The translations under genes and the position numbers were made by a program. Positions 1-64,000 of a stretch of 64,000 nt of DNA are shown one piece after another. The stretch lies in sequence record MN091626.1. One strand, given 5' to 3'. Below the pieces are notes generated by a model. The model did not search any database. It was not told the origin of the DNA and was given only the letters and a program-made list of their open reading frames with translations. How positions within the stretch are numbered: position 1 is the first letter of the stretch; each line of letters starts with the position of its first letter.

Positions 1-1503
1 ATCGAAGATGACAGTTTCAATATGACTAATACAAGAATTAGTTCTAGAAAATTTAATGTCTTTGACGGAATTGTTACACTTAATACACTTGTCATAAATT
101 ATATTAAATGGAATGATAACATTAAGAATGATAAAAATATGAATATATATGCGTATAATTTTAATTCAGATATAAAAGATACTGTAGATGATATTCGTAA
201 TTATATTTATTCTAGACAATTTGATAAATCAGACTATACTGATTTTGCTAGAGAGTTAAATTTCCTTAATATTAAGAAATTTAAAAATAGAAATACACTA
301 AGTTATGAAGATATTATAAATGAATATGAATCATCTGACTTAGCTCAAAGACAATTTAAATTCATTTCTGAAATGTTAACTGGTGAAAATGGATCAACAC
401 AATTAGAATACTATATTGAAAATGATTTAATTATTGATGGTATGAGATATTTATGGACTCAAATATCAAACCCAGAAAGAAACTTCTTATTCAAAAATAT
501 TTCTTATTATGAAAACTTTATGAAAATATATAAGAAATTCTTAAATGTAATGGTAAGAGATGGAAGAATTGATAGAGAAGATGTATATAAAATAATGATT
601 GAAGACGAATCAATTGATAAAGAATTAAAAGATTTTGTTAAAATTATGAATGTTAGATTTTTAAATGAATCTTACGATAGATATAAAGACAATAAGAATG
701 CTGAAAATATTGAAAATATAGTTACTGCAGTCAGAAAATCTATAGACTATTCAATTAAGAATAATCAATATACTTCTAAAAAACAAATATCTAGATATCC
801 TGCATTAAAATCATATATTTCAGATATATTAGTTTATGATGATTCTGATAAAGATTTAATAAATATTTATGATATTATTAATATGTATAAGCATAATGAA
901 AAATTCCGTAAAGAACTAGAAGAATTAATATATAATGCGAATGATCCTCATTTAAGAGAAAAATTTATTACATTGCATAAACAACTATTTATCAATAATT
1001 CTAGTAATGATGTATTTAATGGATTTAAGACCTATTCAGATTATCTTAAATTTAAGGAACCTGATTTGTATTATTATACTATTGTAGAATCAGAAATATA
1101 TGATGAAGATACATTTGATAGAGAAACTATCTTTAGAGAAAGAATTTTTGAATTAGTTAGTAGTATTGATAATCATTTAAATTTAAAAGAACAGTATTTC
1201 ACTAATAGTAATTTTGTAGGTATAGTTAATTTTATCAGAGATTATATTACTATTTTAATTACATTATTTAAATCTTATTCAACTGATTTAATTTATACTA
1301 GTCTATTATTTAAATTAGACGATAAATTTGAAAATAGTATACATTTAATAGATGAAGCCAATGTTAAGTATAGTGGAACTTCTAAAAAAGTAGATAAGAT
1401 CAATACACTTGACAATAAAAATATCATTGATAAAATTAATAGAAAAGAAAGTATTGAGACTAAAGATGAATTAAAAATCTCAATAATTAAGAAGGGAGAT
1501 TAA
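1..1503 (+). CDS. C-terminal part of a large virion/baseplate-type protein, truncated by the window edge
   Basis: Frame 1 is open from base 1 (atc gaa gat gac agt ttc aat atg...), so the ATG at 22 is probably internal; followed directly by structural-type genes. No diagnostic motif. Confidence 0.5.
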   Translation: MEDDSFNMTNTRISSRKFNVFDGIVTLNTLVINYIKWNDNIKNDKNMNIYAYNFNSDIKDTVDDIRNYIYSRQFDKSDYTDFARELNFLNIKKFKNRNTLSYEDIINEYESSDLAQRQFKFISEMLTGENGSTQLEYYIENDLIIDGMRYLWTQISNPERNFLFKNISYYENFMKIYKKFLNVMVRDGRIDREDVYKIMIEDESIDKELKDFVKIMNVRFLNESYDRYKDNKNAENIENIVTAVRKSIDYSIKNNQYTSKKQISRYPALKSYISDILVYDDSDKDLINIYDIINMYKHNEKFRKELEELIYNANDPHLREKFITLHKQLFINNSSNDVFNGFKTYSDYLKFKEPDLYYYTIVESEIYDEDTFDRETIFRERIFELVSSIDNHLNLKEQYFTNSNFVGIVNFIRDYITILITLFKSYSTDLIYTSLLFKLDDKFENSIHLIDEANVKYSGTSKKVDKINTLDNKNIIDKINRKESIETKDELKISIIKKGD

Positions 1504-1508
1504 AAAGC

Positions 1509-2345
1509 TTGTTTAATTTTGATAGATTTTCAAGAAGACTTGTTGAAAGTAACGCTATGGAACAAGAAAAAATAGATGAGATAAGCTCAAGAGTGGAAAC
1601 AAGAGACTCTAACGCTATTAATATCAAATCAGATTTTAAAGAAGATATAGGAAATTATATTAAAGGTATTGTTAAATTTTCTAATCCTAGAACAGGTGAA
1701 CTAATACATCAAGAAGAAAATTTAGTTTTAATGAGAACTCGTGTTTGGTTATTAGAAAAATTATTTGGTAAAGGTATACCTTCAAACTATAATGCAGATA
1801 GTACTCCTGATCGTACAATTTGTTTATTCTCGATTGGGTCAGGTGGAGCAGATGTTAACAATGCAGCTTTTTCTCCTTATACAGTTAAGTATTCGGATCA
1901 AAAATTAAATAGACCAATTCCATTTGTAGTAGAAAATCCAGATAAAGAAAACTCTGATTTAACTGCAAATAATCCTAGTATGATTGAAGAATTATCTGAT
2001 GAACAGAGAAGAAAATATTATCTTCCTGAAGATAAACAAGATGGAACCACTAGTTTCTATGGTAAACGTTTTACTAATGCAACTAAAGAAAATCCTCTTG
2101 GAGATTCAAAAGGATGGATTATTGATAATGAAGATGGTTCAGTAGCATTTTCATTAAAAATGTCAGTAGAACCAGATGAAGCTAGAGGTTCTATCGTAAA
2201 TGAATTAGGTTTATGGTTAGCTAAATATAATGAAACTGAAAATAAATTTGATGGTACTGAATTAGCTACAAGACTTACATTTGATAGTCGTTCTTTAAAG
2301 AACTTATCAGATGGATTAGATATAGAATATATTATTTATATTTAA
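1509..2345 (+). CDS. Putative baseplate/tail-fibre attachment structural protein
   Basis: TTG start after AGGGAG; 'VNELGLW...ELATRLTF' resembles the xNE/REhGL motif of tail-fibre/baseplate N-terminal domains. Confidence 0.45.
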   Translation: MFNFDRFSRRLVESNAMEQEKIDEISSRVETRDSNAINIKSDFKEDIGNYIKGIVKFSNPRTGELIHQEENLVLMRTRVWLLEKLFGKGIPSNYNADSTPDRTICLFSIGSGGADVNNAAFSPYTVKYSDQKLNRPIPFVVENPDKENSDLTANNPSMIEELSDEQRRKYYLPEDKQDGTTSFYGKRFTNATKENPLGDSKGWIIDNEDGSVAFSLKMSVEPDEARGSIVNELGLWLAKYNETENKFDGTELATRLTFDSRSLKNLSDGLDIEYIIYI

Positions 2346-2352
2346 TAAAATA

Positions 2353-2382
2353 ACCACAACGATAAATTAATATCGTTGTGGT
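2353..2382. terminator. Bidirectional intrinsic terminator
   Basis: Stem accacaacgata / tatcgttgtggt between convergent genes with A/T-rich flanks. Confidence 0.8.
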
Positions 2383-2386
2383 ATAT

Positions 2387-2605
2387 TTATTTTTTATCTT
2401 GTTCTTTTATCTCTTCTAATAGGATTTCATTAAAAGTAGATAACTTATCTATTACTTTTCTTTGATTTCTATTTTCTTTTTCTATCATATTAATTCTTAT
2501 AGATATATCTTCCAAATTCTTAAGGATTAATTTAGTTCTTACAATTAATGGTAGACTTATCAATAAGAAATATATTAAGAGGCAAAGGATAACAAGCTGT
2601 ATCAA
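2387..2605 (-). CDS. Small membrane protein (one N-terminal TM helix + coiled coil)
   Basis: GGAGG RBS 9 nt before TTG; hydrophobic LVILCLLIYFLLISLPLIV followed by heptad-like C-terminus. Confidence 0.7.
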   Translation of the reverse strand: MIQLVILCLLIYFLLISLPLIVRTKLILKNLEDISIRINMIEKENRNQRKVIDKLSTFNEILLEEIKEQDKK

Positions 2606-2674
2606 TAGCGGTTTCCTCCAGTACTTACATTATAGAAAAAATTTTATAGAAAAGGGAGCGTTGATGAAAATACT

Positions 2675-3343
2675 ATGAATTATAAAGAATCGTTTAAAGA
2701 ATTTGACTTCAGCAGAGACTTTGAAGCTGTAGTCATAGATAACTCAGATTTTGATACAAAATATGAAGTTAAGCTATTTGTTTTTGAACTAATAATGACC
2801 ACCTTGCAAGATTCCCCAAGAAATATCAAAAGAAATCTATATGCATCAAATATTATTAACATAGAAGATTTAGATATATCTGAGAATATTGATATTGGAA
2901 ATTATTTAGTATGTCAACCGTTGATGAATAATGATCTTGATAAACCTTTAAGAAAACCTGAATTATATGACAGAGTTTTACTTAAATTCCATAATGCAAA
3001 TCCTAAATTCCCATATTATTACGATATGCATCTTCCAAGAAAATATAAACCTGAAGAACCTCATATTCCTAATAGAAGACAAATCAAAGGAAATTATTAT
3101 AGATTGCTTATGTATAGAGAAGAAAACATGACAGGAAATGATGTTAATGTAGTAGGAATAACATTAAACGGTCTAGGATATTCTGTCAATAAATATGATA
3201 GTAAAAACTATATATTCGATAGAACCATGTTAGAATCATTGTTACAATTCCAAAAAGATAATAACCTTAAACAAGATGGAGACGTTGGACCAATTACATT
3301 TAACAAATTAATAGAAAAATACAATGCAATTAGTTATTGTTAG
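2675..3343 (+). CDS. gp5/VgrG-like OB-fold fused to a peptidoglycan-binding (PG_binding_1-like) domain
   Basis: N-term 'EAVVIDNSD...KPELYDRVLLKFHNANPKFPYY' fits the gp5 OB pattern; C-term 'LLQFQKDNNLKQDGDVGPITFNKL' is the PGBD signature. Confidence 0.65.
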   Translation: MNYKESFKEFDFSRDFEAVVIDNSDFDTKYEVKLFVFELIMTTLQDSPRNIKRNLYASNIINIEDLDISENIDIGNYLVCQPLMNNDLDKPLRKPELYDRVLLKFHNANPKFPYYYDMHLPRKYKPEEPHIPNRRQIKGNYYRLLMYREENMTGNDVNVVGITLNGLGYSVNKYDSKNYIFDRTMLESLLQFQKDNNLKQDGDVGPITFNKLIEKYNAISYC

Positions 3344-3360
3344 AAATGAGGAATTAAAAA

Positions 3361-3945
3361 ATGTATTATGAAATTAAACAAGATAGACGAAGAAGAAGTA
3401 ATACCTTTCAAACACATATAATAATTACTCATATGAATAATTTAATACTTAAGGAAAACAAATTTAGTGATAGAGATTTACTTAAAGGATCTTATAAATA
3501 TTCTTGGGGTAAAGTTCAGAATTATCTAATTAGACATGCTAATATTAGAGCATTACCTATGCATTATTATGTGGAATTAATAGATAAGGATTATGCTGTT
3601 ATGGAAGGATTATCCGATTATAAACCTAGTTATTACCTTCAAGAATTAGCAGATAAAGGAATTATACCTCAGAAATATAAAAATAGTATTTTAATAGCTG
3701 TGGCTGATGATTTTAATTTATATAATCCTGATGTGAGGATGTTTAAACATCTAGCAGATAAATTATTAGTGCCTTTATGTAAAAGACATCGATTAAGTTT
3801 TCATGAGATAAAATTATTAGATGAAATTTATAGAGATGACTATCTTGATCATCTTGATGAAAATCGTTTTGAAACTAAATCTATGAATAGATTTGATAAA
3901 CAGAGATTAAAAAATCAATTTAATATCTATAATGTAATGAAATAA
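3361..3945 (+). CDS. Amidase_2/PGRP-like fold protein, possibly non-catalytic
   Basis: 'HIIITHM...PMHYYV...NSILIAVADDFNLYNPD...LADKLLVPLCKRH' follows the T7-lysozyme/PGRP pattern; Zn-ligand positions look substituted. Confidence 0.5.
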   Translation: MYYEIKQDRRRRSNTFQTHIIITHMNNLILKENKFSDRDLLKGSYKYSWGKVQNYLIRHANIRALPMHYYVELIDKDYAVMEGLSDYKPSYYLQELADKGIIPQKYKNSILIAVADDFNLYNPDVRMFKHLADKLLVPLCKRHRLSFHEIKLLDEIYRDDYLDHLDENRFETKSMNRFDKQRLKNQFNIYNVMK

Positions 3946-4283
3946 AATTTATTTATATTTTGTTACTAACAATATAAATATAGAAATTTAGATTTCTATA
4001 TCGTTTTACCTTTTGTTTTGTCTTATGTTTGTGCTCTGATTTCAAAGTCATTTTGCTCTTAACTTCGTATAGTATAAAACTTTGCTATTTATAATTTTTT
4101 TAGCTAAGTTAATAAAGCTTATAAGCTTTATTGGACAAACTGCCATGTCAAATTTATAAATAACTTACAATATATTAGCGTATTAAGTTTTTATAATAAA
4201 AAAATTATTGCTTTCGCTTAATGATTAAATTTCTATTTTAATCTTTATTTATGATTTACTCCTTATATAAATAAAAAATAAAT

Positions 4284-4313
4284 CCCCAATACCATAGAAA
4301 AATGGTATTGGGG
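4284..4313. terminator. Intrinsic terminator (ends the minus-strand protease-neck transcript; possibly bidirectional)
   Basis: Stem ccccaataccat / atggtattgggg with A-tract on the left and T-rich run on the right. Confidence 0.85.
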
Positions 4314-4320
4314 TATTTTA

Positions 4321-5034
4321 TTAACCGAAATATAATTTCTTTCTGTTACTATTAAATATAGAATAATTTTCCATCTTTTCTACTAACTCTCTACGTTTAT
4401 CTCTTGCTTCACGTAAATCATCCATATTAAGATTTAATTCTCCAAAAGTAGTTTGTAAGTTCTGGAATCTACTTCTCATAGCATATAATGATATTTGAAC
4501 ATCATAAGAAGCTAATTCTAAGAAATAGTCATGCATATTATTTGGTACAGAACCGAAATGTTTATCATGATAAGTATTCAGAACGATTAGTAAATTAACA
4601 GAACCAATTACAGCAGAACTTAATATTTCTATTTTATTAGGATGATGATATCTAAAAGTAGATGGTGATAAATTAATTGCCATTAAATCAGACATCATTT
4701 GACTATCTATAGGATTTCCCATAGCAAATCCTGCATAAGGACTCATATTGCCTGCATATCCAGTTAAATTAGTAACAGGATTATTAGCTCCAATTACTCT
4801 ATTAATATTAACTATAGGATTCTCAGAATCTATATAGAACATATTAGTAGTTCCTTCTACTTTATCTTCTGGTTTTATAATTACTCTTTCTTGCTTAGGA
4901 TGAAATTTACTAAATGTAGGAATAGTGAATCTTTCTACTGTTTTAATAATTTCATCAGGTTTTAATTCTAGATCAGTGAACATGAAACCTACATCACGTT
5001 CAATATAGTTAAGTATTTCTGTATTGGTTAACAT
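4321..5034 (-). CDS. Putative neck/head-completion protein
   Basis: Co-transcribed downstream of the prohead protease; 'TIPTFSKFHP', 'FLELASYDV...LQTTFGELNL' resemble jumbo-phage neck proteins as recalled. Confidence 0.45.
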   Translation of the reverse strand: MLTNTEILNYIERDVGFMFTDLELKPDEIIKTVERFTIPTFSKFHPKQERVIIKPEDKVEGTTNMFYIDSENPIVNINRVIGANNPVTNLTGYAGNMSPYAGFAMGNPIDSQMMSDLMAINLSPSTFRYHHPNKIEILSSAVIGSVNLLIVLNTYHDKHFGSVPNNMHDYFLELASYDVQISLYAMRSRFQNLQTTFGELNLNMDDLREARDKRRELVEKMENYSIFNSNRKKLYFG

Positions 5035-5058
5035 AACCTTTAATCACATCCATACATA

Positions 5059-5901
5059 TTATTTGAAGTTTCTATAGAAATCATCAAGTCCATTAAGAAC
5101 AGATTCTTCTAAGAAAACTTTAATAGTTTTATTACTTTCTCTAATTGAAGCTAATTGAGAACCTTTATCATAACTGATATTAGATTCATCAACTCCAGCA
5201 AATCCCATATCTTCTGCAATGTATTTTACATTATCTGAATTTTCTTTAATATAAGTTAAAACTTCTCTAGGAGAGAATTCAGTAATTTTACCATTAGCAA
5301 ACATATCAATTGATTCATTTACCATTTGTAAATCATTAGGATTATAGTTATTATGACCTTCTGAAATAATATTTTGAATATAAGAATCTTGATGAGATGG
5401 AATTACTACCCAATCATAACAAATTAATCTTAAAGGCTTAGTAACTTCAACTTCACCAGAAGGTGTTCTATTAATTTTACTGAAACCACGCATTGAGAAA
5501 GATACGTCAGATTTTTGTCCAATTAATCCTTTCATATCTTTACCAGCTGCAGTTTGAGCTGTTTCTACTTCTCCCATTAATTTATTACCATTCCACCAAG
5601 TTCTAGTAACAATATGAGAAATATTGCGTTGATCAATATACATTTGACGTTTAGGTTCATCACTTAAGGGATGGCCACTCTCACCATAAAAAGTTCTTCT
5701 TGCTAATTTTTCTTGTATTACTGGACTATCTAAACCACTTTGAATAACATCTTTACGATAAACACGACCATTACGGTTTTGTCTATCCGCTTCTTGTAAC
5801 TCAGCAATGAATCTAACCGATTTATTATTATCTTGAACCACTTCTGGTTGAGAAGTTGTATTAGATTCATTAATAAGATAAGCTTTTATATCTTTAGACA
5901 T
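5059..5901 (-). CDS. Prohead core protease (T4 gp21-like)
   Basis: Motifs 'QEADRQNRNGRVY', 'GESGHP', 'ISHIV', 'SFSMRGFS', 'YDWVVIPSH'. Confidence 0.9.
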   Translation of the reverse strand: MSKDIKAYLINESNTTSQPEVVQDNNKSVRFIAELQEADRQNRNGRVYRKDVIQSGLDSPVIQEKLARRTFYGESGHPLSDEPKRQMYIDQRNISHIVTRTWWNGNKLMGEVETAQTAAGKDMKGLIGQKSDVSFSMRGFSKINRTPSGEVEVTKPLRLICYDWVVIPSHQDSYIQNIISEGHNNYNPNDLQMVNESIDMFANGKITEFSPREVLTYIKENSDNVKYIAEDMGFAGVDESNISYDKGSQLASIRESNKTIKVFLEESVLNGLDDFYRNFK

Positions 5902-5935
5902 TTATTTAACTTCCTTTCACATATTAAATTTAGAA

Positions 5936-5973
5936 TATTTAAATGTTTGATAAGCAATTTTAACAATAGAATA
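5936..5973. promoter_or_regulatory. Back-to-back AR9-type late promoters (AACA-N6-TA)
   Basis: Minus strand AACA-TTTAAA-TA at 5947-5936; plus strand AACA-ATAGAA-TA at 5962-5973, between divergent head genes. Confidence 0.7.
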
Positions 5974-6001
5974 TTAACCTTAATGAAAATATGAATAGGA
6001 T

Positions 6002-7021
6002 GTGAAATACTTGAAGAATTTCAATGAAGTAGAAAGTGAATTAAAATATTTCATAGAACAAACAGATAACGATTCTTTTCCTGTTGATTTATATGATAAA
6101 TTAATTGATATTGAAAAGTATGCAGATGTAGATTCTTTTACAAGTGATCAAGTTAGGAAATCGGTTAAATATCTTGTTGCTTTAAAAGATTCACTAGAAA
6201 GATTTGAAATTGAAAATGAACAGTCTGAAATGGCAGTTAATATGGTTCTTCATAAAATAGAATTTTTAAAAGATAAGTATAATACTCTTTATATTAATAA
6301 ACGTGTTCCAAATAATGGTTACATAGATAATTTATATAAAGAAGATTTCAGTTCTAATATTAATACAGAATTTAATTTTAAACAATTAACTGTAGCATTA
6401 GCTGAAAGTCCTGCTGATTCTAAACTAGAAAGAAAAGCTGTTATTAATTTCTTAATGGAAGGTAATATGAATTATCTTAATGAATCTTATGACGATGATG
6501 ATGATGAAGATTATCTTGATGGTCTTGATAGTAGTTTTGAAACTTCTAAAGAACCTAAAGTTGCTGAAAAGAATTTAAATAGATTAATTGGTTCTGTTAA
6601 AAAAGCAACCGCTTCTTCTAAAAATATGAATGATAAACAATTAGCTAAAGCTAATCGTATTAGATTTGTAAGAGCTTTATTAACTGGAATTTTATTCTGT
6701 ATCGGTTTAAAAATTAGTTCAGCAGCTATTGGTAAAGCTAAAACAGCTTTAATAGGGTTATTGACTGTAATTGTTTATAATGCAAGTAAAGGTAATGAAC
6801 TTAATAGACTTATCATTGTATTAGAAGAAAGAATCCAAACTTTAGAGAATAGAATTGATTCGACTGATGATGGAGAAAAGAGAAAAGAATTAAGAATATT
6901 AAAATCAGATTTAGAAGGTCAACTTAAGAAAGCTAATTTCCAAAAGAAATCTATTGAGAAAACTAAAAATGCGATTTCTCGTGGAGATGTAAACGATAGT
7001 GGGTCAGCGTATGACTATTAA
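6002..7021 (+). CDS. Putative internal head protein
   Basis: In head cluster behind a late promoter; LME/LNE protease-type sites; hydrophobic segment followed by a coiled coil. Confidence 0.45.
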   Translation: MKYLKNFNEVESELKYFIEQTDNDSFPVDLYDKLIDIEKYADVDSFTSDQVRKSVKYLVALKDSLERFEIENEQSEMAVNMVLHKIEFLKDKYNTLYINKRVPNNGYIDNLYKEDFSSNINTEFNFKQLTVALAESPADSKLERKAVINFLMEGNMNYLNESYDDDDDEDYLDGLDSSFETSKEPKVAEKNLNRLIGSVKKATASSKNMNDKQLAKANRIRFVRALLTGILFCIGLKISSAAIGKAKTALIGLLTVIVYNASKGNELNRLIIVLEERIQTLENRIDSTDDGEKRKELRILKSDLEGQLKKANFQKKSIEKTKNAISRGDVNDSGSAYDY

Positions 7022-7685
7022 TAATAGAGATCTTTTATCTGAATCAATTAAAAAATTATTAAATGGTAATAATATTCTTAATGAAGCTGAAGATGATGAA
7101 ACTAATAATGATTCTTCAGATACTAATACAGATGATACAAGTTCGGAAGATACTACTAATGATAATGAAGAATCTTCAGAAGAAAATTCAGAAACAGAAG
7201 AAGATAATCAAGATGATAGTAATGAAGATGATTCTAGTACAGATGACTCTGAAAGTGATTCAGAATTAGATGATGGTTCAGAAGAGAATTCAGATGAAGA
7301 CAATCCTTTAGACGATCAATCTGAAGAAGAAAATAATGAACCTAAAGAAACTAATTCTGATAAATATTTAAAATTACAAATATTTAATAAATTAAATGAT
7401 TTAATAGATGTTTCATTAAAATTTAAAGATATTGTAAATGAAAAGAATATGGAATCTTTTGATAAAAGTGAAAAAGAAAAAATGAGTGAAATTACAGTAC
7501 AGACTTCAAATAATTTAGACAGTTTAATTGATAGTATTAATTTATTTAACAATAAATTTATAAATAATATTGATGCTGATAAATGTGAGAAACTTTATAA
7601 GAAGTTTGAAAATACTTATAATGAAATCTTCAATATTTATTTAAAAGAATACAATAAATTGAATAAAGACAAAAAAAGCAAATAG
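6999..7685 (+). CDS. Acidic prohead core/scaffold-like protein
   Basis: Long D/E/N/S-rich tract then helical C-terminus, immediately upstream of the major capsid gene; start may be ATG 7011. Confidence 0.5.
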   Translation: MGQRMTINNRDLLSESIKKLLNGNNILNEAEDDETNNDSSDTNTDDTSSEDTTNDNEESSEENSETEEDNQDDSNEDDSSTDDSESDSELDDGSEENSDEDNPLDDQSEEENNEPKETNSDKYLKLQIFNKLNDLIDVSLKFKDIVNEKNMESFDKSEKEKMSEITVQTSNNLDSLIDSINLFNNKFINNIDADKCEKLYKKFENTYNEIFNIYLKEYNKLNKDKKSK

Positions 7686-7734
7686 TTTTATATTTCAAAT
7701 TTTATTCCGTTTTATTAATATTTATAAAATTAAT

Positions 7735-7746
7735 AACATTAACATA
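7735..7746 (+). promoter_or_regulatory. AR9-type late promoter for major capsid gene
   Basis: AACA-TTAACA-TA. Confidence 0.65.
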
Positions 7747-7863
7747 TGAAAAGAAATATTTCATTACAAATAATGATTATTTTTTATAAACAAATTTATA
7801 TAATAAAATTAATAAATATAAACTACACGCTAATATATTTAAGAAAAGGAGCAGAAAAAATTT

Positions 7864-9468
7864 ATGTTAAACCCAAACAGAATTAAAGATGAATTTTCGG
7901 TTCGTTTAGAAGATATCGAAAACTCTATTAATGAATCATATAACCTTAGTACTATCGGCGGAGATTTCGCTGCTATTGCTACTGACGATGCAGTATTTGA
8001 AAGCTATAAAGATCAATTATTAGAAGGTTTTGACGCTGCTGAAGGAGAAGCTTTAGCTGGAATGTTAGATAATACTCGTGAAGAAATCTTAATGGAATCT
8101 TCAATGGGACCTATCCAACCTTACGCTTCACTTTCTATGCCTATTTTAGTTAAACTTTGGGCTCGTTTAGCTTTAACTGAAGCTTTACCAACTCAAGTTG
8201 CTAACAAACCAAACTTTACAGTTCCAATCTTAACTCCATATGTTGTGGATGCAGATGGTAACAAACATGCTTTACCAGAATCAATTAATAACACACCTGA
8301 AACTTTAGTTGGATTAGTTCAAATTAAAGAAGATATCGCAGTTGAAGGTGGAAAAATTACTGATTACGATTTATTTACTGGATTAAAAGAAGGTAAAGAA
8401 GTTCGTAAAGGTATTGACCGTTTAGACCGTAAATTCAAAATCGTTGAAGCTAAATGGAGTGATTCATTCGATGAACGTACTTCAGCTGCAGGATTCGTTG
8501 AATTAGGTTCTAATGTAGTTAAATTACAAGACAATGATACATTAGTAGGACAAATTAAATATCCTACAAATGGTGATGGTGAAGTTGAAACTGACACTGT
8601 CTTAGGTAAAGTAGATGTTTCTACAGGTGAACTTACTTTGACTTCAGCTTCAGGTAAATTAACTGATGTTAAAGTTAAAGGTTATGTAGCTTCTGAACAA
8701 CATACTTCAGCTACAAACGTTGAACTTGGTTTAACTCGTAAAGACGTTGTTATTGATACAGCTCAACACATCGAAGCTACAGTACCTCTTGAAGTAATTC
8801 AAGATATGAAAGCTACTTATGATATCGATGGAGTTGCTCGTTTATCAGAAACTATGTCTCAATTATCTAGTCAAAAAGTTGACTTAGACATTATTGAATT
8901 CTTAGATCACGAATATAAAGAAACTGATGCTAAATATCACTTCAGCTTCGATGTATTCCCACATAGTGATTACAGTGCTCATCCTAAAGATTGGTTAGAA
9001 GGTCTACGTGAAGTAATTGACCACACTACTCAATCAATGAAAAACGATTACAAATTATATGACGTTCAATTCGTTATCGTTGGTAACCCATTAGACGTTC
9101 GTTTAATCCCTAACGTTTCTTGGACTTTCAATGGTGGAGACCGTAACGCTGATGCTTATTCTAACGGAATCAAAATTAACTATTCATTAGGTGCTGCTTC
9201 AGGTACTGCTAACTACCGTATTATCGGTTCTGACTTAGTACGTCAAGGTGAATTGACTATTATTGCTATTCCTCAACAAGACAACTATAAAACATTCATG
9301 TTCTACCCTTACACATTCAACGTTGTAAATGGTGGAGGTTACCTAAATACTCGTAACCCTAATGTTCCTAACATGATGATGACTCGTAGATATACAGTTG
9401 AATCATTTGTTCCGATCATTGGACGTATTACAATCAAAAACAACAACGGTTCAGTATACGCTCGATAA
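7864..9468 (+). CDS. Major capsid protein (T4 gp23/HK97-fold precursor)
   Basis: 534 aa, strong high-expression codon bias (cgt, gct, ttc, aac), AAGGAG RBS, acidic prodomain ending 'ILME/SS', position between scaffold and terminase, strong terminator after. Confidence 0.85.
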   Translation: MLNPNRIKDEFSVRLEDIENSINESYNLSTIGGDFAAIATDDAVFESYKDQLLEGFDAAEGEALAGMLDNTREEILMESSMGPIQPYASLSMPILVKLWARLALTEALPTQVANKPNFTVPILTPYVVDADGNKHALPESINNTPETLVGLVQIKEDIAVEGGKITDYDLFTGLKEGKEVRKGIDRLDRKFKIVEAKWSDSFDERTSAAGFVELGSNVVKLQDNDTLVGQIKYPTNGDGEVETDTVLGKVDVSTGELTLTSASGKLTDVKVKGYVASEQHTSATNVELGLTRKDVVIDTAQHIEATVPLEVIQDMKATYDIDGVARLSETMSQLSSQKVDLDIIEFLDHEYKETDAKYHFSFDVFPHSDYSAHPKDWLEGLREVIDHTTQSMKNDYKLYDVQFVIVGNPLDVRLIPNVSWTFNGGDRNADAYSNGIKINYSLGAASGTANYRIIGSDLVRQGELTIIAIPQQDNYKTFMFYPYTFNVVNGGGYLNTRNPNVPNMMMTRRYTVESFVPIIGRITIKNNNGSVYAR

Positions 9469-9498
9469 GAGTAGTACTTTATCATTGCTATTTATATT

Positions 9499-9527
9499 AC
9501 CCATACATCTCTCTGAGGTGTATGGGT
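9499..9527 (+). terminator. Intrinsic terminator after capsid gene
   Basis: acccatacatctc-tct-gaggtgtatgggt followed by ttatttt. Confidence 0.85.
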
Positions 9528-9561
9528 TTATTTTATATCAAAAAGGAGAATATAATTCATT

Positions 9562-10716
9562 ATGAATTTACAAGAAGAACAACAATTAAATAAAATTAAT
9601 AAAATAATGAATATCAATGAAGATGCTTTTAATTTTAGTAAAAATACTTCATTATTGAGAGAAATAGATGAAGAATTTAAAACATTATTAGATAGTTATA
9701 ATTATGATAAATCTGATTTTGATTTAATTGATAAACATGAAATAAATAAAATATCTACTAATATTTCTAAAATCACTAAGAAGCTATTTAATACTAATAT
9801 GAAATTAAAATTTGTTGAAGCTGATCCTAAAGGAAAAGATAAATTTAGAGTTGAATCAATTGCAAGTACAATTATAAAACCAGAACAAATTAGAAATACA
9901 TTAGATGGAATTTCTAAAATAGTTATAGAAGAAAAGAATGGAATATATTATTCTAAACCTAGAGAAATTGAAGTTTTTATGGAGTTATCATCTTTAAGAT
10001 ACTTTTTAGAAATGAAAAAGAATTCTAAGAAGGTATCTTTTTCTAATTTTAATGAAAGAGTTTGTACTTCAATATTATTACATGAAATAGGACATAATTT
10101 ATTTTTACCTATTGAAATTAAAGTAATAACTCAAGGTAAAGAACCTGCTTTTGAGCTTAAATATAAAGACAATAAACCGGTACAATTTCAATATACTAAA
10201 GATATAGAAGCGGACACTGATAGAAATTTAAAATTAGCTGGTCCTATGATAATTTCTATGACACTAATGGTTGCTATTTTAACTTCATTAACAGGTGTAG
10301 CTGCTATAACTGGAATTGCTTCTATTTTTTCTTTCTTTAAATTAGGATCAATGGATAATAAAAGAGTAGAAAAAATGAATTATAATCTATCTGAAAGATC
10401 TGCTAATCAATTACCTGCTTTATATGGATATGCAAAAGAGAATATAATGCTTTACGATATGGTTTATGCTGCAACTAATAGTAAAATGGAAAAAACTAAA
10501 AATAATATTTTCAGTAAAATATTTAGAGGATTAATGTATCCTGGTAGATTATTTATTAGAAATTATAAAGACTATTCATCAGATTCCATTGATAATACTA
10601 TTAAGACTCTTAAATTTGAAATAAGTAACCCTAATAATAGTAAAGAAGTTAAAGAAAGTTTAAAACAACAACTTTCTGATATTCAAACTTTGATGAAGAA
10701 ATCAGATAGAATGTAG
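9562..10716 (+). CDS. Virion-associated HExxH (zincin-like) protein with hydrophobic segment
   Basis: 'ILLHEIGH' motif, downstream 'SERSANQLPALYGY', hydrophobic stretch MIISMTLMVAILTSLTGVAAITGIASIFSFF. Confidence 0.5.
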   Translation: MNLQEEQQLNKINKIMNINEDAFNFSKNTSLLREIDEEFKTLLDSYNYDKSDFDLIDKHEINKISTNISKITKKLFNTNMKLKFVEADPKGKDKFRVESIASTIIKPEQIRNTLDGISKIVIEEKNGIYYSKPREIEVFMELSSLRYFLEMKKNSKKVSFSNFNERVCTSILLHEIGHNLFLPIEIKVITQGKEPAFELKYKDNKPVQFQYTKDIEADTDRNLKLAGPMIISMTLMVAILTSLTGVAAITGIASIFSFFKLGSMDNKRVEKMNYNLSERSANQLPALYGYAKENIMLYDMVYAATNSKMEKTKNNIFSKIFRGLMYPGRLFIRNYKDYSSDSIDNTIKTLKFEISNPNNSKEVKESLKQQLSDIQTLMKKSDRM

Positions 10717-10741
10717 ATAAGAAAAGTGAGTTGAAATAAAT

Positions 10742-11539
10742 ATGACTACTAAACCAAAATTAAAGAAAAAAGTGTATTACGATTATAAAACTAATAATGT
10801 TAGTTTTTTAAGAGTAGCTAGAGATCTTAAGAAGAACAACGTTAGAAATTATGGTATTCCATTAACTCTATACGATAAAAATCTTATAGGAGTAGATCCT
10901 TGGGATCCTGAGCTTTCTGATGAAATGAAAACTCGTGTATTAAGAGAAGCTAAAATTAATATATGGTTTTATCTTAGAGAAGTTATCCGAGTTCCAGTTC
11001 CTGGTGGTAAAGTAATGTATGAACTTCATAGGGGTAATATGGCTATGACTTTCTGTATGTTGCATAACCTTGATACAGCTATAATGCTTCCACGTCAGCA
11101 CTATAAAACATATTCAGCTGTATGTTATTATTCATGGATAATGTTATTAGTAGGTAGTAACTATACAATGCTATTTACACATAAATCATATTCAGATACA
11201 ACGGAAAACTTAAAACGTCTTAAAAACTTATTTAAAGAGAAGTGTTTACCTGAATATGTATTAGCTAACTTTGGTGATAAAAATGATAGAGATAAAATTA
11301 ATGAATTTCAATTAGCTAGTAATAATAATACGATTAAAACAGTTTCACCTCCAACTAACAGTGAGAGTGCAAACAAAGCAGGTCGTGGTTCTACTGTACC
11401 TATGGTTTGGCTAGACGAGTGGGCATTCATTCCACACAATCAAACAATGTTTGAAGCTATGAGACCTGCAGTTTCTACAGCATCTGCAATAGCTAAGAAA
11501 AATGGTACACCTTATGGACTTCTAATTACTACTACACCT
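10742..11539 (+). CDS. terL: Terminase large subunit, exon 1 (ATPase)
   Basis: Walker A-like PRQHYKT, Walker B VWLDEWAF, motif III LITTTP; joins in frame to exon 2 giving ...TTTP|STLDVPQG, spliced product 677 aa. Confidence 0.9.
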
Positions 11540-11709
11540 AAAATGACTGGGTGAAAATAAATTAAAATTTATTTTAAGGACTTTATTAATTGCTGGGAGA
11601 GCCTTAGAGCTTAATCAACTACAACGTAATTAGAAATAATAAACGTGAATGTCTAAAAATGATTAAGATTGGTCAATCAGCAGCTAATTTTTCAATTTAT
11701 TAAATAATG

Positions 11710-11741
11710 AACAACTCCTTATACAAAAGACTTAGGAGTTG
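11710..11741 (+). promoter_or_regulatory. Late promoter overlapping an RBS-sequestering hairpin of the endonuclease gene
   Basis: AACA-ACTCCT-TA (11710-11721); stem caactcct (11712-11719) / aggagttg (11734-11741) covers the SD. Confidence 0.75.
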
Positions 11742-11746
11742 GTATT

Positions 11747-12847
11747 TTGAATTTTTATGAAAAACTAAATAAAAAATTTAATAATAGTATAATAGCAAAA
11801 GAAGAATATAAAAATGGTAATGAAAAAATTAAGTTCTATTGCAAAAATTGTGAAAATTATTTTTATTCTAAACCTAGAAAAATTATTGAATCTTCATATA
11901 AATCATGTCATTTATGTAGAAAAAAAGAAAAAGAAAATATTTTCAGGAATAATCTAATTAAAATGATAGATAATGAAATATATGAAATAATTGAAATGAA
12001 AAATCCTATAAAGAATAATGAAAAATTTTCTTTAAAGCATAGAAAATGTGGAAATGTATTTCATATATCTGTAAGTAATTTTAAAAAAGGTAGAAAATGT
12101 CCTTACTGTTCTAATAAATCTATGAAAAGAGATCAAAGTTTCTTTTTAGAGAAAATAAATAATATAGATTCCAGTTTTTTAAAAAATTACGAATTAGAAA
12201 GTGATTATATCGGTGTTAATAAAAATATTAAAATTAAACACAAAGAATGTGGAAATATTTTTGATACTACTCCTAATAGAATATATAGAGGTAATAGATG
12301 TAGTATTTGTTCTCATAAATCAGATAAGTATAATTTAGAAGAAGTGAAGAATATTATAGAAAAAGATAAAAAATTTAAACTTATGTCTAATTATTATGAA
12401 AACAATAAACAAAAATTAAAAATAAAATGCATTAATTGTGGTAATATACAAGAGAAGAATTTAGTTTCATTTCAAGATAAAAGAAATAGAAAATGTATGT
12501 GTGAAAAATATTCTATACCAATTCAATATATAACTAATTTTCTAATGAATAAAGATATAAATTTTGAATTAGAAAAAAGATTTGATAATTGTAGGAATAT
12601 TAGACCTTTACCTTTTGATATTTTCATAAACGATTTTAATATTTTAATTGAATATGATGGAGAACAACATTTTAAACCGATATATGGAAAAGAAAAATTT
12701 AATAAAACTAAAATAAATGATGAAATAAAAAATAATTTTTGCAAAAAAGAAAAAATAGAACTGATTAGAATAAATTGCTATGATGATTATAAAGATAAAA
12801 TTGAAAATTTAGTTCAACGACTATCGAAAGTTGAGTATACATCGTGA
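11747..12847 (+). CDS. Intron-encoded homing endonuclease (CxxC zinc-finger repeats + EDxHD/Vsr-like PD-(D/E)xK nuclease)
   Basis: Repeated 'KHxxCGNxF...G.RCPxC' units; C-term 'LPFDIF...ILIEYDGEQHF...DEIKNNFC...IELIRI'; TTG start 8 nt after AGGAG; 3' end overlaps intron R element. Confidence 0.85.
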   Translation: MNFYEKLNKKFNNSIIAKEEYKNGNEKIKFYCKNCENYFYSKPRKIIESSYKSCHLCRKKEKENIFRNNLIKMIDNEIYEIIEMKNPIKNNEKFSLKHRKCGNVFHISVSNFKKGRKCPYCSNKSMKRDQSFFLEKINNIDSSFLKNYELESDYIGVNKNIKIKHKECGNIFDTTPNRIYRGNRCSICSHKSDKYNLEEVKNIIEKDKKFKLMSNYYENNKQKLKIKCINCGNIQEKNLVSFQDKRNRKCMCEKYSIPIQYITNFLMNKDINFELEKRFDNCRNIRPLPFDIFINDFNILIEYDGEQHFKPIYGKEKFNKTKINDEIKNNFCKKEKIELIRINCYDDYKDKIENLVQRLSKVEYTS

Positions 12848-13050
12848 GGATTTATACAATATAAATGAGTAGAGTACAGCCAAGCGGTTAGTAATTAAGT
12901 GATATTAGCTTAATATAATTCTATTAAATGGAAACATAAAGATTTCTAAAGTAACGTTTAGATTTAAGATATAGTCTCAACATTCAGGGAAAACCTGAAG
13001 AAGTTCATAAGAGAACTGATATAGATTAGCGATCTATATTGAAGATTTTG

Positions 13051-14286
13051 AGTACTTTAGATGTTCCTCAAGGACAATTCTTCTTTGAACAAATGAATGA
13101 TGCGGCTCAATGGACAGAAAAAATATATGATTATTACATTAATTCTGAAGAAGAAGGTAATGAAAAATTAGAAGAGTATATGGATAGTAATTCAGGTAAT
13201 TCATTTATTTATATAGAATATTCATATAAAGAATTAGGAAAAGATGACAATTGGTTAGAAAAGCAAAAACGTCAAATCGGTTCTTTAGAAGCTGTTAAAC
13301 GTGAGATACTTCTTGAATGGGCATTTAGTAATGATGATTCTTTATTTGATGAAGAACAAATGTCTGAGTTATCTCTATATGCAAATAAAGAAATATATAA
13401 CACTATTGACTTTAAAATAAATGGTAAAACTTATTATGTTCATATGGTTAAAAAGATGGAAAATATGCATGAAAAGAACTGGCTTGTTGGTATTGACATA
13501 TCTGGCGGTCTTGGTCGAGATAATACTGCATTTACTGTAGTTGATCCGGGTACATTAGAACCAGTAATGGTCTTCCAAAATAATATAATTAATGGTCCTA
13601 CTTTCAGAAAATTAATTAAAGAACTTATTACACTTTATATACCTAATGCAGTATTAATACCTGAACGTAACTATGCTGGTACAGTAATGATAGAAGATAT
13701 GATTCAAACTGATAATATTGGAGATAATATTTTTTATTCATTAAAGAATAGAACAGCAGAAAAACAAGTTGAAGTTAATAAACAAGTATTTAATGAAATG
13801 CCTAGACATAGCACTAATAAAGTTACTAAACAAGTAAGAAGATATGGTATCGATACAACTAAAAAATCTCGTGACTTAATGCTTAATGAAATTTTATCAA
13901 TGATAGTTGAAGAAAAGCCTTATCTGGTTAATAATAAACCATTATTCCAACAAATAAAATCTCTTCAAATGAAAAAAGGTAGAATTGATCATCCTGATGG
14001 CGGTCATGATGACTTACTTATGAGTTATTTATTCTGCTTATACGCATACTATTATGAAAAAGATATTAAGAAATTTGTTAAAGTTAAATACGGTTCAATA
14101 GTATCTCCAACTGGAGAAAATGCGGAAGAGATTGAAAAAGAAAGACAAGCTAGAAGAAAAGATATTGCATCCATAAAACGTATTGGTGGAATTATTGATG
14201 GTAATTCTCCTAGCAATCCTCTATTACAGAATAATAATTCCGCTCCAAATCAAAAATCAAAAAGAATAATGAATTTATTGGATTGA
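13051..14286 (+). CDS. terL: Terminase large subunit, exon 2 (RNase H-like nuclease)
   Basis: 'LVGIDISGGLGRD', 'LIPERNYAG', 'HDDLLMS' nuclease acidic motifs. Confidence 0.9.
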   Translation, partial: STLDVPQGQFFFEQMNDAAQWTEKIYDYYINSEEEGNEKLEEYMDSNSGNSFIYIEYSYKELGKDDNWLEKQKRQIGSLEAVKREILLEWAFSNDDSLFDEEQMSELSLYANKEIYNTIDFKINGKTYYVHMVKKMENMHEKNWLVGIDISGGLGRDNTAFTVVDPGTLEPVMVFQNNIINGPTFRKLIKELITLYIPNAVLIPERNYAGTVMIEDMIQTDNIGDNIFYSLKNRTAEKQVEVNKQVFNEMPRHSTNKVTKQVRRYGIDTTKKSRDLMLNEILSMIVEEKPYLVNNKPLFQQIKSLQMKKGRIDHPDGGHDDLLMSYLFCLYAYYYEKDIKKFVKVKYGSIVSPTGENAEEIEKERQARRKDIASIKRIGGIIDGNSPSNPLLQNNNSAPNQKSKRIMNLLD

Positions 14287-14293
14287 TTACAAT

Positions 14294-14327
14294 AAAGGTA
14301 ATGGCATAATAATTTGTCATTACCTTT
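14294..14327 (+). terminator. Intrinsic terminator after terL
   Basis: aaaggtaatggca / tgtcattaccttt plus T-run. Confidence 0.8.
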
Positions 14328-14464
14328 TTATTATCACAAATTTTTATTATTCCATCTTAACTAATTTGTATAATAGAATTTCAAGAATAATTTTAAATTA
14401 GAATTTTTTCTAAATTTAATAGAATAATATAATATATAATAATAAAACGGATGGTGAAAATAAA

Positions 14465-15256
14465 TTGGCAAAAACATATTTAATTGACGATAAAGATGAT
14501 TTAGAAATGGTAAAAGAAGAATATGATGAAGTCATTATGAATATATCTGAAGACATTATGATTGATAATATTAAAGAACAAATTGAAGATTCAAATTCAA
14601 GACAGTTCTATATTAATCAATATCATAAAGATTTCTTTGAATACTTTGAAATTAGATTTAAATTTATTTTAGAAAGATATAAAGAAGATAATGATATCTT
14701 AATTAAAACTAAACAAGTTTATCATGATATTCTTAATGAAATTCAAGAATCTATTGAAAATACTTATCAGTTTTCTTTAGAATTTCCAGAAGATATTTTA
14801 ATTGAAGATAAAGCTCAATACATTAAATCATTGTATAATTTCTTTGTATTAAATAAAAAAGAAACTTTAAATAATTTATTTATTAACTATATTGAGAAGA
14901 ATATAATGCAATTAGCTAAAACTTATAAAGATAGTATGGATGAAGACGTTATTAACTCTCTTTCATATAATAACTTAAAGAAAACTATTGATAATGATTA
15001 TACACCTTTAGTATATTCTATTCCTGAAATTATTGATGGTATTCATATTTCTGATAATGAAGATGTAATAGAGACTATTATCTATGATGAAGAATCTGAA
15101 TTAAATAACTATCAAATTGATAAAATGTTAGTAGAACAATCTGTAACAGATGTTAGATTTGATAATCATTTAATTAATGTATTTAGAGATTCTTTTATAG
15201 AGAATAATGTATTACATCGAGAAGTTCAATACTATTTTATAGATAAGTATAAATAA
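14465..15256 (+). CDS. Hypothetical acidic protein
   Basis: 263-aa ORF, TTG start after GGATGGTG; no motif recognised. Confidence 0.6.
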   Translation: MAKTYLIDDKDDLEMVKEEYDEVIMNISEDIMIDNIKEQIEDSNSRQFYINQYHKDFFEYFEIRFKFILERYKEDNDILIKTKQVYHDILNEIQESIENTYQFSLEFPEDILIEDKAQYIKSLYNFFVLNKKETLNNLFINYIEKNIMQLAKTYKDSMDEDVINSLSYNNLKKTIDNDYTPLVYSIPEIIDGIHISDNEDVIETIIYDEESELNNYQIDKMLVEQSVTDVRFDNHLINVFRDSFIENNVLHREVQYYFIDKYK

Positions 15257-15280
15257 TAACATATAAGGAGAAAAGCTAAA

Positions 15281-16027
15281 ATGACTGAAGATAAGAGCAA
15301 AGAATTAGATTTAGAAAAATTAGAACAAGATATAGAACAAGCTAATGATGAATTCGAAAAAGAAAATGAAAAGATTGAGAAAGAGTTAGAAGAAACAAAA
15401 GAGGGAATTAATAAAGAAATAGCTTCTTATTATGGTAAAGATAGTATTAGTCTTAATGACACTATTTCAGTAGATGCTAAGGTTAATAGATACCAAGAAA
15501 AATTAGACTTTATTAATGGAGATTTAAGTTTTGATAGTGAAGATGATATTCCTGAAAGACTTAAACCTTTTAAAAATATGGAAATAAAAGATACTAAACA
15601 AATTGAAAATATTATTCAACAAATTAAAGACAGTAAAGAGGCTAAACATCTTGTAGAAAATATTACTATTAGTAAATTACCTGTTAATGATAATAAACTT
15701 AAAAAAGTAAATGAAAAATTAAATATGAAAATTTACAGATATAATAAGTTACATGGTAATGAAAATAATGAATATAATTACATTGATTTAGAAGATATTC
15801 ATAATACTCTAAAAAATGCTTTAGACAACGATAGTTTCAAAGAATCAAATACATTATACAAATTTATGTGTGCATTAGGTTCATACATGTCGCAAAATTA
15901 TGAAAAATATCCTTACTATATAAAATCTCTTTCTGAAAATGTTGACTACATTGGAAAATTCGGTAATAAATTAGATCAGAACGAAGACTTTATCAAAGTA
16001 ATAAATAGTATTCTTAAGAAATACTAA
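15281..16027 (+). CDS. Hypothetical protein with N-terminal acidic coiled coil
   Basis: AAGGAG RBS; no family recognised. Confidence 0.6.
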   Translation: MTEDKSKELDLEKLEQDIEQANDEFEKENEKIEKELEETKEGINKEIASYYGKDSISLNDTISVDAKVNRYQEKLDFINGDLSFDSEDDIPERLKPFKNMEIKDTKQIENIIQQIKDSKEAKHLVENITISKLPVNDNKLKKVNEKLNMKIYRYNKLHGNENNEYNYIDLEDIHNTLKNALDNDSFKESNTLYKFMCALGSYMSQNYEKYPYYIKSLSENVDYIGKFGNKLDQNEDFIKVINSILKKY

Positions 16028-16069
16028 AATATATTATTAAAAATTATAAGAAAGAGGTTTGATTAAAAG

Positions 16070-16309
16070 ATGGAACAAATTAAATTTTATACTAAGAATA
16101 ACTGTGCTAAATGTGGTTTCAGTAAAATGTTTTTAAATAATAAAGGTGTTGCTTACACTGAAATCAATATTGATGAAGATGAAAGTGCTAAAGAAGAACT
16201 TTTATCTAAAGGATACCAATCATTACCTGTAATTGATTTTGGAACAGATGTAATCGTTGGTAATGATCCTGCTAAATTAAATCAAATTTTATCTACAGTT
16301 ACTGCTTAA
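16070..16309 (+). CDS. nrdH: NrdH-like glutaredoxin
   Basis: CAKC (CxxC) motif, 'GYQSLPVI', upstream of nrdIEF. Confidence 0.9.
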   Translation: MEQIKFYTKNNCAKCGFSKMFLNNKGVAYTEINIDEDESAKEELLSKGYQSLPVIDFGTDVIVGNDPAKLNQILSTVTA

Positions 16310-16333
16310 TTAAATATAAAGGAGATTATAATT

Positions 16334-16534
16334 ATGCAAACTATTTTTAATAGTCCAGAAGAAGTAGATTTTAAAAAATTAGCTGAGAAAGCTAGAAATA
16401 ATGATAATGAATTAAATACAAAAGCTGTTCATGAAGGAGAATACAATTACAATTTCAGTATTGAAGGTTGGAATTACTCATTCAGTTCAGATGGAACTTA
16501 TTGGAAATGGAATTATCAACAAGTTAATCAATAA
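16334..16534 (+). CDS. Stand-alone IsaA/SceD N-terminal-like domain
   Basis: AAGGAG RBS; pattern VD..L...A.N....LN......G.Y...F...G..Y.F.S.GT.W.W.Y matches the staphylococcal IsaA N-domain as recalled. Confidence 0.7.
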   Translation: MQTIFNSPEEVDFKKLAEKARNNDNELNTKAVHEGEYNYNFSIEGWNYSFSSDGTYWKWNYQQVNQ

Positions 16535-16552
16535 TAATGATTAATAAAAAAC

Positions 16553-16583
16553 GATCTATCACAGAGATAATCTGTGATGGATC
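16553..16583 (+). terminator. Intrinsic terminator
   Basis: gatctatcacaga / tctgtgatggatc followed by tattttt. Confidence 0.75.
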
Positions 16584-16621
16584 TATTTTTAACGAAAAAT
16601 TTTATATTTGGAGAGATTTAA

Positions 16622-17026
16622 ATGAAATTACTTTATTTCTCATTAACAGGAAATAGTAAAAAATTTGCTGAGAAATTAGATAGCTCTATAGTAGGAGAAC
16701 CTATTGAACTTAATAGAGATAATTGTGATGATATTAAAATGGATGAAGAGTATGTATTAGTATGTGGATCTTACAATACTCCTCACGCTATTTACAATCA
16801 TGTAGAAAAATTCTTTAATAATGGTAATAATTTAGAATTATGTAAAGGTATAATTGGCTCAGGAAATAGAAACCTAAATTATCAATTCTTAACTACACCT
16901 AAAAGATTATGTAGTGATTTTAATTTAGAATTGATTGCAGGAGTAGAATTGTTTGGAATTAAAAATGAACATTTAGAAGTAAATAAAAAATTAGAAGAGT
17001 TATCTAACTCTAGTATTATAAATTAA
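16622..17026 (+). CDS. nrdI: NrdI flavodoxin
   Basis: 'YFSLTGNSKKF', 'GIIGSGNRN', 'VELFG' in nrd operon. Confidence 0.9.
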   Translation: MKLLYFSLTGNSKKFAEKLDSSIVGEPIELNRDNCDDIKMDEEYVLVCGSYNTPHAIYNHVEKFFNNGNNLELCKGIIGSGNRNLNYQFLTTPKRLCSDFNLELIAGVELFGIKNEHLEVNKKLEELSNSSIIN

Positions 17027-17052
17027 TATATTGTAAGGAGACTTTTAATAAA

Positions 17053-19254
17053 ATGCCAAAAGAAATAGACTTAACTTCAGAAAAATTTAAAGATTATTCA
17101 TATAACGAATTAAACTCAAGAGGTTCACAATTAAAAGATGGTAATTTAGATTTAGAATTTGAATTAGCATCTGTTAAAAAATATTTCTTAGATTCAGTTA
17201 ATAAGAATGTAAGATACTTTAAAACATATAAAGAAAAAATTAATTATTTAGTTGATAATGATTATATTGATGGAGACATGATCAGTAATTATGATTTTGA
17301 ATTTATTAAAGGATTAATGAAAGAATTAATGGCTTATAAACATAGATTCACTCGTCTATTAGGAGCTAAGAAATTCTATGAACAGTATGCAATGAAAGAT
17401 GATGCAGGAGAAATTTTATTAGAACTATATGAAGATAGAATTTTATTTGTAGCTTTATATTTAGCTGATGGTGATGAAGAATTAGCTAGAAATATTGCTA
17501 ATGAAATTATTACAGGTACTTTCCAACCTGCTACACCAACATTCCTTAATGCAGGTAGAGTACGTTCTGGGGAATTAGTAAGTTGTTTCTTATTAACTAT
17601 GGAAGATTCTTTATCATCTATTTATAGAAATATTTCTAACGTGGCACAATTAAGTAAACGTGGTGGAGGAATTGGAGTATCTTTAAGTAATTTACGTGCT
17701 GACAATGATCCAATTAAAGGTGTTGAAGGAGCAGCTTCAGGAGTAGTTCCAGTTATGAAAGTATTTGAAGACACATTATCGTATGTAAATCAATTGGGTC
17801 AACGTAATGGTGCAGGTGCACTTTACTTAAACATTTTCCATAAAGATGTAGTAAAATTCTTAGATACTAAGAAAGAAAATGCTGATGAGAAAGTAAGATT
17901 AAAAACTATTTCATTAGGTTTAACAGTTCCAGATAAATATTATCAATTAGTTAAAGAAAATAAATCATTATATACATTTAGTCCATATGATATTAAAAAA
18001 TATTACGATTTAGATTTCGATAGTATTGACTTTAATACTTACTATGATATCTTTGTAGATGATAAACGTATTAGCAAAGAGAAAATGTATGCTCGTGATT
18101 TAGAAACTACTATTAGTAAATTACAACAAGAATCTGGCTATCCTTATATCATTAATATTGATACTGCTAATAGAGCTAATCCAATTAGTCATGGTACAAT
18201 TAAAATGAGTAACCTATGTAGTGAAATTTTACAAGTACAATACCCTTCATTAGTTGACGATAATCAACAATATGTTAAAACAGGAACAGACGTTTCATGT
18301 AACTTAGCTTCAACTATCGTACCTGGTTTAATGAAATCAGAAGACTTTGGTAAATCAGTTGGAACTATGTTAAGAAGTTTAAATTCAGTGGCAGAAAAAT
18401 CTAATATTGAAGCTGTACCTACAGTTAAGAAAGCTAATGATTTATTCCATACGGTTGGTTTAGGTGCAATGGGATTACACACATATTTAGCTGAAAATCA
18501 TATTCAATATGGATCAGAAGAATCTAAAGACTTTACTAATATTTATTTCATGTTATTAAACTATTGGACATTAGTTGAATCAAATAAAATTGCTAAAGAA
18601 AAAGATGAATCATTCTACTTATTTGATAAAACTGAATATGCTGATGGTTCTTACTTTGATAAACGTTATATTGGTAAAAATATTCAACCACGTACTGAAA
18701 AAGTTAAAGAATTATTTGAAGATATCTTTATTCCATCTGATAGTGATTGGGAACAATTAAGAAATAATATCGTTATGGATGGTTTATACAATCAAAATAG
18801 ATTAGCTGTAGCACCTAATGGTTCTATTGGTTATGTTAGAGAAGTATCACCTTCAATTCACCCTATTGTTGAATTAATTGAAGAACGTGTAGAAGGTAAA
18901 ACAGGTACTACTTTCTATCCAGCACCAGGTATTACACCAGATAACTTTGATTACTTTAAGAAAAATGCTTATCAATTAGATATGAGAGATATGATTGATT
19001 TATATTCAGAAGCTCAATATCATGTAGATCAAGGTATTTCTATGAATATTTATTTAATGAATGAACTTGATCCAGATCTTTATGAATGGAAAAAAGATTC
19101 TTTAGATAAAGAAACTACTACTCGTGATATTAGTAGATTACGTAACTATGCTTACAGTAAAGGTATTAAATCTATGTATTATACTCGTATTTATTCACCA
19201 GACCATGATGAAAATTCTCAAGGTATTGTTGAATGTGAATCTTGTTCTATTTAA
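17053..19254 (+). CDS. nrdE: Ribonucleotide reductase class Ib alpha subunit
   Basis: 'FQPATPTFLNAG', 'LVSCFLL', 'GQRNGAGA', 'SNLCSEI', 'AVAPNGSI', C-terminal 'CESCSI'; uninterrupted. Confidence 0.95.
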   Translation: MPKEIDLTSEKFKDYSYNELNSRGSQLKDGNLDLEFELASVKKYFLDSVNKNVRYFKTYKEKINYLVDNDYIDGDMISNYDFEFIKGLMKELMAYKHRFTRLLGAKKFYEQYAMKDDAGEILLELYEDRILFVALYLADGDEELARNIANEIITGTFQPATPTFLNAGRVRSGELVSCFLLTMEDSLSSIYRNISNVAQLSKRGGGIGVSLSNLRADNDPIKGVEGAASGVVPVMKVFEDTLSYVNQLGQRNGAGALYLNIFHKDVVKFLDTKKENADEKVRLKTISLGLTVPDKYYQLVKENKSLYTFSPYDIKKYYDLDFDSIDFNTYYDIFVDDKRISKEKMYARDLETTISKLQQESGYPYIINIDTANRANPISHGTIKMSNLCSEILQVQYPSLVDDNQQYVKTGTDVSCNLASTIVPGLMKSEDFGKSVGTMLRSLNSVAEKSNIEAVPTVKKANDLFHTVGLGAMGLHTYLAENHIQYGSEESKDFTNIYFMLLNYWTLVESNKIAKEKDESFYLFDKTEYADGSYFDKRYIGKNIQPRTEKVKELFEDIFIPSDSDWEQLRNNIVMDGLYNQNRLAVAPNGSIGYVREVSPSIHPIVELIEERVEGKTGTTFYPAPGITPDNFDYFKKNAYQLDMRDMIDLYSEAQYHVDQGISMNIYLMNELDPDLYEWKKDSLDKETTTRDISRLRNYAYSKGIKSMYYTRIYSPDHDENSQGIVECESCSI

Positions 19255-19269
19255 TTGGAGGTATTTAAT

Positions 19270-19488
19270 ATGACATTAAAAGAAAAATTTGAAAGTAAAT
19301 ATAGAAATTTAAATAAAGAACCAGAAATTTTAATTGTAGTAATTAAACTACCAAGTGGAGCTAAGGAAGTAATTTCCAATAGCTCTGACTTGGATAATAA
19401 AGTTCATTATTACTTAGAAAATTATGATGATCAATTTAGACATGTTAGAGATAGCAATGTACAGATAATTGATTTCGTATTAGTTTAA
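19270..19488 (+). CDS. Small hypothetical protein inserted between nrdE and nrdF
   Basis: GGAGG RBS supports ATG 19270 rather than TTG 19255. Confidence 0.65.
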   Translation: MTLKEKFESKYRNLNKEPEILIVVIKLPSGAKEVISNSSDLDNKVHYYLENYDDQFRHVRDSNVQIIDFVLV

Positions 19489-19513
19489 AAATAAAGAAAA
19501 AGGATGAAGTTAA

Positions 19514-20584
19514 ATGGATAGAGGAGATTTCTTAACAAGTTATACAAAAGATAAAGGTTATTATACACCTGTAAATTGGAATAGAGTAGATGATTATGTA
19601 GATATTATGACATATGACACTTTAGTATCTCAATTTTGGACATCAACACGTATTCCAGTATCTAATGATATTAAAGCTTGGTCTAATACTGATGATTTAA
19701 CTAAAGGAGTAGTTAATAAAGTATTTGCTGAATTAACTATTTTAGATACACTTCAATCTCGTGAAGGTTCTGATGCTTTAATGCATAGTGCATTAACTAC
19801 ATTAGAAGAAGATGTATTAAGAAATATCGGTTTTATGGAATCAATTCATGCTCGTAGTTATAGTACTATTTTTACTACATTATGTACTTCAAAAGAAGTA
19901 GATGAAAACTTTGAATGGGCAGAAAATAATAAATATGTACAAAAGAAAATTAAATTAATAAATGAAGCTTATCAATCTGGAGATATTCTTAAAATTCAAG
20001 CAGCTTCAGTATTCTTAGAATCATTCTTATTCTATTCAGGTTTCTATACTCCTTTAAGATTAAAAGATAGTCTTAAATCAGTTCTTGAAATCATAAAATT
20101 AATCTTAAGAGATGAGTCTGTTCATGGTTCATATATTGGATATAAATTCAGTAAGAGATTTGAAAAATTAAGTGAAGAAGAAAAAAATGAAACTAAAATG
20201 TGGGTAAATAACTTACTATTTGAACTTTATCAAGTTGAATGTGAATTCATTGAAGAAGTTTATACTGAAATTGGTTGGGCAGAAGATGTTAAATTATTCG
20301 CTCAATATAATGCTAATAAAGCTCTATTAAATCTTAAATTAGATCCTATTTTCGAAACTACTGAAGAAGATGTAAACCCTATCGTAATGGCAGGATTAAA
20401 AACTTCTACAGGAAATCATGACTTCTTCTCTCAAGAAGGTAATGGTTATTTATTAGGTAAAGCTGAAAATACTAAAGAAGAAGATTATGATTCAATCGAT
20501 ATTAATGAACTTAATAAGAATATCATTGATTCGTATAAAGATAAAGCAGACGATAGATTTAGTCATAGTTACTATATAGATTAA
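19514..20584 (+). CDS. nrdF: Ribonucleotide reductase class Ib beta subunit
   Basis: 'LTILDTLQ', 'MESIHARSYS', 'LESFLFYSGF', 'RDESVHG', 'HDFFS'. Confidence 0.95.
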   Translation: MDRGDFLTSYTKDKGYYTPVNWNRVDDYVDIMTYDTLVSQFWTSTRIPVSNDIKAWSNTDDLTKGVVNKVFAELTILDTLQSREGSDALMHSALTTLEEDVLRNIGFMESIHARSYSTIFTTLCTSKEVDENFEWAENNKYVQKKIKLINEAYQSGDILKIQAASVFLESFLFYSGFYTPLRLKDSLKSVLEIIKLILRDESVHGSYIGYKFSKRFEKLSEEEKNETKMWVNNLLFELYQVECEFIEEVYTEIGWAEDVKLFAQYNANKALLNLKLDPIFETTEEDVNPIVMAGLKTSTGNHDFFSQEGNGYLLGKAENTKEEDYDSIDINELNKNIIDSYKDKADDRFSHSYYID

Positions 20585-20671
20585 TAAAAATTTTATTGAA
20601 TGATTAACAAATATAGTATAATAAAAATAAAAAAGGTAATTTGTTTTTATTATGATTAATTTGCATACATT

Positions 20672-20703
20672 TCCCCTAACATTCTTAATTGATTGTTAGG
20701 GGA
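20672..20703 (+). terminator. Intrinsic terminator after nrdF
   Basis: tcccctaaca / tgttagggga followed by tttttt. Confidence 0.8.
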
Positions 20704-20774
20704 TTTTTTACGCCAAATTTTGATCTGTAACAAAGATATATTAATTCAATTAATGGGAAAGGAGATAAAATGGA

Positions 20775-21521
20775 TTGAAACTTAAAGAACTTAAAAGAGA
20801 TGGAAATTCTATTATATTCACTGGTGAAATATTAGACATTTACATTCCAAGAGAACAATTCAAAAAAGGTTTATCAGAACATCGTGGTGAGTATATTAAC
20901 ACGTATGGAATGTTTCAATTTGAAATAAAAACTGAGAAGCAAGCTGAAGAAGGTAAACAAGGTGTTTTAAGAAAAATGAAATATCCTAACCCTATCGATT
21001 TTAACTATGTAGAGAATTTTAAGTTTGATGGAAAACTGTCAGATAACATGGATTCAATACAATATGAAGTCTTTAGACTAAGAACCGGATGTCAATTTGT
21101 AGCTAATGTTAATATAGAACAATCAGCTGAAACTGTTAAGAATTTCTTATTCTTATTCCATGCAGGTAAATTACCTACTTTTATAGATTATAATGATATT
21201 ATTAAACTTCATTATGATGTATTGGATAGTAATAAAGTAAACCTTAAATCTAATTCATTAACTTATGAATTGATTATTGCTGAATTATGTAGATATAAAG
21301 AAAATGTAGAAACGCCTTATAGAATAGCTTTAAATAAAAAACAAAATGTTGGCCCTTTAGATTATATTAATTACAATCTTAAAAAATTACCTAACCTTAA
21401 TTCTACATTTGCTTCATTCACATTTGAAGGTATGGATGATACTATTGTGACATCTATAGGTAGAACTGCTAAAGGTGGAACAGAAAAACGTTCACCATTA
21501 GAAGACGTAATGAAATATTAA
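20775..21521 (+). CDS. Putative C-terminal fragment of RNAP beta' (probably virion RNAP)
   Basis: 'TYELIIAELCR' and 'NSTFASFTFEGMDDTIVTSI...SPLEDVM' parallel RpoC 'HIEVIVRQM' and 'SFISAASFQETTRVL...GLKENVI'; late promoter AACA-AAGATA-TA at 20729-20740. Confidence 0.55.
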   Translation: MKLKELKRDGNSIIFTGEILDIYIPREQFKKGLSEHRGEYINTYGMFQFEIKTEKQAEEGKQGVLRKMKYPNPIDFNYVENFKFDGKLSDNMDSIQYEVFRLRTGCQFVANVNIEQSAETVKNFLFLFHAGKLPTFIDYNDIIKLHYDVLDSNKVNLKSNSLTYELIIAELCRYKENVETPYRIALNKKQNVGPLDYINYNLKKLPNLNSTFASFTFEGMDDTIVTSIGRTAKGGTEKRSPLEDVMKY

Positions 21522-21544
21522 TAAGAAAGGATGAATCTAATAAA

Positions 21545-21739
21545 ATGTTCTGGAAAGTATCAAAGAATCTCTTAAAGTTATCTAGAAGTATTTTAACATT
21601 CATTGAACTTAATTCAAATAAAAAGAAATATCCACCTTATTTAGCTTTTTTAGTATTCCAGAATAGTATAACAATAGATCAAGTTCCTAATGAATTTAAA
21701 GAAGAAGTTCAATATTTATTGGATGAAAGTTTTAAATAA
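21545..21739 (+). CDS. CD1375/XkdX-like small protein
   Basis: C-terminal 'ITIDQVPNEFKEEVQYLL' matches the 'TIxDVPxxxREEVxxxL' pattern. Confidence 0.55.
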   Translation: MFWKVSKNLLKLSRSILTFIELNSNKKKYPPYLAFLVFQNSITIDQVPNEFKEEVQYLLDESFK

Positions 21740-21777
21740 ATTATGATTGGTATCATTGTATATACTTTTCTAAATTA

Positions 21778-21789
21778 AACATACTATTA
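21778..21789 (+). promoter_or_regulatory. AR9-type late promoter for sheath/tube
   Basis: AACA-TACTAT-TA. Confidence 0.65.
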
Positions 21790-21867
21790 TAAAATTTAAT
21801 TATAATATAAAATCTATTGAAATTAATCACATAGATGTAAATATTCGAAAGGAAGGTTACAAAACAT

Positions 21868-24800
21868 ATGGCAGACTTTATGTATCTCCATCCTTCTGTA
21901 CAAACACAAATCAACTCTTATCAAAATAATTACCCTACAGCTGAAGGTCCTGTAACATTATTTGCTGCAGACACTTTTGAAAAAGGTAAAGATGGAGTTA
22001 TTGATTTTGTAGGTACTGAAGAAGAATTTATTTTTAAATATGGTGAACCAAACTATACGAAATACGGTCAAGCTGCTTATAACCTCGTGAACTGGTTACG
22101 TTCTGGTGGTCAAGCTTATGTATTACGTGTATTACCTAAAAATGCAACTTACTCTCATGCTATATTAAACGTACAAAGTAGAGTACAAAAAGATGGTAAA
22201 AAAGTTTTAACGGATGCAAATGAATTAGTTAAAATTGATGATGTTAAAATTCGTCCAACAATTGCATTTGTTAAGAAAAATAATAGAAATATTGAAGAAT
22301 TAGTTAACGAAATCACTTTAGATCGTGGTAATGAACAAACAGTAGACGGTTATAATAATAACTTCTTACTTTTAGCTTATCCAAATGGTCGTGGTGAATC
22401 TTATAATGATTTAGGTATTCGTTTAACTTTAAATACTTCATATGACACTAGTGGTCGTACTGAACGTGTTTATAACTTAGAAGTACTTGAATTTGACGAA
22501 TTTAGTAATGTTAATGTAATTGATGGCCCATTCTTAGTTACATTTGATCCAGATTCAATTTCAGATACTGGTGAATCAATGTTCATCGAAGAGGTTGTTA
22601 ATCGTTATTCTAAATACGTTAACATCAAATTTAATCTAGAAAACTTCCAAAATCTAGCTAAAGAAATTAATCCTAATGTACATCCTGCAAGCATTGATGT
22701 TATTTCTGGTAAATCTAAAGTTAGTATTGATGGAACTCCTGAGACTTTCTACTCAGAAAAAACTAAACAATCTGAAGATATCCATATCACTTTACACCGT
22801 TACAATAATAAAGGTGTACCAGTAACTATTAGTGGTAACCCTGTATTGAATAAACCTGATTTTAACGATCCAGTTGAAAATGCATTAATTTCATTAGACA
22901 ATGGTATGCGTGAAAAAACTTTCGTTACAGATTCAGATCGTCTTTCTTACATGAGAGATCAATACAAAACTTTACGTTCTGATAATTTTACAGAATTTAA
23001 ATCATTATTAAATAAAATTATTGTACCGGGTAATGGTTTATTTGAAGATGATGCAGGTAGCTTACCTAAAACTATTAAAGATAATTTAGTTTCTGCAAAA
23101 TTAACACAAGAAGATGTAACTGCAGATATCAATGATGAAGAAGCAGTTGAAGAAGAATTAGCTGGAAAATTCAAACCTTCTGAAATTAATTTCGGTGGTA
23201 AACCTGCTGGAGCAGCTGAACGTTTAGTTCAAGATTATAACACTTATTTTGAAGATTCAAATGAAGAAAATCTTTCTGCAGTACTTTCAGGTACAGAAGA
23301 AATTGGTTCTTTATTATTAAACGAATTCTTAGATAACGGTAATAAACTTAACGCTGCTTACGAATTAGTTTATAAATCTAATTCAGGTATTTCTTCAAAT
23401 CCTAAATATCAAGCTGATGTTAAAGAATTACGTGATGTATTGGCTCAAAAAGACCAAATCCGTATCTTTGGTATTCAACATAAATCTAATATCTTAGATA
23501 TTACAAATGATATTGCTGAATTACGTATTGGTATGAAATCAGTTACTAACTTAGAAGGTATGTCTAAAGTATTAAATGATACTGAAACAGAATTACGCTA
23601 TGTAATTGACAACTTAATGCCTGCTGTTCGTGAAGGACTTCCTAAAGAAGCAGTTGACTTTATTAACACTGTTCCTGATGGTGATGATGAAGATACAGAA
23701 CGTGATTTAGTTTCTCCAGAAGCTATGTTAAACTCATTAGCTGACAAACAAATGTTAGTTGACGATATTAACTTAGGATTAATGGAAGACAATGCTGCTA
23801 ACCGTGAAGAAGTATTCGTAGCTTGTAATGAAATCGCTAACCAATTAGTTGATTTAATTAACAGAGCTGTTTCAGTAGCTTCTGTATATAAAGTTGCTCG
23901 TGCGGTACGTATTGCAGCTAATACAATCTATTATGATATTTCTATCTTCCGTAAAAATATTGATGAAATGATTCAAACTCGTTCTAACTATACAGAAAGA
24001 GATATTACATTGAATGCTCATCAAAATATTGAATTAGCTGTTGCTAACTTGAATAAAGCTAACTCTAAATACTTCAATACTAATCTTATTGATGTATCTA
24101 GTCCAGTTAAATTCTTATTCGGTTCTGATGGTGACTTCTCTTATGCTGAAGACATTTCATATAAAGATCGTAAAAACTCTGTTAACCGTGAATTAATTAA
24201 AGCTTATAAAGGTTTAATTGATGAAGAAATTACAAACACTAAAGCTTATCCATTTGATGTTGTTCTTGATGCTCGTTATTCTAACGAAGTTAAGTTCGCT
24301 ATCTCTGAATTAGCTAAAAATGTTCGTAAAGACTTTGTATTCTTAGCTGATACGGTTACTGATCGTTACCCAGTTAGTCCTGAAGATGCAATTAGATGGA
24401 GAAAAGAAGAATTTGCTGTTTCTTCTGAGTATACAGCTATTTACTCTCAAGATTTAACTTACTATGATGAGTACACTGGTAGAGACATTCGTTTCACACC
24501 AACTTATCGTTTAGCTTCAATGATTCCTTATCAAGCTGTTAACTCTGGTTTACACTTCCCAATTGCAGGACCTAGACGTGGACTAGTTGAAGGACATAAA
24601 GCTTTATCTTGGGCTCCTAATGAACCTTATAAAGAAAAACTTTATACTTCTAAAATTAACTACATTGAAAAAGATATTGATAGAACTAAATTTGGTGCAC
24701 AAATGACTTCTATTAAATCTGATGGTCCATTATCTAACTTGAACAATATCTTTACATTAAATCAAATTAAACGTGATGCAGAAACTCTTGTTTCTGATTA

Positions 24801-25020
24801 CCAATTTGAATTAAATGATGATGAAACTCGTTCAATTATGGGTACAGAGTTGAATGCTTATCTTACTCGTTATGTATCTAACCGTAGCTGTGAAACTATT
24901 CAAGCTGAAGTTAGTGCAGATGAATACGATAAATCTCAACGTATTGTACGTGTTAAAATTTCTGTTAAATTCAACAATGTTATTGAACGTATCTTCATTG
25001 ACATTAATGTTGAAAAATAA
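21868..25020 (+). CDS. Contractile tail sheath protein
   Basis: 1050 aa; N-term 'EEEFIFKYGEPN...YGQAAY...WLRSGG.AYVLRV'; C-term 'FPIAGPRRG', 'RVKISVKFNNVIERIFIDINV'. Confidence 0.88.
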   Translation: MADFMYLHPSVQTQINSYQNNYPTAEGPVTLFAADTFEKGKDGVIDFVGTEEEFIFKYGEPNYTKYGQAAYNLVNWLRSGGQAYVLRVLPKNATYSHAILNVQSRVQKDGKKVLTDANELVKIDDVKIRPTIAFVKKNNRNIEELVNEITLDRGNEQTVDGYNNNFLLLAYPNGRGESYNDLGIRLTLNTSYDTSGRTERVYNLEVLEFDEFSNVNVIDGPFLVTFDPDSISDTGESMFIEEVVNRYSKYVNIKFNLENFQNLAKEINPNVHPASIDVISGKSKVSIDGTPETFYSEKTKQSEDIHITLHRYNNKGVPVTISGNPVLNKPDFNDPVENALISLDNGMREKTFVTDSDRLSYMRDQYKTLRSDNFTEFKSLLNKIIVPGNGLFEDDAGSLPKTIKDNLVSAKLTQEDVTADINDEEAVEEELAGKFKPSEINFGGKPAGAAERLVQDYNTYFEDSNEENLSAVLSGTEEIGSLLLNEFLDNGNKLNAAYELVYKSNSGISSNPKYQADVKELRDVLAQKDQIRIFGIQHKSNILDITNDIAELRIGMKSVTNLEGMSKVLNDTETELRYVIDNLMPAVREGLPKEAVDFINTVPDGDDEDTERDLVSPEAMLNSLADKQMLVDDINLGLMEDNAANREEVFVACNEIANQLVDLINRAVSVASVYKVARAVRIAANTIYYDISIFRKNIDEMIQTRSNYTERDITLNAHQNIELAVANLNKANSKYFNTNLIDVSSPVKFLFGSDGDFSYAEDISYKDRKNSVNRELIKAYKGLIDEEITNTKAYPFDVVLDARYSNEVKFAISELAKNVRKDFVFLADTVTDRYPVSPEDAIRWRKEEFAVSSEYTAIYSQDLTYYDEYTGRDIRFTPTYRLASMIPYQAVNSGLHFPIAGPRRGLVEGHKALSWAPNEPYKEKLYTSKINYIEKDIDRTKFGAQMTSIKSDGPLSNLNNIFTLNQIKRDAETLVSDYQFELNDDETRSIMGTELNAYLTRYVSNRSCETIQAEVSADEYDKSQRIVRVKISVKFNNVIERIFIDINVEK

Positions 25021-25028
25021 TTAAACTT

Positions 25029-25062
25029 ATAGGATACGGCTTAATATACAGTCGTATCCTAT
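25029..25062 (+). terminator. Hairpin/terminator between sheath and tube
   Basis: ataggatacggct / agtcgtatcctat followed by ttt. Confidence 0.7.
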
Positions 25063-25173
25063 TTTATTATATAAATAAAGATCTTATATTAAATTATACG
25101 TATGAAGATGGTATATAAACTTCTATAATATACATTTATGTAAATAAGATTAATGAAAAGGAGAAAATAATAT

Positions 25174-25980
25174 ATGATTTTACCAAGTAAAAATCAGCGT
25201 GTGTTTGATAATAACATCGCTAAGAACAAGTGGTTCTATAATGGACATATGAATCTTCAAACTCTTGAGTTTGATCCATTCGTAACTGGTTATTCATTCA
25301 TAGTATGGACTAAGATTCCTTCTTGGGTTGAAAAACAATTCCCTGGTTTTAAAGCTATGACTCAAAAGAACTTTAAATCATTCCAAGGTTTAGAAAACAT
25401 TGAAATGACTACAAACGATTATATGCATACGTTTAACGGTAATAACTATCGTACAGCTGCTAGTATTACAAAAGGAAACACTGGTTTCCAAATGACTCAC
25501 CAAGAATTCTCTGGTAGTCCAATTAAAAATATGTATCAATACTGGGTATCTGGTATCCGTGATCCTCGTACTGGTATTGCAACTTATCCTAAAATTCATA
25601 ATTTAGAATATGCTGCTAAAAACCATACAGGTGAATTATTATATATTCAAACTCGTCCAGATGCTAATAATACATCTAAAAATAATATTGAATTCGCTGC
25701 TTATTACACTGCAGTAATACCTACTCGTATTTCTCTTGATCACCATAACTACACTATGGAAACTCATGAAGAAGCACAAATTGAGCAAGACTTTGCAGGT
25801 AATATGGAAATTTCAGCACGTGTAAATGACTTTGCTAAGTCTAAACTTAATGAAATTTACAGCTTCACTGAACAAGGTATGTTTGATCCATCTGCACCTA
25901 AAACTGCTGGAGATAACTTATCTGATTTCGACTATAATAAAGGTGGAATCACTGGTTCAGGTAACGGAGATCTTAAATAA
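25174..25980 (+). CDS. Tail tube protein
   Basis: Directly downstream of sheath, high-expression codons, 268 aa, 'HQEFSGSPI...YWVSGIRDP'. Confidence 0.75.
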   Translation: MILPSKNQRVFDNNIAKNKWFYNGHMNLQTLEFDPFVTGYSFIVWTKIPSWVEKQFPGFKAMTQKNFKSFQGLENIEMTTNDYMHTFNGNNYRTAASITKGNTGFQMTHQEFSGSPIKNMYQYWVSGIRDPRTGIATYPKIHNLEYAAKNHTGELLYIQTRPDANNTSKNNIEFAAYYTAVIPTRISLDHHNYTMETHEEAQIEQDFAGNMEISARVNDFAKSKLNEIYSFTEQGMFDPSAPKTAGDNLSDFDYNKGGITGSGNGDLK

Positions 25981-25999
25981 TAGATTCTCTCAAATAAAA

Positions 26000-26031
26000 T
26001 CCCCTAATACTAAATTAATAGTATTAGGGGA
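26000..26031. terminator. Bidirectional terminator
   Basis: tcccctaatacta / tagtattagggga between convergent genes. Confidence 0.85.
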
Positions 26032-26042
26032 ATATTTTTGAA

Positions 26043-28208
26043 TTATTTATTAATTCTACTGTATATATGACAAAATGTTATGTCGTCTAAATTTACTGTT
26101 TCATTTAGTAATCTTTCTTTCCAGTTCTCTCCAAGATCATATATCATTTCTGATAATACTTTTTCTGTATAATTTTGTAAAGGAACTAGTTTAGCATCAT
26201 ATTTACTGAATTTTCGTATATAGTTTTCATAACTTAAATCGTCAGATACATATTTAATAGATTCAAATATATAAGGTTTAAATATCATATATCTATCAAA
26301 ATCCATATCATCATGAATCATCAATAATTTAGGTAAATAATAAGATTCAATAGGTACTTTAATTTCTAATCCTTGAATATTATTTTTATAATGAACTTCA
26401 TATTTTAATTTTCTATCTTTCCAATCAAAATTATTAAGAGCGTAATGTATAGGTTCTTCTTCAATATAATAATCGATTCCATCATCACTATATAATTGAA
26501 CACTATCAAATGATCTAGGATCATTATCTGAATCAATATTATTTAACTCATTATCTTCATTAGTCATTACATAATCTTCATATATAAAATAATAATTTTT
26601 AATATTAGGATACACTAAAGCTTTTTTATTAACATCTGAATGTTTTTTGACTGTATTTGAATTTATAATAAGAGAATCAAATAAGAAATTATTTTTGTCA
26701 GGTGTAGTTATTTGTATATCATTTTCTTTTCTAAGATAAATTTCATTGATATATTCATCTATATTCATTTCTGGAAATCTCTTATATAAACCTAATGTAC
26801 ATAAATTGTTATGATCTTCATGAACTTTAGCAATATAATTTTTACCATTAATATTTACTACCGCTTCTTCTTGTTTAGAATTCTTTATTTGATCATTATT
26901 AAATTTTCTTCTAAATAATATTTTGAAATCATACATTCCAGATTCAGATAAATTTAAAGTATTCTTAACAGTTCCTGTAGTTAAAGAAAATTTATCAGAT
27001 AAACTACTAACTTCTTCTATATTTGTAGTTTTATTATCTATTTTAAAAGTTTCTAAAGTTTTACCAGTTCCCTGATTATAAGAATCATTATCTATATAGA
27101 AATCTTTAATAGGTACTATAGTTCTAGTTCCTACTTTAAAGTGATTTTCTTGTTTTGAATAGAAAGGATTTTTAGCTTCAGGAACTTCAACTTCTTCTAA
27201 TAATATAACATTTATATCATTTTCTTTAGTAGAGAAGTTTTTATCATATTCAAATTTAAATGTATGAGTTCCTTCCTCCAAGTATATTGGTGGCTCTTCA
27301 AAATATTCATCTGTAGCATCATCATATTTTTCTAATATAGATCTAAACCATAATAAACTTTTATTCGTAGGAGTCCTAAAATAACTTCCTACATTATCTA
27401 TAAACACTTTATTCACTGTACCATTATTATAATGATTTCCAGCTTTAAATCTTACTTCATAATGGGATGATTTAGGAATATTAATTTTCATTTCTAATAT
27501 TCCATCTTCTATAGTCACATATCCTTTTCCTAAGAACCTATCATAACCTGAATCTCTCTTATAAGCTCCATCAAATTCACTTTCTCTAGTTCTATAAACA
27601 TCACCTAAATATGCATCATAGAATATTCTTCCATCTTCTACTAACCCATTATATATAATACCATCTATTAATTCAGATTCTTTTAATATTTTTTTATTAA
27701 ATGCATAGTCTTTAGGATAATTATTATTATCTTTATAGACTGGTGGATAAGGTTCAATTTTCACCTCACTTTCTACCAGATTGTTAAAATTTAAATCTTC
27801 ATACTCAATATTACCTATATAATTGGTATCATATATTCTTTCCATTTTACCTAAGTAATTATAATATATTGTAAATAAATCATATTTTAATTCACCAATT
27901 AATTCATAAGGTCTTTCTTCATAAACTAAAACATCTTTAGTTAATTCATTTTGATTTAATATAGGATTTTCAATTCCATATTCTTTTTTAATATAGGAAG
28001 CTGATTCAAATAAATTAACCTCACCATCTTCTTTAAAAGATAATTTTTTGTATTCATCAGAATCAAATTCTATTTTTAATAATAATTTTTCTTTCTTTTT
28101 AGTTTTAGTTGTAATCAATGGTCTATTTTCATTATCTTTAATTTTAGTAATAACGATTTCACCATTATTATTTTTATCAATTAACTCTTCTATTCTATAA
28201 AGCTTCAT
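26043..28208 (-). CDS. Virion protein with CBM6/35-like carbohydrate-binding modules
   Basis: 'LEMKINIPKSSHYEVRFK...IYLEEGTHTFKF' and a second 'LSESGMYDFKILF...IYLRKENDIQI' beta-sandwich pattern. Confidence 0.5.
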   Translation of the reverse strand: MKLYRIEELIDKNNNGEIVITKIKDNENRPLITTKTKKKEKLLLKIEFDSDEYKKLSFKEDGEVNLFESASYIKKEYGIENPILNQNELTKDVLVYEERPYELIGELKYDLFTIYYNYLGKMERIYDTNYIGNIEYEDLNFNNLVESEVKIEPYPPVYKDNNNYPKDYAFNKKILKESELIDGIIYNGLVEDGRIFYDAYLGDVYRTRESEFDGAYKRDSGYDRFLGKGYVTIEDGILEMKINIPKSSHYEVRFKAGNHYNNGTVNKVFIDNVGSYFRTPTNKSLLWFRSILEKYDDATDEYFEEPPIYLEEGTHTFKFEYDKNFSTKENDINVILLEEVEVPEAKNPFYSKQENHFKVGTRTIVPIKDFYIDNDSYNQGTGKTLETFKIDNKTTNIEEVSSLSDKFSLTTGTVKNTLNLSESGMYDFKILFRRKFNNDQIKNSKQEEAVVNINGKNYIAKVHEDHNNLCTLGLYKRFPEMNIDEYINEIYLRKENDIQITTPDKNNFLFDSLIINSNTVKKHSDVNKKALVYPNIKNYYFIYEDYVMTNEDNELNNIDSDNDPRSFDSVQLYSDDGIDYYIEEEPIHYALNNFDWKDRKLKYEVHYKNNIQGLEIKVPIESYYLPKLLMIHDDMDFDRYMIFKPYIFESIKYVSDDLSYENYIRKFSKYDAKLVPLQNYTEKVLSEMIYDLGENWKERLLNETVNLDDITFCHIYSRINK

Positions 28209-28238
28209 TGTAATAACTCAACTCTCTTCTATAATATT

Positions 28239-29741
28239 TTATGATAATGCACTTCCAATAGCACTGTTAGGATGAGGGTTTGCTTGAGATTTATAACCGT
28301 AAATAGTATCATCTATTTGTTGTTTAAATACTCTTCCTTTTAACACTTGCATACTTCTTGAATACTGATTTTGCATATTAATTTGAGCTTTATCTATAAT
28401 TGATAGTTGATCTCTTCTAATACCTGCTAAACAATCAATATAAGAAATTAAACCTGTATTAAATTTCATACGTTGGAATGATTTTGATGCCATTAAGTTA
28501 GGGTACATATCTCTTACATTTAGTGAAACTGTTATTTCTCTAGGGAAACCATCTGCTGTCCATGTACCTTCTTCTCCACGAACTATATTCATTGATGTTA
28601 TAATACCTGTATGACATTCAAATCTACCAGGACAGTTTGCTCTAACAATGAATGGTTGTTTATATGAGAAAATAGAATCTTGTAAAGGTAAAGCTAATAC
28701 CAATAATGACATGAACGGTAAATATACATTTTCAAAAATAGATTGAGGATCTCCATACGCACTATAGAATTTAAATTCTAAGTTATAAGTACGGTCAAAA
28801 GTTGAGTTCATCCATACATCAGGATAATACATTGATGCTCCATCTAAATTTTCCATAAAGTTACCAACTATACCACCTAATACTGGCATATTTGCAACCA
28901 TATCATTAATGCTATCTTTAATAGATCTTGTAATTTTACCTAAAATAGAAGCTCCTCCAATACGAGCCATTTCTTTTTCTTCACGTATTTCTTGGTTTTT
29001 ATTATTAATCTGAGAAGCTATATCAGATTGATTATACTCATGCATTGCTGATTCAGACACACTAGTAGCTTTATCCGCATAATAAGCTAAACCATAGTTT
29101 TTGTCATCTAAAGATCCACCTAAATCAAATGATCCTTTTAATCCCATAGATGCATGTAATTGACTTCCCATGGTTTGTACGTATTTATAATATTCACTCA
29201 TTTTAGGTTCAAAACTAACCATACGTCCATCTTTAGTATTACCTATACCAACTAACCCAGCTGTAGTATTTGCTAATCTGTCTAAACCTTCTCCAAAACT
29301 CCATAATTTACCTTCACCTGGTTTACCGAATAGTTTACCATTTAGTTTAGGCATACCTGGCATTATAAATACTAATGGTAAATCTAATTCAAATGTCCTT
29401 TTATAAATACGTCTATTAGGATCATCTAAACTGGAGTAATACATAGGCATTCCAAAAACATCCAGTTCACCTTTAACATTTCTCAATTTAGTTTTATCGG
29501 ATGCTCCGTATTCAGAAATCTCACGACTATTACCTAAAGCATCTTTAAATACACCTAAATCATTTTGACTTGGATCATATTCTTGGTAAGCATAATCTCC
29601 TTTAGTCTCATCAGGTTTAGGTATTAAAGCAATATCATCATCACTAATATTAAGTTTATCTTGTGCTTTTTCTCTAGCTTTTTTATCAGCTTTTTCTACT
29701 TGTTCTTTTATATCTTTTTCATTAGGCAATTTTAAATTCAC
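28239..29741 (-). CDS. Baseplate hub / tail-tube initiator-like protein
   Basis: C-terminal 'GIITSMNIVRG...DGFPREITVSLNVRDM' resembles gp48/gp54-type tube folds; downstream of tail hydrolase genes. Confidence 0.5.
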   Translation of the reverse strand: MNLKLPNEKDIKEQVEKADKKAREKAQDKLNISDDDIALIPKPDETKGDYAYQEYDPSQNDLGVFKDALGNSREISEYGASDKTKLRNVKGELDVFGMPMYYSSLDDPNRRIYKRTFELDLPLVFIMPGMPKLNGKLFGKPGEGKLWSFGEGLDRLANTTAGLVGIGNTKDGRMVSFEPKMSEYYKYVQTMGSQLHASMGLKGSFDLGGSLDDKNYGLAYYADKATSVSESAMHEYNQSDIASQINNKNQEIREEKEMARIGGASILGKITRSIKDSINDMVANMPVLGGIVGNFMENLDGASMYYPDVWMNSTFDRTYNLEFKFYSAYGDPQSIFENVYLPFMSLLVLALPLQDSIFSYKQPFIVRANCPGRFECHTGIITSMNIVRGEEGTWTADGFPREITVSLNVRDMYPNLMASKSFQRMKFNTGLISYIDCLAGIRRDQLSIIDKAQINMQNQYSRSMQVLKGRVFKQQIDDTIYGYKSQANPHPNSAIGSALS

Positions 29742-29765
29742 TTCCTTTTCATTTCAGAAATAATA

Positions 29766-29805
29766 TATGCGGATATGACATATAATAAACTGTCATATCC
29801 GCATA
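29766..29805 (-). terminator. Hairpin/terminator after 29856-35735
   Basis: tatgcggatatgaca / tgtcatatccgcata, 15-bp stem. Confidence 0.7.
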
Positions 29806-29855
29806 ATCTTTACTATATAAAAGAGTTGTTCTTCTATTTATTCAAATCATTAACT

Positions 29856-32800
29856 TTATTTACCTGAAAATACTGGTATAGCAGATCTCACATCAATGTT
29901 GAATTGATCTCCATAAGCTCTATTAATAGCTTCTTGAAGATCAGAATCTCCTTGTGAAGGTCCATTATTATTACCTGGATTGATAATAATAGTACTTCCG
30001 TTTCCATTATTACCACCTGTACCAGGATTATATGGATCATTAGGATTAACAATGACATTACCATTATTATTACCATTAGCTCCATTGTTTCCATTTTGTC
30101 CATTATTTCCAGTATTGCCGTTGCTACCATTATTTCCATTTGCACCGTTAATAATATCTGGGTTATTTTGTAAATTATCTTTAATGATTTTATCAATTTC
30201 TTTATTAATTTCTTTGATAATTACATTACCTTTAGAATCAACTAAGTCACCTTTATTATTGATAGTTGTGTTATTAAAGATATTATCACCTTTATTAATA
30301 GTAGTGTTATTACCTTTAAATGACATTTTTCTAAGCTGATCTAACATCTTAGCTGTATTCTTATCAATATTACTTGTATGCTTAGTAATTTCATCTAAAT
30401 CCATACGTTTTTGCTTATCAACTTTCATAGGTCCATTTTTGTAAGATACTGTAGAATTGTTATAATTATTGGTAATATTATAAATATTTCTTACAGTATT
30501 ATTATCGCCTTGAATTGTTTGATGAGTAGTAGAATTGTTGGTTGTAGTTCCTGGTGAAGTATAGTTATTATTAACTATAGTAGAATTAGTATTTCCACCA
30601 TTATTAATTACAGTACTTCCACCAGAAGAACTTCCTGATCCTTGTTGTTGAGATTGATTTGGCATTGATGAAGATGACCCATCTTGACCATTTGCACCAG
30701 ATTGACCATCAGAACCACTAGATCCTGATGAACCTGAAGAACCAGAGTCTCCTGATTCACCATCTTCTCCATCAGATCCTGATGATCCGGATTCAGATTT
30801 CTTCTTACCGGCTTCAGATTTAAGCTTTTCTTGTTGTTCTTGGTCTATTTTTTTGGCTTCTTCGTAATCAATACCATATATTTGAGCGTAACGTTTCATT
30901 AAACGGTCATTTAATGCTTCTTGTTCTTCTTCATCCATACGGTTATCGTCACGTCCAGTAATGGATCCGTACCAAGTACCATTTTTGAAACTATATTCTG
31001 AAGCTCCTGGTGAATCTCCTGATTCTGAACTTTCATCACTTGAGCTTCCGCTATCAGAACCTCCTTCACCATATCTCATATAACCATCAATTCCCCATTT
31101 AGGGTTTTTATATTTATTAGCACTGTTAATAACAACACCATCAACACCATTAGCCTCTACTTGTTTACCTCCACCAATGTACATTGTAACGTGTTCTATA
31201 TTATCACATAAAATAATGTCACCTGGTTTAAGGTCTTTGGGGCTTTTAGCTTTAATTTTCTTAAAAGGCGTATCTCCATTCCAGAATGAATGAGTAGTGG
31301 CGTTCTTATCCATATCTAAACCAGCTTTTACATAAGCTCTAGCTATCAAACTAGAACAGTCAAAAGAATTAGCTCCTTGTCTGTTAGGTTGTGAATATTT
31401 TGCACCAACCTGTTTCTTAGCCCATGCAACAGCTTTATCAATTTTGGCTTTTTGACTTCCGCCACCGCCACCGCCTCTTTGTATAGGTGGATTACCTTTA
31501 ATTATTCCTGTTCTACGTGAGCTTTTGTTTTTTCCTGATGTAGATGAAACCATGTTAGAAAATTTACTAATATCATTTGTATCAGCTATAACTGAACCGG
31601 CCCCACCTCCGCCAGCTCCTCCACCTTTTTTCTTAGTAGATTTTTTACCAGAACCACTGAATTGTTTGATAAAAGCATTACCAGAAGAAATACGTGACCC
31701 TAAAGCAGGAACGCCAGCTCTTTCATATTTACTTACCCAAGAAGCAGCTGCCTGTTCTACTGTTTTAGTAGTTTTAAGGTGAGATAAGGCAGCACTTTCT
31801 GATCCACTTAATTCTTTCCATAAATAATCTAATTGTAAGTCTAAATCAGACCATTTTTTACCTTTTTCTTTAGCATATTTCATTAAACCTTGTCTACGAG
31901 TATTATCCCATTGAGCAATACCAATACCATAACCAGAAATAGCACTATTAGCTTTTGCTTCATCAAATTTGGCATCTCCTTGAACACGATCAGCTTTCAT
32001 TCCAGATTCATGTGCAAAGTTACCTAAAACACCAGCAGTTTGTTCATCAGAAAGTCCTTTATCTTTAAGGAAATTCCAAATTTTCTCTGCACCTTCACCT
32101 TCAATTCCGGCTGCATCACTTCCTGAAGATGATGCTGAACTTGATGAAGATGATCCAGAGCCAGCCATAAAACCAGCCATGATATCATTCATCATTCCTC
32201 CGAGCTTGTCAAACCAGTCTCCAATAGTGTTAACTACTTCTCCACCTGGTTCATTTATATCTAATTTAGATTTTTTCTTTTTCTTCTTACTTAGTAGAGA
32301 ATAAAAAGGAGACATACGCATCATAGTTTCTGCTAATTTCTTAGGAGCCTTTTTAAGTTTACTCATAAGATTTTTAGGCATTAATTTATTCATTTGATGA
32401 CCAATTCTACCCATTACTGATAATGGTGAATTTTTCATAGCTCCGTCTACATCTTTTTTAATGTCGTCTCTAGTTTTTCCTGCTGATTCTTCTACTTGTT
32501 TCTTAGCATCTTTGTTAGCTTTATCTGACATTCCATTCATTTCAGCTATTTCTTTTTTAGCTCTATCAGATGCTTCACTTTCAATTCCTTCTTGATATGA
32601 GCTTAATTCTTCTTTACTAGCTTCAGTCATTTCTTTACTCATATTTCCCATTTCTTCTTCATGACTAGAGAATTTGTCTTTTAACCATCCCCAACCAGAT
32701 TTAATTAATCCAGTTCCTCCTTGAAGAAGCATAGAAGTCATACCAGTTAAATTACTTAAGCCTTTACCGGCTAATGCTAAAGGAGCCATCATTAACATAG

Positions 32801-35735
32801 AAGCACCACCGACAACTTTTTTAATCAACCCACCAAAGCCACTTGATTTTTCTTCCATAGCCATATCAGTTTGATCTCCAAAGCTTTTAGCCATACCTGT
32901 AGTTTTCTGAACCATGTTCATACCTAAACCAAATGCTGGTTTTACAATTGATTTATATAATCCCATTCCAGCTAATCCTAATAAAGGAGTAGAAGCTAAT
33001 AAAGGATTATCTTTAATAAAACCGCCTATAATTGAAGATTTATCTACAGAACCATCCATTTTAGTATCAACTGAAGGATCAACTGCAAAATTTTCTCCAC
33101 CAGGTTGAGTTGAATCTAATTTCTCTTGTTCTTTTTTAGTTTTAGAAGGATGATCATTGAATCCAATAATGCTACCTAATGTTTTAATTGGATGTTTTAA
33201 TGATTCTATAGGATGAGTTATTGTTCTAATAATATCTGGTCCAGCTAATGCCAATGATGCAATTTGTCCAATACCAGGTATAGCATTTACTCCAACACGA
33301 GCACCTACTTTAGCTCCTGCTTTAAGTAATCCTTTACCTACAGCTTTTTTAGCACCTTTTCCAGCAGCCATTTTAGCAGCTCTAGCTTTAAGTTTTCCTT
33401 TAAGTCTACTACCTGCACCAGCCATTAAAGCACCACTAGCAGCAAATTTGCCAGTTAAAGAACCACCCATGCTAGTTACTTTACCACCTAATTTAGTATT
33501 AGATAATTTACCTATTTTTTCTTTAACAAGATCTTTACCTTTGTTTTTATATTTATCAAATTTTTCTTTGAGATGTTTATTACCCTCAATAAAATCTTGA
33601 GCTTCTCCTACTTTATCTGCAAAATCTTTATCATCTGAATTGTCAGAAGATTTAGCTTGTCCATTTTCTAAAGTTTGTTCATTAGGAATAATAGTAGATC
33701 TATTATCTTCATCTTTAATATTATCATTTCTTGTATTATCAGATTTTCTACTTTGATTTGTATTAGAAGATGCTGTAGAAGTATTTTTATTTAAAGTTTG
33801 CTCTCTAGGATCTATTTCTCTAGAAACATTATCATTAGGTTGATTCACATCACTAATTATACCACTTGAATTACTGTCACTAGAATTACTGTTATATCTT
33901 TTCTCAGGTATTTTGCTATTTATTCTAGATACAATTTGTTTAATTTCACTTATATCTTTATTAACGATATTGAAGTTAATATTATCGTATACTGCATCTT
34001 TATTAGTGCTAAGAATACCACTTCCATTTTCATTATTTAATTTAGAAGTAATATTTTTAGAAGTACCTTTTCTTTTATTTTCATCATTAAGAGCATTTAT
34101 AGAACTACTAGATAGTTTCTTCTTAATATCTTTAGATTCTTTATTTAATTGCATTCTAGTTTTAGTTAAACTAGTTTTAGCTTCTTTATCATTAAATAAT
34201 TTATCTAGGAGAATATTAAATGGATCATTCGGGTCATTTGATTTAACCTGATCAAGTTCATTGCTTTTATTAATATTTTTAGAAATAATTTCTTTAATCT
34301 TAGATGTAGCTTTATTTTTGTTATCTTCATTACTGAAAAGATCAATTCCCATTTCAGAAGCTATATTTTCAAATTCTTTAGTAAAACTAGATTCCTTGAT
34401 AGTTTTATTAACTTTTTCTTCTATATCATCTTTAATTGACTTAGAAGTTTTAAATGAACCTGAATCATAGTCATAATGAATTTCTTGCCCATCTTCTGAA
34501 GTTAAACCAACTATTTTAGATAAATAACCAGGTATAACTGTATTAAGTGTATTATGAGTTTCTACATCAAAAGCAACTTTCTGATGTCTATCTTTTCTGT
34601 TAGCAGTTGATATACCACCATTTACACTATCAAATATTTTATCAATTAATTTACTTTTACCTGATTTAACATCCTCAAGAAGATCATCTCTTCTTTTATC
34701 TCTTTTTCTTTGTTTAGTACCATCGTCATTATCTTTACCAAAAGGAATAATTTTTTTATTGGCAAATTTACCAACTGCTTTTTCTATGAAAGTATTTTCA
34801 TTATTAAGAAAATCAAAAGCTTTACCTTTAGCTACATCAACTAAACCTAAATTTTTAATCCCTTGCTTTTTAGAACCGATAACTTCTTTAAGCAATTCAG
34901 TTCCTTGTTTTTTAATAAAGTCTTTAGCTTTATCTTTGAATCCTTCTTCTTGAGATCCTTCTAATATATTTGATAAAGTTATATTAGATAGGAATAAATC
35001 TTCTAATGAATTACTATTTTTAATTTCAGATATATTCTTAATTTTAGTATTATGTCTAATAGCATTACTAGTTTGAATTAAACCATTTAAGTTCTGGAAC
35101 ATACTTTCTCTAATACTATCATTAGCTTCTCTCATTAAATTAAGATTATCAATCATAGAAGTAAACCCAGTAGTATTTATTTGAGAAAGATTAGATACAG
35201 AAGAAGTTAATAGAGCTGTAGATTTAGCAGAAGAACCGCCATCATTAATAACTGTTGTAGAAGATACTATTTTAGATTTGTTATCTTCTTCTCCGTCAAA
35301 GTCATCAAATTCAAAATCTCCATCTAAAGAATCATCTGTGTCAGAATCCATATCTGAAAAACTATCATCAAAACCAAAATCTTCAAAATCACCACCGATA
35401 TCCATACCCATGTTATTGAAGTCTTTTAGTGATCCTTTATCTTGGATAGTTTCTCCAGTTTTAAAGGTATTTTTAGTAGATTCTAAAGCTTCTTTAGATA
35501 AATCTTTAGTAGATTCACTTATCTTTTGTAATTGTTTTTTCTTTTTATTCTTTAATTCTTTGACAGCTTTTAATGGATTATTTTGATCCATCATACGTTT
35601 CATGTCATTAGACTTCATTTTATTTAAATTTTTGTTAAATTCAATATCTATATATTTTCTAGAAGATTTAGAGGAGGAGTTATTTCTAAACTCCTTCTCT
35701 ATCTTGCTAGTGTTAAATTTCTTATCTCTAGCCAA
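29856..35735 (-). CDS. Giant tail-associated protein with phage tail lysozyme and NlpC/P60 domains
   Basis: 'KIWNFLKDKGLSDEQTAGVLGNFAHES...GIGIAQW' (~31660-32100); 'SFDCSSLI...PGDII...EHVTMYIG' (~31073-31445); Gly/Ala/Lys-rich tape-measure-like tracts; Asn/Gly-rich tail. Confidence 0.85.
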   Translation of the reverse strand: MARDKKFNTSKIEKEFRNNSSSKSSRKYIDIEFNKNLNKMKSNDMKRMMDQNNPLKAVKELKNKKKKQLQKISESTKDLSKEALESTKNTFKTGETIQDKGSLKDFNNMGMDIGGDFEDFGFDDSFSDMDSDTDDSLDGDFEFDDFDGEEDNKSKIVSSTTVINDGGSSAKSTALLTSSVSNLSQINTTGFTSMIDNLNLMREANDSIRESMFQNLNGLIQTSNAIRHNTKIKNISEIKNSNSLEDLFLSNITLSNILEGSQEEGFKDKAKDFIKKQGTELLKEVIGSKKQGIKNLGLVDVAKGKAFDFLNNENTFIEKAVGKFANKKIIPFGKDNDDGTKQRKRDKRRDDLLEDVKSGKSKLIDKIFDSVNGGISTANRKDRHQKVAFDVETHNTLNTVIPGYLSKIVGLTSEDGQEIHYDYDSGSFKTSKSIKDDIEEKVNKTIKESSFTKEFENIASEMGIDLFSNEDNKNKATSKIKEIISKNINKSNELDQVKSNDPNDPFNILLDKLFNDKEAKTSLTKTRMQLNKESKDIKKKLSSSSINALNDENKRKGTSKNITSKLNNENGSGILSTNKDAVYDNINFNIVNKDISEIKQIVSRINSKIPEKRYNSNSSDSNSSGIISDVNQPNDNVSREIDPREQTLNKNTSTASSNTNQSRKSDNTRNDNIKDEDNRSTIIPNEQTLENGQAKSSDNSDDKDFADKVGEAQDFIEGNKHLKEKFDKYKNKGKDLVKEKIGKLSNTKLGGKVTSMGGSLTGKFAASGALMAGAGSRLKGKLKARAAKMAAGKGAKKAVGKGLLKAGAKVGARVGVNAIPGIGQIASLALAGPDIIRTITHPIESLKHPIKTLGSIIGFNDHPSKTKKEQEKLDSTQPGGENFAVDPSVDTKMDGSVDKSSIIGGFIKDNPLLASTPLLGLAGMGLYKSIVKPAFGLGMNMVQKTTGMAKSFGDQTDMAMEEKSSGFGGLIKKVVGGASMLMMAPLALAGKGLSNLTGMTSMLLQGGTGLIKSGWGWLKDKFSSHEEEMGNMSKEMTEASKEELSSYQEGIESEASDRAKKEIAEMNGMSDKANKDAKKQVEESAGKTRDDIKKDVDGAMKNSPLSVMGRIGHQMNKLMPKNLMSKLKKAPKKLAETMMRMSPFYSLLSKKKKKKSKLDINEPGGEVVNTIGDWFDKLGGMMNDIMAGFMAGSGSSSSSSASSSGSDAAGIEGEGAEKIWNFLKDKGLSDEQTAGVLGNFAHESGMKADRVQGDAKFDEAKANSAISGYGIGIAQWDNTRRQGLMKYAKEKGKKWSDLDLQLDYLWKELSGSESAALSHLKTTKTVEQAAASWVSKYERAGVPALGSRISSGNAFIKQFSGSGKKSTKKKGGGAGGGGAGSVIADTNDISKFSNMVSSTSGKNKSSRRTGIIKGNPPIQRGGGGGGSQKAKIDKAVAWAKKQVGAKYSQPNRQGANSFDCSSLIARAYVKAGLDMDKNATTHSFWNGDTPFKKIKAKSPKDLKPGDIILCDNIEHVTMYIGGGKQVEANGVDGVVINSANKYKNPKWGIDGYMRYGEGGSDSGSSSDESSESGDSPGASEYSFKNGTWYGSITGRDDNRMDEEEQEALNDRLMKRYAQIYGIDYEEAKKIDQEQQEKLKSEAGKKKSESGSSGSDGEDGESGDSGSSGSSGSSGSDGQSGANGQDGSSSSMPNQSQQQGSGSSSGGSTVINNGGNTNSTIVNNNYTSPGTTTNNSTTHQTIQGDNNTVRNIYNITNNYNNSTVSYKNGPMKVDKQKRMDLDEITKHTSNIDKNTAKMLDQLRKMSFKGNNTTINKGDNIFNNTTINNKGDLVDSKGNVIIKEINKEIDKIIKDNLQNNPDIINGANGNNGSNGNTGNNGQNGNNGANGNNNGNVIVNPNDPYNPGTGGNNGNGSTIIINPGNNNGPSQGDSDLQEAINRAYGDQFNIDVRSAIPVFSGK

Positions 35736-35758
35736 TTATTAGTTCCACCTCCTGCTAT

Positions 35759-38700
35759 CTATTTCAATTCTTCTAATAAACGGTCTAATTCTTTAGTAGA
35801 TGCTAATGTATTTTTATCTATATTAGCTAACATTCTTACTAAATCATCTGAATACCATAATTTTTCATAATCATAAGTATAACCAGAGTTACCATTTTCA
35901 ATTTTAGAATTTTTATGATTGTTTACAATTTTATTATAATGGTTAGTTACTCGGTTTTTACCTTTTATAAATTCTTTATTCACATTTTCATTATTAATGA
36001 CATTACTTTGTCCATTTTGATAATTGTTATTAACTGTTTTAGTATTTTTACTACCTTGATTGTTAACAGCATTATTACCTCTATTAATATTAGAAAAACC
36101 ACTATTAGCTAATGTTGGTAATTGGAATACCGGAGGATTTCCGATATTCTTATTATTAGTTATTTGAGATCTTGATTCTTGTGGTTTAGATGGCGATGCT
36201 GAAGAATCAGAACTATCTGAAGATTCTTCATCTCCAGAATCTTCACTTCCAGATCCTGATGAACCTGATCCGGATTCAGATTTCTTCTTACCGGCTTCAG
36301 ATTTTTTCTTTTCTTGTTGTTCTTGATCGATCTTTTTAGCTTCTTCATAGTCAATACCGTATATCTGAGCATAACGTTTCATTAATCTATCATTTAATTC
36401 TTCTTGCTCGTCTTCATCCATACGGTTATCATCACGACCAGTTATTGAACCATACCAAGTACCATTTTTGAAACTATATTCTGAAGCTCCTGGACCTGAT
36501 TCACTATTTCCTTCTTTATCATCTTCATCACTTTTAGAAGCAGAAGAACTAGATCCTCCTCCGCCAATAGTCTCTTTAATTGTACTTGCTAAAGCTTTCT
36601 TACCTTTACTATTCGGATGAACACCTAAACCATCATTTTCAATCATATCAGAACTGGCTTTACTATTCCAGTCTATTACTTTTGAATCTGAACTTTCAAT
36701 AGCTTTATTAGTTGCTTCAATAATATCAGAAATATCAGATCCTTTTCTCTTTTCAGGATCTACATACGTATTAACAAAGTATACATCTGCTTTGTCATAC
36801 ATATCTTCTATTTCTTTAACATTACCTGTAGTTAATCCTCCATTAGTACCTAATTGCACTATAATTGCATTTTTATCTTTATTGTATTTCTTTTTGTTGG
36901 ATTCTAATACATTTTTACCATTAGGCGAAGGACCTCCACTTGAATAAGTTCTTGAAGGAACTGCATTAATTTGAATTTTACTAACTGATTTTCTTATTTC
37001 AGAAGCAGCTCCTGCACCTATGGAGTCACCTACCATAAATACTTTATTGTAGGATTTACCTCCACCGCCTCCACCAGTTACCGTTTTAGCTATTTTTCTA
37101 ATGGCTTCAGGAGTATTACTGAATGGAAATCTATCTTTAATAAAATTATCAACTCGTTTTTTAATCTTCTTAATATTGTATATATCTGAATTGTAAATCT
37201 TAGTTTTTTCTTTTTCTGCCTTTTCTTCAGTTTTCTTCTGATTATTTTCTAATTTATTTAAAAGAGCTCTATCATTTCTTACTTCTTTAGCTCTTTGTCT
37301 TTTAGCTTCTTTGACTTCTTGTGATTTATAACCACCGTCTACCATTTTTACAGTAGGATCAAATGCAGCTCCACCTTTTTTACCTTTTTTAGATTTTCCA
37401 GCTTTACTACCTTTGTCTTCATCACTACCGCCTTTAGAACCTTTTAAAGGAGCTTTAATCCAAGGTGATGGATCTACAGAGTTTTTCTCCATAGCCCAAC
37501 CGCCTGGTTTACCTTTATTTATTTGGAAGTGAAGGTGACCTGAACCAGCAGTATTAGCACCAGTGTTACCTGAGATTGCTATAACTTGTCCAATTTTAAC
37601 TTTATCGCCCTTTTTAACTAATTGTTTAGTTAAATGCATATACGTACTATAGATGTTACCAGGTGATTTAACTTGAACAATATTACCTCCACCCGGATCG
37701 GTGTTTGATCTAATAACTGTACCTTCTACCATACATTTAACTTTTTGACCTGGAAGCATACCTATATCAATACCATAGTGCTTTCCTCCGTTAAATGATA
37801 AACCAGAATAGTTACCATATGGTTGCCAAATCGCAGCACTTGGTATTTTTTTCATCCAAGCACCAACTGTGCCATCTGGTATTTGATTAATAGAACCAGG
37901 TACAATTTTCTTAGTATTCATATCTACTTCGCCAGCTTCACCTGAAACTTCAGGTTCACCGTCTCCACCAGAATCGCCACCACTGGAATTTTTCATTTTA
38001 GACATTGCAACAACCATTTCTTCCATTTTAACTAAGAAACGACTGAACCAATCTCCGATTTCTCCTTTACCATATTTAGAGAAATCAATTCCGCCTTTAG
38101 CTATTTGATACAAACTACCTAGAGGTGTACTCATGAACATATCTTTTTGAATATCTTCTTCAGCTTTTGGTCCTGATTTCATTTTATTATCAGTAATTGT
38201 TTTAAACATATCTCCACCAACTTTAGCTAGTGGGAACATAGGAGATGCTCTAAACATTAGTTTAGAAGTACTTAATATTAATCTACCTAAACCTGTTTGA
38301 TCTTCAGTATGTTTTTCTTCTTTACTTTTAGCTTCATCTTCTATTTTATCACCAGGATGTTCACCAATTCCGAAGAAACTACCTAATGTTTTAATTGGAT
38401 GTTTTAATGATTCTATAGGATGTTTAATAGTTTTAATGATATCAGGAGCCCACATTGCTGCACCAATTACTGGTCCAACAAATGGTATGAATGGTAAGGC
38501 TGTTTTCAAACCTGCTTTTAATGCAAATTTTCCTCCAGCTTTCATTGCACCTTTACCAAATAATTTATTTTTAGCTTTACCTATAGCACCAAAAGCTTTT
38601 CCTCCAAGTTTCTTAGCTCCACCGAATAAACCTTTACCGATAGATTTAGCTCTGTTAAAACCTTTAGAAGCAAATTTACTTATTCCTTTAGTTGCAGCTG

Positions 38701-41700
38701 AAGCATTCTTTTTATTAAATATTTTAGATATACCACTTTTAGCTACTTTTCCTATAGTTTTACCGGCACTTAATCCTTTTTTAACTAATCCTGCACCTTT
38801 ACCTATAACCATTTTACCTAAAGATTTAACAGAAGGTAATTTATCTTTAGCAAATTTTCCAATACCTTTAAATACATTACCTATTTTTTTAGGAGCACCT
38901 TTAATACCTCTAAATAATTTTCCTAATCCAAATTTTCCAGCTATATTTTTAATTCCGCCACCTATTTTACCTAACATGCCAGGCATACTAGTAAAGAATT
39001 TACCTATTCCGCTTGGTAATAATTTAGATAATAATTTAGGTCCAAATTTAGCAGCTAAGAATCCTCCAGCACCCAACATTGCAGCGTTACCTAAGAATCC
39101 TCCAGCAGATGCTAAGAATCCTTTCTTACCAGGTTCTAGATCTTTTTTACCATTTTTACCTTTCATTAATGAACCTAATACAGCTGCAGAAGTTCCAGCA
39201 AATAAAACTGGTCCCATTTTACTAAAATCAAGCATACCATTCATCATTTTTTTAGCACCAATGGATTTTTCAGCTTCTCCACCTTTTCCAAAGTTTATAT
39301 TACCTCTAATGGATTCAGCAATTTCTTTTTTATTGGAACCTGTTATTTTAGACATAACATCTTCCCCAGATTTTCCTGCATCGGCAGTTGAAAGGCCTTG
39401 TTTCATTCTTTCTAAAGCTCCAGCATCTTGAGAATCTTTCATATCTTTTTTAATAGTTGGATCATTGCCAAAAGCAGTTTTAACTAAATCGATTATTGTA
39501 CTCTTAGCTTTCTTTTCTTTTTCCTCTCTAGTTAAATCATCTATCGTTTTGCTTGGTTCTTTAGTGTAAGCATTTTTATTAGCTTCATTATTATTAATTG
39601 ATAATTTATTTAAACCAGGAATATTCTTCATTAAATCCATTAATGGATTATTATCTATAATACTAGATTGATTTATATTCTGATAAGGATATTCATCATC
39701 TTGATCTGGTTGAGTATTTTCTTGAGTTGAATTAACTCTACTAGATGCAGGAGAAACCATATCTTTAATAGCACTTGTAGGGTTTTCTTTGTATTCTTTA
39801 GCTTTATTAACTGCATTAGAAAGACTATTTAATTTATCCATTACAGAAGCATGAGCTTCATTACTTCCATTATTTCCACTTAGAATAGGGAAATTTTTAC
39901 CTTTATCTATGATACTATTGATTGTATTAACTTTATTATTAATAAATTCTTTATTATTATTAATATTATCATTACTGAAATTATTGTCTAATTTTCTTTC
40001 TATTTCTAAGAAAATATTTTTAATTTCTTCTAAATCACTATTTTCCCAGTTAATATTACCAAAATCTTTAATCTGATTAATATTATCATTATTATTAGAT
40101 CTAGAATAAGTCGAATTAGATTTATTTAAACCTTCTATTTCAGTAAATGCCATTATTCTTGAATTATCTTTTTTATCAAGTGTTTTTGAAATAGATTTCT
40201 TAATATTGAATAAATCAGTATTAAATTTAGCTGAATTCTTTTCAAACACTTCAGATAATGACTCAGTATTAACATTTATATTTTTCTGATTAACTATTTC
40301 TTTAAGTTTAGAAGTTTTTTGGATAGGTTTGTCTATTTTAGTTAATTCAGCTAAAACTTCTTTAGTTCTTTCTTCATCATTATCTAATTTAGATAATAAT
40401 TCTTTACCTAAATAAGTATCTTTAAAATTAAATAAAGAATCTGATTTAATCTTATCCAAGTCTTTTTTCTTAGCCGAACCTCGATTTTCCCAAACGCCTT
40501 TTCGGTAATTATAGATACTACCTAATTCAGCATTATCTGCTAATCCGCCTGAACGACCTTCTTTTTTGGCTATCAAATTACCTTGAAGTCTAGATAAGAA
40601 GTCTGGTATAACTTTATTAATAGACGTATGAGATTCCATATCAAATTGAACAGGAGTATCTTTTTTACGTTTATTTTTTAGAGAAATACCTCCTTTACCA
40701 TCACCTAATAACTCTTCTTTAAATTGATCTAATCTACCTGAAAGAGCATTTCCTAAATTAGATATATACTTATTATCATTGCCAGTTAATCTTTCTAAAC
40801 CTTTAGTAAGTTTACTATCTTCATCAAGATTTCTATTAATAAGCATAGAACCTATATTTTGTGGATCAAATCTTTTATTCAATCTATTAAATATATTTTT
40901 ATTGTCGCCTTCAGGATCATAACCACCAATATCACCGTAAAGAAGTTTATTAAATGCAATTTTAGCTCCTTGAGTTGCAGCAAATTCAATAGGATTTTTA
41001 GCTACACCCATCAGCATTGATTTAAGTTGGTCTCCGGACATCATACCCATTAATAAATTTTCAGGATTAGTTTTCTCATCCAAATATTTTAATAAACTAA
41101 TATTACCATTCAATATAGAATGTAATTTACTTTGTTTATTTCTTTTGGTATTTTCTTCCATTATTGTATTTTGATATATACCATCTTGTATTGTACTTAA
41201 ATTTGATAAAGCTGAATCTACGAGACTGTTAGTTGCTTGCATTGATAAAGAATAATTATTCAGTGCAATATTTGTTCCAACAAATCCTCTTTGATTTATC
41301 TCAGCTAAATTATTCATTGCTACTAGAGGTGAATTTGTTATTTTAGATTTCTTTTTATCTGATAAACTAACAATTTCAGATTTAGTCCCATCAGGATTAT
41401 CAATATATTCTGTTACTGATTCATATTCAGGTTTTTCATTAGATAATTTTTCATTACTACTTGAAAAAAGATCATTTTCATTAGATTTATTTTTTAGTGT
41501 TTTTAATAAATCATTAGTAGAACCTTTAACTTCAGAAAATTTCTTTAATCTTCTTTCATCATTGTTGAATAATTTTAAACCTGAATCTCCCACTATAGCA
41601 TCTAATGATGGATTAGATTTTATAAACGCATTAAAAAGAATACGACCAGTATTTTTAGAAGCATTTTTAATGACAGTTGATTTATTGTTATTTTCTAATT

Positions 41701-41737
41701 GTCTAATATTCTTTTTATTTTTATTATTTTTAGCCAA
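35759..41737 (-). CDS. Giant tail-associated protein with M23 peptidase and OatA-like SGNH domains
   Basis: 'HYGIDIG...YMHL...HLHFQI' (~37450-37830); 'MVGDS...VQLGTNG...IDW...DGLGVHP' (~36567-37050); late promoter AACA-TATATG-TA at 41782-41771. Confidence 0.85.
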   Translation of the reverse strand: MAKNNKNKKNIRQLENNNKSTVIKNASKNTGRILFNAFIKSNPSLDAIVGDSGLKLFNNDERRLKKFSEVKGSTNDLLKTLKNKSNENDLFSSSNEKLSNEKPEYESVTEYIDNPDGTKSEIVSLSDKKKSKITNSPLVAMNNLAEINQRGFVGTNIALNNYSLSMQATNSLVDSALSNLSTIQDGIYQNTIMEENTKRNKQSKLHSILNGNISLLKYLDEKTNPENLLMGMMSGDQLKSMLMGVAKNPIEFAATQGAKIAFNKLLYGDIGGYDPEGDNKNIFNRLNKRFDPQNIGSMLINRNLDEDSKLTKGLERLTGNDNKYISNLGNALSGRLDQFKEELLGDGKGGISLKNKRKKDTPVQFDMESHTSINKVIPDFLSRLQGNLIAKKEGRSGGLADNAELGSIYNYRKGVWENRGSAKKKDLDKIKSDSLFNFKDTYLGKELLSKLDNDEERTKEVLAELTKIDKPIQKTSKLKEIVNQKNINVNTESLSEVFEKNSAKFNTDLFNIKKSISKTLDKKDNSRIMAFTEIEGLNKSNSTYSRSNNNDNINQIKDFGNINWENSDLEEIKNIFLEIERKLDNNFSNDNINNNKEFINNKVNTINSIIDKGKNFPILSGNNGSNEAHASVMDKLNSLSNAVNKAKEYKENPTSAIKDMVSPASSRVNSTQENTQPDQDDEYPYQNINQSSIIDNNPLMDLMKNIPGLNKLSINNNEANKNAYTKEPSKTIDDLTREEKEKKAKSTIIDLVKTAFGNDPTIKKDMKDSQDAGALERMKQGLSTADAGKSGEDVMSKITGSNKKEIAESIRGNINFGKGGEAEKSIGAKKMMNGMLDFSKMGPVLFAGTSAAVLGSLMKGKNGKKDLEPGKKGFLASAGGFLGNAAMLGAGGFLAAKFGPKLLSKLLPSGIGKFFTSMPGMLGKIGGGIKNIAGKFGLGKLFRGIKGAPKKIGNVFKGIGKFAKDKLPSVKSLGKMVIGKGAGLVKKGLSAGKTIGKVAKSGISKIFNKKNASAATKGISKFASKGFNRAKSIGKGLFGGAKKLGGKAFGAIGKAKNKLFGKGAMKAGGKFALKAGLKTALPFIPFVGPVIGAAMWAPDIIKTIKHPIESLKHPIKTLGSFFGIGEHPGDKIEDEAKSKEEKHTEDQTGLGRLILSTSKLMFRASPMFPLAKVGGDMFKTITDNKMKSGPKAEEDIQKDMFMSTPLGSLYQIAKGGIDFSKYGKGEIGDWFSRFLVKMEEMVVAMSKMKNSSGGDSGGDGEPEVSGEAGEVDMNTKKIVPGSINQIPDGTVGAWMKKIPSAAIWQPYGNYSGLSFNGGKHYGIDIGMLPGQKVKCMVEGTVIRSNTDPGGGNIVQVKSPGNIYSTYMHLTKQLVKKGDKVKIGQVIAISGNTGANTAGSGHLHFQINKGKPGGWAMEKNSVDPSPWIKAPLKGSKGGSDEDKGSKAGKSKKGKKGGAAFDPTVKMVDGGYKSQEVKEAKRQRAKEVRNDRALLNKLENNQKKTEEKAEKEKTKIYNSDIYNIKKIKKRVDNFIKDRFPFSNTPEAIRKIAKTVTGGGGGGKSYNKVFMVGDSIGAGAASEIRKSVSKIQINAVPSRTYSSGGPSPNGKNVLESNKKKYNKDKNAIIVQLGTNGGLTTGNVKEIEDMYDKADVYFVNTYVDPEKRKGSDISDIIEATNKAIESSDSKVIDWNSKASSDMIENDGLGVHPNSKGKKALASTIKETIGGGGSSSSASKSDEDDKEGNSESGPGASEYSFKNGTWYGSITGRDDNRMDEDEQEELNDRLMKRYAQIYGIDYEEAKKIDQEQQEKKKSEAGKKKSESGSGSSGSGSEDSGDEESSDSSDSSASPSKPQESRSQITNNKNIGNPPVFQLPTLANSGFSNINRGNNAVNNQGSKNTKTVNNNYQNGQSNVINNENVNKEFIKGKNRVTNHYNKIVNNHKNSKIENGNSGYTYDYEKLWYSDDLVRMLANIDKNTLASTKELDRLLEELK

Positions 41738-41830
41738 ACTTCAAATTCACCCCTAACATGATTTTCTTAATACATATATGTTTCTATCAGATTCATATAG
41801 ATTAAATTAAAAGATAAAAAAAAATAAAAT

Positions 41831-41882
41831 ATTCACCCTAACACAAATAATCCAATTAAGGACTAAATGTGTTAGGGTGAAT
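41831..41882 (-). terminator. Intrinsic terminator after 41888-42556
   Basis: attcaccctaacaca / tgtgttagggtgaat with A-tract on the left (U-tail on minus strand). Confidence 0.8.
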
Positions 41883-41887
41883 TAATA

Positions 41888-42556
41888 TTATTTATTCTTG
41901 ACTACATCTTGTATTTTATTCAATACACTATCTAAATTTTTAGTATAAACTAAATTAGTAAATAATACATCTAATAAAAATACTATCGTTTTATGAGTGA
42001 TATAAAATAAATTATTAACTATTTTATCTTGTTCTTCTTCGCTAATTTCTTCTTTATCTTGATGATATTTTCTGTTAGGTAATGAACGTCTACTTAATCC
42101 CATATATTCAACTAAATATTCATTTAATTTCGTTTTAATATCATCAAGTCTATCATAATCACTAATACTCTTATCGTTAGCTAAAAGAAGAGTTTTGTTA
42201 TAATCGATATTACTTGTTTGAAGAAATTTATTGTCCATATATTTACTTAATAATGTTGAATTGATAGATATTAAGTAAAGAATAATATCTAATAATTCTT
42301 TTGATGCATTATTAATATATTCAAACTTTTGAGAATAATTGTATTCAGGATTATTAGTAATTTGATTTATTTCATAATTAAATTCATGAATTTCTTCAAC
42401 TATTTGAGGTATGAATCTATCTACCATTTGATGTAATTCCTCATTACCAAAATCGTAACGAGAAATTACATTTACATGATTTATATACATAGCACTTATA
42501 TCTAATTCAATAGATTCTCTTTTCTTATAAAAATGTTTCATTGACAATTCCTCCAT
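41888..42556 (-). CDS. MazG/dimeric-dUTPase-like all-alpha NTP pyrophosphohydrolase
   Basis: 'QIVEEIHE...KELLDIILY' fits the EExxE...ExxD metal-binding signature. Confidence 0.5.
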   Translation of the reverse strand: MEELSMKHFYKKRESIELDISAMYINHVNVISRYDFGNEELHQMVDRFIPQIVEEIHEFNYEINQITNNPEYNYSQKFEYINNASKELLDIILYLISINSTLLSKYMDNKFLQTSNIDYNKTLLLANDKSISDYDRLDDIKTKLNEYLVEYMGLSRRSLPNRKYHQDKEEISEEEQDKIVNNLFYITHKTIVFLLDVLFTNLVYTKNLDSVLNKIQDVVKNK

Positions 42557-42570
42557 GTTTTTAATTGGTC

Positions 42571-43482
42571 TTATCTAAAACGTTTTTTGTATTCTTCTTC
42601 ATATTTAGCATTGACATCTGAAACTTTAATATCTTTACCATCATCTGTTTTAAAGTTATCTTTATCAATTTCTTCACCTTTAATTACTTCTTTATCTTCA
42701 TTTTCTACTTTAGCCACCATAGCAATATGAGGTGGTACAAATGATGCTTGTTTAACTGTTTCCATTTTAGCATTATGAATACGACCTTTAATTAATTTAC
42801 GAGAGAAATGTACATTTTTCATAGTTAATGTTTTACCTTTGACTAATGCATTTTCTCTAAGTGCATCAATTTCATTAATAATATCACTTAATTCTTTTTT
42901 AGAATATCTATTATCTTCTAGATTTGCTACTAAGTCATTAATAAGTTCTTCTTTAGTATAAGATTTCTCACTGAATTTTTTAACATTTTTCTTTCTACTA
43001 GTCATTTTCTTTTTACCAACCTTCTGATTTGATTTAGTTTTTGTACTTTGTTTCTTTTCTTTTAATACTGGGTTCTTAACTTCTTCTTTAGTCTCTTCTT
43101 GCTTAGTTTCTACTTTATCTTCTTCTTGTTTAGTTTCTTTTTGCTTAATCTCTTTTGCTTTCTCTGGATTTAAACCTGAAGCTGTTACAGTTACTTTATC
43201 ATAAGAACTTTCTGTTGGAATATCCTTAAGATTAATTTCAACATCTTTAAGTTCATCTGAATTGATGAAAATTTCTTTTTTATCATAATTAATCTTAATA
43301 ACATCATCATCTTCAGGAATTAAAACTAAATTCTTTCTGTCATATTTCTCTGGAATAGTTTCGATATCAAATGTAATTGTATCTCCTTCATATCCTTGTT
43401 CTTCTGATAATTTAATCTTAGCTGACTCTAATACAGTTAAATCCTCTTTTTCTTTTGTAACTTTCTTTCTTGTAATTGCCAT
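42571..43482 (-). CDS. HU/TF1-like DNA-binding domain fused to an N-terminal Ig-like region
   Basis: C-part 'TKEELINDL...SKKELSDIINEI...LVKGKTLTM...GRIHN' parallels HU; ATG 43482 is 10 nt from AAGGAG. Confidence 0.55.
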   Translation of the reverse strand: MAITRKKVTKEKEDLTVLESAKIKLSEEQGYEGDTITFDIETIPEKYDRKNLVLIPEDDDVIKINYDKKEIFINSDELKDVEINLKDIPTESSYDKVTVTASGLNPEKAKEIKQKETKQEEDKVETKQEETKEEVKNPVLKEKKQSTKTKSNQKVGKKKMTSRKKNVKKFSEKSYTKEELINDLVANLEDNRYSKKELSDIINEIDALRENALVKGKTLTMKNVHFSRKLIKGRIHNAKMETVKQASFVPPHIAMVAKVENEDKEVIKGEEIDKDNFKTDDGKDIKVSDVNAKYEEEYKKRFR

Positions 43483-43555
43483 ATCCAAATCTCTCCTTAT
43501 ATAAAATAATTTGAAGCTAATATTCTTACTAACTTCATTAAAATAATATATATTT
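43476..43555 (-). repeat. Copy 1 of an identical promoter + RBS/start cassette (inverted relative to 49664-49758)
   Basis: 21-mer aaatatatattattttaatga (43555-43535) and 23-mer aaggagagatttggatatggcaa (43498-43476). Confidence 0.9.
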
Positions 43556-43834
43556 ATATTATTAATTGAAGTTTATAAATTTTTATTATTAGAGTTTTTC
43601 TATGATCCAGAGTATTAATATATTTTATTAATTAAAAATATATTTATTAATAATATTTATATTAATATTAATTATTAAATTTATAATTACTTACTAATAT
43701 AAGTAATATATTAATACAAAATTTTAAAAATTTATAAATAAAAATTTTATAAAATCTGAATAACCAATTTATATTAATTAAAAAATCAATGACGTTTAAA
43801 AATATAATAAATTTGATTGAGGTGTATTAAGATA

Positions 43835-45043
43835 ATGGGTTTAAATAAAAAACAAGAAGAAGGATTAAGATTAGCTAAAGAATGGTATAATAATGATAGT
43901 CATAGACCTTTTGTATTATCAGGTATTGCTGGAAGTGGGAAGTCATTTACAATGACTAAAATAATTGATTCTTTAGGCTTACATGAAGCTAATGTTTCTT
44001 TTATAGCATATACAGGAATGGCTGCAGGCGTATTAGTTAAAAGAGGTTTGAACGCTACTACAATCCATAGAACTATTTATAATCATTTTATGGATGAAAA
44101 AACTGGTAAAGTGAATTTTAGATTAAAAGATGAATTACCGAGAGATATTAAATTAATAATTATAGACGAAGTTTCAATGGTTCCTATGAAGATGATAGAA
44201 GAAATTCAAAGTTTTGGAATACCTATACTATGTTTAGGAGATCCAGCACAACTTAAAAGTTTATCAGGAAGAAATGAATTATTAGATAAACCTGATATAT
44301 TTTTAGATGAACCAGTAAGACAATCATTAGATAATCCTATACTTGTTGCAGCTAATTTAGTTCGTAATGGTAAAGATTTAGAATATGGTTCATATGGAGA
44401 TAATGTACATGTAATTACTTCAGATGAATTGACTTTAGATATGTATCAGAATGCTGACCAAGTTCTAATGAGTTATAATAGAACAGTGGATCAATTTAAT
44501 AGATTCTATAGAAGTCAAATATTAAATATTGATGTTGAAAATAATCCATTTCCTAAAGAAGATGAAAAAATTATTTGTCTAAAAAATAATTGGTCTAAAG
44601 TAGTTAATGAAGGTAATATAACTCAGTATTTGACTAATGGTCTGATTGGTAATATAACTAGATCTGGTAAAAAGAAACCTATGACTAAATCAACTCAGTT
44701 GGATTTTAAACCTAAAGGTTTTGAAATGGAAAGATTTAGTAGAATATATTACGATGATTTAATCTTTGAAGGAACTATTGGAGATCAACAAGAACTATTT
44801 GATTTAAGATTCAAAGATAATGAAATTAATAAAATATTTAAGAAACGATATGTAACTGAAATGTCTGATTTTGGTATGAAAGTAAATCCATTTAATTTTG
44901 CATACGGAATTACTATTCATAAATCTCAAGGTTCTGAATTTGATAATGTAATAGTATTTAGTGAAAATATGAGTAAAGATAGATTTAAGTCGTTATATAC
45001 AGCTATTACTCGTGCTAAAAAGAATTTGATTGTAGTTCAATAA
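43835..45043 (+). CDS. RecD/Dda-like SF1B helicase
   Basis: 'GIAGSGKS', 'IIIDEVSMV', 'LGDPAQL', 'TIHKSQGSEFDNV', 'LYTAITRAK'; GAGGTG RBS supports ATG 43835. Confidence 0.9.
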   Translation: MGLNKKQEEGLRLAKEWYNNDSHRPFVLSGIAGSGKSFTMTKIIDSLGLHEANVSFIAYTGMAAGVLVKRGLNATTIHRTIYNHFMDEKTGKVNFRLKDELPRDIKLIIIDEVSMVPMKMIEEIQSFGIPILCLGDPAQLKSLSGRNELLDKPDIFLDEPVRQSLDNPILVAANLVRNGKDLEYGSYGDNVHVITSDELTLDMYQNADQVLMSYNRTVDQFNRFYRSQILNIDVENNPFPKEDEKIICLKNNWSKVVNEGNITQYLTNGLIGNITRSGKKKPMTKSTQLDFKPKGFEMERFSRIYYDDLIFEGTIGDQQELFDLRFKDNEINKIFKKRYVTEMSDFGMKVNPFNFAYGITIHKSQGSEFDNVIVFSENMSKDRFKSLYTAITRAKKNLIVVQ

Positions 45044-45054
45044 TATGTATAAGG

Positions 45055-45315
45055 ATGATACAAGTGGATAATAATAATGTAAGTAGTAAAATCAATAAAA
45101 ATCAATTACAAACAGCAATGAATAATATGTCTAAAAATATAAATGGTATAGGTAGAAAGCTATCAGGACAAGATAAAATTGATGAGATTAATAAACTTAA
45201 AAGAGAAAATGAAGAATTACATCGTTTTCTCTTTAAGATCTATCAAGATGATGATTTTGATAGAAGAGAATTGAAGAAAATTATATTTAAAGATGTAAAT
45301 AAAAAATTTAAATAA
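45055..45315 (+). CDS. Small coiled-coil protein, paralog family A
   Basis: Ends ENEELH...DVNKKFK; aligns without gaps to 45318 and 45991 over the last 36 aa. Confidence 0.7.
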   Translation: MIQVDNNNVSSKINKNQLQTAMNNMSKNINGIGRKLSGQDKIDEINKLKRENEELHRFLFKIYQDDDFDRRELKKIIFKDVNKKFK

Positions 45316-45317
45316 GG

Positions 45318-45524
45318 GTGATTAATTTGAATTCAGATATCCGAATAGATAGAAGTGGTCTTTATATACAATCTAATGAGAAGCAGATGAAGGGACAAAT
45401 TAAAATTATAGAAGAAAACAAAAAATTAAAAGATTTTATTATTGGTATTAAAAATAATGGTGGTTATGATGAAAAGGAATTAAATAAAATAGTAAATGAA
45501 ATTGTTAAGGAGAATTTAAAATAA
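45318..45524 (+). CDS. Small coiled-coil protein, paralog family A
   Basis: Ends ENKKLK...EIVKENLK; stop overlaps next ATG. Confidence 0.7.
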   Translation: MINLNSDIRIDRSGLYIQSNEKQMKGQIKIIEENKKLKDFIIGIKNNGGYDEKELNKIVNEIVKENLK

Positions 45525-45979
45525 TGTCAAATGAAAAAGTTATTGCTAAAGAATTAACGTTAGACCAGAAAATTAAAATGTTAGAACCAAAGATAGATGA
45601 AGAGACTTATTTAAGACCATTAAGTCAAGTAGATGAATCTTTTTATAATGAGGTTATTAAAGATGAATTAATTGAGAAAATTAATAATGAAGACCATAAA
45701 TTTGAAAATAATTTTGATTATCATATATTTAAAAACGGACCAATACAATTACTAGGTTTCATTTATAAATTTGAATTTAATGAAAATGCAGTAAACGTTA
45801 AAAAAGAAAAACCTAATGAAGGTAATATCTATTTTGGAAGCTTTATATTAAATAATAAAAATAAAAAAGATGATTCAATATATTTACTTAGAGTTGATAG
45901 CAGCTTAGTTGATTTCAGTATATTAGAAAATAAAAAATATAAAGAATTTGGCAGAAACTTATTTAAATTAATTAAATAG
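45524..45979 (+). CDS. Hypothetical protein
   Basis: AAGGAG RBS, coupled to upstream stop. Confidence 0.65.
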   Translation: MSNEKVIAKELTLDQKIKMLEPKIDEETYLRPLSQVDESFYNEVIKDELIEKINNEDHKFENNFDYHIFKNGPIQLLGFIYKFEFNENAVNVKKEKPNEGNIYFGSFILNNKNKKDDSIYLLRVDSSLVDFSILENKKYKEFGRNLFKLIK

Positions 45980-45990
45980 GAGTGATATAA

Positions 45991-46269
45991 ATGGATAAAG
46001 AAATCGAAGATCTAGCAGGAAAAATAAATAATCTAGAAATTGACCTTAAAGGGATAAATTACAGATTATCTAATGATAAACAAGTTATTGATTTTGAAAT
46101 AAATAAAATTAATGAATATATTAAATTTTTACATGAAGAAAATCAAAGCATCAAAAAAGAAAATATGTTGTTAAAAGAAGCAATAGTGTCTATTTCTAAA
46201 CATACAGAATTTAAGAATGATTATATAAATAAACTGTCTAAAGAAATTGTTAAAGAAAATTTTAAATAA
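45991..46269 (+). CDS. Small coiled-coil protein, paralog family A
   Basis: AGGAG RBS; ends ENMLLK...EIVKENFK. Confidence 0.75.
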   Translation: MDKEIEDLAGKINNLEIDLKGINYRLSNDKQVIDFEINKINEYIKFLHEENQSIKKENMLLKEAIVSISKHTEFKNDYINKLSKEIVKENFK

Positions 46270-46289
46270 TAAAGAGATGTGATTTTATT

Positions 46290-46565
46290 TTGAATAATGA
46301 AAAAAGTTTAATTAAGCGTATGGAAGAGTTAGAAGAACGTACTAGAATGAATGAAATTAAATTAAATACTATGAAAGATAATTATCATTATATAAATGAT
46401 ATCATAGGCACATTAATTAATAGAATAGAAAATTCTAATCAAACTAATGAAAAGAAATTGGATGAAGTAAGATTAGAGTTAGTTCGTCTTTCTAACGAAT
46501 TAAATTCACATTCTGAAGTAACTAAAAAGTATCTAAAGAATTTTATCAGAGATAATCTTAAATAA
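46290..46565 (+). CDS. Small coiled-coil protein with C-terminal tag
   Basis: Heptad pattern; ends FIRDNLK. Confidence 0.65.
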   Translation: MNNEKSLIKRMEELEERTRMNEIKLNTMKDNYHYINDIIGTLINRIENSNQTNEKKLDEVRLELVRLSNELNSHSEVTKKYLKNFIRDNLK

Positions 46566-46569
46566 AGGA

Positions 46570-46851
46570 ATGAAGTGCATGAAGACTATTAAAAGAATAA
46601 TTGGCTCAGAAGAATTTATCAATACGGTAAAGAAAACTATAGCTAGAACTAAGAAAGCAGAAGAGAAATTTTATGATTTAAATAATAGAGTTGATAAAGC
46701 TTTATCTTTAGCTAGTAGAGTTGTTGAAGATAATAAAGAAAAAGAAAGACAAATTAAAGAGCTAAAAGAAGCTTTATCTAAAGAAAAAATTAATAACAGA
46801 AGCATAAAATCCCGATATAATAGATTATTATATAAAAATGGAGGGAAATAA
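46570..46851 (+). CDS. Small coiled-coil protein
   Basis: Heptad pattern, in tandem array. Confidence 0.6.
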   Translation: MKCMKTIKRIIGSEEFINTVKKTIARTKKAEEKFYDLNNRVDKALSLASRVVEDNKEKERQIKELKEALSKEKINNRSIKSRYNRLLYKNGGK

Positions 46852-46856
46852 TAATT

Positions 46857-47084
46857 ATGAACTCAAATATTAATTTTAATGATAATGGATCATCTATGGA
46901 TGAACTATATTCAAGAATGCAACTTAGAGCCGCTAAACAAGTAGAAAAAGATATATTGGGAGATACTGAAAAAGATTCCCTAGAAAAAGAATTAAAAGAA
47001 CTTAGAGAACTTGTTCTTGAAGTAGCTAAAAAGTATGATGTTAAAGAAATAAAAGAATATCTAGTTAGAAAAAATATGAAATAG
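46857..47084 (+). CDS. Small coiled-coil protein, family A-like
   Basis: GGAGGG RBS; 'ELKELRELVLEVAKKYD...LVRKNMK'. Confidence 0.7.
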   Translation: MNSNINFNDNGSSMDELYSRMQLRAAKQVEKDILGDTEKDSLEKELKELRELVLEVAKKYDVKEIKEYLVRKNMK

Positions 47085-47109
47085 TGTTTAAGAAAAGAGT
47101 TGAATAAAA

Positions 47110-47301
47110 TTGGTTGAAAATGATTTAGATATCTTTAAAGCAATTGAAAAAGCAACTAATAATATCTTAGATAAAAATGAAAAACTAAAAAGTGAGAATT
47201 TAGAACTTAAAGAATTGATATTAGATATTTCTAAAGAATATAATATAAAAGATAAAAGAATAACTGAAATAAAAGTTGATCTAGCAAAAAATAAGAGGTA
47301 A
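47110..47301 (+). CDS. Small coiled-coil protein, family A-like
   Basis: 'ENLELKELILDISKEYN'; stop lies in terminator stem. Confidence 0.55.
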   Translation: MVENDLDIFKAIEKATNNILDKNEKLKSENLELKELILDISKEYNIKDKRITEIKVDLAKNKR

Positions 47302-47324
47302 TGACAAATTAATGTCATTACCTC
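47295..47324. terminator. Bidirectional terminator
   Basis: gaggtaatgaca / tgtcattacctc between convergent genes; stem resembles that at 14294. Confidence 0.8.
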
Positions 47325-47337
47325 AATTATACTGCTT

Positions 47338-49566
47338 TTAGTCATCATATTTATCTTTATATTCATAATAACTATCAAATTGAACTTCTAAACCTGAGAA
47401 AGCTGAAATGAATCCCATTCTACCTTCCATATTGATGTTTTCAATATCTTTAAAATCAACATCTGGTTTACGATAATTGAAATTCTTATTTTTATCTATA
47501 AATATTCTAATTCTATTTTCATTTTTAATAATCTTAATATACTTGTTATTAATGTCTAATGGAACATGATTAGTTAAAAATAATTGTTTTTCTGATTCAT
47601 CTTGGAATATTTCTTTAGGTTTTCCAAATACTTTATCAATTTCATAGAAACCAGTTTTCATTATACGGTCAGGATCTTTCATAACATCTTCATCATTCAA
47701 ATCAAAGTAAGGAACATCCCAATTTTCTTGTTGAGAAGCTATCCAAAGCATATAACCTGAATTTAGTTGAGTATTATAATCAAATATAATCCCTGCTCCA
47801 CCAGTTTTATTTTTATTAATTACTTTAAATGTCATAATATAATTTTTAGGGAATTTGAAATTTTGACTATACACATAGTTCAATGCGTCATCATCAAATT
47901 TAGTTGTTCCATCTATGAAACTAATATAACCATAATTACCTAATGATTGTTTAGATAAAGTTTTATTATAAAATCCGGTATAAGTTTGAGTTTCTACAGG
48001 AAATGTACCATATGATCTTAATGCAACTATCATAGGATTAAAGTATATTCCTGATCTACTCTCATCATAGAAATAATCAGAACCATCTGGATTTTTAAGT
48101 GAATAATTATACTCCAACTCAACATTATACCAATCTTCTTTAGTTACGATAAATGTATTATCGAATTCTTCATGACTAATTCCAGCTATTTCAAATTCAT
48201 CTAAACTAACTTGAATTATTTCATTTGGATCAACGTCATCAACAAAATTTGTTAATTTGACTTCTATTTCCATTTTCTTAATATTTTTCATATTGTACAT
48301 CATATGTTTAAGATATGATTTTTGACCTTGAGTATTATAATTTTTATTATTTGAAGGGAATATATTTTCTACTTTTTTAACTTTACCTGTATTTGATGTT
48401 AATGTGATATCATAAACTAACTTAGCTGTAGGATGATTATTATCTTTAAAGTTAGTTGAATATCCCATATTAAACGCAAAGAAATCATAATTTAATAAAC
48501 GTTTAATATTCATTCTAGGATTTTCATTTTCATCATCTAAAGTTATCTTAACAAATGATGCAGAATTTTCATCTTCTTTGTCAGATTTACTTAAAATATC
48601 TCCTTTAACTTCATATAAACCGGTTTCTTGATTAAAACTTACTGAAGATAATCTTGTTGATTCAAGATTAGAATGACTTACATCTTCATCATTAGCTTTT
48701 CTTAAATCAAATATAGCTGTGGGTGCTTTAAATTGATAGTTCTCTGTAGCATTAATTACATTAAAACCTTTTCGGTCTGTTATTTTTAATTTAGATGTAC
48801 CATTTTGTAAAGGTGCAAATAAATATTTCTCTCCTGGTTTAAAGTACATTTTACCTTGAAATTTACGTGAAAACCCTTTTTTATAAAATAGATGTGGTAG
48901 AGTTTTTAAACCATCGTTATTAAGTGTAAATGGTTCTACTAAATCTTTATTATCTGTATCAGGTCTATAGAATTTTTGCTCATGAACTTCATGTCTTTCT
49001 CTTAGATATCTATCAGAAGTGATATTTTCTAATTTATCTTCAAAATCAGTTTCAGGTACGAATGGTATAATTCTAGGATCATTATATCCTGGTGTAACTC
49101 TACCGGATTTTTCTTCAGTACTTTTCATCATATGTTTAAAAATAGGTTTAGGATTATTTTCAGTACCTAATATTTCATTTTCTTCATTAATAATCTTATT
49201 TAAATCATTAATGACAGTCTCTGGGAAAATTTTTACAGTATCTGTATTAAATTGATCCACTGTTTGCATATCATTAACAAAAAGTAAAAGATACCAAAGA
49301 TCAGTAGTTCCATATAATTCATTAGATAGATATTCAGGTCGATAGTGATATGATTTTGATAAGTCATAATCTATTAAATCTCTTTTAAGTACATTTTCAT
49401 ATTTTTTTAGTAATGGTAAACTAAAGACAGCTTGTTTTTCAAATAAATACCATTCTGATATATTATTAAGTAATATTTTATTCGTCTTGGAGTATTCTAT
49501 TTCATCAGACATTTCAGGTACATCATTTCTACCCATATTGTTATTTCCTACGTCACGAATAAGCAA
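47338..49566 (-). CDS. Baseplate wedge protein (T4 gp53/LysM-like N-term) with C-terminal lectin-like beta-sandwich
   Basis: 'YHYRPEYLSNELYGTTDLWYLLLFVN' = gp53 signature; C-term 'YIMTFKV...GAGIIFDY...YMLWI'; late promoter AACA-TGCATT-TA at 49611-49600. Confidence 0.7.
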   Translation of the reverse strand: MLIRDVGNNNMGRNDVPEMSDEIEYSKTNKILLNNISEWYLFEKQAVFSLPLLKKYENVLKRDLIDYDLSKSYHYRPEYLSNELYGTTDLWYLLLFVNDMQTVDQFNTDTVKIFPETVINDLNKIINEENEILGTENNPKPIFKHMMKSTEEKSGRVTPGYNDPRIIPFVPETDFEDKLENITSDRYLRERHEVHEQKFYRPDTDNKDLVEPFTLNNDGLKTLPHLFYKKGFSRKFQGKMYFKPGEKYLFAPLQNGTSKLKITDRKGFNVINATENYQFKAPTAIFDLRKANDEDVSHSNLESTRLSSVSFNQETGLYEVKGDILSKSDKEDENSASFVKITLDDENENPRMNIKRLLNYDFFAFNMGYSTNFKDNNHPTAKLVYDITLTSNTGKVKKVENIFPSNNKNYNTQGQKSYLKHMMYNMKNIKKMEIEVKLTNFVDDVDPNEIIQVSLDEFEIAGISHEEFDNTFIVTKEDWYNVELEYNYSLKNPDGSDYFYDESRSGIYFNPMIVALRSYGTFPVETQTYTGFYNKTLSKQSLGNYGYISFIDGTTKFDDDALNYVYSQNFKFPKNYIMTFKVINKNKTGGAGIIFDYNTQLNSGYMLWIASQQENWDVPYFDLNDEDVMKDPDRIMKTGFYEIDKVFGKPKEIFQDESEKQLFLTNHVPLDINNKYIKIIKNENRIRIFIDKNKNFNYRKPDVDFKDIENINMEGRMGFISAFSGLEVQFDSYYEYKDKYDD

Positions 49567-49663
49567 AATTATTTCACTTCCATTCTTATTTTGTTATAAT
49601 AAATGCATGTTAAAGTTCGAATGAGCATATTAATAAAAAACTAAAAATTTCAACTAATATTTT

Positions 49664-49758
49664 AAATATATATTATTTTAATGAGATTGAGATGGAATTA
49701 ATCTTAATACTCAAAAAATAAAAATTTTTAATTACAAGGAGAGATTTGGATATGGCAA
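49664..49758 (+). repeat. Copy 2 of the identical promoter + RBS/start cassette
   Basis: 21-mer at 49664-49684 and 23-mer at 49736-49758. Confidence 0.9.
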
Positions 49759-51296
49759 AAGTAAAATACTCACAAACAAAATTATTGGTAAGAGGAGCAT
49801 TTAGATCAGATGAAATTATCAACGTAGTTGGTGATGGCGGAATTGGTAAAACACAAATGATGAGAGATATTGCAGAAGAAGATAATATGAACTTCATTAC
49901 TATCGCTGCAAATAACCTTAAAGAAGGGGAATTATCTTTACCAATGTTATCACAAAAAGATAATGAAGTTATCTATGCTCCAATGGATAAAATTAAGTTA
50001 GCTAATAGTCTTTTTGAGAGATATAAAGAGTATCAAAGAGAAGGTGGAAAACAATATTCACGTAAAGACCTTTCTTTAAAATCTGTTGATGAATTAAAAG
50101 AAATTTATGTGAAATTGACTGGTAAAGATGTTGTTGATTATTATGAGGATACTCATGAAAACTATGTTAATAAAGTATTTAACAAAGCTAGAGTTAAAAA
50201 TGTTAAATATAGTAAAAATGATTTAATGAAAAAATCATTTGATGAATTAAATGAAATCTTTGTAGAATTAACTGGTAAAGAATTAAGAGATAAAATTGGT
50301 AAAGGTTTCTATATCAAAGAAATTTTAGAAGCAGTTCCAAGACCTTATACTCTATTATTTATTGACGAAATTGGACGTACAGACCAACAAGTACAATCAG
50401 AGTTAATGAACTTCTTATTAGAACGTCAAGTAAATGGTTATCATTTACCACCTAACGTTAAGATTGCATTAGCACAAAACCCATCTTCAGACATGCCAGG
50501 ATTTGAAGACTCAGAATACGCAGCAACTTCTATGGATAACGCAGTAAGTTCTCGTATTACATTTGTACACATGGTTCCTGATATTGAAAGTTGGGTAGAC
50601 TTTGCTACTAAATATAAAGATGGTTCAGAAAAGCAAAATATTCATCCATCTATTGTTGAGTTCGTAACTGAAAAAGAAAGTACTGAATATTTATTCAGAC
50701 CTCATAAAGAAGCTGGTAAAGACTTCAATGATACTAACCCACGTTCTTGGGAAATGATTTCTAATATGTTATATGTATTAGAAGAAGATGATTTATTTAA
50801 ATTCTCTAATAGTGAAGAAGAGAAACGTAAGAAGAAAGATACTTTACAATTCTTCACTGAAGGTAAAATTAATAGTGATTTAGCAAACTTATTTGTTAAA
50901 TTCTATATTGAAAAACAAGCTAAATTACCTCGTCCAAGTGATATTTTATTTGAATATGATAAAGGTAAAATGGTTCCTCGTAAAGAATTAGCTAAACAAC
51001 ACATTGAAGCTATTGAAAGTCAATCAACTATTAGACAATTAACATTGAAAACTTCAATGATTAACTATCTTAAAAATAATCCTGATTTAGCTGAAGAACA
51101 AGTTATTCAAATTGCTGTAGAAGCTTTATTATTAGGTAAAGTTGAAACTAATGCTACACCAATTAGATTAATTTCTAGACTTTCAGAATCTACTGAAGAG
51201 TCAGACCAAGAATTATATGAGAAATTCACTGATAATGAATTATACAGTGATAAAGCATTTGCATTATACGAACAAATGGTAGGAAGCTTAGGATAA
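49752..51296 (+). CDS. MoxR-like AAA+ ATPase
   Basis: Walker A GDGGIGKT, Walker B LLFIDEIGR, 'IALAQNP', 'MDNAVSSR', 'NPRSWE'; ATG 49752 preferred on RBS spacing. Confidence 0.88.
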   Translation: MAKVKYSQTKLLVRGAFRSDEIINVVGDGGIGKTQMMRDIAEEDNMNFITIAANNLKEGELSLPMLSQKDNEVIYAPMDKIKLANSLFERYKEYQREGGKQYSRKDLSLKSVDELKEIYVKLTGKDVVDYYEDTHENYVNKVFNKARVKNVKYSKNDLMKKSFDELNEIFVELTGKELRDKIGKGFYIKEILEAVPRPYTLLFIDEIGRTDQQVQSELMNFLLERQVNGYHLPPNVKIALAQNPSSDMPGFEDSEYAATSMDNAVSSRITFVHMVPDIESWVDFATKYKDGSEKQNIHPSIVEFVTEKESTEYLFRPHKEAGKDFNDTNPRSWEMISNMLYVLEEDDLFKFSNSEEEKRKKKDTLQFFTEGKINSDLANLFVKFYIEKQAKLPRPSDILFEYDKGKMVPRKELAKQHIEAIESQSTIRQLTLKTSMINYLKNNPDLAEEQVIQIAVEALLLGKVETNATPIRLISRLSESTEESDQELYEKFTDNELYSDKAFALYEQMVGSLG

Positions 51297-51304
51297 CAAT
51301 TATA

Positions 51305-51333
51305 GATAATGGAGATTATTAGTCTCCATTATC
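51305..51333 (+). terminator. Hairpin between AAA and VWA genes
   Basis: gataatggagat / gtctccattatc followed by a T-rich run. Confidence 0.65.
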
Positions 51334-51360
51334 TTCATTTATTTTTTTATAATTAGGAGA

Positions 51361-53298
51361 GTGAATTTGATAATGAATGATAATAGAACAATTAAAGTAA
51401 TTAGAAAAGAAATATTAGACGAAGTACAAGAATCGATTGTAAATGATAGACAGTTAGATAAAAAGAAATTAACAAAGCTTGGAGAAGAATTAATTGAAAA
51501 TAGTATTTTTGTGTTGTATACTTCTGATGTTGATATTTATGGAGTAATGTTAATGACTGTAGAAAAGATCATTGACATTGAAATTCCAGAACCAACTTTC
51601 TCAGTATTTGATGAAGAAAAAGGTTATAAGATTGGTATTAATCCAGTGTTATTAGCCACTATGGTTGATAAAGATGAAGAAATAGTTTCTATGTTCCTAC
51701 ATGAAGTTATCCATGTAGCTCATGGACATTTAATTGAATTTAGAATGTTAAGAAATAAAGAAGATTCTCAATTAAAAATGTTAAGTCACTTAGGAATGGA
51801 TTTATCAGTATTTGAAATTGAAGAAGACTTCCAATTAGGTAAACGTGAAGCTAATACAAGTAAAAAAGTTTTACCTGAAATTGCACCTAATGTAGATAAG
51901 ATTGAAAAGTATATTCAAGATAAATTTAATAAAACAAATTTTAAATTAAATCATAATGATGCTTCTCACTATTATATTAAACAATTAGTAGATATCTACA
52001 AAGAAAATAATGAAGAAGATATGTTTGATTCTATGGGTGAATCTATGCAAAATATGATTCAAGAATCTTCAGAAAAACAGAATGAACGTGATGAAGATTC
52101 ATTGAATGAAGAAAATGAAATGTTGAAAGACATGTTAGAAGATTTAAAAGACATTGAAGATAAAAATGATTTATCTAGTAAATTAGAAGATAATAAACTA
52201 GAAGAAAACAAAGTTGATGATTTTGAAAATAAAGCTCAAGATTATATGAATAAATTAGATGAAATGAATCAAAATGATGAAGAGAATAGTAATGATACTC
52301 AAAATCAGAAAAATATAGAAGAGAAAATGAATGATTTACTAGATTCAATGAGAAATAATACTTCAGATAATAAATTTAATAGTAAAGATAATAATGATTT
52401 ATCTGATAAAATACAAGAAATGAAATCAGATATATTAAATCAAATGATTCAGAATAATATGCAACAGGGTTCTCAAGGTATGCAAGGTGAAGATAGTGGA
52501 ATGCAAGATGGACAAAATGTTTCTGATATGGGAAGTAACATGACTATGTCATCTTCTTTAGATGGAAATTCTAAATATGCAGATAAATTTGATTCCAATC
52601 CTCTTGAAGGAGATGCTACAGAGGAAAGAATGAAAGACCAATTGTATGATTTATTAGAAAGTGCTAGTAGTAATAGTCGTGGTGATACACCTAATCATAT
52701 TAAAGAACAAATTGAAATTCTAAAACGTAAACCTAAGATTAAATGGCAAGATTATCTTAAAGCTAAAGTAGGTAAAAAACGTTCTTCTAGTACGAAAACT
52801 ATTTTAAGAAGAAATAGAAGACAACCTTATCGTAGTGATGTACGTGGAACTTTACCTGGTAGAAAATTAGGTAAAGTATTTGCGGCTATTGACACTTCAG
52901 GTTCAATGGGTAGAAATGAAATTGAAGAAATTATTGCTGAATTGTATTATATTAGTAGTGATATGAAAATTGATTTAGTTTTATTATTCTTCTCAACTGG
53001 TGTTGAAGAAGTAGTTGAAGTAAACAGACCAAATCAATTTAATGATTATGTAATGGGTCGTGGCGGAACTTACTTCAGTTCTGTATTTGATTTCTTAAAT
53101 GAAACTGATAACAAACGTAAATATTCAGTATCAAAAGATGATACGCTATTATTCTTCTCAGATGGTTTTGGAGAACCTGAGGTGGAATACGGTGTATTAA
53201 CTGATGTTGTTTGGGTTATTACTGAAGATGAAAATAATCTTTCAGTTAGAGATCCAAAAGGTAAAGTACTAAAATTAGAAATAGATAATAAAAGATAA
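51361..53298 (+). CDS. DUF2201-like HExxH metallopeptidase + acidic linker + VWA domain
   Basis: 'FLHEVIHVAHGH'; MIDAS 'IDTSGSMG', 'GRGGT', 'FFSDG'; true start probably TTG 51367 or ATG 51373. Confidence 0.85.
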   Translation: MNLIMNDNRTIKVIRKEILDEVQESIVNDRQLDKKKLTKLGEELIENSIFVLYTSDVDIYGVMLMTVEKIIDIEIPEPTFSVFDEEKGYKIGINPVLLATMVDKDEEIVSMFLHEVIHVAHGHLIEFRMLRNKEDSQLKMLSHLGMDLSVFEIEEDFQLGKREANTSKKVLPEIAPNVDKIEKYIQDKFNKTNFKLNHNDASHYYIKQLVDIYKENNEEDMFDSMGESMQNMIQESSEKQNERDEDSLNEENEMLKDMLEDLKDIEDKNDLSSKLEDNKLEENKVDDFENKAQDYMNKLDEMNQNDEENSNDTQNQKNIEEKMNDLLDSMRNNTSDNKFNSKDNNDLSDKIQEMKSDILNQMIQNNMQQGSQGMQGEDSGMQDGQNVSDMGSNMTMSSSLDGNSKYADKFDSNPLEGDATEERMKDQLYDLLESASSNSRGDTPNHIKEQIEILKRKPKIKWQDYLKAKVGKKRSSSTKTILRRNRRQPYRSDVRGTLPGRKLGKVFAAIDTSGSMGRNEIEEIIAELYYISSDMKIDLVLLFFSTGVEEVVEVNRPNQFNDYVMGRGGTYFSSVFDFLNETDNKRKYSVSKDDTLLFFSDGFGEPEVEYGVLTDVVWVITEDENNLSVRDPKGKVLKLEIDNKR

Positions 53299-53306
53299 TT
53301 CAAATT

Positions 53307-53338
53307 ACGTCAATGGATATTAATTTATCCATTGACGT
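53307..53338 (+). terminator. Intrinsic terminator/hairpin
   Basis: acgtcaatggata / tatccattgacgt. Confidence 0.7.
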
Positions 53339-53375
53339 TTATATTTAAAATTTTTTACTTAAAGGAGATTAAACA

Positions 53376-55439
53376 ATGTTAAAAAAGACTACAGAAAATG
53401 AATTAGAAAAGTTATTCAATGTCACTATTTATAATGAAGAATTTTCTAATTTAAAACCTATGTATAATAGAAAAGATACTGAAACTAGAACTAAATTAAA
53501 TGACAATCAAAATTCTAGAGTGTATGAGAATTTAATAAATTTCATTAATTATTCTAAAGCAGGAATGACACACATGTTTTTAACTCGTTCTAATAAATAT
53601 AGAGATAAATATATTGATTTTCTAAGAAATAGACTTGGTAAGGAAGATTTATTAGATGAGGTTGAATTTGAATATACAGATAGATATTTCAGATCTTTCA
53701 TATATAATATAGATATAATTAGAAGAAGTGAATATCAAACACATCAATCTATAGAAAATGACTCTAAATTAGAAGATTCATTCTTATTAAGAAATGGAAA
53801 TACAAATATAGATAGCTTTAAAACGGATAATGGTTTATCTATAGAATTTTTAGATAAAGATGTAAAGAAAGATTTTTTAGATAAGAACAAACAAATTAGT
53901 TTAGAATCTTTGCTAGCTATCGATACGATGGTGTCTAATTCATTAAGAAAGAAATGGTTAAAATCAATTGAAAAAGAAGAATTACCTGATATGAATATTA
54001 TATTTAAAGAAGTTCCAGAAGTAGTAATTATACTAGCAAACAGTATATATGAAAGATCAAATTTCAAATTATCATATGTAGATAGAAGTGTTATTAATAT
54101 ACACGCAGACGTTTCAGATGTTTTGGAATCAATACTAACTTTAACTTCTAATTTTAATTATAAATTAATATTAGATTTAATAGATGAAGATTACTTAAGT
54201 AAAAATTTAAATCATTTCAAAGCTTCTGAATTTTCTTTATCTGACAATAATGACATTGATAATATATTTAGTATAATCGGAATTATTAAAAAACAAACGG
54301 ACGTTATTAATAAATTTATAGAAAAAAGCAAATCAGATAATCTAGAAGACAATATTAATTTAATAATTAAAGAAAATGAAATAGATGATGACTTTGGAGA
54401 AATATTAAAAGTTTATATTGATAGTGTATTATCTAAATTTAGAGAATATATTGAAGATGATACCAATATATTAAAAGATTCATCTAAGGTTTTAATAGGT
54501 GAAAATCTATTTGGTTTCTTTATGAAATTAGATGATCTCGAAATTTTAATGATTAGAAATATATACAGAGTTTTAGATAGTAATGTATATAATCCTGTAA
54601 TCAGAGATGTTAAAGAATCACAAGAAAAAGTTATGAATGGAATAGTAGATTATTTTAAAAATAATACTAAAAAATTATCTTTAGATTTATCTAATATCGA
54701 TATAAGTAGATTGAAAGATAGTTCTTTCACATTATTAAACGATTTCATAACAAATGGAGAAGTAAGTAATCTTCGTATGAAACCTAATGAAGCTAATATA
54801 GAGTATTTCTATAAATTAAGTGTGGATAAAGAATTAAACCGTGACATATTAAATAGTAATATACAATATATGAAACAGGAATTATTAAAAGGTTTTAATG
54901 ATGATTCTAAAATGACTTCGAATGCTATTATTGAATTTGATAATTTTAATATTAATTTTGCTGTAATAGAAAATAATTCATATAATAATGAAATAGAAAT
55001 AATGATGCAAGGAGTTACTTTTAAGAAAAAATTAACTGATGAGGATATTGCTACTATCTTTTTATATTCACATAAAGAAGTTAGTATATATCAAGACAAA
55101 AAATTAGTTATCATGGATAGAAATTATTTCTCTAGAAGAGGTATAAATAAATTTATAAATAATATGAATAATGTCTTCACTGATTTAGATGGAGAAAGTT
55201 TATCTAAATATATGTCTTTAATTTATAATTTATTATCTTTATCAGATAATTCTTTTGAGGAAGATAAAGCAATTTATAATACTCTATATTACAATAAATT
55301 TGAATATATTAATAAAGAAAATGAGTTAAAAGTTGATAGTTATATTAATATGATTAATAATAAAGATGTAACAGATGATTTTAAAAAGAAATTTAAAAAG
55401 GTAAGATCTAAGTATTTAGTTTCTAGAATATTTATTTAA
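53376..55439 (+). CDS. Hypothetical 687-aa accessory protein
   Basis: AAGGAG RBS; ends LVSRIFI; no family recognised. Confidence 0.65.
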   Translation: MLKKTTENELEKLFNVTIYNEEFSNLKPMYNRKDTETRTKLNDNQNSRVYENLINFINYSKAGMTHMFLTRSNKYRDKYIDFLRNRLGKEDLLDEVEFEYTDRYFRSFIYNIDIIRRSEYQTHQSIENDSKLEDSFLLRNGNTNIDSFKTDNGLSIEFLDKDVKKDFLDKNKQISLESLLAIDTMVSNSLRKKWLKSIEKEELPDMNIIFKEVPEVVIILANSIYERSNFKLSYVDRSVINIHADVSDVLESILTLTSNFNYKLILDLIDEDYLSKNLNHFKASEFSLSDNNDIDNIFSIIGIIKKQTDVINKFIEKSKSDNLEDNINLIIKENEIDDDFGEILKVYIDSVLSKFREYIEDDTNILKDSSKVLIGENLFGFFMKLDDLEILMIRNIYRVLDSNVYNPVIRDVKESQEKVMNGIVDYFKNNTKKLSLDLSNIDISRLKDSSFTLLNDFITNGEVSNLRMKPNEANIEYFYKLSVDKELNRDILNSNIQYMKQELLKGFNDDSKMTSNAIIEFDNFNINFAVIENNSYNNEIEIMMQGVTFKKKLTDEDIATIFLYSHKEVSIYQDKKLVIMDRNYFSRRGINKFINNMNNVFTDLDGESLSKYMSLIYNLLSLSDNSFEEDKAIYNTLYYNKFEYINKENELKVDSYINMINNKDVTDDFKKKFKKVRSKYLVSRIFI

Positions 55440-55441
55440 AT

Positions 55442-55486
55442 ATATATTATATAATTGAGTTGATAATTGAACTTATCAACTCAATT
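55442..55486 (+). promoter_or_regulatory. Early-type ATATATTAT motif followed by 14-bp leader hairpin
   Basis: atatattat 55442-55450; aattgagttgataa / ttatcaactcaatt; then AGGAG RBS. Confidence 0.55.
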
Positions 55487-55511
55487 TAATTTTTAATTAA
55501 TAGGAGATGAA

Positions 55512-56699
55512 ATGGATATGAGTAAAGCAATAAAAGATTTATTTATCAATTACAATATATCTTATATTGAAGTTAATGAAGATCATGAACTTAATGAAAT
55601 TGATAAAGAAGAATTATTAAAAATATTAGATTTTGATATTAAATTTGAAAAGGAAGAAATTTTAATAAGTGATAATATTAAAATAAATAATTTTAACGGT
55701 AATAAGTTAATAAATTTTGTATTTAATTATTACTATACAGATAATGAATCACTAAAAGTATTTTTAAAAGACGTTATCAAAGATATTATTATGTATGGAT
55801 ATAAAGAAGATAGAAAAATAAGTCTAAATATAAATCAATTACCTTTAGTATTTTATATAAATAAATTTTGTAAAGATAATGACATTAAAAATATTAAATT
55901 CTTTTATACTTTTAAAAATTCTTATGGGAATTTTTCATTTGGTTTATTAAAAGAAGAACATCTAGATGAATTTATTGATGATATAGAAGAAATAAGCAAT
56001 AATAAGTTCTTCAATTTAAATAGAGAATTTTTAGATACTAAATTATTGATTAATGGAGATAAAAAGAAATTTATGAAGCTAATATCTAGTTTAATAGATT
56101 TGGATATGTCGCATAAGAGTAATATATTTAAATTAACAATGATAAATTATTTTTATAAATTATTCAATATTCATATTAATAGTAAAGAAGATTTAGAGTA
56201 TGCAGATGAATTAATGAAGTCTAAAATAGATAGCGTTAAATATGATGAATTTAATAAATACTATATATTTGAAAGATCCATAATTGGTATAGATACATTA
56301 TATGAAAATGAACTCCTAGGATACAATACAAGAATAAACCATAATTATTTTACTGATAAAATACAAAAAGTTGAGGATGAAGATAAAGTTAAACATCTTT
56401 CAAAAATCAGTTTCTTTAAATCAATAGATGACATTTATAAAGAAGCATTATTCTTGTTATCCTTTGAAACAGCCAATGAATATACAGACATTGCAGTTAA
56501 AGAAGTATTAAGATTAATTGAAAATAATTTTACAGAAAATCAGAAAAAACAATTTGTTAAAGCATATATGAGTATCAAAGATAGTTCATTTAACGTTTCA
56601 AATGATAAATATAATCAAACATCTACACTTGTTAAAATGTCTAAAGGAAAATTAAAGAAATTAATTATGAATGAAACAGTTAAAAAGACATTTATTTAA
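55512..56699 (+). CDS. Hypothetical accessory protein
   Basis: AGGAG RBS; ends TVKKTFI. Confidence 0.65.
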   Translation: MDMSKAIKDLFINYNISYIEVNEDHELNEIDKEELLKILDFDIKFEKEEILISDNIKINNFNGNKLINFVFNYYYTDNESLKVFLKDVIKDIIMYGYKEDRKISLNINQLPLVFYINKFCKDNDIKNIKFFYTFKNSYGNFSFGLLKEEHLDEFIDDIEEISNNKFFNLNREFLDTKLLINGDKKKFMKLISSLIDLDMSHKSNIFKLTMINYFYKLFNIHINSKEDLEYADELMKSKIDSVKYDEFNKYYIFERSIIGIDTLYENELLGYNTRINHNYFTDKIQKVEDEDKVKHLSKISFFKSIDDIYKEALFLLSFETANEYTDIAVKEVLRLIENNFTENQKKQFVKAYMSIKDSSFNVSNDKYNQTSTLVKMSKGKLKKLIMNETVKKTFI

Positions 56700-56713
56700 A
56701 GGAGAATCCGCTT

Positions 56714-57427
56714 ATGTTAGTTAAAGAAGAAAAATTAAAAAATAGAAATGATATTAGAATAGACCATATTATAAGTATTAATTTAGATGATCCTTCTGCA
56801 CTTAATATGGTTTCATTTCAATTATTAATAGAAAGTAATATTCTGAGTTGTTATATTAATAACAACTTGGATACTACTTTATTTACTAAAAAAGAATTAG
56901 ATAAATATAATAAATTCATAGATTTTGCTATTGATAATTTTGAATCAAATGGATTATTTATAAATAAAAAACCGGATGAATTTCTAACTGGTTTAATAAG
57001 AAAAGCTTCTATTTCTAGATTATTTAAAATGATTGATCCAATTGATAAAACTATCAGTAATGAAAATTTATTTATCACTAGATTAAAAAATATTAGACAT
57101 AATATAAATGAAACAGATAGTAAAGATTTAGCTTATTTCTTATACACCAACTTTAGAGAAGATGTTCCGTTAGATAGATTAAAAGGTTTAATGTCCAATC
57201 CACATTTAACATCATTATTTGAGTATTTAATGAATGGCAATTTAATAATGGAGATTGACGAGCAATTATTAAATAAATGGATTATGTTTATTGATTATGA
57301 AATAGATGATATTAAAGGACCTATTTATCATAGATTAAGACATAGTTTAGTTAATGTAATTAATAAGTATAATAATATACAAGAAGCTAAAGGTTATTTA
57401 GGGTATGAAAGATTAGAATTAGAATAA
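56714..57427 (+). CDS. Hypothetical accessory protein
   Basis: AAGGAG RBS; ends GYERLELE; a relic of its 3' end recurs at 58754-58818. Confidence 0.65.
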   Translation: MLVKEEKLKNRNDIRIDHIISINLDDPSALNMVSFQLLIESNILSCYINNNLDTTLFTKKELDKYNKFIDFAIDNFESNGLFINKKPDEFLTGLIRKASISRLFKMIDPIDKTISNENLFITRLKNIRHNINETDSKDLAYFLYTNFREDVPLDRLKGLMSNPHLTSLFEYLMNGNLIMEIDEQLLNKWIMFIDYEIDDIKGPIYHRLRHSLVNVINKYNNIQEAKGYLGYERLELE

Positions 57428-57460
57428 ACTTAAAAAGTTTAGTGAGAAGGGAAATTTTGA

Positions 57461-58120
57461 ATGAAAAAATTTAGAGATGAATTAATAAATCACTATACAA
57501 ATTTATTGAGATTCAACGATGATTCTTTTTATTATAGATTAAAAATTAATTATTTGAATTTCGATTTCTCTAAAGATGTAAATTTAAGAAAAAATAATGT
57601 GTTTAAATTAAATTATAAAATCAGCTTTTTCCTATATTTTAAAATTTTAATAAAAGATTTTATTTCAAATAATTTAGATGAAAATGGTGTATCATTATTA
57701 TTTTCAGATAGTGTTAATAATAATAATTTTATTTCTACATTATTTGTTAAAAATAATTCTGATATTGAATTGAAACTAGATTTGGGTGCGTATTATGAAC
57801 TAGATGAAACTAAAATAGTTCTAATAGATTTAAATGAAGAGTTTAATATAGAATATTCAGATGATAGTATTATAATTCATACAGATGAAGATAATTTTGA
57901 AAATGTAGTTTATTCTATTCTAAACAAAATCAAATTCGTCTTAGAAGGAAATATATATGCATTTAGCATATCTTTATTTGGCAATGGAAAAATAGGAGAT
58001 AGTAATATATTTTATTTAGAAGAGATTGAAAATATATTTAACTCTAGAAAAAATAGTATAATTGAAGAGCTTTCTGAAAGTGAAGTTAAAAAATATAAAA
58101 TCAAAGAAGGGTTCAAATAG
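57461..58120 (+). CDS. Hypothetical accessory protein with C-terminal tag
   Basis: Ends KIKEGFK. Confidence 0.6.
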   Translation: MKKFRDELINHYTNLLRFNDDSFYYRLKINYLNFDFSKDVNLRKNNVFKLNYKISFFLYFKILIKDFISNNLDENGVSLLFSDSVNNNNFISTLFVKNNSDIELKLDLGAYYELDETKIVLIDLNEEFNIEYSDDSIIIHTDEDNFENVVYSILNKIKFVLEGNIYAFSISLFGNGKIGDSNIFYLEEIENIFNSRKNSIIEELSESEVKKYKIKEGFK

Positions 58121-58122
58121 TA

Positions 58123-58734
58123 ATGGGTGATATTAAATTTAATGAAGAATATATGTCAGTTAAAATTTATAAGTTAATTAATTTGTTTGAGTTTCAACAA
58201 ACAACTCGTAAAAGAGCATTTTCAAACCATAATTCTGAAAGTGATGAAAATGAGCTTAATATGTATATAGGTAAAAATGACAATAAAAATATGATTGACA
58301 TTTTTACTAGTTCTTTCTTTTTATACAATCAATTTAAAGATGTTTGCAGTTTAGTATTTAACAATGGTAATACTATTATTGCAGAAATTGAGATATTAAA
58401 TAAAAATAAATTGTCAATTGAAATTAATTCAGAAATCTTAATTGTTGATAGTGAAATTAAAAATTTCATTATCAAAAATGATTTTAGTGTAGGAGATGGC
58501 TTCTTAGGCTTAATTATTGAAAATGATAAAGAAAAAATTCTTAAATTATTTTTAGAATCATTGTCTGATAGTTATTTTTGGATAAACAAGAAAAGAAGTT
58601 TAAATATATCTGATTCTAAAAAAATTAAATTTAAAAAATATTTAGAAGATTTATATAAAATGAAAGATTTTTATAGTAAAGAAATCACTGAAAAAGAATA
58701 TAAAGAAAATATAGTAAAAGATAATTTCAAATAA
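58123..58734 (+). CDS. Hypothetical accessory protein, paralog of 58826
   Basis: C-term LEDLYKMKDFYSKEITEKEYKENIVKDNFK. Confidence 0.65.
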   Translation: MGDIKFNEEYMSVKIYKLINLFEFQQTTRKRAFSNHNSESDENELNMYIGKNDNKNMIDIFTSSFFLYNQFKDVCSLVFNNGNTIIAEIEILNKNKLSIEINSEILIVDSEIKNFIIKNDFSVGDGFLGLIIENDKEKILKLFLESLSDSYFWINKKRSLNISDSKKIKFKKYLEDLYKMKDFYSKEITEKEYKENIVKDNFK

Positions 58735-58753
58735 TATAATCCCAATACTTATT

Positions 58754-58818
58754 AATGTAATTAACAAATTTAAAAGATTAAAGATTATTTAGATTACGAA
58801 AGATTAGAACTGGAGTGA
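58754..58818 (+). pseudogene. Frameshifted relic of the 3' end of a 56714-like gene
   Basis: aatgtaattaacaaa...tatttagattacgaaagattagaactggagtga aligns to 57353-57427 with a net 10-nt deletion (NVINK...YL.YERLELE*). Confidence 0.75.
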
Positions 58819-58825
58819 TATTTTA

Positions 58826-59467
58826 ATGGAAGAGATTTATCTTGATAAAAGATTTGATAGTGAATATTTTAAAATAAAAACTAGAGATATGATAAACTCT
58901 GTAAAATTTACTAAAGAACCAAACTTTGATTTAATTATAAATAACCGTAAAGAAGAAAAAATTTTATATACTAAAAATGACAGTATTAGAAATCTATTTA
59001 TTGAATCTTTTATCTTGTATTTAAATAATATTACAGACGTTTATACATTTAGTATATCAATCAGTAATATTAAGTTAATTTTTAGTTTAAGATACAATCA
59101 TACGAATAAAGATACCAAATTTTTAATTTATATAATAGAAAATGATAAATTTAATTATGAAAAAGATGTATCTGAATTAGAAAAAATATTAAATGACATA
59201 TCTTCTTTAGTAAATAAAGAATACTATATATCTAAAGGTAGTTTTATAATAGACTATTTAGATATAGAAAAAATTGATAAGATATTGTATTACATTAATA
59301 AATTAGATGATCTTCGTATAATGTTAGATGATTCAGAAAAAGAAGGAAAATCGTATTTAAGTTACAACTCTTTTCTTAAAGAACTTTATTTAAAAAGAAA
59401 CTTATATTCTAAAAGTATTACTAAAAAGGAATATACTGATAATTTAGTTAAAGAAAATTTTAAATAA
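58826..59467 (+). CDS. Hypothetical accessory protein, paralog of 58123
   Basis: C-term LKELYLKRNLYSKSITKKEYTDNLVKENFK. Confidence 0.65.
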   Translation: MEEIYLDKRFDSEYFKIKTRDMINSVKFTKEPNFDLIINNRKEEKILYTKNDSIRNLFIESFILYLNNITDVYTFSISISNIKLIFSLRYNHTNKDTKFLIYIIENDKFNYEKDVSELEKILNDISSLVNKEYYISKGSFIIDYLDIEKIDKILYYINKLDDLRIMLDDSEKEGKSYLSYNSFLKELYLKRNLYSKSITKKEYTDNLVKENFK

Positions 59468-59471
59468 TATA

Positions 59472-59506
59472 ATCCCAATACCTATTACATCAATAGGTAT
59501 TGGGAT
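59472..59506. terminator. Bidirectional terminator
   Basis: atcccaatacctatt / aataggtattgggat between convergent genes. Confidence 0.85.
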
Positions 59507-59522
59507 AAATTTAAATTATTTT

Positions 59523-59798
59523 TTATTTCATGCTGTCTAATTCAGCTAATTTTAATTTAGCTTTAGTTGCATATTTTTGACGAATTATGTCACGCCATTT
59601 TTTACGAGCACGAGCAGCTTTTTGATATTTAAAGTAAATTGGATCTTGAGCTTCTTTAGCTGCAACTAATGCTAATTGGTTTAATCTACGTTTACGTTTA
59701 GTACGTTCATCTAAACGCATGATATTTTGTTCACGTAAAAGAGCTTCATCAGTTGCTTGCATAATTTGCTCTTCTAGTGGAGTAATGTTATTTTTCAT
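59523..59798 (-). CDS. Small basic, highly expressed helical protein (possibly virion)
   Basis: High-expression codons (cgt, gct); AAAGGAAG RBS supports ATG 59798; near-consensus late promoter AACA-TATTTC-TT at 59860-59849. Confidence 0.65.
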   Translation of the reverse strand: MKNNITPLEEQIMQATDEALLREQNIMRLDERTKRKRRLNQLALVAAKEAQDPIYFKYQKAARARKKWRDIIRQKYATKAKLKLAELDSMK

Positions 59799-59945
59799 AA
59801 TGGAAGATCTTCCTTTCAATTATTTTTATTATTCATTATAATGATTATAAGAAATATGTTTTATTTAAGAAATATGAAAAAATTATTGAACCATAATAAC
59901 TTATCTTATATAAGTATGAATCTATAAGGAGATGAGAATTTATTT

Positions 59946-61880
59946 ATGTCTAATCAAGATAATAAATATGAACGTAAAAGAGCTATAACAGGATATTTAG
60001 AAAATTTAATCAAATTAATTAAAATAAGAAAACCTGATATTGATAATGAAAAGTTAATTAATACTTGTAGAGAGTATATTAAAAAACATGTAGATCCAGC
60101 TTTAATAGAAATATCTGGACAAAAAATGAATGTGGATACAACTTTAAGACAAATTATAGATAATAATTTAATTGTAACTGGTTCTGGTTCTATTTATCAG
60201 CCTCAATCACAAAGAAAAAATTTAAATGCAGACATGTTAAAAGACTTTATAGATTCTCGTAAAGTAGCTAAACATAATATGTTTATATATAAAGGTAAAG
60301 ATGATGTTTTACATGATAAATATATGAACGAACAAAAAACAATTAAGATCTTGGCTAACAGTTATTACGGTGCTATGATTCAAAAGAATAGTACATTCTA
60401 TGATGCTAATTCAGGTCCAGCAACTACTTATAGCGGTGTTGATATTGTAACTACTTCAGCAATAGCTTTAGAAAGATTTATAGGTGGAAAAATATTCTTT
60501 ATGAAAATTGATGAAATATATCATTATATATTAAGAATAATTAATGAAAAATATGAAGATCATGATATTAAGATAAAATCAATTCCGACTGATAAAGAAA
60601 TTTTAGAAGGTTTAGTTTCTAATGTTGAAGAAGATTATAGTGAAGAAGAATATCTTAAATTAGAAGAAGTATTTAGTAAATTAAGTCAAGAAGATAAAAA
60701 TAAGGTATATTTCAAAAATAACTTATTTGGTTTAATTGATCATACTGATATATTTGAGAATAAAATTAGTAAAATGACTGGTAGAGAAGATTTCTTAGAT
60801 CCAAACGAACCACCTGAAGATATGATTCCATTATTAGATGAATTATTTGAAATATTAAAAGATTGGGTTATATACAACTATCAAGATTATAATAGAATGT
60901 ATAGAATGAATTACAAGAAACGTAGAAGTGTTCTCACAATTGACACAGATTCAAATTTCGTACACTTAGATCCATTATACGAAAAAATGAAATCATTAAA
61001 ACCTGAAGATTTTCCTCTAGCAGAAAATGGTTTAGAAGATAAATTAGAAGAACGTGTAGGTAATATATCTATTATTAACTATCAAATAACTAAGTTATTA
61101 GAATTATCTTACTATGGATTCTGTAAGGATGTAGGATTAGAAGAAGAACATTTAGGCTTAATATCAATGAAAAATGAATTTTTACTTGATAAACAATTAA
61201 CAACAGATAAAAAGAAAACTTATGCATCATCAGTAATTCAACAAGAAGGTAATTTAATTCAACCTCCAGATTTAGATGTTAAAGGTATGGCTATTAGAAA
61301 AGTTAATACTAATAAACGTATTAGAGAATTATTTACTGAAATATTACAAAAAGATATTTTAGAAAATAAAACTGGTGTAGATCGTATTAAGATAATACGT
61401 AAATTTAAAGATATTGAAGAAATGATTAAGAAATCATTAGATAATGGAGAAATCGAATTCTTAAAACCATTTAAAGCTAATAATGCTGAAGTTTATAAAG
61501 ATCCTTATTCTCAAATGGCTTATAGAGCTGCTTTAGCATGGAATATAATGTTCCCAGAAAAGGAAATAGCACTACCTGCTAAGATATTAGCAGTTAAATT
61601 AAATATTAGTACATTTGGTGATATTAAGAATAAAATAACTGATGAAGATACTTTAAATAGATTTAGAGAAGTATTTAAGAATGAAAGTTTAGTTAAAAAT
61701 GGTTTAAATGTAATTGCAGTCGAAGGTAATACAATTCCTGAAGAGTTTAGACCTTTTATTGACTATGATAGTATGATTGAAGATCATATTAAACCAGGTA
61801 AAGATATTATTGAATCTATAGGAGTTAGAGTATTGGAATCTTCAAATAGCTCATCTGTATCTAATATGATTAAATTCTAA
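59946..61880 (+). CDS. Divergent family-B DNA polymerase chain (split phiKZ/AR9 type)
   Basis: Motif B 'KTIKILANSYYG', motif C 'IDTDSNF', 'KKTYA', 'LDVKGM'; no exonuclease or motif A recognised. Confidence 0.82.
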   Translation: MSNQDNKYERKRAITGYLENLIKLIKIRKPDIDNEKLINTCREYIKKHVDPALIEISGQKMNVDTTLRQIIDNNLIVTGSGSIYQPQSQRKNLNADMLKDFIDSRKVAKHNMFIYKGKDDVLHDKYMNEQKTIKILANSYYGAMIQKNSTFYDANSGPATTYSGVDIVTTSAIALERFIGGKIFFMKIDEIYHYILRIINEKYEDHDIKIKSIPTDKEILEGLVSNVEEDYSEEEYLKLEEVFSKLSQEDKNKVYFKNNLFGLIDHTDIFENKISKMTGREDFLDPNEPPEDMIPLLDELFEILKDWVIYNYQDYNRMYRMNYKKRRSVLTIDTDSNFVHLDPLYEKMKSLKPEDFPLAENGLEDKLEERVGNISIINYQITKLLELSYYGFCKDVGLEEEHLGLISMKNEFLLDKQLTTDKKKTYASSVIQQEGNLIQPPDLDVKGMAIRKVNTNKRIRELFTEILQKDILENKTGVDRIKIIRKFKDIEEMIKKSLDNGEIEFLKPFKANNAEVYKDPYSQMAYRAALAWNIMFPEKEIALPAKILAVKLNISTFGDIKNKITDEDTLNRFREVFKNESLVKNGLNVIAVEGNTIPEEFRPFIDYDSMIEDHIKPGKDIIESIGVRVLESSNSSSVSNMIKF

Positions 61881-61902
61881 ATAATTGAATGAGGTATTTA
61901 TT

Positions 61903-62454
61903 ATGGAAAAATACTATAAATTTAATTTATTTGAGTACATACTGAAAAATATTGGTATGCATTCAGATGAATATGAAAATTTGATAAGTAATATAAATAA
62001 AAATTTTACATCTTTATATTTTTATGACTATGAGATTAATAATAGTGATATAGATAAATTGATATATGATAATATTCAAAAACAATTAATTGATGATAGC
62101 TATTTTTTATTTGAAATCAATAAAGAAGAAAGATTATTAGTTGATTTTGAAAATAACTTTTTATATGATAAATATAATGAGAAAATAGGAATGGTTTCTT
62201 TAAATAGAATTACTTCTTTTGAGAATAAATATAGAGATTTAATATTTATGGAAAAAGAAGATATAAAATATGAAAATTTAATTGATATGGGGTTTAATAT
62301 TGTACCTACTTTTGAAATTTCTACTGTATGTAAAAATAAAATAAATAATTTTAGTTACTTTGGTTTTGATATTAAAGATAATAAAAATAAGCTATTAATT
62401 GAATGTGATGAAAAAGAATTCAAGATAAATAAAGTTAAGAATAATTTTATATAA
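61903..62454 (+). CDS. Hypothetical protein with C-terminal tag
   Basis: GAGGT RBS supports ATG 61903; ends KVKNNFI. Confidence 0.6.
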   Translation: MEKYYKFNLFEYILKNIGMHSDEYENLISNINKNFTSLYFYDYEINNSDIDKLIYDNIQKQLIDDSYFLFEINKEERLLVDFENNFLYDKYNEKIGMVSLNRITSFENKYRDLIFMEKEDIKYENLIDMGFNIVPTFEISTVCKNKINNFSYFGFDIKDNKNKLLIECDEKEFKINKVKNNFI

Positions 62455-62480
62455 ATATTAAAATAAATTTAATAAGGATT

Positions 62481-63224
62481 ATGAATAAGGAGACTTTGAA
62501 TTTTATGTATAAAGAAGATGAAATGAATACAGGTCATATAGTTGCTGATTGTGATGAAGTTTTAGTAAATATTTCCCCTAAGATAGTTCAGTTAATGCAT
62601 GAAGATTTTGATTATTACAATCAATTCTTCAGACTATCTCCAGAGTATAATTACAGTACTCATTACAATACAGTTCTTAATCGTCCTGAATATTATATTG
62701 ACCAATGGTTAGTAAGAAAAGATGTTTATGAAAGATTTTCTGAAGATGAAGTTAATGAAGCTAGAAATAGGTTACAAAATGAAATTATATTTAAAAAAGA
62801 TTTATACGATACATTAGAACCAACAAATTTAGCTAAAAGTTTATCATATACAATCAATACACCTTTAATGAATAGATTATCAATTGTAACTAAAACTTCT
62901 GATAATAACTTAAAATCTAAAGAGAAATTTTTGAAAACTTTATTTAGAGGAAGTATGGAAAAGGTTGATATTTATTATCTTGAATCAGATGAAAAGAAAT
63001 CAGATGTAATTAATACATTAGGTTATGTTACTAGAATATATGAGGATGAAGTTAGTAATATTAAAGACATTATTATGAATTGTGATAATGTTATGCAAAC
63101 TGGTATCGATATTCCTTCATTAGGATATAACCAAAAATTAGATGAAGCAACTATTATGAAAGCTAAAGAAAAAGAAATAGACTTAAATTATTTTAGTTAT
63201 ATGAGTAATAGTTTAGTTAATTAA
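62481..63224 (+). CDS. HAD-superfamily 5'(3')-deoxyribonucleotidase-like phosphatase
   Basis: Motif I 'VADCDEVL', motif II 'SIVTK', Lys 'KEKFL', motif IV 'IYEDEVSN'. Confidence 0.65.
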   Translation: MNKETLNFMYKEDEMNTGHIVADCDEVLVNISPKIVQLMHEDFDYYNQFFRLSPEYNYSTHYNTVLNRPEYYIDQWLVRKDVYERFSEDEVNEARNRLQNEIIFKKDLYDTLEPTNLAKSLSYTINTPLMNRLSIVTKTSDNNLKSKEKFLKTLFRGSMEKVDIYYLESDEKKSDVINTLGYVTRIYEDEVSNIKDIIMNCDNVMQTGIDIPSLGYNQKLDEATIMKAKEKEIDLNYFSYMSNSLVN

Positions 63225-63232
63225 TAATTATT

Positions 63233-63261
63233 GCCATGTTAAGTTTATAGCTTAACATGGC
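63233..63261 (+). terminator. Intrinsic terminator
   Basis: gccatgttaagt / gcttaacatggc followed by tttt. Confidence 0.8.
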
Positions 63262-63313
63262 TTTTATATATTTATTTTTTTTTTATAAAATAAGATTGGA
63301 AGTGAAATGTTAG

Positions 63314-64000
63314 ATGAAAATAGATATGATCAACGTTGATCAAATTATTACAGCCTATGAAGCTAAAGAAGTTACCAATCCTATTTTCTTTGATTCAGGA
63401 ACTTTACCTAAAGAAGACGGTTTATTCTCATATGAAATATTTGGTTTAATAGGTACTGATGAAAGAAAGAACAATGTGGGGTGGATTAATTTAGGTGGTA
63501 AATACTTAAATCCTGTAGCGTATAAAGCTATGAAAGAATTAGATAAGAATATAGATTTATGTATTCAAGGATCTGATTACTTTAAAATTGAAAAAGGACA
63601 ATTAGTTCCAGATGAAAATGGTGAAACTGGATTAAATTTCCTATACGATAATTATGAAAATCTTAAATTTAGAAAAAATGATTCTCGTATCCGAAATGAA
63701 AAAATTGATATGCTTAAAAATACTCCTAAAGATAGAATATTTACAGATAAATGGCTTGTAATACCTGCTTTCTATCGTGACTTTAACCCTAATGAAACTT
63801 CAGGAGAAATTCAAGATACTGAAGAAATAAATGATATGTATGCGAGTATTTTAAGATCTGTAGATTCAATTAGTTTTAACTCATTTGATTTTGTAGCTAA
63901 TACGACTAAATATAATATTCAAAATAAATTATTTGAAATATACGTTAAATTAACTTCAGGTGAACTATCAGGTAAAACTGGTATGATGCAAAGAAATATT
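63314..64000 (+). CDS. RNA polymerase beta' N-terminal subunit (partial, absent from the ORF track)
   Basis: Manual translation MKIDMINVDQ...EDGLFSYEIFG...WLVIPAFYRDF...LSGKTGMMQRNI matches RpoC 'DGLFCERIFG', 'LPVIPPDLRP', 'LKGKQGRFRQNL'; open to window end. Confidence 0.85.
   Translation, partial: MKIDMINVDQIITAYEAKEVTNPIFFDSGTLPKEDGLFSYEIFGLIGTDERKNNVGWINLGGKYLNPVAYKAMKELDKNIDLCIQGSDYFKIEKGQLVPDENGETGLNFLYDNYENLKFRKNDSRIRNEKIDMLKNTPKDRIFTDKWLVIPAFYRDFNPNETSGEIQDTEEINDMYASILRSVDSISFNSFDFVANTTKYNIQNKLFEIYVKLTSGELSGKTGMMQRNI

Follow-up and report, generated by a model that had tools for sequence, protein, structure and literature searches.

A small gene wedged between nrdH and nrdI in a staphylococcal jumbo phage raises the question of why a phage should keep, on its own, one domain of a host wall enzyme. 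A sequence-only reading had taken the 66-amino-acid (aa) product for the N-terminal domain (NCD) of the IsaA/SceD proteins and had proposed that it is a host-derived decoy or competitor of an autolysin partner. The gene, its homologues in phages and bacteria, and the evidence that bears on its possible roles are described below.

The gene and its neighborhood

The window, that is, the whole stretch of DNA analyzed, comprises 64,000 nucleotides of record MN091626.1. Over bases 15900-17200 it matches Staphylococcus phage PALS_2 (MN091626, 268.7 kb), whose host is S. aureus, at 100% identity. The same segment is 78.8-99.9% identical in nine staphylococcal jumbo phages: DC4, S6, MarsHill, Madawaska, LY01, SA1, Machias, PB50, and AH12. 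The open reading frame (ORF) at 16334..16534 on the plus strand starts with ATG and encodes the 66-aa protein named PALS2_161 in the PALS_2 record. The features of the region, in order, are:

16070..16309, plus strand: nrdH, glutaredoxin-like, 24 nt upstream of PALS2_161 (Pfam Glutaredoxin, E 1e-11)
16319..16324, plus strand: Shine-Dalgarno sequence AAGGAG, 9 nt 5' of the PALS2_161 ATG (read from the sequence)
16334..16534, plus strand: PALS2_161 coding sequence, stand-alone IsaA-like_N/NCD domain (ORF, GenBank feature, PHROG matches, BLASTP, AlphaFold2 model)
16553..16590, plus strand: intrinsic terminator 3' of PALS2_161, with a 13-bp stem, a 5-nt loop, and a T run; hairpin at 16553-16583 (terminator scan)
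16622..17026, plus strand: nrdI, downstream of the terminator (Pfam Flavodoxin_NdrI, E 2.4e-23)
17053..20584, plus strand: nrdE, a 77-aa ORF (phrog_3915), and nrdF (ORF list, GenBank annotation)

The gene thus has, as had been read from the letters, a ribosome-binding site and a terminator of its own. The terminator hairpin folds with -22 kcal/mol (z = -7.4 against shuffled sequences), and a terminator is annotated at the equivalent site in MarsHill and Machias. The slot directly 3' of nrdH, including the 24-nt gap and the terminator, is kept in all eight jumbo phages inspected. SA1 has an additional 247-aa ORF between the NCD gene and nrdI.

The earlier placement of the gene inside the nrd operon needs to be amended. 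It does lie between nrdH and nrdI, but the strong terminator separates it from nrdI-nrdE-nrdF; PALS2_161 therefore ends the nrdH unit and is not part of one continuous operon. nrdH and the NCD gene are probably co-transcribed, and one RNA-library contig (16023-16482) bridges the two. RNA-library contigs from three unrelated studies (tick, bat, and whole-organism) cover the ORF in S6-type variants. These contigs are possibly derived from DNA, and transcription of the jumbo-phage gene is rated as possible. The company the gene keeps is an observation that runs against a late role at the wall: in the jumbo phages its neighbors are genes of nucleotide metabolism, a class usually expressed in the early or middle phase of infection.

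Control signals upstream of nrdH are equivocal. A site resembling the early motif of phage AR9 is found at 16025-16037, with two mismatches and no +1 G; neither a clean early promoter nor an AR9-type late motif (AACA-N6-TA/G) is present for the nrdH/NCD unit. These features bear on the idea that PALS2_161 works inside the cell, apart from the mature wall, for example by binding, during replication, to a wall precursor in the cytoplasm or to a protein of the host or the phage. An intracellular role would suit the conserved post-nrdH position in eight jumbo phages with its fixed spacing and shared terminator, the lack of an export signal, and the near-match to the early motif. However, the AR9 virion RNA polymerase reportedly does not tolerate even one departure from its motif, and only the jumbo clade has the nrd context, the relatives being located in lysis or late contexts. 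Furthermore, gene position is uncoupled from timing in phage SA1 (PMC9414953). On balance, an intracellular role is quite improbable.

Identity of the encoded protein

PALS2_161 is almost certainly a stand-alone, signal-less N-terminal domain of the IsaA/SceD type. For the comparison, the IsaA sequence was obtained via the published isaA primer N1-F (supplement of PMC5557936), which matches exactly in four genomes of the order. The mature N-terminus of IsaA given in the sequence-only reading is present without a mismatch in these four genomes, and the gap-free alignment claimed for it is reproduced with significant homology. BLASTP of IsaA (233 aa) against PALS2_161 gives 20 identities over 55 residues (36%), 64% positives, no gaps, and an E-value of 3e-13. 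The alignment pairs IsaA residues 34-88 with PALS2_161 residues 11-65 and falls within the published NCD (residues 30-84). Profile matches agree: residues 9-62 match positions 2-55 of the 57 positions of phrog_3504 (E 3.3e-13), with no other domain, and the match to the "transglycosylase" family phrog_3310 (E 1.5e-15) covers only positions 26-82 of 231. Local Pfam and NCBIfam scans of the 66-aa protein gave no match, the Pfam copy used being one without PF27330. The corresponding entry, PF27330.1 (IsaA-like_N), is precomputed on P0001, an orthologue with 97% identity, and on further relatives, both short and full-length.

The protein is acidic (pI 4.7), and its ORF stops five residues past the NCD. 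It contains no hydrophobic segment, the highest Kyte-Doolittle mean over 11 residues being -0.17, so a signal peptide or membrane anchor is absent. The N-terminus, MQTIFNSPEEVDFKK, carries no Sec signal peptide with an AXA site; IsaA of the S. aureus complex, by contrast, starts with a signal segment that ends in ...AHA. The absence of both a signal peptide and a transglycosylase domain from the 66 aa, part of the sequence-only reading, is thereby upheld.

In bacteria the domain is restricted to Staphylococcales genomes. Six-frame searches found it in 150 of 199 of these, with E-values of 1e-13 to 3.8e-17, and in 39 of 45 genomes of the Salinicoccus family; the taxon statements rest on two records, Salinicoccus halodurans and Macrococcoides caseolyticum. 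Together with the identity of the window to an S. aureus phage, this distribution bears out the Staphylococcus host that had been proposed. The bacterial matches are essentially always within secreted proteins of 220-290 aa, which almost always have a signal peptide at the start and an SLT-type domain at the end. Three bacterial copies that looked short (G133, G141, and G162) belong to full-length genes that are cut by the end of a contig or interrupted by an N-gap. In Salinicoccaceae, the NCD is also present twice in tandem at the C-terminus of secreted proteins whose N-terminal domain is unrelated. The domain thus behaves as a module that moves and can be repeated, which is typical of wall-targeting modules, and it is not exclusive to N-termini, contrary to a statement that was based on a staphylococcal sample (PMC5557936).

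When 33 phage and bacterial copies are aligned, nine positions are invariant (A17, L27, G35, Y37, F41, S52, G54, W59, and Y61), and a further set is at least 90% conserved (L16, A20, N28, H33, E34, Y39, Y48, and F50). Eleven core residues are invariant or nearly so in phages and bacteria alike: L16, A17, L27, G35, Y37, F41, F50, S52, G54, W59, and Y61. PALS2_161 is thus the same domain as in IsaA/SceD, aligned without gaps and with the conserved core kept, but it lacks the Sec signal peptide, the linker, and the SLT-type catalytic domain, and it is encoded by a phage.

The AlphaFold2 model of PALS2_161, built from the 33-row alignment, has a mean pLDDT of 91.6, and 57 of its 66 residues score at least 90. 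It predicts a helix (13-21), a short helix (26-29), and a three-stranded antiparallel sheet (36-43, 46-53, and 57-63). The conserved aromatic residues are placed on the sheet, and the two helices are modeled as packing on it. Sequence searches of the PDB with the protein and with the 33-row profile returned only noise (E > 0.3), and Foldseek found nothing in the PDB below E 0.7. A wide VIA-align search gave a best Z of 3.5 (cystatin, VirB8, and PepSY-like helix-on-sheet structures), which is below the trustworthy level, and BFVD returned family members only. As modeled, the fold gives no independent clue to function.

Could the catalytic half lie elsewhere in the phage? Searches of the whole PALS_2 genome found no catalytic domain of the IsaA type. 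The catalytic half of the Salinicoccus homologue had no match in the complete PALS_2, SA1, and Machias records, nor did that of the Kayvirus transglycosylase Tgl in PALS_2. The positive control worked: in phage 812, the Tgl catalytic query finds Tgl itself (E 2.5e-65) and a distant tail-protein match. A split enzyme is ruled out by the null Tgl and Salinicoccus searches. Judged by its sequence, PALS2_161 is not a transglycosylase. The endolysins of PALS_2 are PALS2_239/240, encoded away from PALS2_161.

Public annotation says otherwise. The PALS_2 record calls PALS2_161 a "transglycosylase-like domain-containing protein", and the orthologues are labeled "isaA: putative transglycosylase", "transglycosylase SLT domain-containing protein", or "hypothetical protein"; in Machias the gene is unannotated. 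The DC4 orthologue has been listed among the lytic enzymes of that phage (PMC10638138), and this listing is an annotation artifact. Since the catalytic domain is missing, PALS2_161 is better named a stand-alone IsaA-like_N (wall-binding) domain protein. The components are already catalogued: the domain as PF27330, the stand-alone phage family as phrog_3504, and the gene in public annotations, usually under a wrong or empty name. The PALS2 phage paper does not mention PALS2_161, and in the literature searched no paper was found that discusses the stand-alone form of the domain.

The stand-alone family in phages

By tblastn, the domain is found in 310 phage records, 307 from Staphylococcus and 3 from Mammaliicoccus phages. 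Three narrower searches add little: a scan of IMG/VR with single-protein patterns gave no relatives, the ESM Atlas gave no usable match, and a word-indexed protein search, which is not a census, gave 2 and then 13 short relatives. Kayviruses carry two copies, one in the secreted 230-aa Tgl and one as a 57-aa stand-alone form. The latter is known as Gp41 in phage 812, gp227 in phage K, RS_041 in fRuSau02, and phage515_00040 in 515A1, and 261 Kayvirus-like records have the short form. It also occurs in Sciuriunavirus SscM-1 (gp043, 64 aa) and in the siphovirus Sextaecvirus SA2 (AWY02957, 57 aa). Every short form begins at the position that corresponds to the signal-peptide cleavage site of the bacterial proteins, ends just past the last strand, and has no hydrophobic segment. 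The family, phrog_3504, spans 57 positions and has no function assigned in PHROGs.

These relatives resemble PALS2_161 in being stand-alone and signal-less, with 57-64 aa, 39-51% identity, and often a terminator on the 3' side. They differ in their surroundings, and the impression that the gene is a peculiarity of the nrd cluster does not survive: in Kayvirus, Sciuriunavirus, and Sextaecvirus the short NCD gene is found in other contexts. There it adjoins a gene of phrog_3319 (~140-160 aa), and the pair lies in a late-rising bicistronic unit or in a holin/amidase context, not next to nrdH. In fRuSau02, for example, RS_041 and RS_042 (phrog_3319) form a bicistronic unit between terminators. In Sextaecvirus SA2 a holin gene is followed directly by the amidase gene and then by the NCD gene. 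A search for phrog_3319 was positive for phage 812 and SA2 and negative for PALS_2, SA1, and Machias. The jumbo copies, in turn, carry a nine-residue N-terminal extension (MQTIFNSPE) relative to the other phrog_3504 proteins.

A maximum-likelihood tree was computed from 76 NCDs; with 62 columns, it leaves many of its forks unresolved. A branch with support of 84/77 has all 19 stand-alone phage copies on one side, and together with five bacterial copies these form a group with support of 97/96. The NCD of Tgl falls among the bacterial copies, apart from the stand-alone clade, with an AU p of 0.07, a value that does not reject a joint clade. Among the bacterial proteins found, the closest is one of Macrococcoides caseolyticum (55% identity), against 36% for S. 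aureus IsaA; PALS2_161 thus differs from the IsaA/SceD proteins also in belonging to a phage-specific clade that is nearer to the Macrococcus than to the S. aureus copies. Given the clustering on the Macrococcus side and the low identity to IsaA, the domain is derived from the host lineage in a broad sense and was not copied recently from S. aureus isaA. The proposed host origin therefore stands for the lineage, but not for a recent transfer from S. aureus, the phage copies clustering with each other.

The NCD ORF is intact, with 66-67 aa, in all eight jumbo phages from which it was extracted, at 58-100% aa identity to the PALS_2 copy. In these eight phages its dN/dS by the Nei-Gojobori method is 0.13-0.47 at dS up to ~1, compared with 0-0.24 for nrdH and 0.02-0.24 for nrdI. 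The NCD gene is under purifying selection, less tight than that on nrdH and nrdI. Decay of the gene to a fragment is contradicted by these values and by the intact ORFs. The same data weigh on the notion that PALS2_161 is a functionless remnant of a former full-length phage transglycosylase gene. Its architecture is indeed that of a fragment of a Tgl/IsaA-type protein, and its dN/dS exceeds those of nrdH and nrdI. However, a remnant would not be expected to keep an intact ORF with exact domain boundaries in eight jumbo phages and more than 260 other phage records, under the selection just described. Nor does it fit with the gene's own ribosome-binding site, the detection of a Kayvirus homologue as protein, and a predicted structure that is confident and compact. 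The remnant explanation is hardly credible.

Possible action at the cell wall

What, then, might the selected domain do? The work on IsaA provides the main lead. There the NCD (residues 30-84) was defined and N-terminal fragments were found to associate with cells; the N1 fragment (residues 30-91) binds the S. aureus wall non-covalently without the C-terminal catalytic domain (PMC5557936). The corresponding region has been noted in Kayvirus Tgl (PMC7150955).

Wall-acting phage proteins normally have no signal peptide and await the holin. For that reason a signal-less NCD can be read as a wall binder that would reach its ligand when the membrane is breached. We tentatively favor, at somewhat less than even confidence, the reading that PALS2_161 is a non-catalytic, late-acting wall-binding protein that gains access through holin lesions or with particles. 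The protein would bind the staphylococcal wall non-covalently, as the NCD of IsaA does. Being cytoplasmic, it would reach the wall in the manner of endolysins, by way of holin lesions when infection ends, or along with released particles and debris. At the wall it would occupy NCD binding sites and serve as a non-catalytic accessory of lysis or release. There it might aid lysis, mask sites on debris, dock particles, or displace IsaA/SceD.

There are precedents for such a design. PlyCB of PlyC and the internally initiated binding domains of CD27L, CTP1L, and Lys170 are free wall-binding subunits of multimeric endolysins. Like PALS2_161, these subunits are non-catalytic, cytoplasmic, and devoid of a signal peptide, and they reach the wall at lysis. 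They differ in being encoded in or beside the lysin gene and in assembling with a catalytic chain, whereas the neighbors of PALS2_161 are nrdH and nrdI. In PALS_2 no lysin adjacency or partner was found for PALS2_161; only the Sextaecvirus SA2 copy follows an amidase. A second comparison is with Kayvirus Tgl, a proposed second endolysin (PMC7150955). Tgl is likewise a phage-encoded protein with an NCD, its residues 25-68 matching PALS2_161 at 43% identity (E 8e-12), but it is a secreted, lytic protein of 230 aa with a catalytic glutamate domain, and PALS2_161 has neither the signal peptide nor the catalytic part.

By analogy, the relatives point to a late role associated with lysis or particles: the holin/amidase gene order in Sextaecvirus, the late rise in Kayvirus, and the occurrence in particle preparations. 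In Kayvirus 515A1 the homologue is at 27-46 CPM at 5 min, ~34 at 15 min, and 119-131 at 30 min. The increase at 30 min is 3.3-fold (FDR 7e-6) and parallels that of the phrog_3319 neighbor, opposite to the adjacent early genes. With 27-131 CPM, the homologue is among the lowest in transcript level. In fRuSau02, RS_041 (57 aa), which was confirmed as an NCD homologue, and RS_042 were identified by LC-MS/MS in purified particles, and both are annotated as "structural protein". The list of 78 particle proteins includes clear carry-over such as NrdE, NrdF, and sigma factors, and the authors of that study themselves caution about non-structural carry-over.

The particle data raise the main rival explanation, that the protein is a genuine part of the virion: a small decoration or adhesin that is added to the particle in the cytoplasm, and so would require no signal peptide, and that binds the wall and aids docking. 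The joint presence of RS_041 and RS_042 in the purified particles and the late rise of both genes speak for it, as does the pairing of NCD and phrog_3319 in three genera. In Sextaecvirus this pair lies just upstream of a DUF2479 protein, which we take to be putatively tail-fiber-like. However, with so many non-structural proteins carried over into the fRuSau02 list, presence there says less than it seems to, and a wall binder would in any case stick to debris that co-purifies with phage. The very low transcript level of the 515A1 homologue is also at odds with a structural protein, and phrog_3319 is missing from the jumbo phages. The DC4 virion proteome, determined by mass spectrometry and comprising 15 proteins, is the only one for a jumbo phage, and the NCD protein is not among them. 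A virion component is therefore rather unlikely, though it comes first among the rivals.

The decoy or competitor of the sequence-only reading can be stated more precisely as a dominant-negative of host IsaA/SceD, which would take their septal wall sites or pair with their NCD and thereby alter autolysis, separation, or clumping in the phage's favor. It is one version of the wall-binder reading that we favor. PALS2_161 is the same domain as the IsaA wall anchor, with the core residues kept, and isaA sceD mutants show clumping and impaired separation (cited in PMC5557936 and PMC7150955). The NCD is published as a wall-binding module (PMC5557936), so competition for wall sites is possible. However, the protein is confined to the cytoplasm for as long as the membrane is intact, so altered autolysin activity would have little time to take effect. 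The protein is also only 36% identical to S. aureus IsaA, being closer to Macrococcus proteins. Kayviruses, moreover, encode a secreted full-length Tgl as well as the short form, a poor fit with simple antagonism. Competition is accordingly an unlikely main function.

The late-acting wall binder that we favor may be extended to the whole family. On this broader scenario, which we hold to be doubtful, the stand-alone NCD arose once, was exchanged among three lineages that are unrelated to each other (AR9-like jumbo phages, Twortvirinae myoviruses, and Sextaecvirus siphoviruses), and is a dedicated non-enzymatic wall tool used at release or adsorption. If so, its roles could be to mask wall sites on debris, which would spare progeny, to dock particles, or to displace septal IsaA/SceD. 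Whatever its role, a small, well-folded, selected module without an enzyme has been kept across very different staphylococcal phages, including therapeutic Kayviruses. PALS2_161 could serve as a minimal staphylococcal wall-binding tag and would help to define the ligand of the IsaA/SceD NCD.

One further property of the domain concerns therapy. The NCD of IsaA is surface-exposed and is recognized by the protective human antibody 1D9 (PMC5557936). With the 1D9 epitope region lying in this domain, the Kayvirus copy in therapeutic preparations might be seen by common human anti-IsaA antibodies.

The NCD outside the jumbo phages

In Kayvirus, Sciuriunavirus and Sextaecvirus, three phage genera that include a siphovirus, the short gene for a stand-alone IsaA-like_N domain (NCD) always adjoins a phrog_3319 gene (about 140-160 aa, function unknown).

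NCD + phrog_3319 gene pairs
L041:2484-3177, locus of phage 812
L042:2094-2701, locus of SscM-1
L043:2498-3404, locus of Sextaecvirus SA2
L079:1702-2398, locus of fRuSau02

In fRuSau02 the two genes form a bicistron bounded by terminators, and the products of both were contained in particle preparations. The pair looks like a two-gene module, the second member of which, phrog_3319, is absent from the jumbo phages.

Two Salinicoccaceae genomes (G010 and G008) encode secreted proteins of 223-244 aa, without a transglycosylase domain, in which an N-terminal part consisting of an unknown domain of ~100 aa is followed at the C-terminus by two tandem IsaA-like_N repeats, each matched at E 1e-17 to 1e-20. 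The domain thus also occurs outside the N-termini of IsaA/SceD-type enzymes.

Tandem-NCD ORFs
L080:748-1479 (-), locus in G010
L081, locus in G008, two further ORFs

nrd-cluster insertions in jumbo phages related to PALS_2

The nrd cluster of the related jumbo phages SA1, LY01 and Machias is an insertion hot spot. The 247-aa ORF that separates the NCD gene from nrdI in SA1 has no PHROG or Pfam match.

Insertions and gene splits
L034:2219-2962, SA1, 247-aa ORF between the NCD gene and nrdI
L035:2648-3361, LY01, additional ORF; nrdE is also split
L036:3528-4106, Machias, HNH endonuclease within nrdE, which is in three pieces

Machias (MW349128) carries intact copies of nrdH and of the NCD gene (L036:1634-2145), yet the deposited record leaves the two unannotated. 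In PALS_2, a small ORF lies between nrdE and nrdF (window 19255-19488; 77 aa from a TTG start); its GenBank version is PALS2_164 (73 aa), and it matches phrog_3915, function unknown, at E 2.7e-11.

Promoter motif, terminase ORF and RNA-library contigs

The early promoter consensus of Bacillus phage AR9, AAATATATATTAT, which is of the virion RNA polymerase type, is present in exact copies within the window, and by this motif PALS_2 appears to share the AR9 early promoter.

Copies of AAATATATATTAT in the window
43543-43555 (-), exact
49664-49676 (+), exact
55438-55450 (+), exact
16025-16037 (+), near-match with 2 mismatches, directly 5' of nrdH

A 415-aa ORF at 13039-14286 matches the large terminase (phrog_2) solely in the C-terminal region of that protein, at positions 408-604 of 807. 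This ORF probably represents one segment of a terminase gene that is split; a terminator-like hairpin follows near 14296-14330.

RNA libraries (tick and bat metagenomes and a whole-organism sample) from three or four independent studies yielded contigs of window 16023-17082 with S6-type variants, a hint that phages like S6, a related staphylococcal jumbo phage, or their hosts are common on animals.

What the first reader, a model, noticed from the sequence alone, without database searches (positions are those of the whole stretch)
36567..37050. OatA-like SGNH domain on a tail protein: candidate virion peptidoglycan de-O-acetylase
Seen: MVGDS, INAVPSRT, IVQLGTNG, DKADVYFVN, VIDW, DGLGVHP, GKKALA. 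Known (from memory): these parallel the S. aureus OatA catalytic domain (LIGDS, VVELGTNG, GKADIYLVS, LVDW, DGIH, GSKAL), and O-acetylation blocks lysozymes. The DxxH loop has a 2-residue insertion. Inference: a captured host acetyltransferase domain repurposed as an esterase so that the tail lysozyme of the neighbouring paralog can cut; with NlpC/P60 and M23 this gives a four-enzyme wall-breaching kit.
Basis: partly seen in the sequence, partly recalled or inferred. Interest (0 to 1): 0.75.

Follow-up and report, generated by a model that had tools for sequence, protein, structure and literature searches.

The report
OatA-like esterase domain on phage tail protein
A giant tail protein of a Staphylococcus aureus jumbo phage carries an intact enzyme domain whose closest solved relative is the bacterium's own wall-acetylating enzyme, but it belongs to a sister group that travels with wall-cutting lysozymes and most likely strips acetyl groups from the wall rather than adding them.

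Summary
All seven quoted motifs lie on the minus strand at 36557-37060, inside an intact 1992-aa gene (35759-41737). The window is 100% identical to Staphylococcus jumbo phage PALS_2.

The "captured host domain" reading is not supported:
- Among 1.84 billion proteins, the nearest relatives (38-45% identity) have no acyltransferase-3 membrane domain.
- 52 of the 86 best relatives fuse this domain to a Phage_lysozyme2 muramidase, often with M23 or CHAP. They sit in type IV secretion loci of Saccharibacteria or in conjugative elements.
- Host-type OatA ranks about 122nd (25% identity).
- The "2-residue insertion" (DGLGVHP) is the signature of the lysozyme-linked clade.

An esterase role that helps a muramidase is therefore plausible by architecture and association, but it is untested.

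One fact counts against it being essential. In 5 of 10 related S. aureus jumbo phages the serine and histidine positions hold non-catalytic residues, yet the lysozyme, NlpC/P60 and M23 domains are kept.

The published annotations that I read do not mention this domain. I rate it a new variant of a known kind, of moderate interest.

The parts
35759..41737 (-). Giant tail protein gene (1992 aa), annotated 'tape measure protein' in PALS_2, Madawaska and DC4. It carries the M23 and SGNH domains.
   Evidence: ORF, translation. 100% DNA identity to PALS_2 MN091626.1. Madawaska gp087 has the same length. MarsHill tail length of about 233 nm is reported in bioRxiv 10.1101/2020.12.14.422802.
36557..37060 (-). 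OatA-C-like SGNH domain (residues 1560-1727), the subject of the finding.
   Evidence: Gly-rich linkers on both sides.
37022..37024 (-). Block I serine codon (Ser1572 in GDS), the predicted nucleophile.
   Evidence: Ser occupies this column in 143/143 non-phage relatives.
36953..36955 (-). Block II position (Ser1595 in PSR), where canonical SGNH enzymes and SaOatA have Gly.
   Evidence: Ser in 54/63 lysozyme-fused relatives, Gly in 12/19 AT3-linked relatives.
36842..36844 (-). Block III asparagine codon (Asn1632 in GTN), predicted oxyanion-hole residue.
   Evidence: Asn in 141/143 relatives. Also kept in all ten phages.
36617..36634 (-). Block V loop D-G-L-G-V-H (Asp1702 to His1707), with Asp five residues before His instead of three.
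   Evidence: Asp at H-5 in 28/63 lysozyme-fused relatives. Asp at H-3 in 19/19 AT3-linked relatives.
37511..37783 (-). Peptidase_M23 domain (residues 1319-1409) with HxxxD and HxH motifs present.
   Evidence: Pfam 76.9 bits. Motifs.
36293..36493 (-). 67-aa box just after the enzyme cassette, 64/67 aa identical to the paralog's box.
29856..35735 (-). Paralogous giant protein (1959 aa), annotated 'tail lysin' or 'tail lysozyme'.
   Evidence: Paralogy over three scaffold segments.
31659..32090 (-). Phage_lysozyme2 (PF18013) muramidase domain of the paralog (residues 1216-1359).
   Evidence: Pfam 122.8 bits.
31113..31373 (-). NlpC/P60 domain of the paralog (residues 1455-1541).
   Evidence: Pfam 42.9 bits. 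The Cys-containing motif is visible.
21868..25980 (+). Tail sheath (1050 aa) and tail tube genes, which set the tail-module context.
   Evidence: PHROG and Pfam hits.

Best explanation
Residues 1560-1727 of the PALS_2 giant tail protein form a folded SGNH serine-esterase module that looks catalytically competent. It belongs to a clade, sister to the OatA-type (AT3-linked) transferase domains, that is habitually fused to MurNAc-cleaving glycosidases in machines that pierce Gram-positive-type walls.

Proposed mechanism:
1. The protein is carried in the tail as a tape-measure-like chain. The enzyme domains are strung on Gly-rich linkers near its C-terminal end.
2. On tail contraction and ejection it reaches the peptidoglycan layer.
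3. There the SGNH module hydrolyses 6-O-acetyl groups on MurNAc. These groups are put on by the host's OatA and block lysozymes.
4. The Phage_lysozyme2 domain of the adjacent paralog can then cut the glycan strands, while M23 and NlpC/P60 cut the peptide links.

Shown: domain identity, fold, intact Ser/Asn/His, absence of an acetyl-donor domain, clade membership, co-occurrence with muramidases, and tail-module context.

Inferred: the substrate (O-acetyl-MurNAc), hydrolysis rather than transfer, virion location, and cooperation with the paralog. The help is probably an accessory advantage, not a requirement.
For: (1) The closest solved structures are peptidoglycan O-acetyl-handling SGNH domains: SaOatA-C by sequence and by fold, followed by Cj0610c (a GDSL-family esterase), SpOatA-C and two PatB entries.

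(2) Ser, Asn and His are present. The same columns are nearly invariant in 143 relatives: 143, 141 and 140.

(3) No AT3 domain is attached. In OatA the AT3 domain delivers the acetyl group to the SGNH domain (PMC9487903, read). An extracellular module without it has no evident acetyl donor.

(4) Of the 86 best relatives of 1000 aa or less, Pfam finds Phage_lysozyme2 in 52, SLT/SLT_2 in 6, M23 in 15, CHAP in 12, and Acyl_transf_3 in only 9. In ranks 2-35 nearly all are SGNH followed directly by the lysozyme.

(5) O-acetylation of MurNAc C6 inhibits both lysozymes and lytic transglycosylases (PMC6174289). An esterase is therefore the logical partner of those domains.

(6) Profile and tree tests place the phage domain in the lysozyme-linked clade. 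It carries that clade's DGLGVHP signature. It has Gly at the position four residues after the serine. By my own count on the alignment, that is where SaOatA has the Asp said to restrain hydrolysis (PMC9487903, names no residue number).

(7) Relatives sit in wall-crossing systems. One lies next to PrgI, TraC-like and VirB4-like genes. Others lie between a relaxase and a coupling protein.

(8) The host is S. aureus, whose wall is O-acetylated by OatA (Bera 2005, cited in PMC4876445).
Against: No activity data exist.

Sequence cannot tell an SGNH esterase from a transferase. PatB was first named an esterase and proved to be a transferase (PMC6174289).

The authentic O-acetyl-PG esterase Ape1 is only a weak fold match (rank 38-42, E about 1e-3).

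The acid of the triad is not at the canonical spacing. I could not inspect the model's coordinates, so a working Asp-His pair is unproven.

Five of ten related Staphylococcus jumbo phages (Machias, AH12, PB50, SA1, LY01) have non-catalytic residues at both the Ser and the His positions. They still keep the lysozyme, NlpC/P60 and M23 domains. De-O-acetylation therefore cannot be required for infection of S. aureus by this phage group.

Presence in virions is unverified. The only virion LC-MS I found (DC4, 15 proteins) lists neither giant protein.

Selection on the domain cannot be measured from close relatives: 2 synonymous and 0 amino-acid differences between PALS_2 and Madawaska.
Confidence: 0.5

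Rival explanations
1. The domain is an active esterase, but on another ester of the staphylococcal envelope: O-acetyl groups of capsule, ester substituents of teichoic acids, or membrane lipids met during penetration. It would not act on peptidoglycan.
For: Phage SGNH domains with a shown function deacetylate surface polysaccharides (epsilon15 gp20 petal domain, bioRxiv 10.64898/2026.07.31.742079). Many phage SGNH tail proteins appear in BFVD. S. aureus phi11 and 80alpha Tal proteins also carry SGNH domains of unknown substrate (PMC4876445; PMC7048315).
Against: Those phage SGNH domains are only distant fold matches (13-20% identity, E about 1e-7 or worse), and they sit on fibres, spikes or Tal proteins. 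This domain's nearest structures are peptidoglycan O-acetyl enzymes. Its nearest relatives are fused to peptidoglycan hydrolases, not to receptor-binding or depolymerase domains. Its place on an internal tape-measure-like chain would bring it to the wall, not to the capsule.
Confidence: 0.2
2. The domain works mainly as a non-catalytic wall-binding or spacer module of the giant protein. The intact catalytic residues in PALS_2 would then be a leftover.
For: In five of ten related phages both the Ser and the His positions hold non-catalytic residues. The fold-defining blocks are still conserved there; the block III segment QLG-N-GGL-TG is invariant in all ten. The M23+SGNH cassette still travels as a unit (LY01 mosaic).
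Against: The PALS_2-type domain keeps Ser, Asn and His, which are nearly invariant in 143 cellular relatives. It scores much higher against the active lysozyme-linked profile than the inactive versions do: 143.7 bits against 59-79 bits. The inactive versions diverge faster than the neighbouring M23 (42-56% against 57-88% identity), as expected if they lost a constraint that the PALS_2 type still has.
Confidence: 0.12
3. The domain is a true O-acetyltransferase like OatA-C or PatB and adds acetyl groups to the wall, for example to change it after entry.
For: The closest solved structures are transferases. SGNH similarity has misled annotators before, in the PatB case.
Against: There is no AT3 or MBOAT partner in the protein. 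None turned up among the flanking genes scanned. No acetyl donor is evident outside the membrane. The domain falls outside the AT3-linked clade. It has the DGLGVHP spacing and Gly four residues after the serine, where by my count on the alignment SaOatA has its water-holding Asp. Fusion partners in the clade are hydrolases.
Confidence: 0.05
4. One reading: the domain was recently captured from the S. aureus host's oatA gene.
For: SaOatA-C is the best hit among solved structures, and the host is S. aureus.
Against: The PDB holds few members of this family. In the 1.84-billion-protein search the staphylococcal OatA-type representative ranks 122nd (25% identity, E 7e-5). Lysozyme-fused and conjugative-element proteins reach 38-45% identity at E 1e-21 to 1e-11. 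The tree and profile tests agree.
Confidence: 0.03

Closest known systems
[quoted passage not shown]
   Same: Same fold and size (TM 0.72-0.83). It is the only PDB sequence hit (E 5e-10). It shares block I GDS, block III GTN, the block V His, and the conserved W and G positions.
   Different: The phage domain has no AT3 membrane domain. Its Asp-His spacing is two residues longer. It has Ser instead of Gly in block II. It has Gly four residues after the serine, where by my count on the alignment OatA has its water-coordinating Asp (PMC9487903). It lies in a separate clade. OatA is a transferase; this domain is predicted to be a hydrolase.
SGNH-Phage_lysozyme2-(M23 or CHAP) wall hydrolases encoded next to type IV secretion genes in Candidatus Saccharibacteria, and giant SGNH proteins of conjugative elements (e.g. 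P0005, P0010, P0160, P0154)
   Same: These are the closest sequence relatives (38-45% identity). They share the DGLGVHP signature. They have the same set of partner domains and the same kind of task, getting a macromolecule through a thick wall.
   Different: In those proteins the domains are fused on one 420-780-aa secreted protein, with the SGNH first. In the phage the set is split over two 2000-aa tail proteins, with M23 before SGNH. None of these proteins has been characterised for its SGNH part. The T4SS survey PMC12102498 notes the lysozyme and the peptidase only.
Ape1, the O-acetyl-peptidoglycan esterase of Neisseria and Campylobacter (PDB 4K3U, 8GKD)
   Same: It has the proposed chemistry and the proposed role: removing the 6-O-acetyl group of MurNAc so that glycan-cleaving enzymes can act (PMC6174289). 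It is in the SGNH superfamily.
   Different: It is only a weak fold match (E about 1e-3, TM about 0.5, 10-15% identity). Ape1 chains are 350 aa against 168 here, and Ape1 is periplasmic and housekeeping. The phage domain is not a member of that family.
SGNH domains of other phage tail proteins (phi11 Gp44 and 80alpha gp59 Tal; epsilon15 gp20 petal; Klebsiella prophage receptor-binding proteins)
   Same: These are virion-borne SGNH modules thought or shown to remove acetyl groups from host surface polymers.
   Different: They belong to different SGNH subfamilies (13-20% identity). They sit on Tal, fibre or spike proteins, not on a tape-measure-like chain. The substrates shown so far are O-antigen or capsule, not peptidoglycan.
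Tape measure and tail proteins carrying lytic domains (virion-associated peptidoglycan hydrolases)
   Same: A giant tail protein with M23, beside a paralog with lysozyme and NlpC/P60. Multi-domain virion lysins are typical of phages of Gram-positive hosts (PMC5380687).
   Different: Neither that review nor my paper searches report a peptidoglycan de-O-acetylase among virion-associated enzymes.

Membership tests
SGNH/GDSL hydrolase superfamily | Block I GDS with the nucleophilic Ser | tested here: met
   GDS at residues 1570-1572. The column is Ser in 143/143 relatives.
SGNH/GDSL hydrolase superfamily | Block II Gly (backbone NH of the oxyanion hole) | tested here: not met
   Ser1595 occupies the column, as in 54/63 lysozyme-fused relatives. 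SpOatA also has Ser here (PMC5697884). Only the backbone is used, so function is not excluded.
SGNH/GDSL hydrolase superfamily | Block III GxN Asn | tested here: met
   GTN with Asn1632. Asn in 141/143 relatives.
SGNH/GDSL hydrolase superfamily | Block V DxxH | tested here: inconclusive
   His1707 is present. The nearest Asp is five residues upstream, not three. Coordinates of the model were not available, so the Asp-His contact could not be checked.
SGNH/GDSL hydrolase superfamily | Three-layer alpha/beta/alpha fold with a five-stranded parallel sheet | tested here: met
   AlphaFold model with pLDDT 95.4 and five main strands alternating with helices. 36 PDB matches at E<=1e-3, almost all of them SGNH enzymes.
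SGNH/GDSL hydrolase superfamily | Pfam gathering score for an SGNH model | tested here: not met
   Lipase_GDSL 17.1 bits (cut-off 23.6) and DUF459 15.1 bits (cut-off 27.2). 57/86 relatives match Lipase_GDSL_2 at E<=1e-3.
SGNH-AT3 family (OatA, OafA/B) | SGNH domain fused to an N-terminal Acyl_transf_3 (PF01757) membrane domain | tested here: not met
   No AT3 hit in the 1992-aa protein. The first AT3-linked relative appears at rank 36.
SGNH-AT3 family (OatA, OafA/B) | Groups with AT3-linked SGNH domains in profile and tree comparisons | tested here: not met
   143.7 bits against the lysozyme-linked profile and 106.6 bits against the AT3-linked profile. A neighbour-joining tree puts the phage clade in a 67-leaf group with 49 lysozyme-fused and 0 AT3 members. 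This is a distance tree without support values.
SGNH-AT3 family (OatA, OafA/B) | O-acetyltransferase activity | not testable with these tools
   Needs enzymology.
Lysozyme-linked SGNH clade (unnamed; Saccharibacteria T4SS and conjugative-element wall hydrolases) | D-G-L-G-V-H-P type block V, Ser in block II, Gly four residues after the nucleophile | tested here: met
   PALS_2 has all three.
Lysozyme-linked SGNH clade (unnamed; Saccharibacteria T4SS and conjugative-element wall hydrolases) | Physical fusion to a Phage_lysozyme2 or SLT domain | tested here: not met
   On the phage protein the fused partner is M23. The lysozyme is on the adjacent paralog.
Ape1-type O-acetyl-peptidoglycan esterase | Close sequence or fold relation to Ape1 | tested here: not met
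   Foldseek rank 38-42, E 1.6e-3 to 3e-3, TM about 0.5, 10-15% identity. No sequence hit.
Virion-associated peptidoglycan hydrolase on a tape-measure-like protein | Gene in the tail module that carries wall-hydrolase domains | tested here: met
   Sheath, tube, virion structural and baseplate genes flank it. M23 is on the same chain.
Virion-associated peptidoglycan hydrolase on a tape-measure-like protein | Protein present in the virion | not tested
   The published DC4 LC-MS lists 15 proteins, neither giant protein among them, and it also misses the sheath.

The most novel reading that the evidence does not exclude
The phage domain is one visible member of an unrecognised family of peptidoglycan O-acetylesterases. 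The family would be an evolutionary sister of the OatA transferase domain. It would ride with muramidases and lytic transglycosylases in machines that breach Gram-positive-type walls: jumbo-phage tails, conjugative type IV secretion systems, and the host-attacking T4SS of epibiotic Saccharibacteria. That would supply the 'missing Ape' of the OatA world. It would also show transferase and esterase versions of one fold used on opposite sides of a host-parasite conflict.
Probability: 0.4. Interest if true: 0.75.

Novelty: new variant of a known kind. Interest (0 to 1): 0.55.

Why it matters
O-acetylation of MurNAc by OatA is what makes S. aureus resistant to lysozyme. According to the review read, no Ape-like O-acetyl-peptidoglycan esterase is known to be coupled to OatA.

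A virion-borne esterase of the OatA fold would be a counter-measure to that modification. It would also be a natural example of how small changes in an SGNH active site switch transfer to hydrolysis.

The wider result may matter more than the phage case. The same domain is the standard partner of the Phage_lysozyme2 muramidase in Saccharibacteria T4SS loci and in conjugative elements, where it has gone unremarked.

The inactive versions in half of the related phages offer a natural contrast for asking what the activity is worth.

Tried and rejected
- Plus-strand reading of the given coordinates: only stops.
- First frame guess on the minus strand: wrong frame, then corrected.
- Pfam and NCBIfam on the isolated domain: nothing above threshold.
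- Single-sequence AlphaFold: unusable, pLDDT 38. It was replaced by the MSA run.
- Jones et al. 2020 (PMC7294091) is not held in the library. Its results were taken second-hand from PMC9487903.
It was repeated with 8 sequences. The pattern used came from lysozyme-linked members, so the taxonomic picture (nearly all Saccharibacteria) is biased towards them.
- PLSDB plasmids: no match.
- tblastn of the domain and of the N-terminal 1300 aa against 50,697 phage records: only the ten Staphylococcus jumbo phages. No AR9 or PBS1 counterpart was found at these thresholds.
- Selection test between PALS_2 and Madawaska: too few differences to say anything.
- My local second-round M23 profile gave spurious hits inside SGNH domains. 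Domain counts in this report therefore rest on the curated Pfam run.
- Model coordinates are not exposed to scripts, so catalytic geometry could not be measured.
- The three homologous-protein searches were not used. The exhaustive representative search already answered the question.
Full report
**1. What is at the coordinates**

The plus-strand translation of 36567-37050 is broken by stops. The feature lies on the minus strand, inside the ORF 35759..41737 (1992 aa). It corresponds to residues 1560-1727. It is bracketed by a GGGGGG linker before it and a GGGGSSSS linker after it, so it is a discrete bead on a string.

The gene is intact. No stops or frameshifts are involved anywhere in this finding.

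**2. Where the window comes from**

Window 21868-41737 is 100.0% identical to Staphylococcus phage PALS_2 (MN091626.1, 268.7 kb). It is 96-98.5% identical to phages S6, vB_SauM-UFV_DC4, Madawaska and MarsHill. Five further Staphylococcus jumbo phages (Machias, AH12, PB50, SA1, LY01) match more distantly.

The surrounding genes are:
- a 1050-aa tail sheath and a tail tube protein;
- virion structural proteins and a baseplate wedge;
- ribonucleotide reductase and a RecD/Dda-like helicase.

The gene is annotated 'tape measure protein'. Its downstream paralog 29856..35735(-) is annotated 'tail lysin' or 'tail lysozyme' (bioRxiv 10.1101/2020.12.14.422802; PMC10638138).

Those two papers note the alpha-helical content, transmembrane segments, M23, PF18013 and PF00877. 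Neither mentions an SGNH domain: there were zero occurrences of 'SGNH' in both.

The reported tail length is 233-237 nm. That is compatible with a chain of this size serving as a ruler, but this is my inference.

**3. The two giant proteins are paralogs with different enzyme cassettes**

BLASTP aligns three scaffold segments between them:
- an N-terminal region (29% identity);
- a central PDII..HPIESLKHPIKTLGS segment (45%);
- the C-terminal 240 residues (48%).

Pfam finds Peptidase_M23 (76.9 bits) on the first protein. On the second it finds Phage_lysozyme2 (122.8 bits) and NlpC/P60 (42.9 bits). The M23 HxxxD and HxH motifs are present.

**4. Is it OatA-like?**

Yes.
- phmmer of a 200-aa slice against all PDB sequences returns only two entries, 6WN9 and 6VJP, at E 4.9e-10 and 2.3e-9. 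The alignment runs from block I to the last helix. [quoted passage not shown]
- A single-sequence AlphaFold run failed (pLDDT 38). With a 64-row alignment the model reached pLDDT 95.4 and pTM 0.91.
- Foldseek against the PDB ranks SaOatA-C first (E 1.2e-9 to 3.1e-9, TM 0.72-0.83). Next come the C. jejuni GDSL-family esterase Cj0610c, S. pneumoniae OatA-C, and the PatB entries of C. jejuni and N. gonorrhoeae.
- The genuine O-acetyl-peptidoglycan esterase Ape1 appears only at ranks 38-42 (E about 1e-3, TM about 0.5).

Pfam does not reach threshold on the domain. That probably explains its absence from the annotations.

**5. Who are its real relatives?**

An exhaustive HMMER search of 1.84 billion representative proteins gave 177 hits at E<=1e-3.
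- Rank 1 is the Machias counterpart.
- Ranks 2-35 (38-45% identity, E 1e-21 to 1e-11) are not OatA-like in architecture. Nearly all are proteins of 420-620 aa, with the SGNH domain at about residues 60-240. It is followed immediately by Phage_lysozyme2, and often then by M23 or CHAP/NlpC (Pfam on ten of them; local profiles on all 150).
- The first protein with an acyltransferase-3 domain appears at rank 36.

A curated Pfam scan of the 86 best relatives of 1000 aa or less counted the following:

| Pfam family | Members (of 86) |
|---|---|
| Phage_lysozyme2 | 52 |
| Peptidase_M23 | 15 |
| CHAP | 12 |
| Acyl_transf_3 | 9 |
| SLT or SLT_2 | 6 |
| NlpC/P60 | 2 |
| GH3 | 2 |
| Glucosaminidase | 1 |
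| VanY | 1 |

Gene context of relatives:
- P0005 lies directly after PrgI, TraC-like and VirB4-like ATPase genes.
- The two closest non-phage relatives (P0160 and P0154, 1662 and 1518 aa, SGNH at the N-terminus) lie between an AAA ATPase and a VirD4/TraG coupling protein; a MobL relaxase also lies upstream of P0160.
- A scan of one genome per species returned 41 loci, almost all in Candidatus Saccharibacteria or Patescibacteria MAGs. The search pattern came from lysozyme-linked members, so this distribution is biased.
- A published survey notes that lysozyme and peptidase homologues just downstream of virB4 are essential for epibiotic growth of a Saccharibacterium. It does not mention an SGNH part (PMC12102498).

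**6. Clade test**

I built one profile from the 63 lysozyme-fused domains and one from the 19 AT3-linked domains, with phage sequences excluded. The PALS_2 domain scores 143.7 bits against the first and 106.6 bits against the second.

In a neighbour-joining tree:
- the four phage types form one clade;
- its sisters are the two conjugative-element proteins;
- the group sits in a 67-leaf clade holding 49 lysozyme-fused and no AT3-linked members;
- the AT3-linked domains fall in a separate 40-leaf clade.

This is a distance tree without support values, so it should be repeated properly.

The representative closest to S. aureus OatA (P0122, 181 bits to 6WN9) ranks 122nd against the phage domain (25% identity, E 7e-5). 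The idea that the phage took the domain from its host's oatA is therefore not supported. SaOatA comes first in the PDB searches because the PDB holds hardly any other member of this family.

**7. Active-site reading**

PALS_2 has GDS (Ser1572), GTN (Asn1632) and His1707. Across 143 non-phage relatives these columns are Ser in 143, Asn in 141 and His in 140.

Three features separate the lysozyme-linked clade, PALS_2 included, from the AT3-linked clade:

| Feature | Lysozyme-linked clade | AT3-linked clade |
|---|---|---|
| Nearest Asp upstream of His | H-5 in 28/63, as in D-G-L-G-V-H-P | H-3 in 19/19 |
| Block II position | Ser in 54/63 | Gly in 12/19 |
| Residue four after the nucleophile | Gly in 49/63 | Asp in 6/19, Asn in 5/19 |

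In SaOatA a conserved Asp near the serine holds an ordered water that limits solvent access. Replacing it raised the rate of transfer to water about 3.8-fold (Jones et al. 2020, as summarised in PMC9487903). That summary gives no residue number. That this Asp sits four residues after the serine is my own count on the alignment. On that count PALS_2 has Gly there, which fits a hydrolase but does not prove one.

I could not measure distances in the model because its coordinates are not exposed.

**8. Why an esterase, and why peptidoglycan**

- In OatA the AT3 domain carries the acetyl group across the membrane and acetylates the SGNH domain (PMC9487903). The phage module has no such partner.
- 6-O-acetylation of MurNAc inhibits both lysozymes and lytic transglycosylases (PMC6174289). 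The habitual partners of this SGNH clade are exactly those two enzyme types.
- The host is S. aureus, whose lysozyme resistance rests on OatA (Bera 2005, cited in PMC4876445).

The most economical reading is a peptidoglycan de-O-acetylase that clears the way for the muramidase on the paralog. One caution from the same review applies: PatB was first called an esterase on SGNH similarity and proved to be a transferase.

**9. The main counter-evidence**

Alignment of the ten phage domains shows two groups.
- PALS_2, S6, DC4, Madawaska and MarsHill share an identical, catalytically complete domain (alignment with Madawaska).
- Machias, AH12, PB50, SA1 and LY01 carry non-catalytic residues at both the serine and the histidine positions. 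Two catalytic positions are changed in each, while the block III Asn and the fold-defining blocks are kept.

All of the second group still have M23 on the same protein and Phage_lysozyme2 plus NlpC/P60 on the paralog. Four of the five are recorded with S. aureus as host; SA1 is recorded with S. lentus. So whatever the active domain does, it is not needed for this phage group to infect S. aureus.

Region-by-region identities show two further things:
- The inactive domains diverge faster than the neighbouring M23 (42-56% against 57-88%).
- LY01 is a mosaic. Its N- and C-terminal parts are PALS_2-like (86-93% and 79-80%), but its M23-linker-SGNH cassette is Machias-like. The cassette therefore moves as a unit.

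My notebook records the residue identities at the two changed positions as they stand in the alignments.

**10. What is not known**

- No activity data exist.
- Virion presence is unverified. The DC4 LC-MS lists 15 proteins, neither giant protein among them, and it also misses the sheath. It is therefore too shallow to count against presence.
- Comparison with Madawaska gives 2 synonymous and 0 amino-acid changes in the domain. That is too few to infer selection.

**11. Comparison with what is known, and novelty**

- Virion-associated wall hydrolases on tape-measure or tail proteins are well known (PMC5380687).
- Phage SGNH esterases that deacetylate O-antigen or capsule are known.
- S. aureus siphophage Tal proteins carry an SGNH domain of unknown substrate. 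Those are distant subfamilies (13-20% identity).
- My literature searches found no report of a phage-borne peptidoglycan O-acetylesterase, and none of an SGNH domain on these jumbo-phage proteins. The library is incomplete, so this is absence in what was searched.

I rate the finding a new variant of a known kind. It is a known strategy (virion wall hydrolases plus a deacetylating SGNH) with a new fold subtype, a new predicted substrate and an unremarked clade. Interest is moderate (0.55): the domain call is solid, and the function is plausible but unproven and evidently dispensable in relatives. The wider clade, if it proves to be a family of peptidoglycan O-acetylesterases, would deserve more.

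**12. Verdict**

- Observation: confirmed.
- Interpretation: partly supported. The domain identity, the tail context and the four-domain set are right. The host-capture origin is wrong. The esterase-helps-lysozyme mechanism is the best available hypothesis (confidence about 0.5).

Noticed in passing
window 36293-36493 (-) and 30810-31010 (-): A 67-aa box directly after the enzyme cassette is 64/67 aa identical between the two giant paralogs, although 20 of 67 third codon positions differ (88% nucleotide identity). This looks like purifying selection on a shared motif (docking or processing?) rather than recent gene conversion.
   Followed up: partly
L004 (phage LY01) 2393-8338 compared with window 35759-41737: The LY01 giant protein is a mosaic. 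Its N- and C-terminal parts are 79-93% identical to PALS_2. Its M23-linker-SGNH cassette is Machias-like (M23 is 88% identical to Machias but 55% to PALS_2). The enzyme cassette is exchanged as a unit among these phages.
   Followed up: partly
L002, L003, L004, L009, L010 (Machias, SA1, LY01, AH12, PB50): Five of ten Staphylococcus jumbo phages carry a version of the SGNH domain with non-catalytic residues at both the serine and the histidine positions. The block III segment is still invariant across all ten. This is a natural pseudo-enzyme form whose retained role is unknown.
   Followed up: partly
L005 5078-6919; contig of P0005; L011-L051: SGNH-Phage_lysozyme2-(M23 or CHAP) proteins sit in type IV secretion gene clusters of Candidatus Saccharibacteria/Patescibacteria MAGs, next to a roughly 1000-1100-aa protein with a faint VanY hit. 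The published T4SS survey (PMC12102498) mentions the lysozyme and the peptidase but not the SGNH part.
   Followed up: partly
L054 3668-26468: A metagenomic contig encodes a 4266-aa protein with SLT and this SGNH domain, followed by a protein of at least 3948 aa with M23. This is another tandem pair of giant wall-hydrolase carriers, of unknown element type.
   Followed up: no
L006 and L008 (P0160, P0154): The closest non-phage relatives of the domain are proteins of 1500-1660 aa with no Pfam hit on record. They lie in conjugative-element-like loci of 30-37% GC, between an AAA ATPase and a VirD4/TraG coupling protein. L006 also has a MobL relaxase upstream.
   Followed up: partly
window 38436-39431 (+): A 331-aa ORF lies antisense to the Gly/Lys-rich segment of the giant gene. 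It is most likely a compositional artefact of the repetitive coding strand.
   Followed up: no
window 29856-30900 (-), C-terminal part of the paralog: Collagen-like Gly-X-Y and Asn/Gly-rich repeats lie at the C-terminal end of the tail lysin (Pfam Collagen 27.1 bits, just under the cut-off). The SGNH-bearing paralog has none.
   Followed up: no

Follow-up and report, generated by a model that had tools for sequence, protein, structure and literature searches.

A strictly C-terminal helical tag on ORFan proteins of the Staphylococcus jumbo phage PALS_2 and its possible role as a docking handle

The region under study belongs to PALS_2, an S6-like Staphylococcus jumbo phage (MN091626.1), of which we analysed a stretch of 64,000 nucleotides (record positions 124001-188000), hereafter the window. 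The genes and promoter-like sites in and near the span of interest are collected in Table 1. The ORF 45055..45315 opens an array of small proteins after a RecD-like helicase, and the ORF 45318..45524 falls into no Pfam, PHROG or NCBIfam family. The genes 49746..51296 and 51361..53298, the latter with an N-terminal His-Glu-x-x-His metallopeptidase-type motif visible in its translation, have the features of an AAA+/VWA-metallopeptidase pair (Pfam AAA, PF09967 and His-Glu-x-x-His). Pairs of a MoxR-type AAA and a VWA-metallopeptidase have already been described in jumbo phages, where a role in virion assembly was proposed for them (PMC7824862), and the pair is conserved in AR9, PBS1, BpSp and N4-like phages. 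The public annotation of 53376..55439 as RNA polymerase omega family is unsupported, with no match in Pfam, PHROG or NCBIfam. The proteins encoded by 58123..58734 and 58826..59467 are paralogues (BLASTP E = 7e-9 across the C-terminal 59 residues), and the former has only two relatives among 5.8 billion proteins.

Table 1. Genes and promoter-like sites in and near the analysed span (positions are those of the window; p, share of internal positions reaching the score)
Feature	Position	Strand	Remarks
64-aa ORF outside the span, ends LLDESFK	21545..21739	+	Marginal tag-like end; 8-residue score 5.7, p ~5e-4
86-aa ORF, ends DVNKKFK	45055..45315	+	Weak tag-like end; 8-residue score -2.2, p ~1e-2
68-aa ORF, annotated start 45387, ends IVKENLK	45318..45524	+	Short tag, last 8 residues only; score 10.9, p 7.5e-5
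92-aa coiled-coil-like protein, ends IVKENFK	45991..46269	+	Tagged; 8-residue score 19.3, 16-residue score 14.6
91-aa ORF, ends FIRDNLK	46290..46565	+	Tag-like, not individually significant; 8-residue score -0.6, p ~5e-3
75-aa protein, helical by sequence, ends LVRKNMK	46857..47084	+	Full 16-residue tag, score 29.7
AR9-type early-promoter site	49664..49676	+	Upstream of the AAA gene; exact 13-mer; AR9 matrix score 18.2
MoxR-like AAA+ ATPase, untagged	49746..51296	+	Pfam AAA 27.6 bits; annotated MoxR-like ATPase; homologues AR9 gp028, BpSp gp083
VWA-like (DUF2201) protein, untagged	51361..53298	+	Pfam PF09967 at residues 508-639; homologues AR9 gp029, BpSp gp084
687-aa ORFan, ends LVSRIFI	53376..55439	+	Marginal tag; 8-residue score 4.7, p ~9e-4
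AR9-type early-promoter site	55438..55450	+	Heads the array 55512-59467; promoter matrix and 13-mer
395-aa ORFan, ends TVKKTFI	55512..56699	+	Short tag; 8-residue score 10.8, p 7.5e-5
237-aa ORFan, untagged, ends RLELE	56714..57427	+	Member of the array 55512-59467; family searches negative
219-aa ORFan, ends KIKEGFK	57461..58120	+	Tagged; 16-residue score 30.6
203-aa ORFan, ends IVKDNFK	58123..58734	+	Tagged; 16-residue score 36.4
213-aa ORFan, ends LVKENFK	58826..59467	+	Tagged; 16-residue score 32.4
ORFan of 183-189 aa, annotated start 61903, ends KVKNNFI	61885..62454	+	Tagged; 16-residue score 32.7; N-terminal aromatic-pair motif

A preliminary description had reported an extreme C-terminal tag shared by about 11 otherwise unrelated proteins around the AAA/VWA pair. 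All 11 of the termini quoted there are present at the given ORF ends, and the shared tag was confirmed as real and found to be more widespread than first described. Termini were scored by a position matrix covering 8 residues and derived from PALS_2's own tags, with a threshold of at least 10, which is reached by 7.5e-5 of internal positions. Eight of the 11 termini attain it, whereas 53376..55439 is marginal and 45055..45315 and 46290..46565 are not individually significant. Genome-wide, the tag closes 39 of 292 PALS_2 ORFs, which amounts to about 13% of the ORFs (approximately one gene in eight) and 9% of the coding capacity. As the matrices were trained on the same termini, the fair controls are the contrast between terminal and internal positions and the shuffles, and both show an enormous enrichment. 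Shuffling the last 40 residues of each protein, a composition-matched null, gave a mean of 0.03 matches (maximum 1) against the 39 observed, while within the window terminal matches occur in 8 of 54 ORFs and internal matches at none of 18,913 positions. With a 16-residue matrix the best internal match reaches 10.5 bits, against 14.6-39.5 bits in 35 strong termini. The AAA/VWA pair is not the centre of this distribution, since 31 of the 39 copies lie outside the window in other arrays.

The motif had been described as seven residues long; its strictly C-terminal position is borne out, but it spans 14-16 residues and is often preceded by a short strand. The tag is a Lys/Glu-rich helix in which, among the 35 strong copies, position -2 is Phe in 34 (Met in one, Tyr in none) and position -6 is Val or Ile in 34. 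Lys or Arg is found at -10 in 33, at -5 in 30 and at -13 in 27 copies, and Glu at -12 in 26 and at -14 in 23. Position -3 is Asn or Gly in 21 (Asn 16, Gly 5), Thr in 6, Ser in 3 and hydrophobic in only 2, Ser, Thr, Asp or Asn occurs at -15 or -16 in 31, and the last residue is Lys or Arg in 28. None of the 35 strong tags has an extra residue beyond the Phe-x end. The last 16 residues of the tagged proteins carry a mean net charge of +1.4, and the charged columns of the helix are conserved alongside the hydrophobic ones.

The fraction of identical codons within the tag is 0.73 against 0.68 expected from genome usage, and this match in codon usage signifies that conservation acts on the protein and not on the DNA. 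When orthologues of PALS_2 and phage Machias were compared, the tagged proteins showed 78% identity in the tail and 55% in the body, as against 68% and 70%, respectively, for the untagged ones. The tag is under purifying selection at the protein level, stronger than that on the bodies. The Machias orthologue of 45991..46269 keeps the tagged end and that of 46857..47084 keeps 88% of the tail, while 57461..58120 has no reciprocal pair in Machias, where the syntenic stretch holds one short gene only. Conserved DNA at the ends of genes, serving regulation or recombination, or a bias towards Lys-rich ends in an AT-rich genome, could also generate similar termini: the genome has 25% G+C, Lys is also what untagged ORFs most often end in (52 of 232), and in one case (45318..45524) the ribosome-binding site of the next gene falls inside the tag codons. 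Such a DNA-level or compositional artefact is effectively refuted by the codon test, in which synonymous codons vary as genome usage predicts, and by the shuffles. A degenerate DNA key for the tag also argues against it: it has 7 copies in the 0.27-Mb PALS_2 genome, whereas 596 Gb of genomes yielded just 11 isolated matches, dispersed and in no case giving an ORF a tagged end.

The carriers are ORFans organized in tandem arrays, and all 35 strong tags lie on the + strand, in seven arrays. Across the PALS_2 genome the tag occurs on no protein of known function. Neither Pfam nor a sequence search of the PDB matched the carriers to an OB-fold or any other family, and Foldseek with the one family modelled was negative as well. 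An AR9 homologue was found for 1 of 39 tagged ORFs, a dubious case, versus 84 of 240 untagged ones; together with the restriction to one strand, this supports the absence of the tag from structural genes, core members of which had earlier been described as largely without it. The view that the carriers are otherwise unrelated holds for their bodies, which mostly lack detectable similarity in phmmer once the last 24 residues are removed, only 6 of the 35 falling into two small clusters. It does not hold entirely, as the genes stand in tandem arrays, some of them are demonstrable paralogues within these arrays, and an N-terminal aromatic-pair motif is present in 19 of 33 tagged versus 26 of 252 untagged proteins. 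This motif co-occurs with the strand just before the tag helix (Fisher p = 0.005) and is shared by over half of the carriers, which are thus not wholly unrelated. The same helix is found on proteins of 75-95, 142-265 and 301-395 aa, the smallest of which are helical and coiled-coil-like in sequence and are devoid of the N-terminal motif and the pre-helix strand (both are absent from 46857..47084).

The upstream regions were searched with a position matrix derived from the annotated early promoters of AR9. An AR9-type early promoter lies within 8 kb upstream of 33 of the 39 tagged genes versus 102 of 178 untagged + strand genes (p = 0.0017), and from these promoter motifs the tagged genes are predicted to be of the early class. 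The AR9 early-promoter 13-mer has three exact copies in the window against 0.11 expected. The tag is confined to S6-like Staphylococcus jumbo phages: two contigs of an S6-like relative were the only matches when IMG/VR, metagenomes, 596 Gb of genomes and 1.84 billion representative proteins were searched. AR9 lacks a tag of this kind. A role as a packaging or virion-loading signal, similar to a capsid-targeting or cargo-loading peptide, had been suggested as well. The very large capsid of the phage and the presence of a short terminal peptide on numerous small proteins would suit such a role, by analogy with the cargo peptides of HK97-fold shells. This reading is disfavoured and we consider it highly improbable, because the tagged genes are located downstream of early-type promoters, most structural genes being on the other strand, and none of 15 proteins in the (shallow) DC4 virion proteome is tagged.

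The AlphaFold2 model of one carrier, PALS2_076 (148 aa), is alpha/beta with a pLDDT of 80.6 and places a strand at residues 130-133 followed by a helix at 135-146. The confidence peaks at 91 for residues 131-140, the highest of the whole protein, and drops to 61 for the last 8 residues. A second tagged family was modelled with a pLDDT of 43.8, so that the confident model represents one family only. The tail may be purely structural: all carriers would descend from one ancestral fold, closed by the terminal helix together with two strands, one N-terminal and one C-terminal, with a middle diverged beyond recognition and a tail retained for folding and read by nothing. We regard this as a serious rival, although on the whole an unlikely one. 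It would account for the one-strand tandem arrays of similar size classes, the paralogy within some of them, the N-terminal motif with its accompanying strand, and the top confidence of the strand and helix start in the model. It is also consistent with AR9 and BpSp, where an ordinary paralogue family conserves its C-terminal helix together with the rest of the protein. However, the full tail is also carried by the 75-95-aa proteins without motif or strand, the helix conserves charged and hydrophobic positions alike, and the stop position has not drifted by a single residue in any copy. Moreover, the last 8 residues are the most conserved yet the least confident in the model, and Foldseek of the model against BFVD retrieved only its own small family and no other tagged family.

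The adjacent MoxR-type AAA+/VWA-metallopeptidase pair had been put forward as the obvious reader of the tail, in which case the tagged proteins would be remodelled, processed or removed by it. An early-type promoter precedes each of the pair and the array 55512-59467, and in AR9 and BpSp the genes directly after the pair form a paralogue family whose own C-terminal helix is basic and conserved. This family (AR9 gp030, gp031 and gp033-036; BpSp gp088-091; both Bacillus Takahashiviruses) occupies the same place as PALS_2 53376-59467, and its helix has a weak, register-specific likeness to the PALS_2 tag. A matrix made from it ranked the PALS_2 tags above untagged termini in one register only, at offset 2 (Mann-Whitney p = 2e-9), with no difference at offsets 0 and 3. 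Yet no single PALS_2 tail is significant with this matrix, and the profile of the AR9 family matches nothing in PALS_2. The AR9/BpSp proteins also differ in resembling one another from end to end (E = 1e-10 to 1e-38), in forming one cluster of 4-6 copies and in having a different tail, two residues longer than the tag. As the pair is conserved in AR9, which is tagless, and in PBS1, BpSp and N4-like phages, as 31 of the 39 tagged genes are distant from it, and as a virion-assembly role is suggested for such pairs, its designation as the obvious reader did not stand, and we judge recognition by the pair to be improbable.

Our tentatively preferred explanation is that the tag is the tail of a clade-specific, expanded superfamily of early genes and may serve as a common docking handle. 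These would be fast-evolving, tandemly amplified genes in predicted early units of S6-like Staphylococcus jumbo phages, with a tail that would form a short, self-capped Lys/Glu-rich alpha-helix obliged to end at Phe-Lys-COOH. The divergent bodies might confer different specificities, while the invariant tail would dock on one shared partner of phage or host origin, putative candidates being the phage's own early AAA/VWA-peptidase pair, its GroEL or a host hub protein. This explanation draws on the terminal enrichment, the conservation of the tag columns, the codon and orthologue comparisons, the AlphaFold2 model, the early-type promoters and the restriction to one clade, and also on modularity, the same helix being carried by proteins of several size classes. 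The N-terminal motif in 19 of 33 carriers, co-occurring with the pre-helix strand, speaks against it; with the highest model confidence at the tail start, this shared motif indicates that the tail could be part of a conserved fold. A transferable label might also be expected on proteins of known function or with AR9 homologues, and among the carriers there is none of the former and one dubious case of the latter.

The tag resembles HbYX in having an aromatic residue at -2 of the extreme C-terminus. In HbYX, Tyr at -2 follows a hydrophobic residue at -3 and precedes the free C-terminal residue, which may be any, and the tag does not conform to it, being hydrophobic at -3 in 2 of 35 copies and never Tyr at -2. 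Its basic character, charged last residue, Asn/Gly at -3 and encoding in the genome set it apart from HbYX, ssrA and SSB tails alike. An ssrA-type or other protease degron has a non-polar end, which in ssrA is added by tmRNA, whereas the tag is gene-encoded with Lys or Arg last in 28 of 35 copies. The tail of the single-stranded-DNA-binding protein SSB is acidic with a hydrophobic end, in contrast to the net charge of +1.4 of the tag and its carriers without an OB-fold. In sliding-clamp-binding terminal motifs, hydrophobic or aromatic residues come at intervals after a conserved Gln; the tag has no Gln-rich column, and Gln is depleted in its carriers (ratio 0.43).

Encapsulin cargo-loading peptides, microcompartment encapsulation helices and the T4 capsid-targeting sequence are, like the tag, short terminal peptides or helices common to different proteins. 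In those systems the cargo is made together with the shell and is found in the particle, whereas the tagged genes look early, 33 of 39 having an early-type promoter upstream, no cognate shell is indicated, and the shallow DC4 virion proteome contains no tagged protein among 15. With an ordinary tandem paralogue family the tagged genes share the arrangement in arrays on one strand. As to similarity along the proteins, only 6 of 35 cluster once the tail is removed, but 19 of 33 share the N-terminal motif and the final 59 residues are alike in one pair of the window; fold comparison covers one family.

F-box proteins and the poxvirus ankyrin proteins with a C-terminal PRANC/F-box-like module combine variable bodies with a conserved module that is thought to recruit one partner. 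The tag superfamily would resemble these adaptors in being a large, fast-evolving set of paralogues in one genome with variable bodies and a short C-terminal module; it differs in that this module is a single helix of 14-16 residues with no sequence or fold relation to them (Pfam, PDB and Foldseek negative). A lineage-specific expansion in a jumbo phage is also known from Bacillus phage G, which has about 35 zinc-ribbon copies (PMC7824862). Although recognisable similarity among the PALS_2 proteins is confined to the terminal helix and, often, an N-terminal strand, the tag superfamily parallels the phage G expansion in comprising tens of copies of a small module within one phage lineage.

The span of the finding is 100% identical to the Staphylococcus jumbo phage PALS_2 (MN091626.1, 268,748 bp, G+C ~25%) and shows 98% identity to phages S6 and DC4 and 82-94% to Madawaska, MarsHill, LY01, SA1, AH12, Machias and PB50. 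The PALS_2 record was split into six pieces, each analysed separately, with window positions obtained by subtracting 124,000 from record positions, and simple greedy longest-ORF calling gave 292 ORFs, the C-termini of which are unaffected by the choice of start codon. The window also encodes two adjacent and mutually related (BLASTP) giant proteins of 1959 and 1992 aa on the minus strand (29856-35735 and 35759-41737); the corresponding proteins of Machias bear the annotations tail lysin and tape measure protein. Besides, a divergent family B DNA polymerase (Pfam PF20286) is split: 59946-61880 encodes its catalytic part, and its exonuclease part is annotated distantly at record 207098-208105. 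Elsewhere in the record, the retron-type reverse transcriptase PALS2_015 is immediately preceded by ~1.3 kb without annotated genes (23.6-24.9 kb; 23601-24879); the MarsHill relative is named in a 2026 preprint about reverse transcriptases with tandem repeat arrays.

The preliminary description had quoted 11 shared seven-residue termini at 45055-62454, and all of them are present at ORF ends. When scored with an 8-residue matrix, eight are clear, that of 53376-55439 is marginal and those of 45055-45315 and 46290-46565 are individually non-significant; the actual motif is longer than seven residues and much more widespread than the window implies. An iterated 16-residue position matrix recovered 35 ORFs at 14.6-39.5 bits, with the best internal position at 10.5 among ~80,000, and a matrix of the last 8 columns alone recovered 39 of the 292 ORFs (about 13% of PALS_2 genes) at a score of at least 10, with 0.02 expected from the internal rate of 7.5e-5. 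Within the window there were 8 terminal matches and 0 internal ones among 18,913 positions. As both matrices were trained on the very termini scored, the meaningful controls are this terminal-versus-internal contrast and shuffling; the tag stood well clear of the composition-matched null envisaged in the preliminary description, 500 shuffles of the last 40 residues of each protein giving a mean of 0.03 and a maximum of 1. The internal-position control and the shuffles rule out an origin by chance or composition. A DNA-level signal as the cause is ruled out by codon usage, since tag codons follow that of the genome (identical-codon fraction in same-residue pairs 0.73 versus 0.68 expected), and the gap from a tagged gene to the next gene is variable. 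We therefore regard an artefact as exceedingly improbable.

The tag is a Lys/Glu-rich C-terminal stretch of 14-16 residues, and its column counts are given in the table together with the early-promoter 13-mers of the window. No copy in PALS_2 or Machias carries a residue past the Phe-x end. By textbook helix-capping rules this layout can be read as a probable self-contained helix, with a capping residue three positions ahead of a Glu at its N-terminal end, Glu/Lys pairs at a spacing of four and, at its C-terminal end, Asn/Gly with a hydrophobic residue after it. A confident AlphaFold2 model of the tagged protein PALS2_076 (148 aa, 7-sequence alignment; mean pLDDT 80.6, pTM 0.71) has a helix at 135-146 preceded by a short strand at 130-133; within the protein, confidence is highest for residues 131-140 (pLDDT 91) and lowest for the last eight (pLDDT 61). 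A model of the PALS2_123 family (pLDDT 43.8) was left out of the analysis. A membrane-targeting amphipathic helix seems improbable, as inspection of the column counts suggests that 8 of the ~14 positions are charged and that the hydrophobic residues do not fall on one face.

Residue classes at the tag positions (35 strong tags, numbered backwards from the stop) and exact early-promoter 13-mers in the window
Feature	Position	Strand	Observation
Tag position	-1		Lys/Arg 28/35
Tag position	-2		Phe 34/35, Met 1/35
Tag position	-3		Asn/Gly 21/35
Tag position	-5		Lys/Arg 30/35
Tag position	-6		Val/Ile 34/35
Tag position	-10		Lys/Arg 33/35
Tag position	-11		Aromatic or aliphatic 34/35
Tag position	-12		Glu 26/35
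Tag position	-13		Lys/Arg 27/35
Tag position	-14		Glu 23/35
Tag position	-15 or -16		Ser/Thr/Asp/Asn 31/35
Early-promoter 13-mer	43543-43555	-	Exact match; faces minus-strand gene 42571-43488 beside the tape-measure region
Early-promoter 13-mer	49664-49676	+	Exact match, ahead of the AAA gene
Early-promoter 13-mer	55438-55450	+	Exact match, ahead of 55512-56699

The carriers, which had been described as otherwise unrelated, are so by sequence for the most part, with some exceptions. After trimming of the last 24 residues, phmmer (E <=1) linked just 6 of the 35 tagged proteins, in two small clusters, and BLASTP gave the same result. The exceptions are an aromatic pair in the first 22 residues, present in 19/33 tagged and 26/252 untagged proteins, and the likeness of 58123-58734 to 58826-59467 across their last 59 residues (E = 7e-9). 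The same ~15-nt stretch lies directly 3' of both of these genes (58735-58751; 59468-59520), and an inverted repeat resembling an intrinsic terminator follows 58826-59467; this arrangement is consistent with recent tandem duplication of a gene together with its 3' flank. In BFVD, Foldseek with the PALS2_076 model retrieved only three proteins, all from the model's own small family and none from another tagged family; in the PDB it retrieved nothing at E <= 0.001. Genome-wide, tagged bodies are lower in Ala, Gly, Pro, Gln, Thr and Trp and higher in Phe, Tyr, Ile and His than other proteins; these shifts are strong, and the bodies are skewed still more to AT-rich codons. The public label of the 687-aa protein 53376-55439, 'DNA-directed RNA polymerase, omega subunit family protein', finds no support in Pfam, PHROGs or NCBIfam.

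To assess selection, the proteins of PALS_2 and of the first 150 kb of Machias were paired by reciprocal best match (125 pairs). Machias belongs to a sister clade, and its AAA protein and that of PALS_2 share 71% identity. The 18 tagged pairs were 78% identical in the last 16 residues and 55% in the body, versus 68% and 70%, respectively, in the 107 untagged pairs; the tagged proteins therefore evolve faster than average and their tails more slowly than their bodies. Gene content varies as well, in that three window genes at 57461-59467 have no called Machias orthologue and the syntenic Machias stretch holds one short gene.

Two readings of the terminal helix were weighed against these data. 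It may be a handle for a shared partner and not only a piece of the fold, because its exact end is invariant and both its charged and its hydrophobic positions are conserved, and because the bodies that carry it differ widely in size and type and evolve faster than it does; we hold this tentatively, at somewhat under an even chance. The full helix also occurs on 75-95-aa proteins without the N-terminal aromatic motif or the strand preceding the tag, e.g. 46857-47084. Alternatively, the helix may be purely structural, as suggested by its co-occurrence with the N-terminal motif and by the confident prediction of the strand and of the helix start in the model; the motif and the pre-helix strand also co-occur with each other (Fisher p = 0.005, from crude patterns). 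This purely structural role is a serious rival, which we consider less likely than not.

The distribution of the tag was then delineated from protein and DNA searches. Pfam, PHROGs and NCBIfam gave no family match for any of the 20 tagged proteins scanned, and no PDB sequence matched a profile of the family. Among 5.8 billion proteins, word-indexed searches gave 2, 14 and 7 matches; those with a name were all Staphylococcus jumbo-phage proteins, and the others were unnamed entries assembled from public runs. When 1.84 billion representatives were searched exhaustively with a profile, 13 proteins emerged, eight of them also found by the earlier searches and the other five being close relatives of window and Machias proteins with the same tail present. 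Similarly, tblastn matches of a 24-residue tail were confined to Staphylococcus jumbo phages. A degenerate DNA key, consisting of the back-translated tail and a stop codon, matched seven times in PALS_2 and four times in 150 kb of Machias, had no match in IMG/VR, and gave 11 scattered single chance matches in 596 Gb of genomes, with no ORF ending in the tag. The only true matches in metagenomes came from two contigs of one sample (Ga0079226): positions 1-5182 of one, clearly an S6-like relative, carry seven tagged genes in a row within 5.2 kb, and the other spans 1-1937. This shows that both arrays and tails are retained in an environmental, as yet unsequenced S6-like relative, to which both contigs belong.

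Over 250 kb of the related Bacillus phage AR9 there was no tag-type terminus, the best 8-residue score being 0.6. By tblastn, 84/240 untagged ORFs had a match in AR9 versus 1/39 tagged ones (p = 7e-6), and even this one tagged match, of 45991-46269, is dubious and was treated as spurious, being of low complexity and partly intergenic. The tag thus marks clade-specific ORFans. The preliminary description had noted that it is largely absent from core structural genes, and this holds more broadly, as it is never found on replication, transcription or structural proteins. That the tag serves as a packaging signal, as had also been proposed, is very improbable.

All 35 strong tags are encoded on the plus strand, versus 174 plus and 58 minus for untagged ORFs. 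A position matrix derived from the annotated AR9 early promoters, whose motif is identical to the one given in the MarsHill preprint, located 35 sites in PALS_2, nearly all of them 60-85 nt upstream of an ORF. A same-strand site was present within 8 kb upstream of 33/39 tagged and 102/178 untagged plus-strand genes (odds ratio 4.1, p = 0.0017), and the window holds three exact 13-mers versus 0.11 expected. The small-protein array 45055-47084 has no early-promoter site of its own. These promoter motifs predict an early timing for the tagged genes. The best-supported reading is that the tag carriers form a clade-specific, tandemly amplified and fast-evolving superfamily in predicted early units, of which the terminal helix is the only strongly conserved part.

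The tag had been described on proteins around a MoxR-like ATPase with an AAA domain (49746-51296) and a protein with a VWA-like DUF2201 domain and a metallopeptidase-type motif (51361-53298), but 31 of the 39 tagged genes lie elsewhere in the genome. MoxR-vWA-metallopeptidase pairs are known from jumbo phages, with a proposed role in virion assembly (Iyer et al. 2021, PMC7824862). PBS1, BpSp and AR9 all encode orthologues of the pair, those of AR9 (gp028/gp029) being preceded by an annotated early promoter; N4-like and other phages have more distantly related proteins. As AR9 has the pair without the tag, the pair is not specific to tag-bearing phages. That this pair reads the tag is improbable, although one observation speaks for it: directly downstream of the pair, AR9 (gp030, gp031, gp033-036; 24579-30840 of the AR9 stretch) and BpSp (gp088-091; 14006-18815 of the BpSp stretch) encode a paralogue family with a conserved basic C-terminal helix of its own, placed relative to the pair as 53376-59467 is in PALS_2.

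This Bacillus family forms the sole C-terminal similarity cluster in the AR9 genome. Its members, unlike the tagged proteins, are similar along their whole length, and homology of the tagged set to AR9 gp030-036 was rejected, as the profile of that family finds nothing in PALS_2 even unfiltered. A matrix from ten AR9/BpSp tails scored PALS_2 tags above untagged termini only with the register moved by one or two positions (p = 2e-9 for a shift of two, whereas shifts of zero and three gave no difference), and no individual PALS_2 tail was significant. The family may be an ancestral counterpart of the S6-type tag; such sequence likeness offers a weak lead on origin and is not evidence of function.

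The tag is not mentioned in the PALS2, DC4 and MarsHill/Madawaska/Machias papers or in two jumbo-phage overviews, as regards paralogues, motifs and C-terminal features, nor is the motif in the passages on expression of the SA1 transcriptome paper, and broader full-text literature searches returned nothing on it either. Terminal docking motifs and lineage-specific expansions are known kinds already, and the combination seen here, with about 13% of the genes of one phage linked by a strictly terminal helix alone, appears to be new. Most jumbo-phage genes are ORFans without a handle for study, and here a single short helix, strictly terminal and under strong selection, joins an otherwise unclassifiable ~13% of genes. 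Should it act as a docking handle, identification of its one partner would give the mode of action of ~40 genes per genome at once and would also show how the lineage organises an early, fast-evolving gene set. If it is only a fold element, the superfamily would still be larger than any other lineage-specific expansion we saw described for this phage group, and would clearly exemplify extreme divergence around conserved termini.

As for known systems, import into the chimallivirus phage nucleus proceeds without terminal signals and AR9-like phages lack chimallin (PMC13282480); the tag is therefore unexplained by any known jumbo-phage sorting system. A speculative scheme, to which we give a small chance, is that the ~40 tagged proteins are interchangeable adaptors for one early machine, with the smaller AR9-like Bacillus family next to the pair as the ancestral form. 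The divergent bodies would each recognise a target of their own, from the host or a rival phage, and through the invariant C-terminal helix all adaptors would connect to one early-made machine, e.g. the MoxR-type AAA+/VWA-metallopeptidase pair, resulting in a phage-encoded hub-and-spoke system that would remodel or remove host proteins. The logic of such a system would be analogous to that of the F-box and PRANC adaptor families.

Follow-up and report, generated by a model that had tools for sequence, protein, structure and literature searches.

The closest described relatives of the gene pair studied here are phage modules of the N4 gp24/gp25 type, which join an ATPase of family phrog_1297 to a VWA protein of family phrog_1314. 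The core set of N4-like phages comprises 14 genes, gp24 and gp25 included, and N4 itself has both in its middle class (PMC4193335). The same domain pair was described by Iyer et al. in a comparative genomics study published in 2021 (PMC7824862). Genes g028 and g029 of phage AR9 are also of this type.

Several cellular systems are built from similar parts. CbbQ-CbbO, a Rubisco activase, and RavA-ViaA each combine a MoxR-class hexamer with a VWA adaptor that bears a MIDAS and picks the target, but they act on metabolic enzyme complexes and lack both a zincin and any detectable family link in sequence to DUF2201. In NorQ-NorD, for which cryo-EM structures exist (9qh4-9qhg), NorD has no peptidase domain and inserts iron into nitric oxide reductase; the ring acts by twisting the VWA partner, with no threading of a substrate (PMC13036017). 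Midasin (Rea1) likewise consists of an AAA_5 ring with a MIDAS domain, but all six of its AAA modules are fused in one giant eukaryotic polypeptide, and its task is to remove ribosome assembly factors.

Here, we analyzed a 64,000-nucleotide stretch of sequence record MN091626.1 (hereafter the window). It is ~99.8% identical to PALS_2/DC4/S6, a jumbo phage of Staphylococcus that is related to Bacillus phage AR9/PBS1, and the PALS_2 record (99.8% identical to the window) was used for all genome-wide work. A search of RNA runs found 9% of the window's sampled words in one tick metatranscriptome, whose contigs show neither start sites nor levels.

A preliminary description of the region at 49752-59467 saw in it a self-contained unfoldase-protease machine with its own clients or adaptors. 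The reading that we favor, and consider probable, is that the first two genes form an early-transcribed module of a MoxR-class ring ATPase and a zincin-VWA partner, and that the genes downstream are no dedicated accessory set.

The ATPase

The first gene (49752-51296, + strand) is preceded by a ribosome-binding site (GGAGAG, 49738-49743) and encodes a MoxR-class (AAA_5-type) AAA+ ATPase of 514 aa (phrog_1297, E 5e-42). All catalytic motifs are present, namely Walker A (GDGGIGKT), Walker B (LLFIDE), sensor 1, the arginine finger and sensor 2, and the preliminary description was right both about the gene and about its intact Walker motifs. In 51 homologues, G30-I31-G32-K33, D205-E206, sensor-1 N243, R268 and R331 either never vary or reach at least 90% conservation.

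Profiles were required for comparison with the PDB, as single-sequence searches with the ATPase and with its VWA partner returned nothing useful. The profile of the 51 ATPase homologues found its best PDB match in the AAA modules of Midasin (E 1.7e-17). PF07728 (AAA_5) is matched by 47 of these homologues and PF07726 (AAA_3) by 34. Taken by itself, the window ATPase scores 15.6 bits against AAA_5 (cut-off 22) and 17.6 bits against AAA_3 (cut-off 27), and passes the Pfam cut-off for generic AAA only.

The AF2 model of the ATPase (pLDDT 89) has its highest whole-chain structural match in NorQ (Z 14.0, rmsd 3.6, 220/254 residues); CbbQ gave a Z of 13.1 (rmsd 3.1-3.5), and both scores are tied with those of dynein AAA modules. 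The separation of these MoxR and dynein matches (Z 13-14) from ClpC (12.6) and HslU (12.2) is slight. After strand 2, residues 53-75 form a low-confidence loop in the model, followed by a clade-specific insert; this is the region in which the helix-2 insert and pre-sensor-1 hairpin of MoxR-class ATPases would be read. The pore-loop position (L-K-E-G-E) is occupied by K57-E58-G59-E60, which is at least 90% conserved among the ATPases.

The insert (49977-50336, + strand; ~120 aa) lies between Walker A and Walker B and includes a helix-loop-helix repeat (Y-S-x-x-[DE]-L ... [DE]-E-L-x-E-I ... L-T-G) that occurs twice. It is present in all six Staphylococcus-clade homologues (43-100% identity), is missing from the ~375-aa relatives and is modelled as helical with pLDDT 86-97. 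It has no match in Pfam; by inspection, it may be SAP/HeH-like.

The zincin-VWA partner

The second gene (51373-53298, + strand) encodes a DUF2201 zincin-VWA protein of 641 aa. It matches phrog_1314 over its full length (E 5e-34) and PF09967 with 32.9 bits (cut-off 26.4; residues 508-639 of the 645-aa ORF), which bears out its earlier identification as a metallopeptidase-VWA protein. The HExxH and MIDAS motifs, previously reported as intact, are so. HExxHxxxxH spans residues 110-119 (HEVIH and H119) and is kept in 50-55 of 60 homologues, and the MIDAS residues (D507-x-S509-x-S511, T566 and D597) are found in 60/60 aligned homologues.

The wide retention of the zincin motif argues for a working metal site in the peptidase. 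Characterized MoxR-VWA systems are all remodelling or metal-insertion factors and none is a protease (PMC13036017, PMC9976466), so one may suppose that the peptidase is a relic and that the pair serves only in non-proteolytic maturation, loading a metal or cofactor into a phage enzyme as NorQD, CbbQO and the chelatases do. We consider this extremely improbable, given that ~85-90% of a diverse set of 60 homologues, and every member of the Staphylococcus clade, keep HExxHxxxxH together with D143.

In the AF2 model (pLDDT 81), the VWA domain resembles the integrin I domain (Z 12.6), the NorD VWA domain (10.3) and the MDN1/Rea1 MIDAS domain (10.3-10.6). Directly before it lies a basic RRxRRQP hairpin (residues 479-485), and conservation among VWA partners is at least 90% at R479, R482, R483, P485 and R487. 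The pair shares with NorQ-NorD the MIDAS pattern DxSxS-T-D and the two-gene layout, but sequence identity is only 11-14% and, unlike NorD, the window protein has a zincin. The 46-residue finger that NorD carries inside its VWA domain is not evident in the window protein, in which the basic hairpin is a candidate equivalent.

The peptidase half is split by a second clade-specific insert (52015-52662, + strand; ~215 aa) that is rich in D, N, E and S. It measures 209-216 residues in the Staphylococcus clade, whereas most of the 60 homologues have 36-95 residues at this place, and it is modelled as a long helical bundle (helices 241-369). With the domain split in this way, the window protein has no direct match to PF13203. 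This family is matched by its homologues AR9 g029 (56 bits), P0079 and RG2014_036 (133 bits), and the N-terminal part of the window protein aligns with AR9 g029 (E 1e-5). A homologue search with the full protein was swamped by the low-complexity insert and returned 6 matches. The exhaustive search was therefore made with the VWA half only, which matches 2,499 clusters at 50% identity.

Compared with the N4-type module, the window pair has the same families, gene order and motifs. The Staphylococcus proteins are larger (514 aa versus ~360-400 aa for the ATPase, and 641 aa versus ~405-475 aa for its partner) because of the two inserts, the two-repeat helical one in the ATPase and the acidic helical one of ~215 aa in the peptidase half.

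Distribution of the gene pair

Families phrog_1297 and phrog_1314 are both present in the window, as neighbors on the same strand. The two genes are also adjacent or nearly so in the Staphylococcus jumbo phages, in AR9, in Schitoviridae phage RG-2014 (which carries the same Pfam pair), in the coliphage Asteriusvirus A4 and on two Clostridia chromosomes. That the genes stay adjacent from jumbo phages to Clostridia chromosomes supports the view that the ATPase and the VWA protein work as a pair. AR9 g028 and g029 are direct homologues of the window pair (tblastn E 1e-15 to 1e-22). The statement that MoxR/VWA pairs occur in jumbo phages applies to those of both Staphylococcus and Bacillus. Judged by sequence, the two-gene module is not new as a kind, and the window holds what we take to be the Staphylococcus jumbo-phage copy of a widespread module.

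Promoters and timing of expression

The ATPase gene is preceded by a predicted early (virion RNA polymerase) promoter, P1 (49664-49683, + strand; AAATATATATTAT-N6-G), whose predicted start is the G at 49683. P1 is an exact match to the AR9 early consensus, which was determined by dRNA-seq (PMC5312081). A second exact match with G at +7, P2 (55438-55457, + strand), overlaps the stop codon of o687, the third gene of the block. Only three exact copies of the consensus occur in the window, and all three lie immediately 5' of gene starts. The ATPase homologue AR9 g028 has a primary dRNA-seq start site from an early-type promoter, and expression of g028/g029 in AR9 was 88/77 at 5 min, 464/595 at 20 min and 378/465 at 40 min. 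The proposal of an early cassette stands on the promoter matches at 49664 and 55438 and on the start site of the AR9 homologue. Both genes of the pair are probably transcribed early by the injected RNA polymerase of the phage, a timing that for this phage we read from the promoter matches.

That the module is expressed early in phages supplied with an RNA polymerase of their own suggests that it acts before virions are assembled. A different role was proposed by Iyer et al. for group 2.2 jumbo phages (PMC7824862), in which the pair would be a virion-assembly chaperone and processing protease. The early promoter would then only secure its presence before assembly. These authors cite an archaeal-virus MoxR-vWA system that is needed for tail development (PMC7824862); the pair adjoins structural genes in Asteriusvirus A4, and its mRNA is still high at 40 min in AR9. 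One ATPase peptide was also detected in a DC4 virion preparation, which is easier to reconcile with a late or virion role than with an early one, but this was one peptide with one spectrum, GroEL and UvsX were found in the same preparation, and its authors want confirmation (PMC10638138). We regard an assembly role as unlikely, since in AR9 the homologue is driven by an early promoter, with expression evident by 5 min, the N4 pair belongs to the middle genes and these phages have their own prohead protease.

Terminator-like hairpins follow the ATPase gene (51304-51334, + strand; a terminator is annotated here in Machias and MarsHill), the VWA gene (53307-53338, + strand; annotated in MarsHill) and o687 (55453-55486, + strand). 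A two-way terminator-like hairpin with a 16-bp stem closes the block (59472-59506). P2 divides the block into two early units, and together with the hairpins after the first three genes it indicates that the block is not one tight operon.

Genes downstream of the pair

Six genes follow the pair, all on the + strand. The first, o687 (53376-55439), is fixed in the Staphylococcus jumbo-phage clade, to which it is restricted, and evolves fast: identity to SA1 is 36%, whereas the ATPase reaches 94%. Its conserved parts are the N-terminal ~60 aa and the C-terminal tail (..K-Y-L-V-S-R-I-F-I), and the metagenome relative L008 has two copies. It has no family, PDB or Atlas match. In PALS_2, o687 is annotated as "RNA polymerase omega subunit family", an assignment that we rejected, as no library supports it. 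The next gene, o395 (55512-56699), is syntenic and ends in ..L-K-K-L-I-M-N-E-T-V-K-K-T-F-I; across the clade, its body has 25% identity versus 65% in the final 16 residues. The third, o237 (56714-57427), is syntenic and conserved (54-77% identity), ends in ..G-Y-E-R-L-E-L-E without a tail and has no family or Atlas match. A conserved 266-aa protein with DUF4116 repeats, encoded 5' of the Clostridia pairs, was considered as a relative of o237 and rejected (BLASTP E 1.5). These three genes hold their position clade-wide, and o687 and o395 diverge to ~30% identity yet retain their tails.

The remaining three are tailed early genes for proteins of ~210 aa. Gene o219 (57461-58120; ..K-I-K-E-G-F-K) occurs in only some relatives: it is found in MarsHill, LY01 and AH12 and is missing at the same position in SA1, Machias and L008. 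Among the relatives compared, which did not include DC4 and S6, o203 (58123-58734; ..E-K-E-Y-K-E-N-I-V-K-D-N-F-K) is found in PALS_2 only. The last gene, o213 (58826-59467; ..K-K-E-Y-T-D-N-L-V-K-E-N-F-K), is like o203 in the last ~50 aa only. The spacer 5' of o213 holds a non-coding leftover of o237's 3' end (58745-58814, + strand), seen in direct repeats D5, D10 and D16, which are 81-86% identical to 57351-57423. The copy number of such ~210-aa tailed genes across relatives is 3, 2, 1, 1, 0, 0 and 0.

For all eight proteins of the block, searches of NCBIfam and PADLOC returned no significant family, and thus no sign of a known defence system. Comparison by hhalign of the families of o687, o395, o237, o219, o213 and AR9 g030-g036 revealed no relationship (probabilities of at most 2.5%), although the alignments are shallow and a distant kinship is possible. 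The six genes had been described as co-oriented and mostly tagged members of one block. They are co-oriented and five of the six (all except o237) are tailed, but their distribution among relatives marks them as a mixed set rather than a dedicated accessory set. On the same comparison, o219, o203 and o213 appear as mobile members of a genome-wide population of tailed early genes, which lie between o237 and the DNA polymerase gene, at an apparent hotspot of recombination.

C-terminal tails and the gene pair

The tail that ends these five ORFs has the form [VI]-x-x-x-F-[KI]. In PALS_2, 37 of the 280 ORFs are tagged in this way; they form about eight clusters, and 31 of the 37 lie outside the block. 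One may ask whether the pair reads the tail as an address or degron, so that tagged early proteins would be its clients or adaptors, for instance for timed removal or activation. The tailed genes o687 and o395 directly follow the pair, and their tails are their best-conserved parts (65% versus 25% in o395). The arrangement recurs in AR9, where g030, g031 and g033-g036 follow the pair and all bear a different tail of AR9's own, while g016-g027 upstream have none; in both lineages, the genes directly 3' of the pair thus carry the lineage's own tail. This adjacency may point to a functional link, and it counts against the reading favored here. Early promoters are common to the pair and the tagged genes. 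[quoted passage not shown]

We nevertheless find it distinctly unlikely that tagged proteins are clients or adaptors of the pair. With 31 of the 37 tagged genes in other clusters, the adjacency of pair and tails may reflect only a shared early region, and neither homology nor co-variation connects the tails with the pair. The pair is also a core module in tag-less phages (RG-2014 and the N4-like core list, PMC4193335) and is present on bacterial chromosomes. In a shared-tail test, RG-2014, which has the pair, had the tail in 0/77 genes versus 38/280 in PALS_2, so the pair does not appear to need the tag. Co-occurrence of AAA/VWA and tagged genes in relatives, proposed earlier as a check, is thus seen in the Staphylococcus and AR9 lineages but breaks down in RG-2014. 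The notion of a self-contained machine with its own clients or adaptors finds no support in genes that are lineage-specific, of which three vary in copy number, while 31 of the 37 tagged genes lie elsewhere. The more specific idea that the tail of the ~37 early proteins is a docking signal for the phage MoxR ring or its VWA/MIDAS partner, like the C-termini of NorD and CbbO, with AR9-type phages using their own tail in the same way, seems to us very unlikely.

Proposed mechanism

For the favored early module of ring ATPase and zincin-VWA partner, we propose a mechanism modelled on NorQ-NorD. The ATPase would assemble as a hexamer, as in the solved NorQ-NorD complex, and the hexamer would grip a finger of its VWA partner, for which the basic RRxRRQP hairpin is the best candidate. 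Opposite the hairpin would lie the acidic K-E-G-E loop, which takes the pore-loop position in the ATPase; we infer this pairing from conservation alone. The MIDAS metal would bind a carboxylate of the target protein, and ATP-driven twisting would remodel the target and hand it to the zincin site for cleavage. The timing of expression makes a part of the capsid a less likely target than a host protein or an early protein or complex of the phage.

Proteases of the Clp, Lon and FtsH type likewise couple an ATPase to a peptidase, and their AAA core fold is similar (ClpC Z 12.6, HslU 12.2). However, they belong to a different AAA+ clade; the window pair has no aromatic-hydrophobic pore loop, and its peptidase sits on a separate VWA adaptor without a chamber. 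The term unfoldase-protease, if meant in the Clp sense, therefore does not suit the pair: the pore-loop position holds the conserved K-E-G-E in place of an aromatic-hydrophobic loop, and NorQD does not thread its substrate (PMC13036017).

Significance

If the tails did serve as docking signals, the pair would be a tag-directed hub of remodelling or proteolysis, encoded by the phage and governing how active or how long-lived a whole class of early proteins is, and two puzzles would be explained together. The AAA_5 and zincin-VWA module is among the most widely conserved phage gene pairs that lack an assigned function: it is core in N4-like phages and also occurs in several jumbo-phage lineages and on Firmicutes chromosomes. 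As the S. aureus jumbo phages can be cultured and their host is tractable, they offer a practical system for finding the target of the pair.

The pair is a member of a known phage module

The MoxR-class (AAA_5-type) ATPase (49752-51296, + strand) and the DUF2201 zincin-VWA protein behind it (51373-53298, +) have close counterparts in other jumbo phages. By tblastn, both are 99.5-99.8% identical to proteins of the Staphylococcus jumbo phages PALS_2 (in which positions are those of the window offset by 124,000), vB_SauM-UFV_DC4 (DC4) and S6, 71-80% identical to those of a second Staphylococcus clade (Machias, PB50 and AH12) and 27-32% identical to those of the Bacillus phages AR9 and PBS1. The G+C content of the window is about 25%. 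AR9/PBS1-type phages, to which these belong, possess virion and non-virion multisubunit RNA polymerases (PMC5312081; bioRxiv 10.1101/2020.12.14.422802).

Genes of the two families adjoin, or stand two small genes apart, in AR9 (g028/g029), in the Schitoviridae phage RG-2014, in Asteriusvirus A4, where structural genes adjoin, and in two Clostridia chromosomes with non-prophage surroundings. In both Clostridia contigs (L017, 7180-10493; L019, 7190-10575) a conserved 266-aa DUF4116-repeat protein precedes the AAA_5 and DUF2201 proteins; its two copies share 45% identity, and the three genes look like a cellular module. N4 gp24 and gp25 (vWFA) are in the 14-gene core of N4-like phages and are of the middle class (PMC4193335). 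A comparative-genomics study by Iyer et al. (2021; PMC7824862) had already described the domain pair. The ATPase is named 'MoxR-like ATPase' in the PALS_2 record and the VWA partner 'metallopeptidase' in the DC4 paper (PMC10638138). The pair is already known as a kind, and the locus adds to this phage module a member with two clade-specific inserts.

ATPase and VWA partner

The ATPase gene starts at the ATG at 49752, downstream of GGAGAG, as in the PALS_2 annotation. The protein contains Walker A (GDGGIGKT) and Walker B (LLFIDE) motifs, and 51 aligned ATPase homologues show little or no variation in the P-loop, D205-E206, N243, R268 and R331. It matches phrog_1297 (E 5e-42). In Pfam, only the generic AAA family exceeds the cut-off when the protein is searched alone; among the 51 homologues, 47 match AAA_5 and 34 match AAA_3, the MoxR family. 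The best PDB match of the family profile is Midasin (E 1.7e-17), with McrB among the next. A confident AlphaFold2 model (pLDDT 89, pTM 0.82) has McrB, NorQ and CbbQ as top Foldseek matches. Aligned with VIA-align, the model scores Z 14.0 against NorQ (rmsd 3.6, 220 of 254 residues), 13.1 against CbbQ, tied with dynein AAA modules, and 12.2-12.6 against ClpC and HslU. The assignment to the MoxR class is supported by sequence and context, whereas structure alone separates the candidates weakly. Between Walker A and Walker B lies an insert of about 120 residues that contains two helix-loop-helix repeat copies. All six clade members keep it, even at 43% identity, and relatives of about 375 aa such as AR9 g028 lack it. 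The insert matches no Pfam family; by eye, its repeat resembles SAP/HeH motifs, a similarity that serves only as a lead.

In the VWA partner, the zincin residues H110-E111-x-x-H114 and H119 are invariant in the clade and AR9 and are kept in 50-55 of 60 diverse homologues, and all 60 carry the MIDAS residues D507, S509, S511, T566 and D597. PF09967 (DUF2201) is above the Pfam cut-off, and phrog_1314 spans the full length of the protein. PF13203 has no direct Pfam match here because an insert of about 215 residues, rich in D, N, E and S and modelled by AlphaFold2 as a helical bundle, splits the peptidase domain; it matches strongly in the insert-free homologues AR9 g029 (56 bits) and RG2014_036 (133 bits), and the N-terminal part of the window's protein aligns with AR9 g029 at E 1e-5. 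[quoted passage not shown] The family is large: the VWA half is matched by 2,499 clusters at the 50% identity level (E up to 1e-3).

Comparison with NorQD suggests how the two proteins may interact. [quoted passage not shown] Outside the catalytic residues, conservation in the ATPase family is highest at L56-K57-E58-G59-E60, which occupies the pore-loop position, and in the partner family at a basic motif (R479-x-x-R482-R483-Q-P485-x-R487, at least 90% conserved), modelled as a hairpin immediately before the first VWA strand. Both elements would fit the NorQD scheme: by analogy, the L-K-E-G-E loop would contact the basic hairpin, and the zincin domain may act as the effector in place of the NorD N-terminal domain.

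Predicted early transcription units

In AR9, dRNA-seq gave the early-promoter consensus as AAATATATATTAT-N6-G(+1) (PMC5312081). Exact matches occur at 49664 (+), before the ATPase gene, at 55438 (+), before o395 (55512-56699, +), and at 43555 (-), and a scan of the window found no further exact copy. In PALS_2, a genome scan gave 33 copies with at most one mismatch; the MarsHill authors report the same motif upstream of 29 genes. An identical 20-nt promoter (including the N6 spacer TTTAAT) with the start cassette GGAGAGATTTGGATATG is found at 49664-49754 (+), leading into the ATPase gene, and inverted at 43480-43557 (-), leading into a gene at 42571-43488 (-).

A hairpin followed by a T-run lies 3' of the ATPase gene, the VWA gene, o687 (53376-55439, +) and o213 (58826-59467, +), and hairpins of this type are labelled terminators in the records of relatives. 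Because of the internal hairpins and the second early promoter, the sequence is best read as two early units with internal hairpins rather than one tight operon. AR9 g028 has a primary transcription start at an early promoter, and g028/g029 expression values rise from 88/77 at 5 min to 464/595 at 20 min and stand at 378/465 at 40 min (PMC5312081 supplements). The sole RNA run found was a tick metatranscriptome, in which a small fraction of the words sampled occurred. In the DC4 virion proteome the ATPase is represented by one peptide and one spectrum, alongside GroEL and UvsX, a detection that the authors say needs confirming.

Downstream genes and their flank

Behind the pair stand o687, o395, o237 (56714-57427), o219 (57461-58120), o203 (58123-58734) and o213, all on the + strand. 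We compared the block across six Staphylococcus phages and three metagenome contigs. The order ATPase, VWA, o687, o395, o237, small (-) gene and DNA polymerase is held down to 55% ATPase identity, with o687 present twice in one metagenome relative (L008). Between the window and SA1, identity is 94% for the ATPase, 85% for the VWA protein and 88% for the polymerase; it is 36% for o687, 31% for o395 and 77% for o237. The number of genes of about 210 aa behind o237 varies: three in the window and PALS_2, two in MarsHill, one in LY01 and AH12, and none in SA1, Machias and L008. A remnant of the o237 3' end (81-86% identical) in the spacer before o213 is a recombination scar. Both o687 and o237 are confined to this clade, and library, PDB and Atlas searches named none of the six genes. 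The label 'DNA-directed RNA polymerase, omega subunit family protein' given to o687 in PALS_2, and repeated in the DC4 paper, finds no support in Pfam, NCBIfam, PHROGs or Atlas. The Clostridia DUF4116-repeat protein was considered as a relative of o237 and rejected as unrelated.

Between two early (+) units lies a small basic gene on the opposite strand (59523-59819, -; a 98-aa ORF, 91 aa in the DC4 annotation). CGT and GCT codons are frequent in it, the SA1 record labels it 'PBI_PBS1_41', and its identity in relatives (91-96%) exceeds that of their ATPase (71-94%). Judged by locus number, it is probably UFVDC4_00019, a hypothetical protein of 91 aa and pI 10.2 detected in the DC4 virion proteome by one peptide (24% coverage). 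The gene may encode an abundant late virion protein that associates with DNA. The DNA polymerase gene (59946-61880) has a single unbroken reading frame of 644 aa, whose match to the divergent family B polymerase model falls mainly in the model's C-terminal half. In Machias and MarsHill its annotation consists of two to three joined exons, and the LY01 region has a transposase gene; the polymerase gene seems to be frequently targeted by mobile elements.

The shared tail belongs to a genome-wide set

Five of the six downstream proteins, all except o237, share the C-terminal tail [VI]-x-x-x-F-[KI]. Orthologous tails terminate in F-I, F-K, F-L or F-R, which makes F-I and F-K variants of a single tag type. 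Across the clade, the last 16 residues of o395 are 65% identical versus 25% for the body; for o687 the values are 40% and 26%, with the N-terminal 60 or so residues conserved.

The preliminary description correctly reported the ORFs, the motifs and the early cassette. It also proposed a self-contained machine with its own clients or adaptors. The gene identities and the pairing stand; the dedicated clients do not agree with the distribution of the tags. In PALS_2, the core tail ends 37 of 280 ORFs, all (+), forming about eight clusters under early promoters, and only six of the 37 lie between the VWA gene and 62454: most tagged genes stand away from the pair. An alignment-free test, in which a gene counts when its 16 C-terminal residues agree at 7 of 16 positions with those of three or more other genes, gave 38 of 280 genes in PALS_2 and none of 77 in RG-2014. 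As RG-2014 has the pair, the pair does not need such tags. We regard it as unlikely that the tagged proteins are clients, even though partner C-termini are known to dock on MoxR rings and the pair directly adjoins tail-bearing genes in two lineages, both of which are suggestive. In the second lineage, AR9, the six genes that follow the pair directly (g030, g031 and g033-g036; L002, 12330-18591) all have AR9's own, different tail, ..S-x-[EK]-R-[VI]-x-x-[YL]-E-A-x-x-[IL]-L-x-x-[LI], which is found in none of the twelve genes upstream of the pair (g016-g027).

The polymerase C-terminus, ..N-M-I-K-F, also resembles the tail endings. In B-family phage polymerases such as those of T4 and RB69, the clamp-binding peptide is C-terminal. 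Because the tail-like ending of the polymerase sits at this position, the sliding clamp is another candidate reader of the tails.

The pair stands beside early genes that evolve fast and form part of a tail-tagged set spread across the genome.
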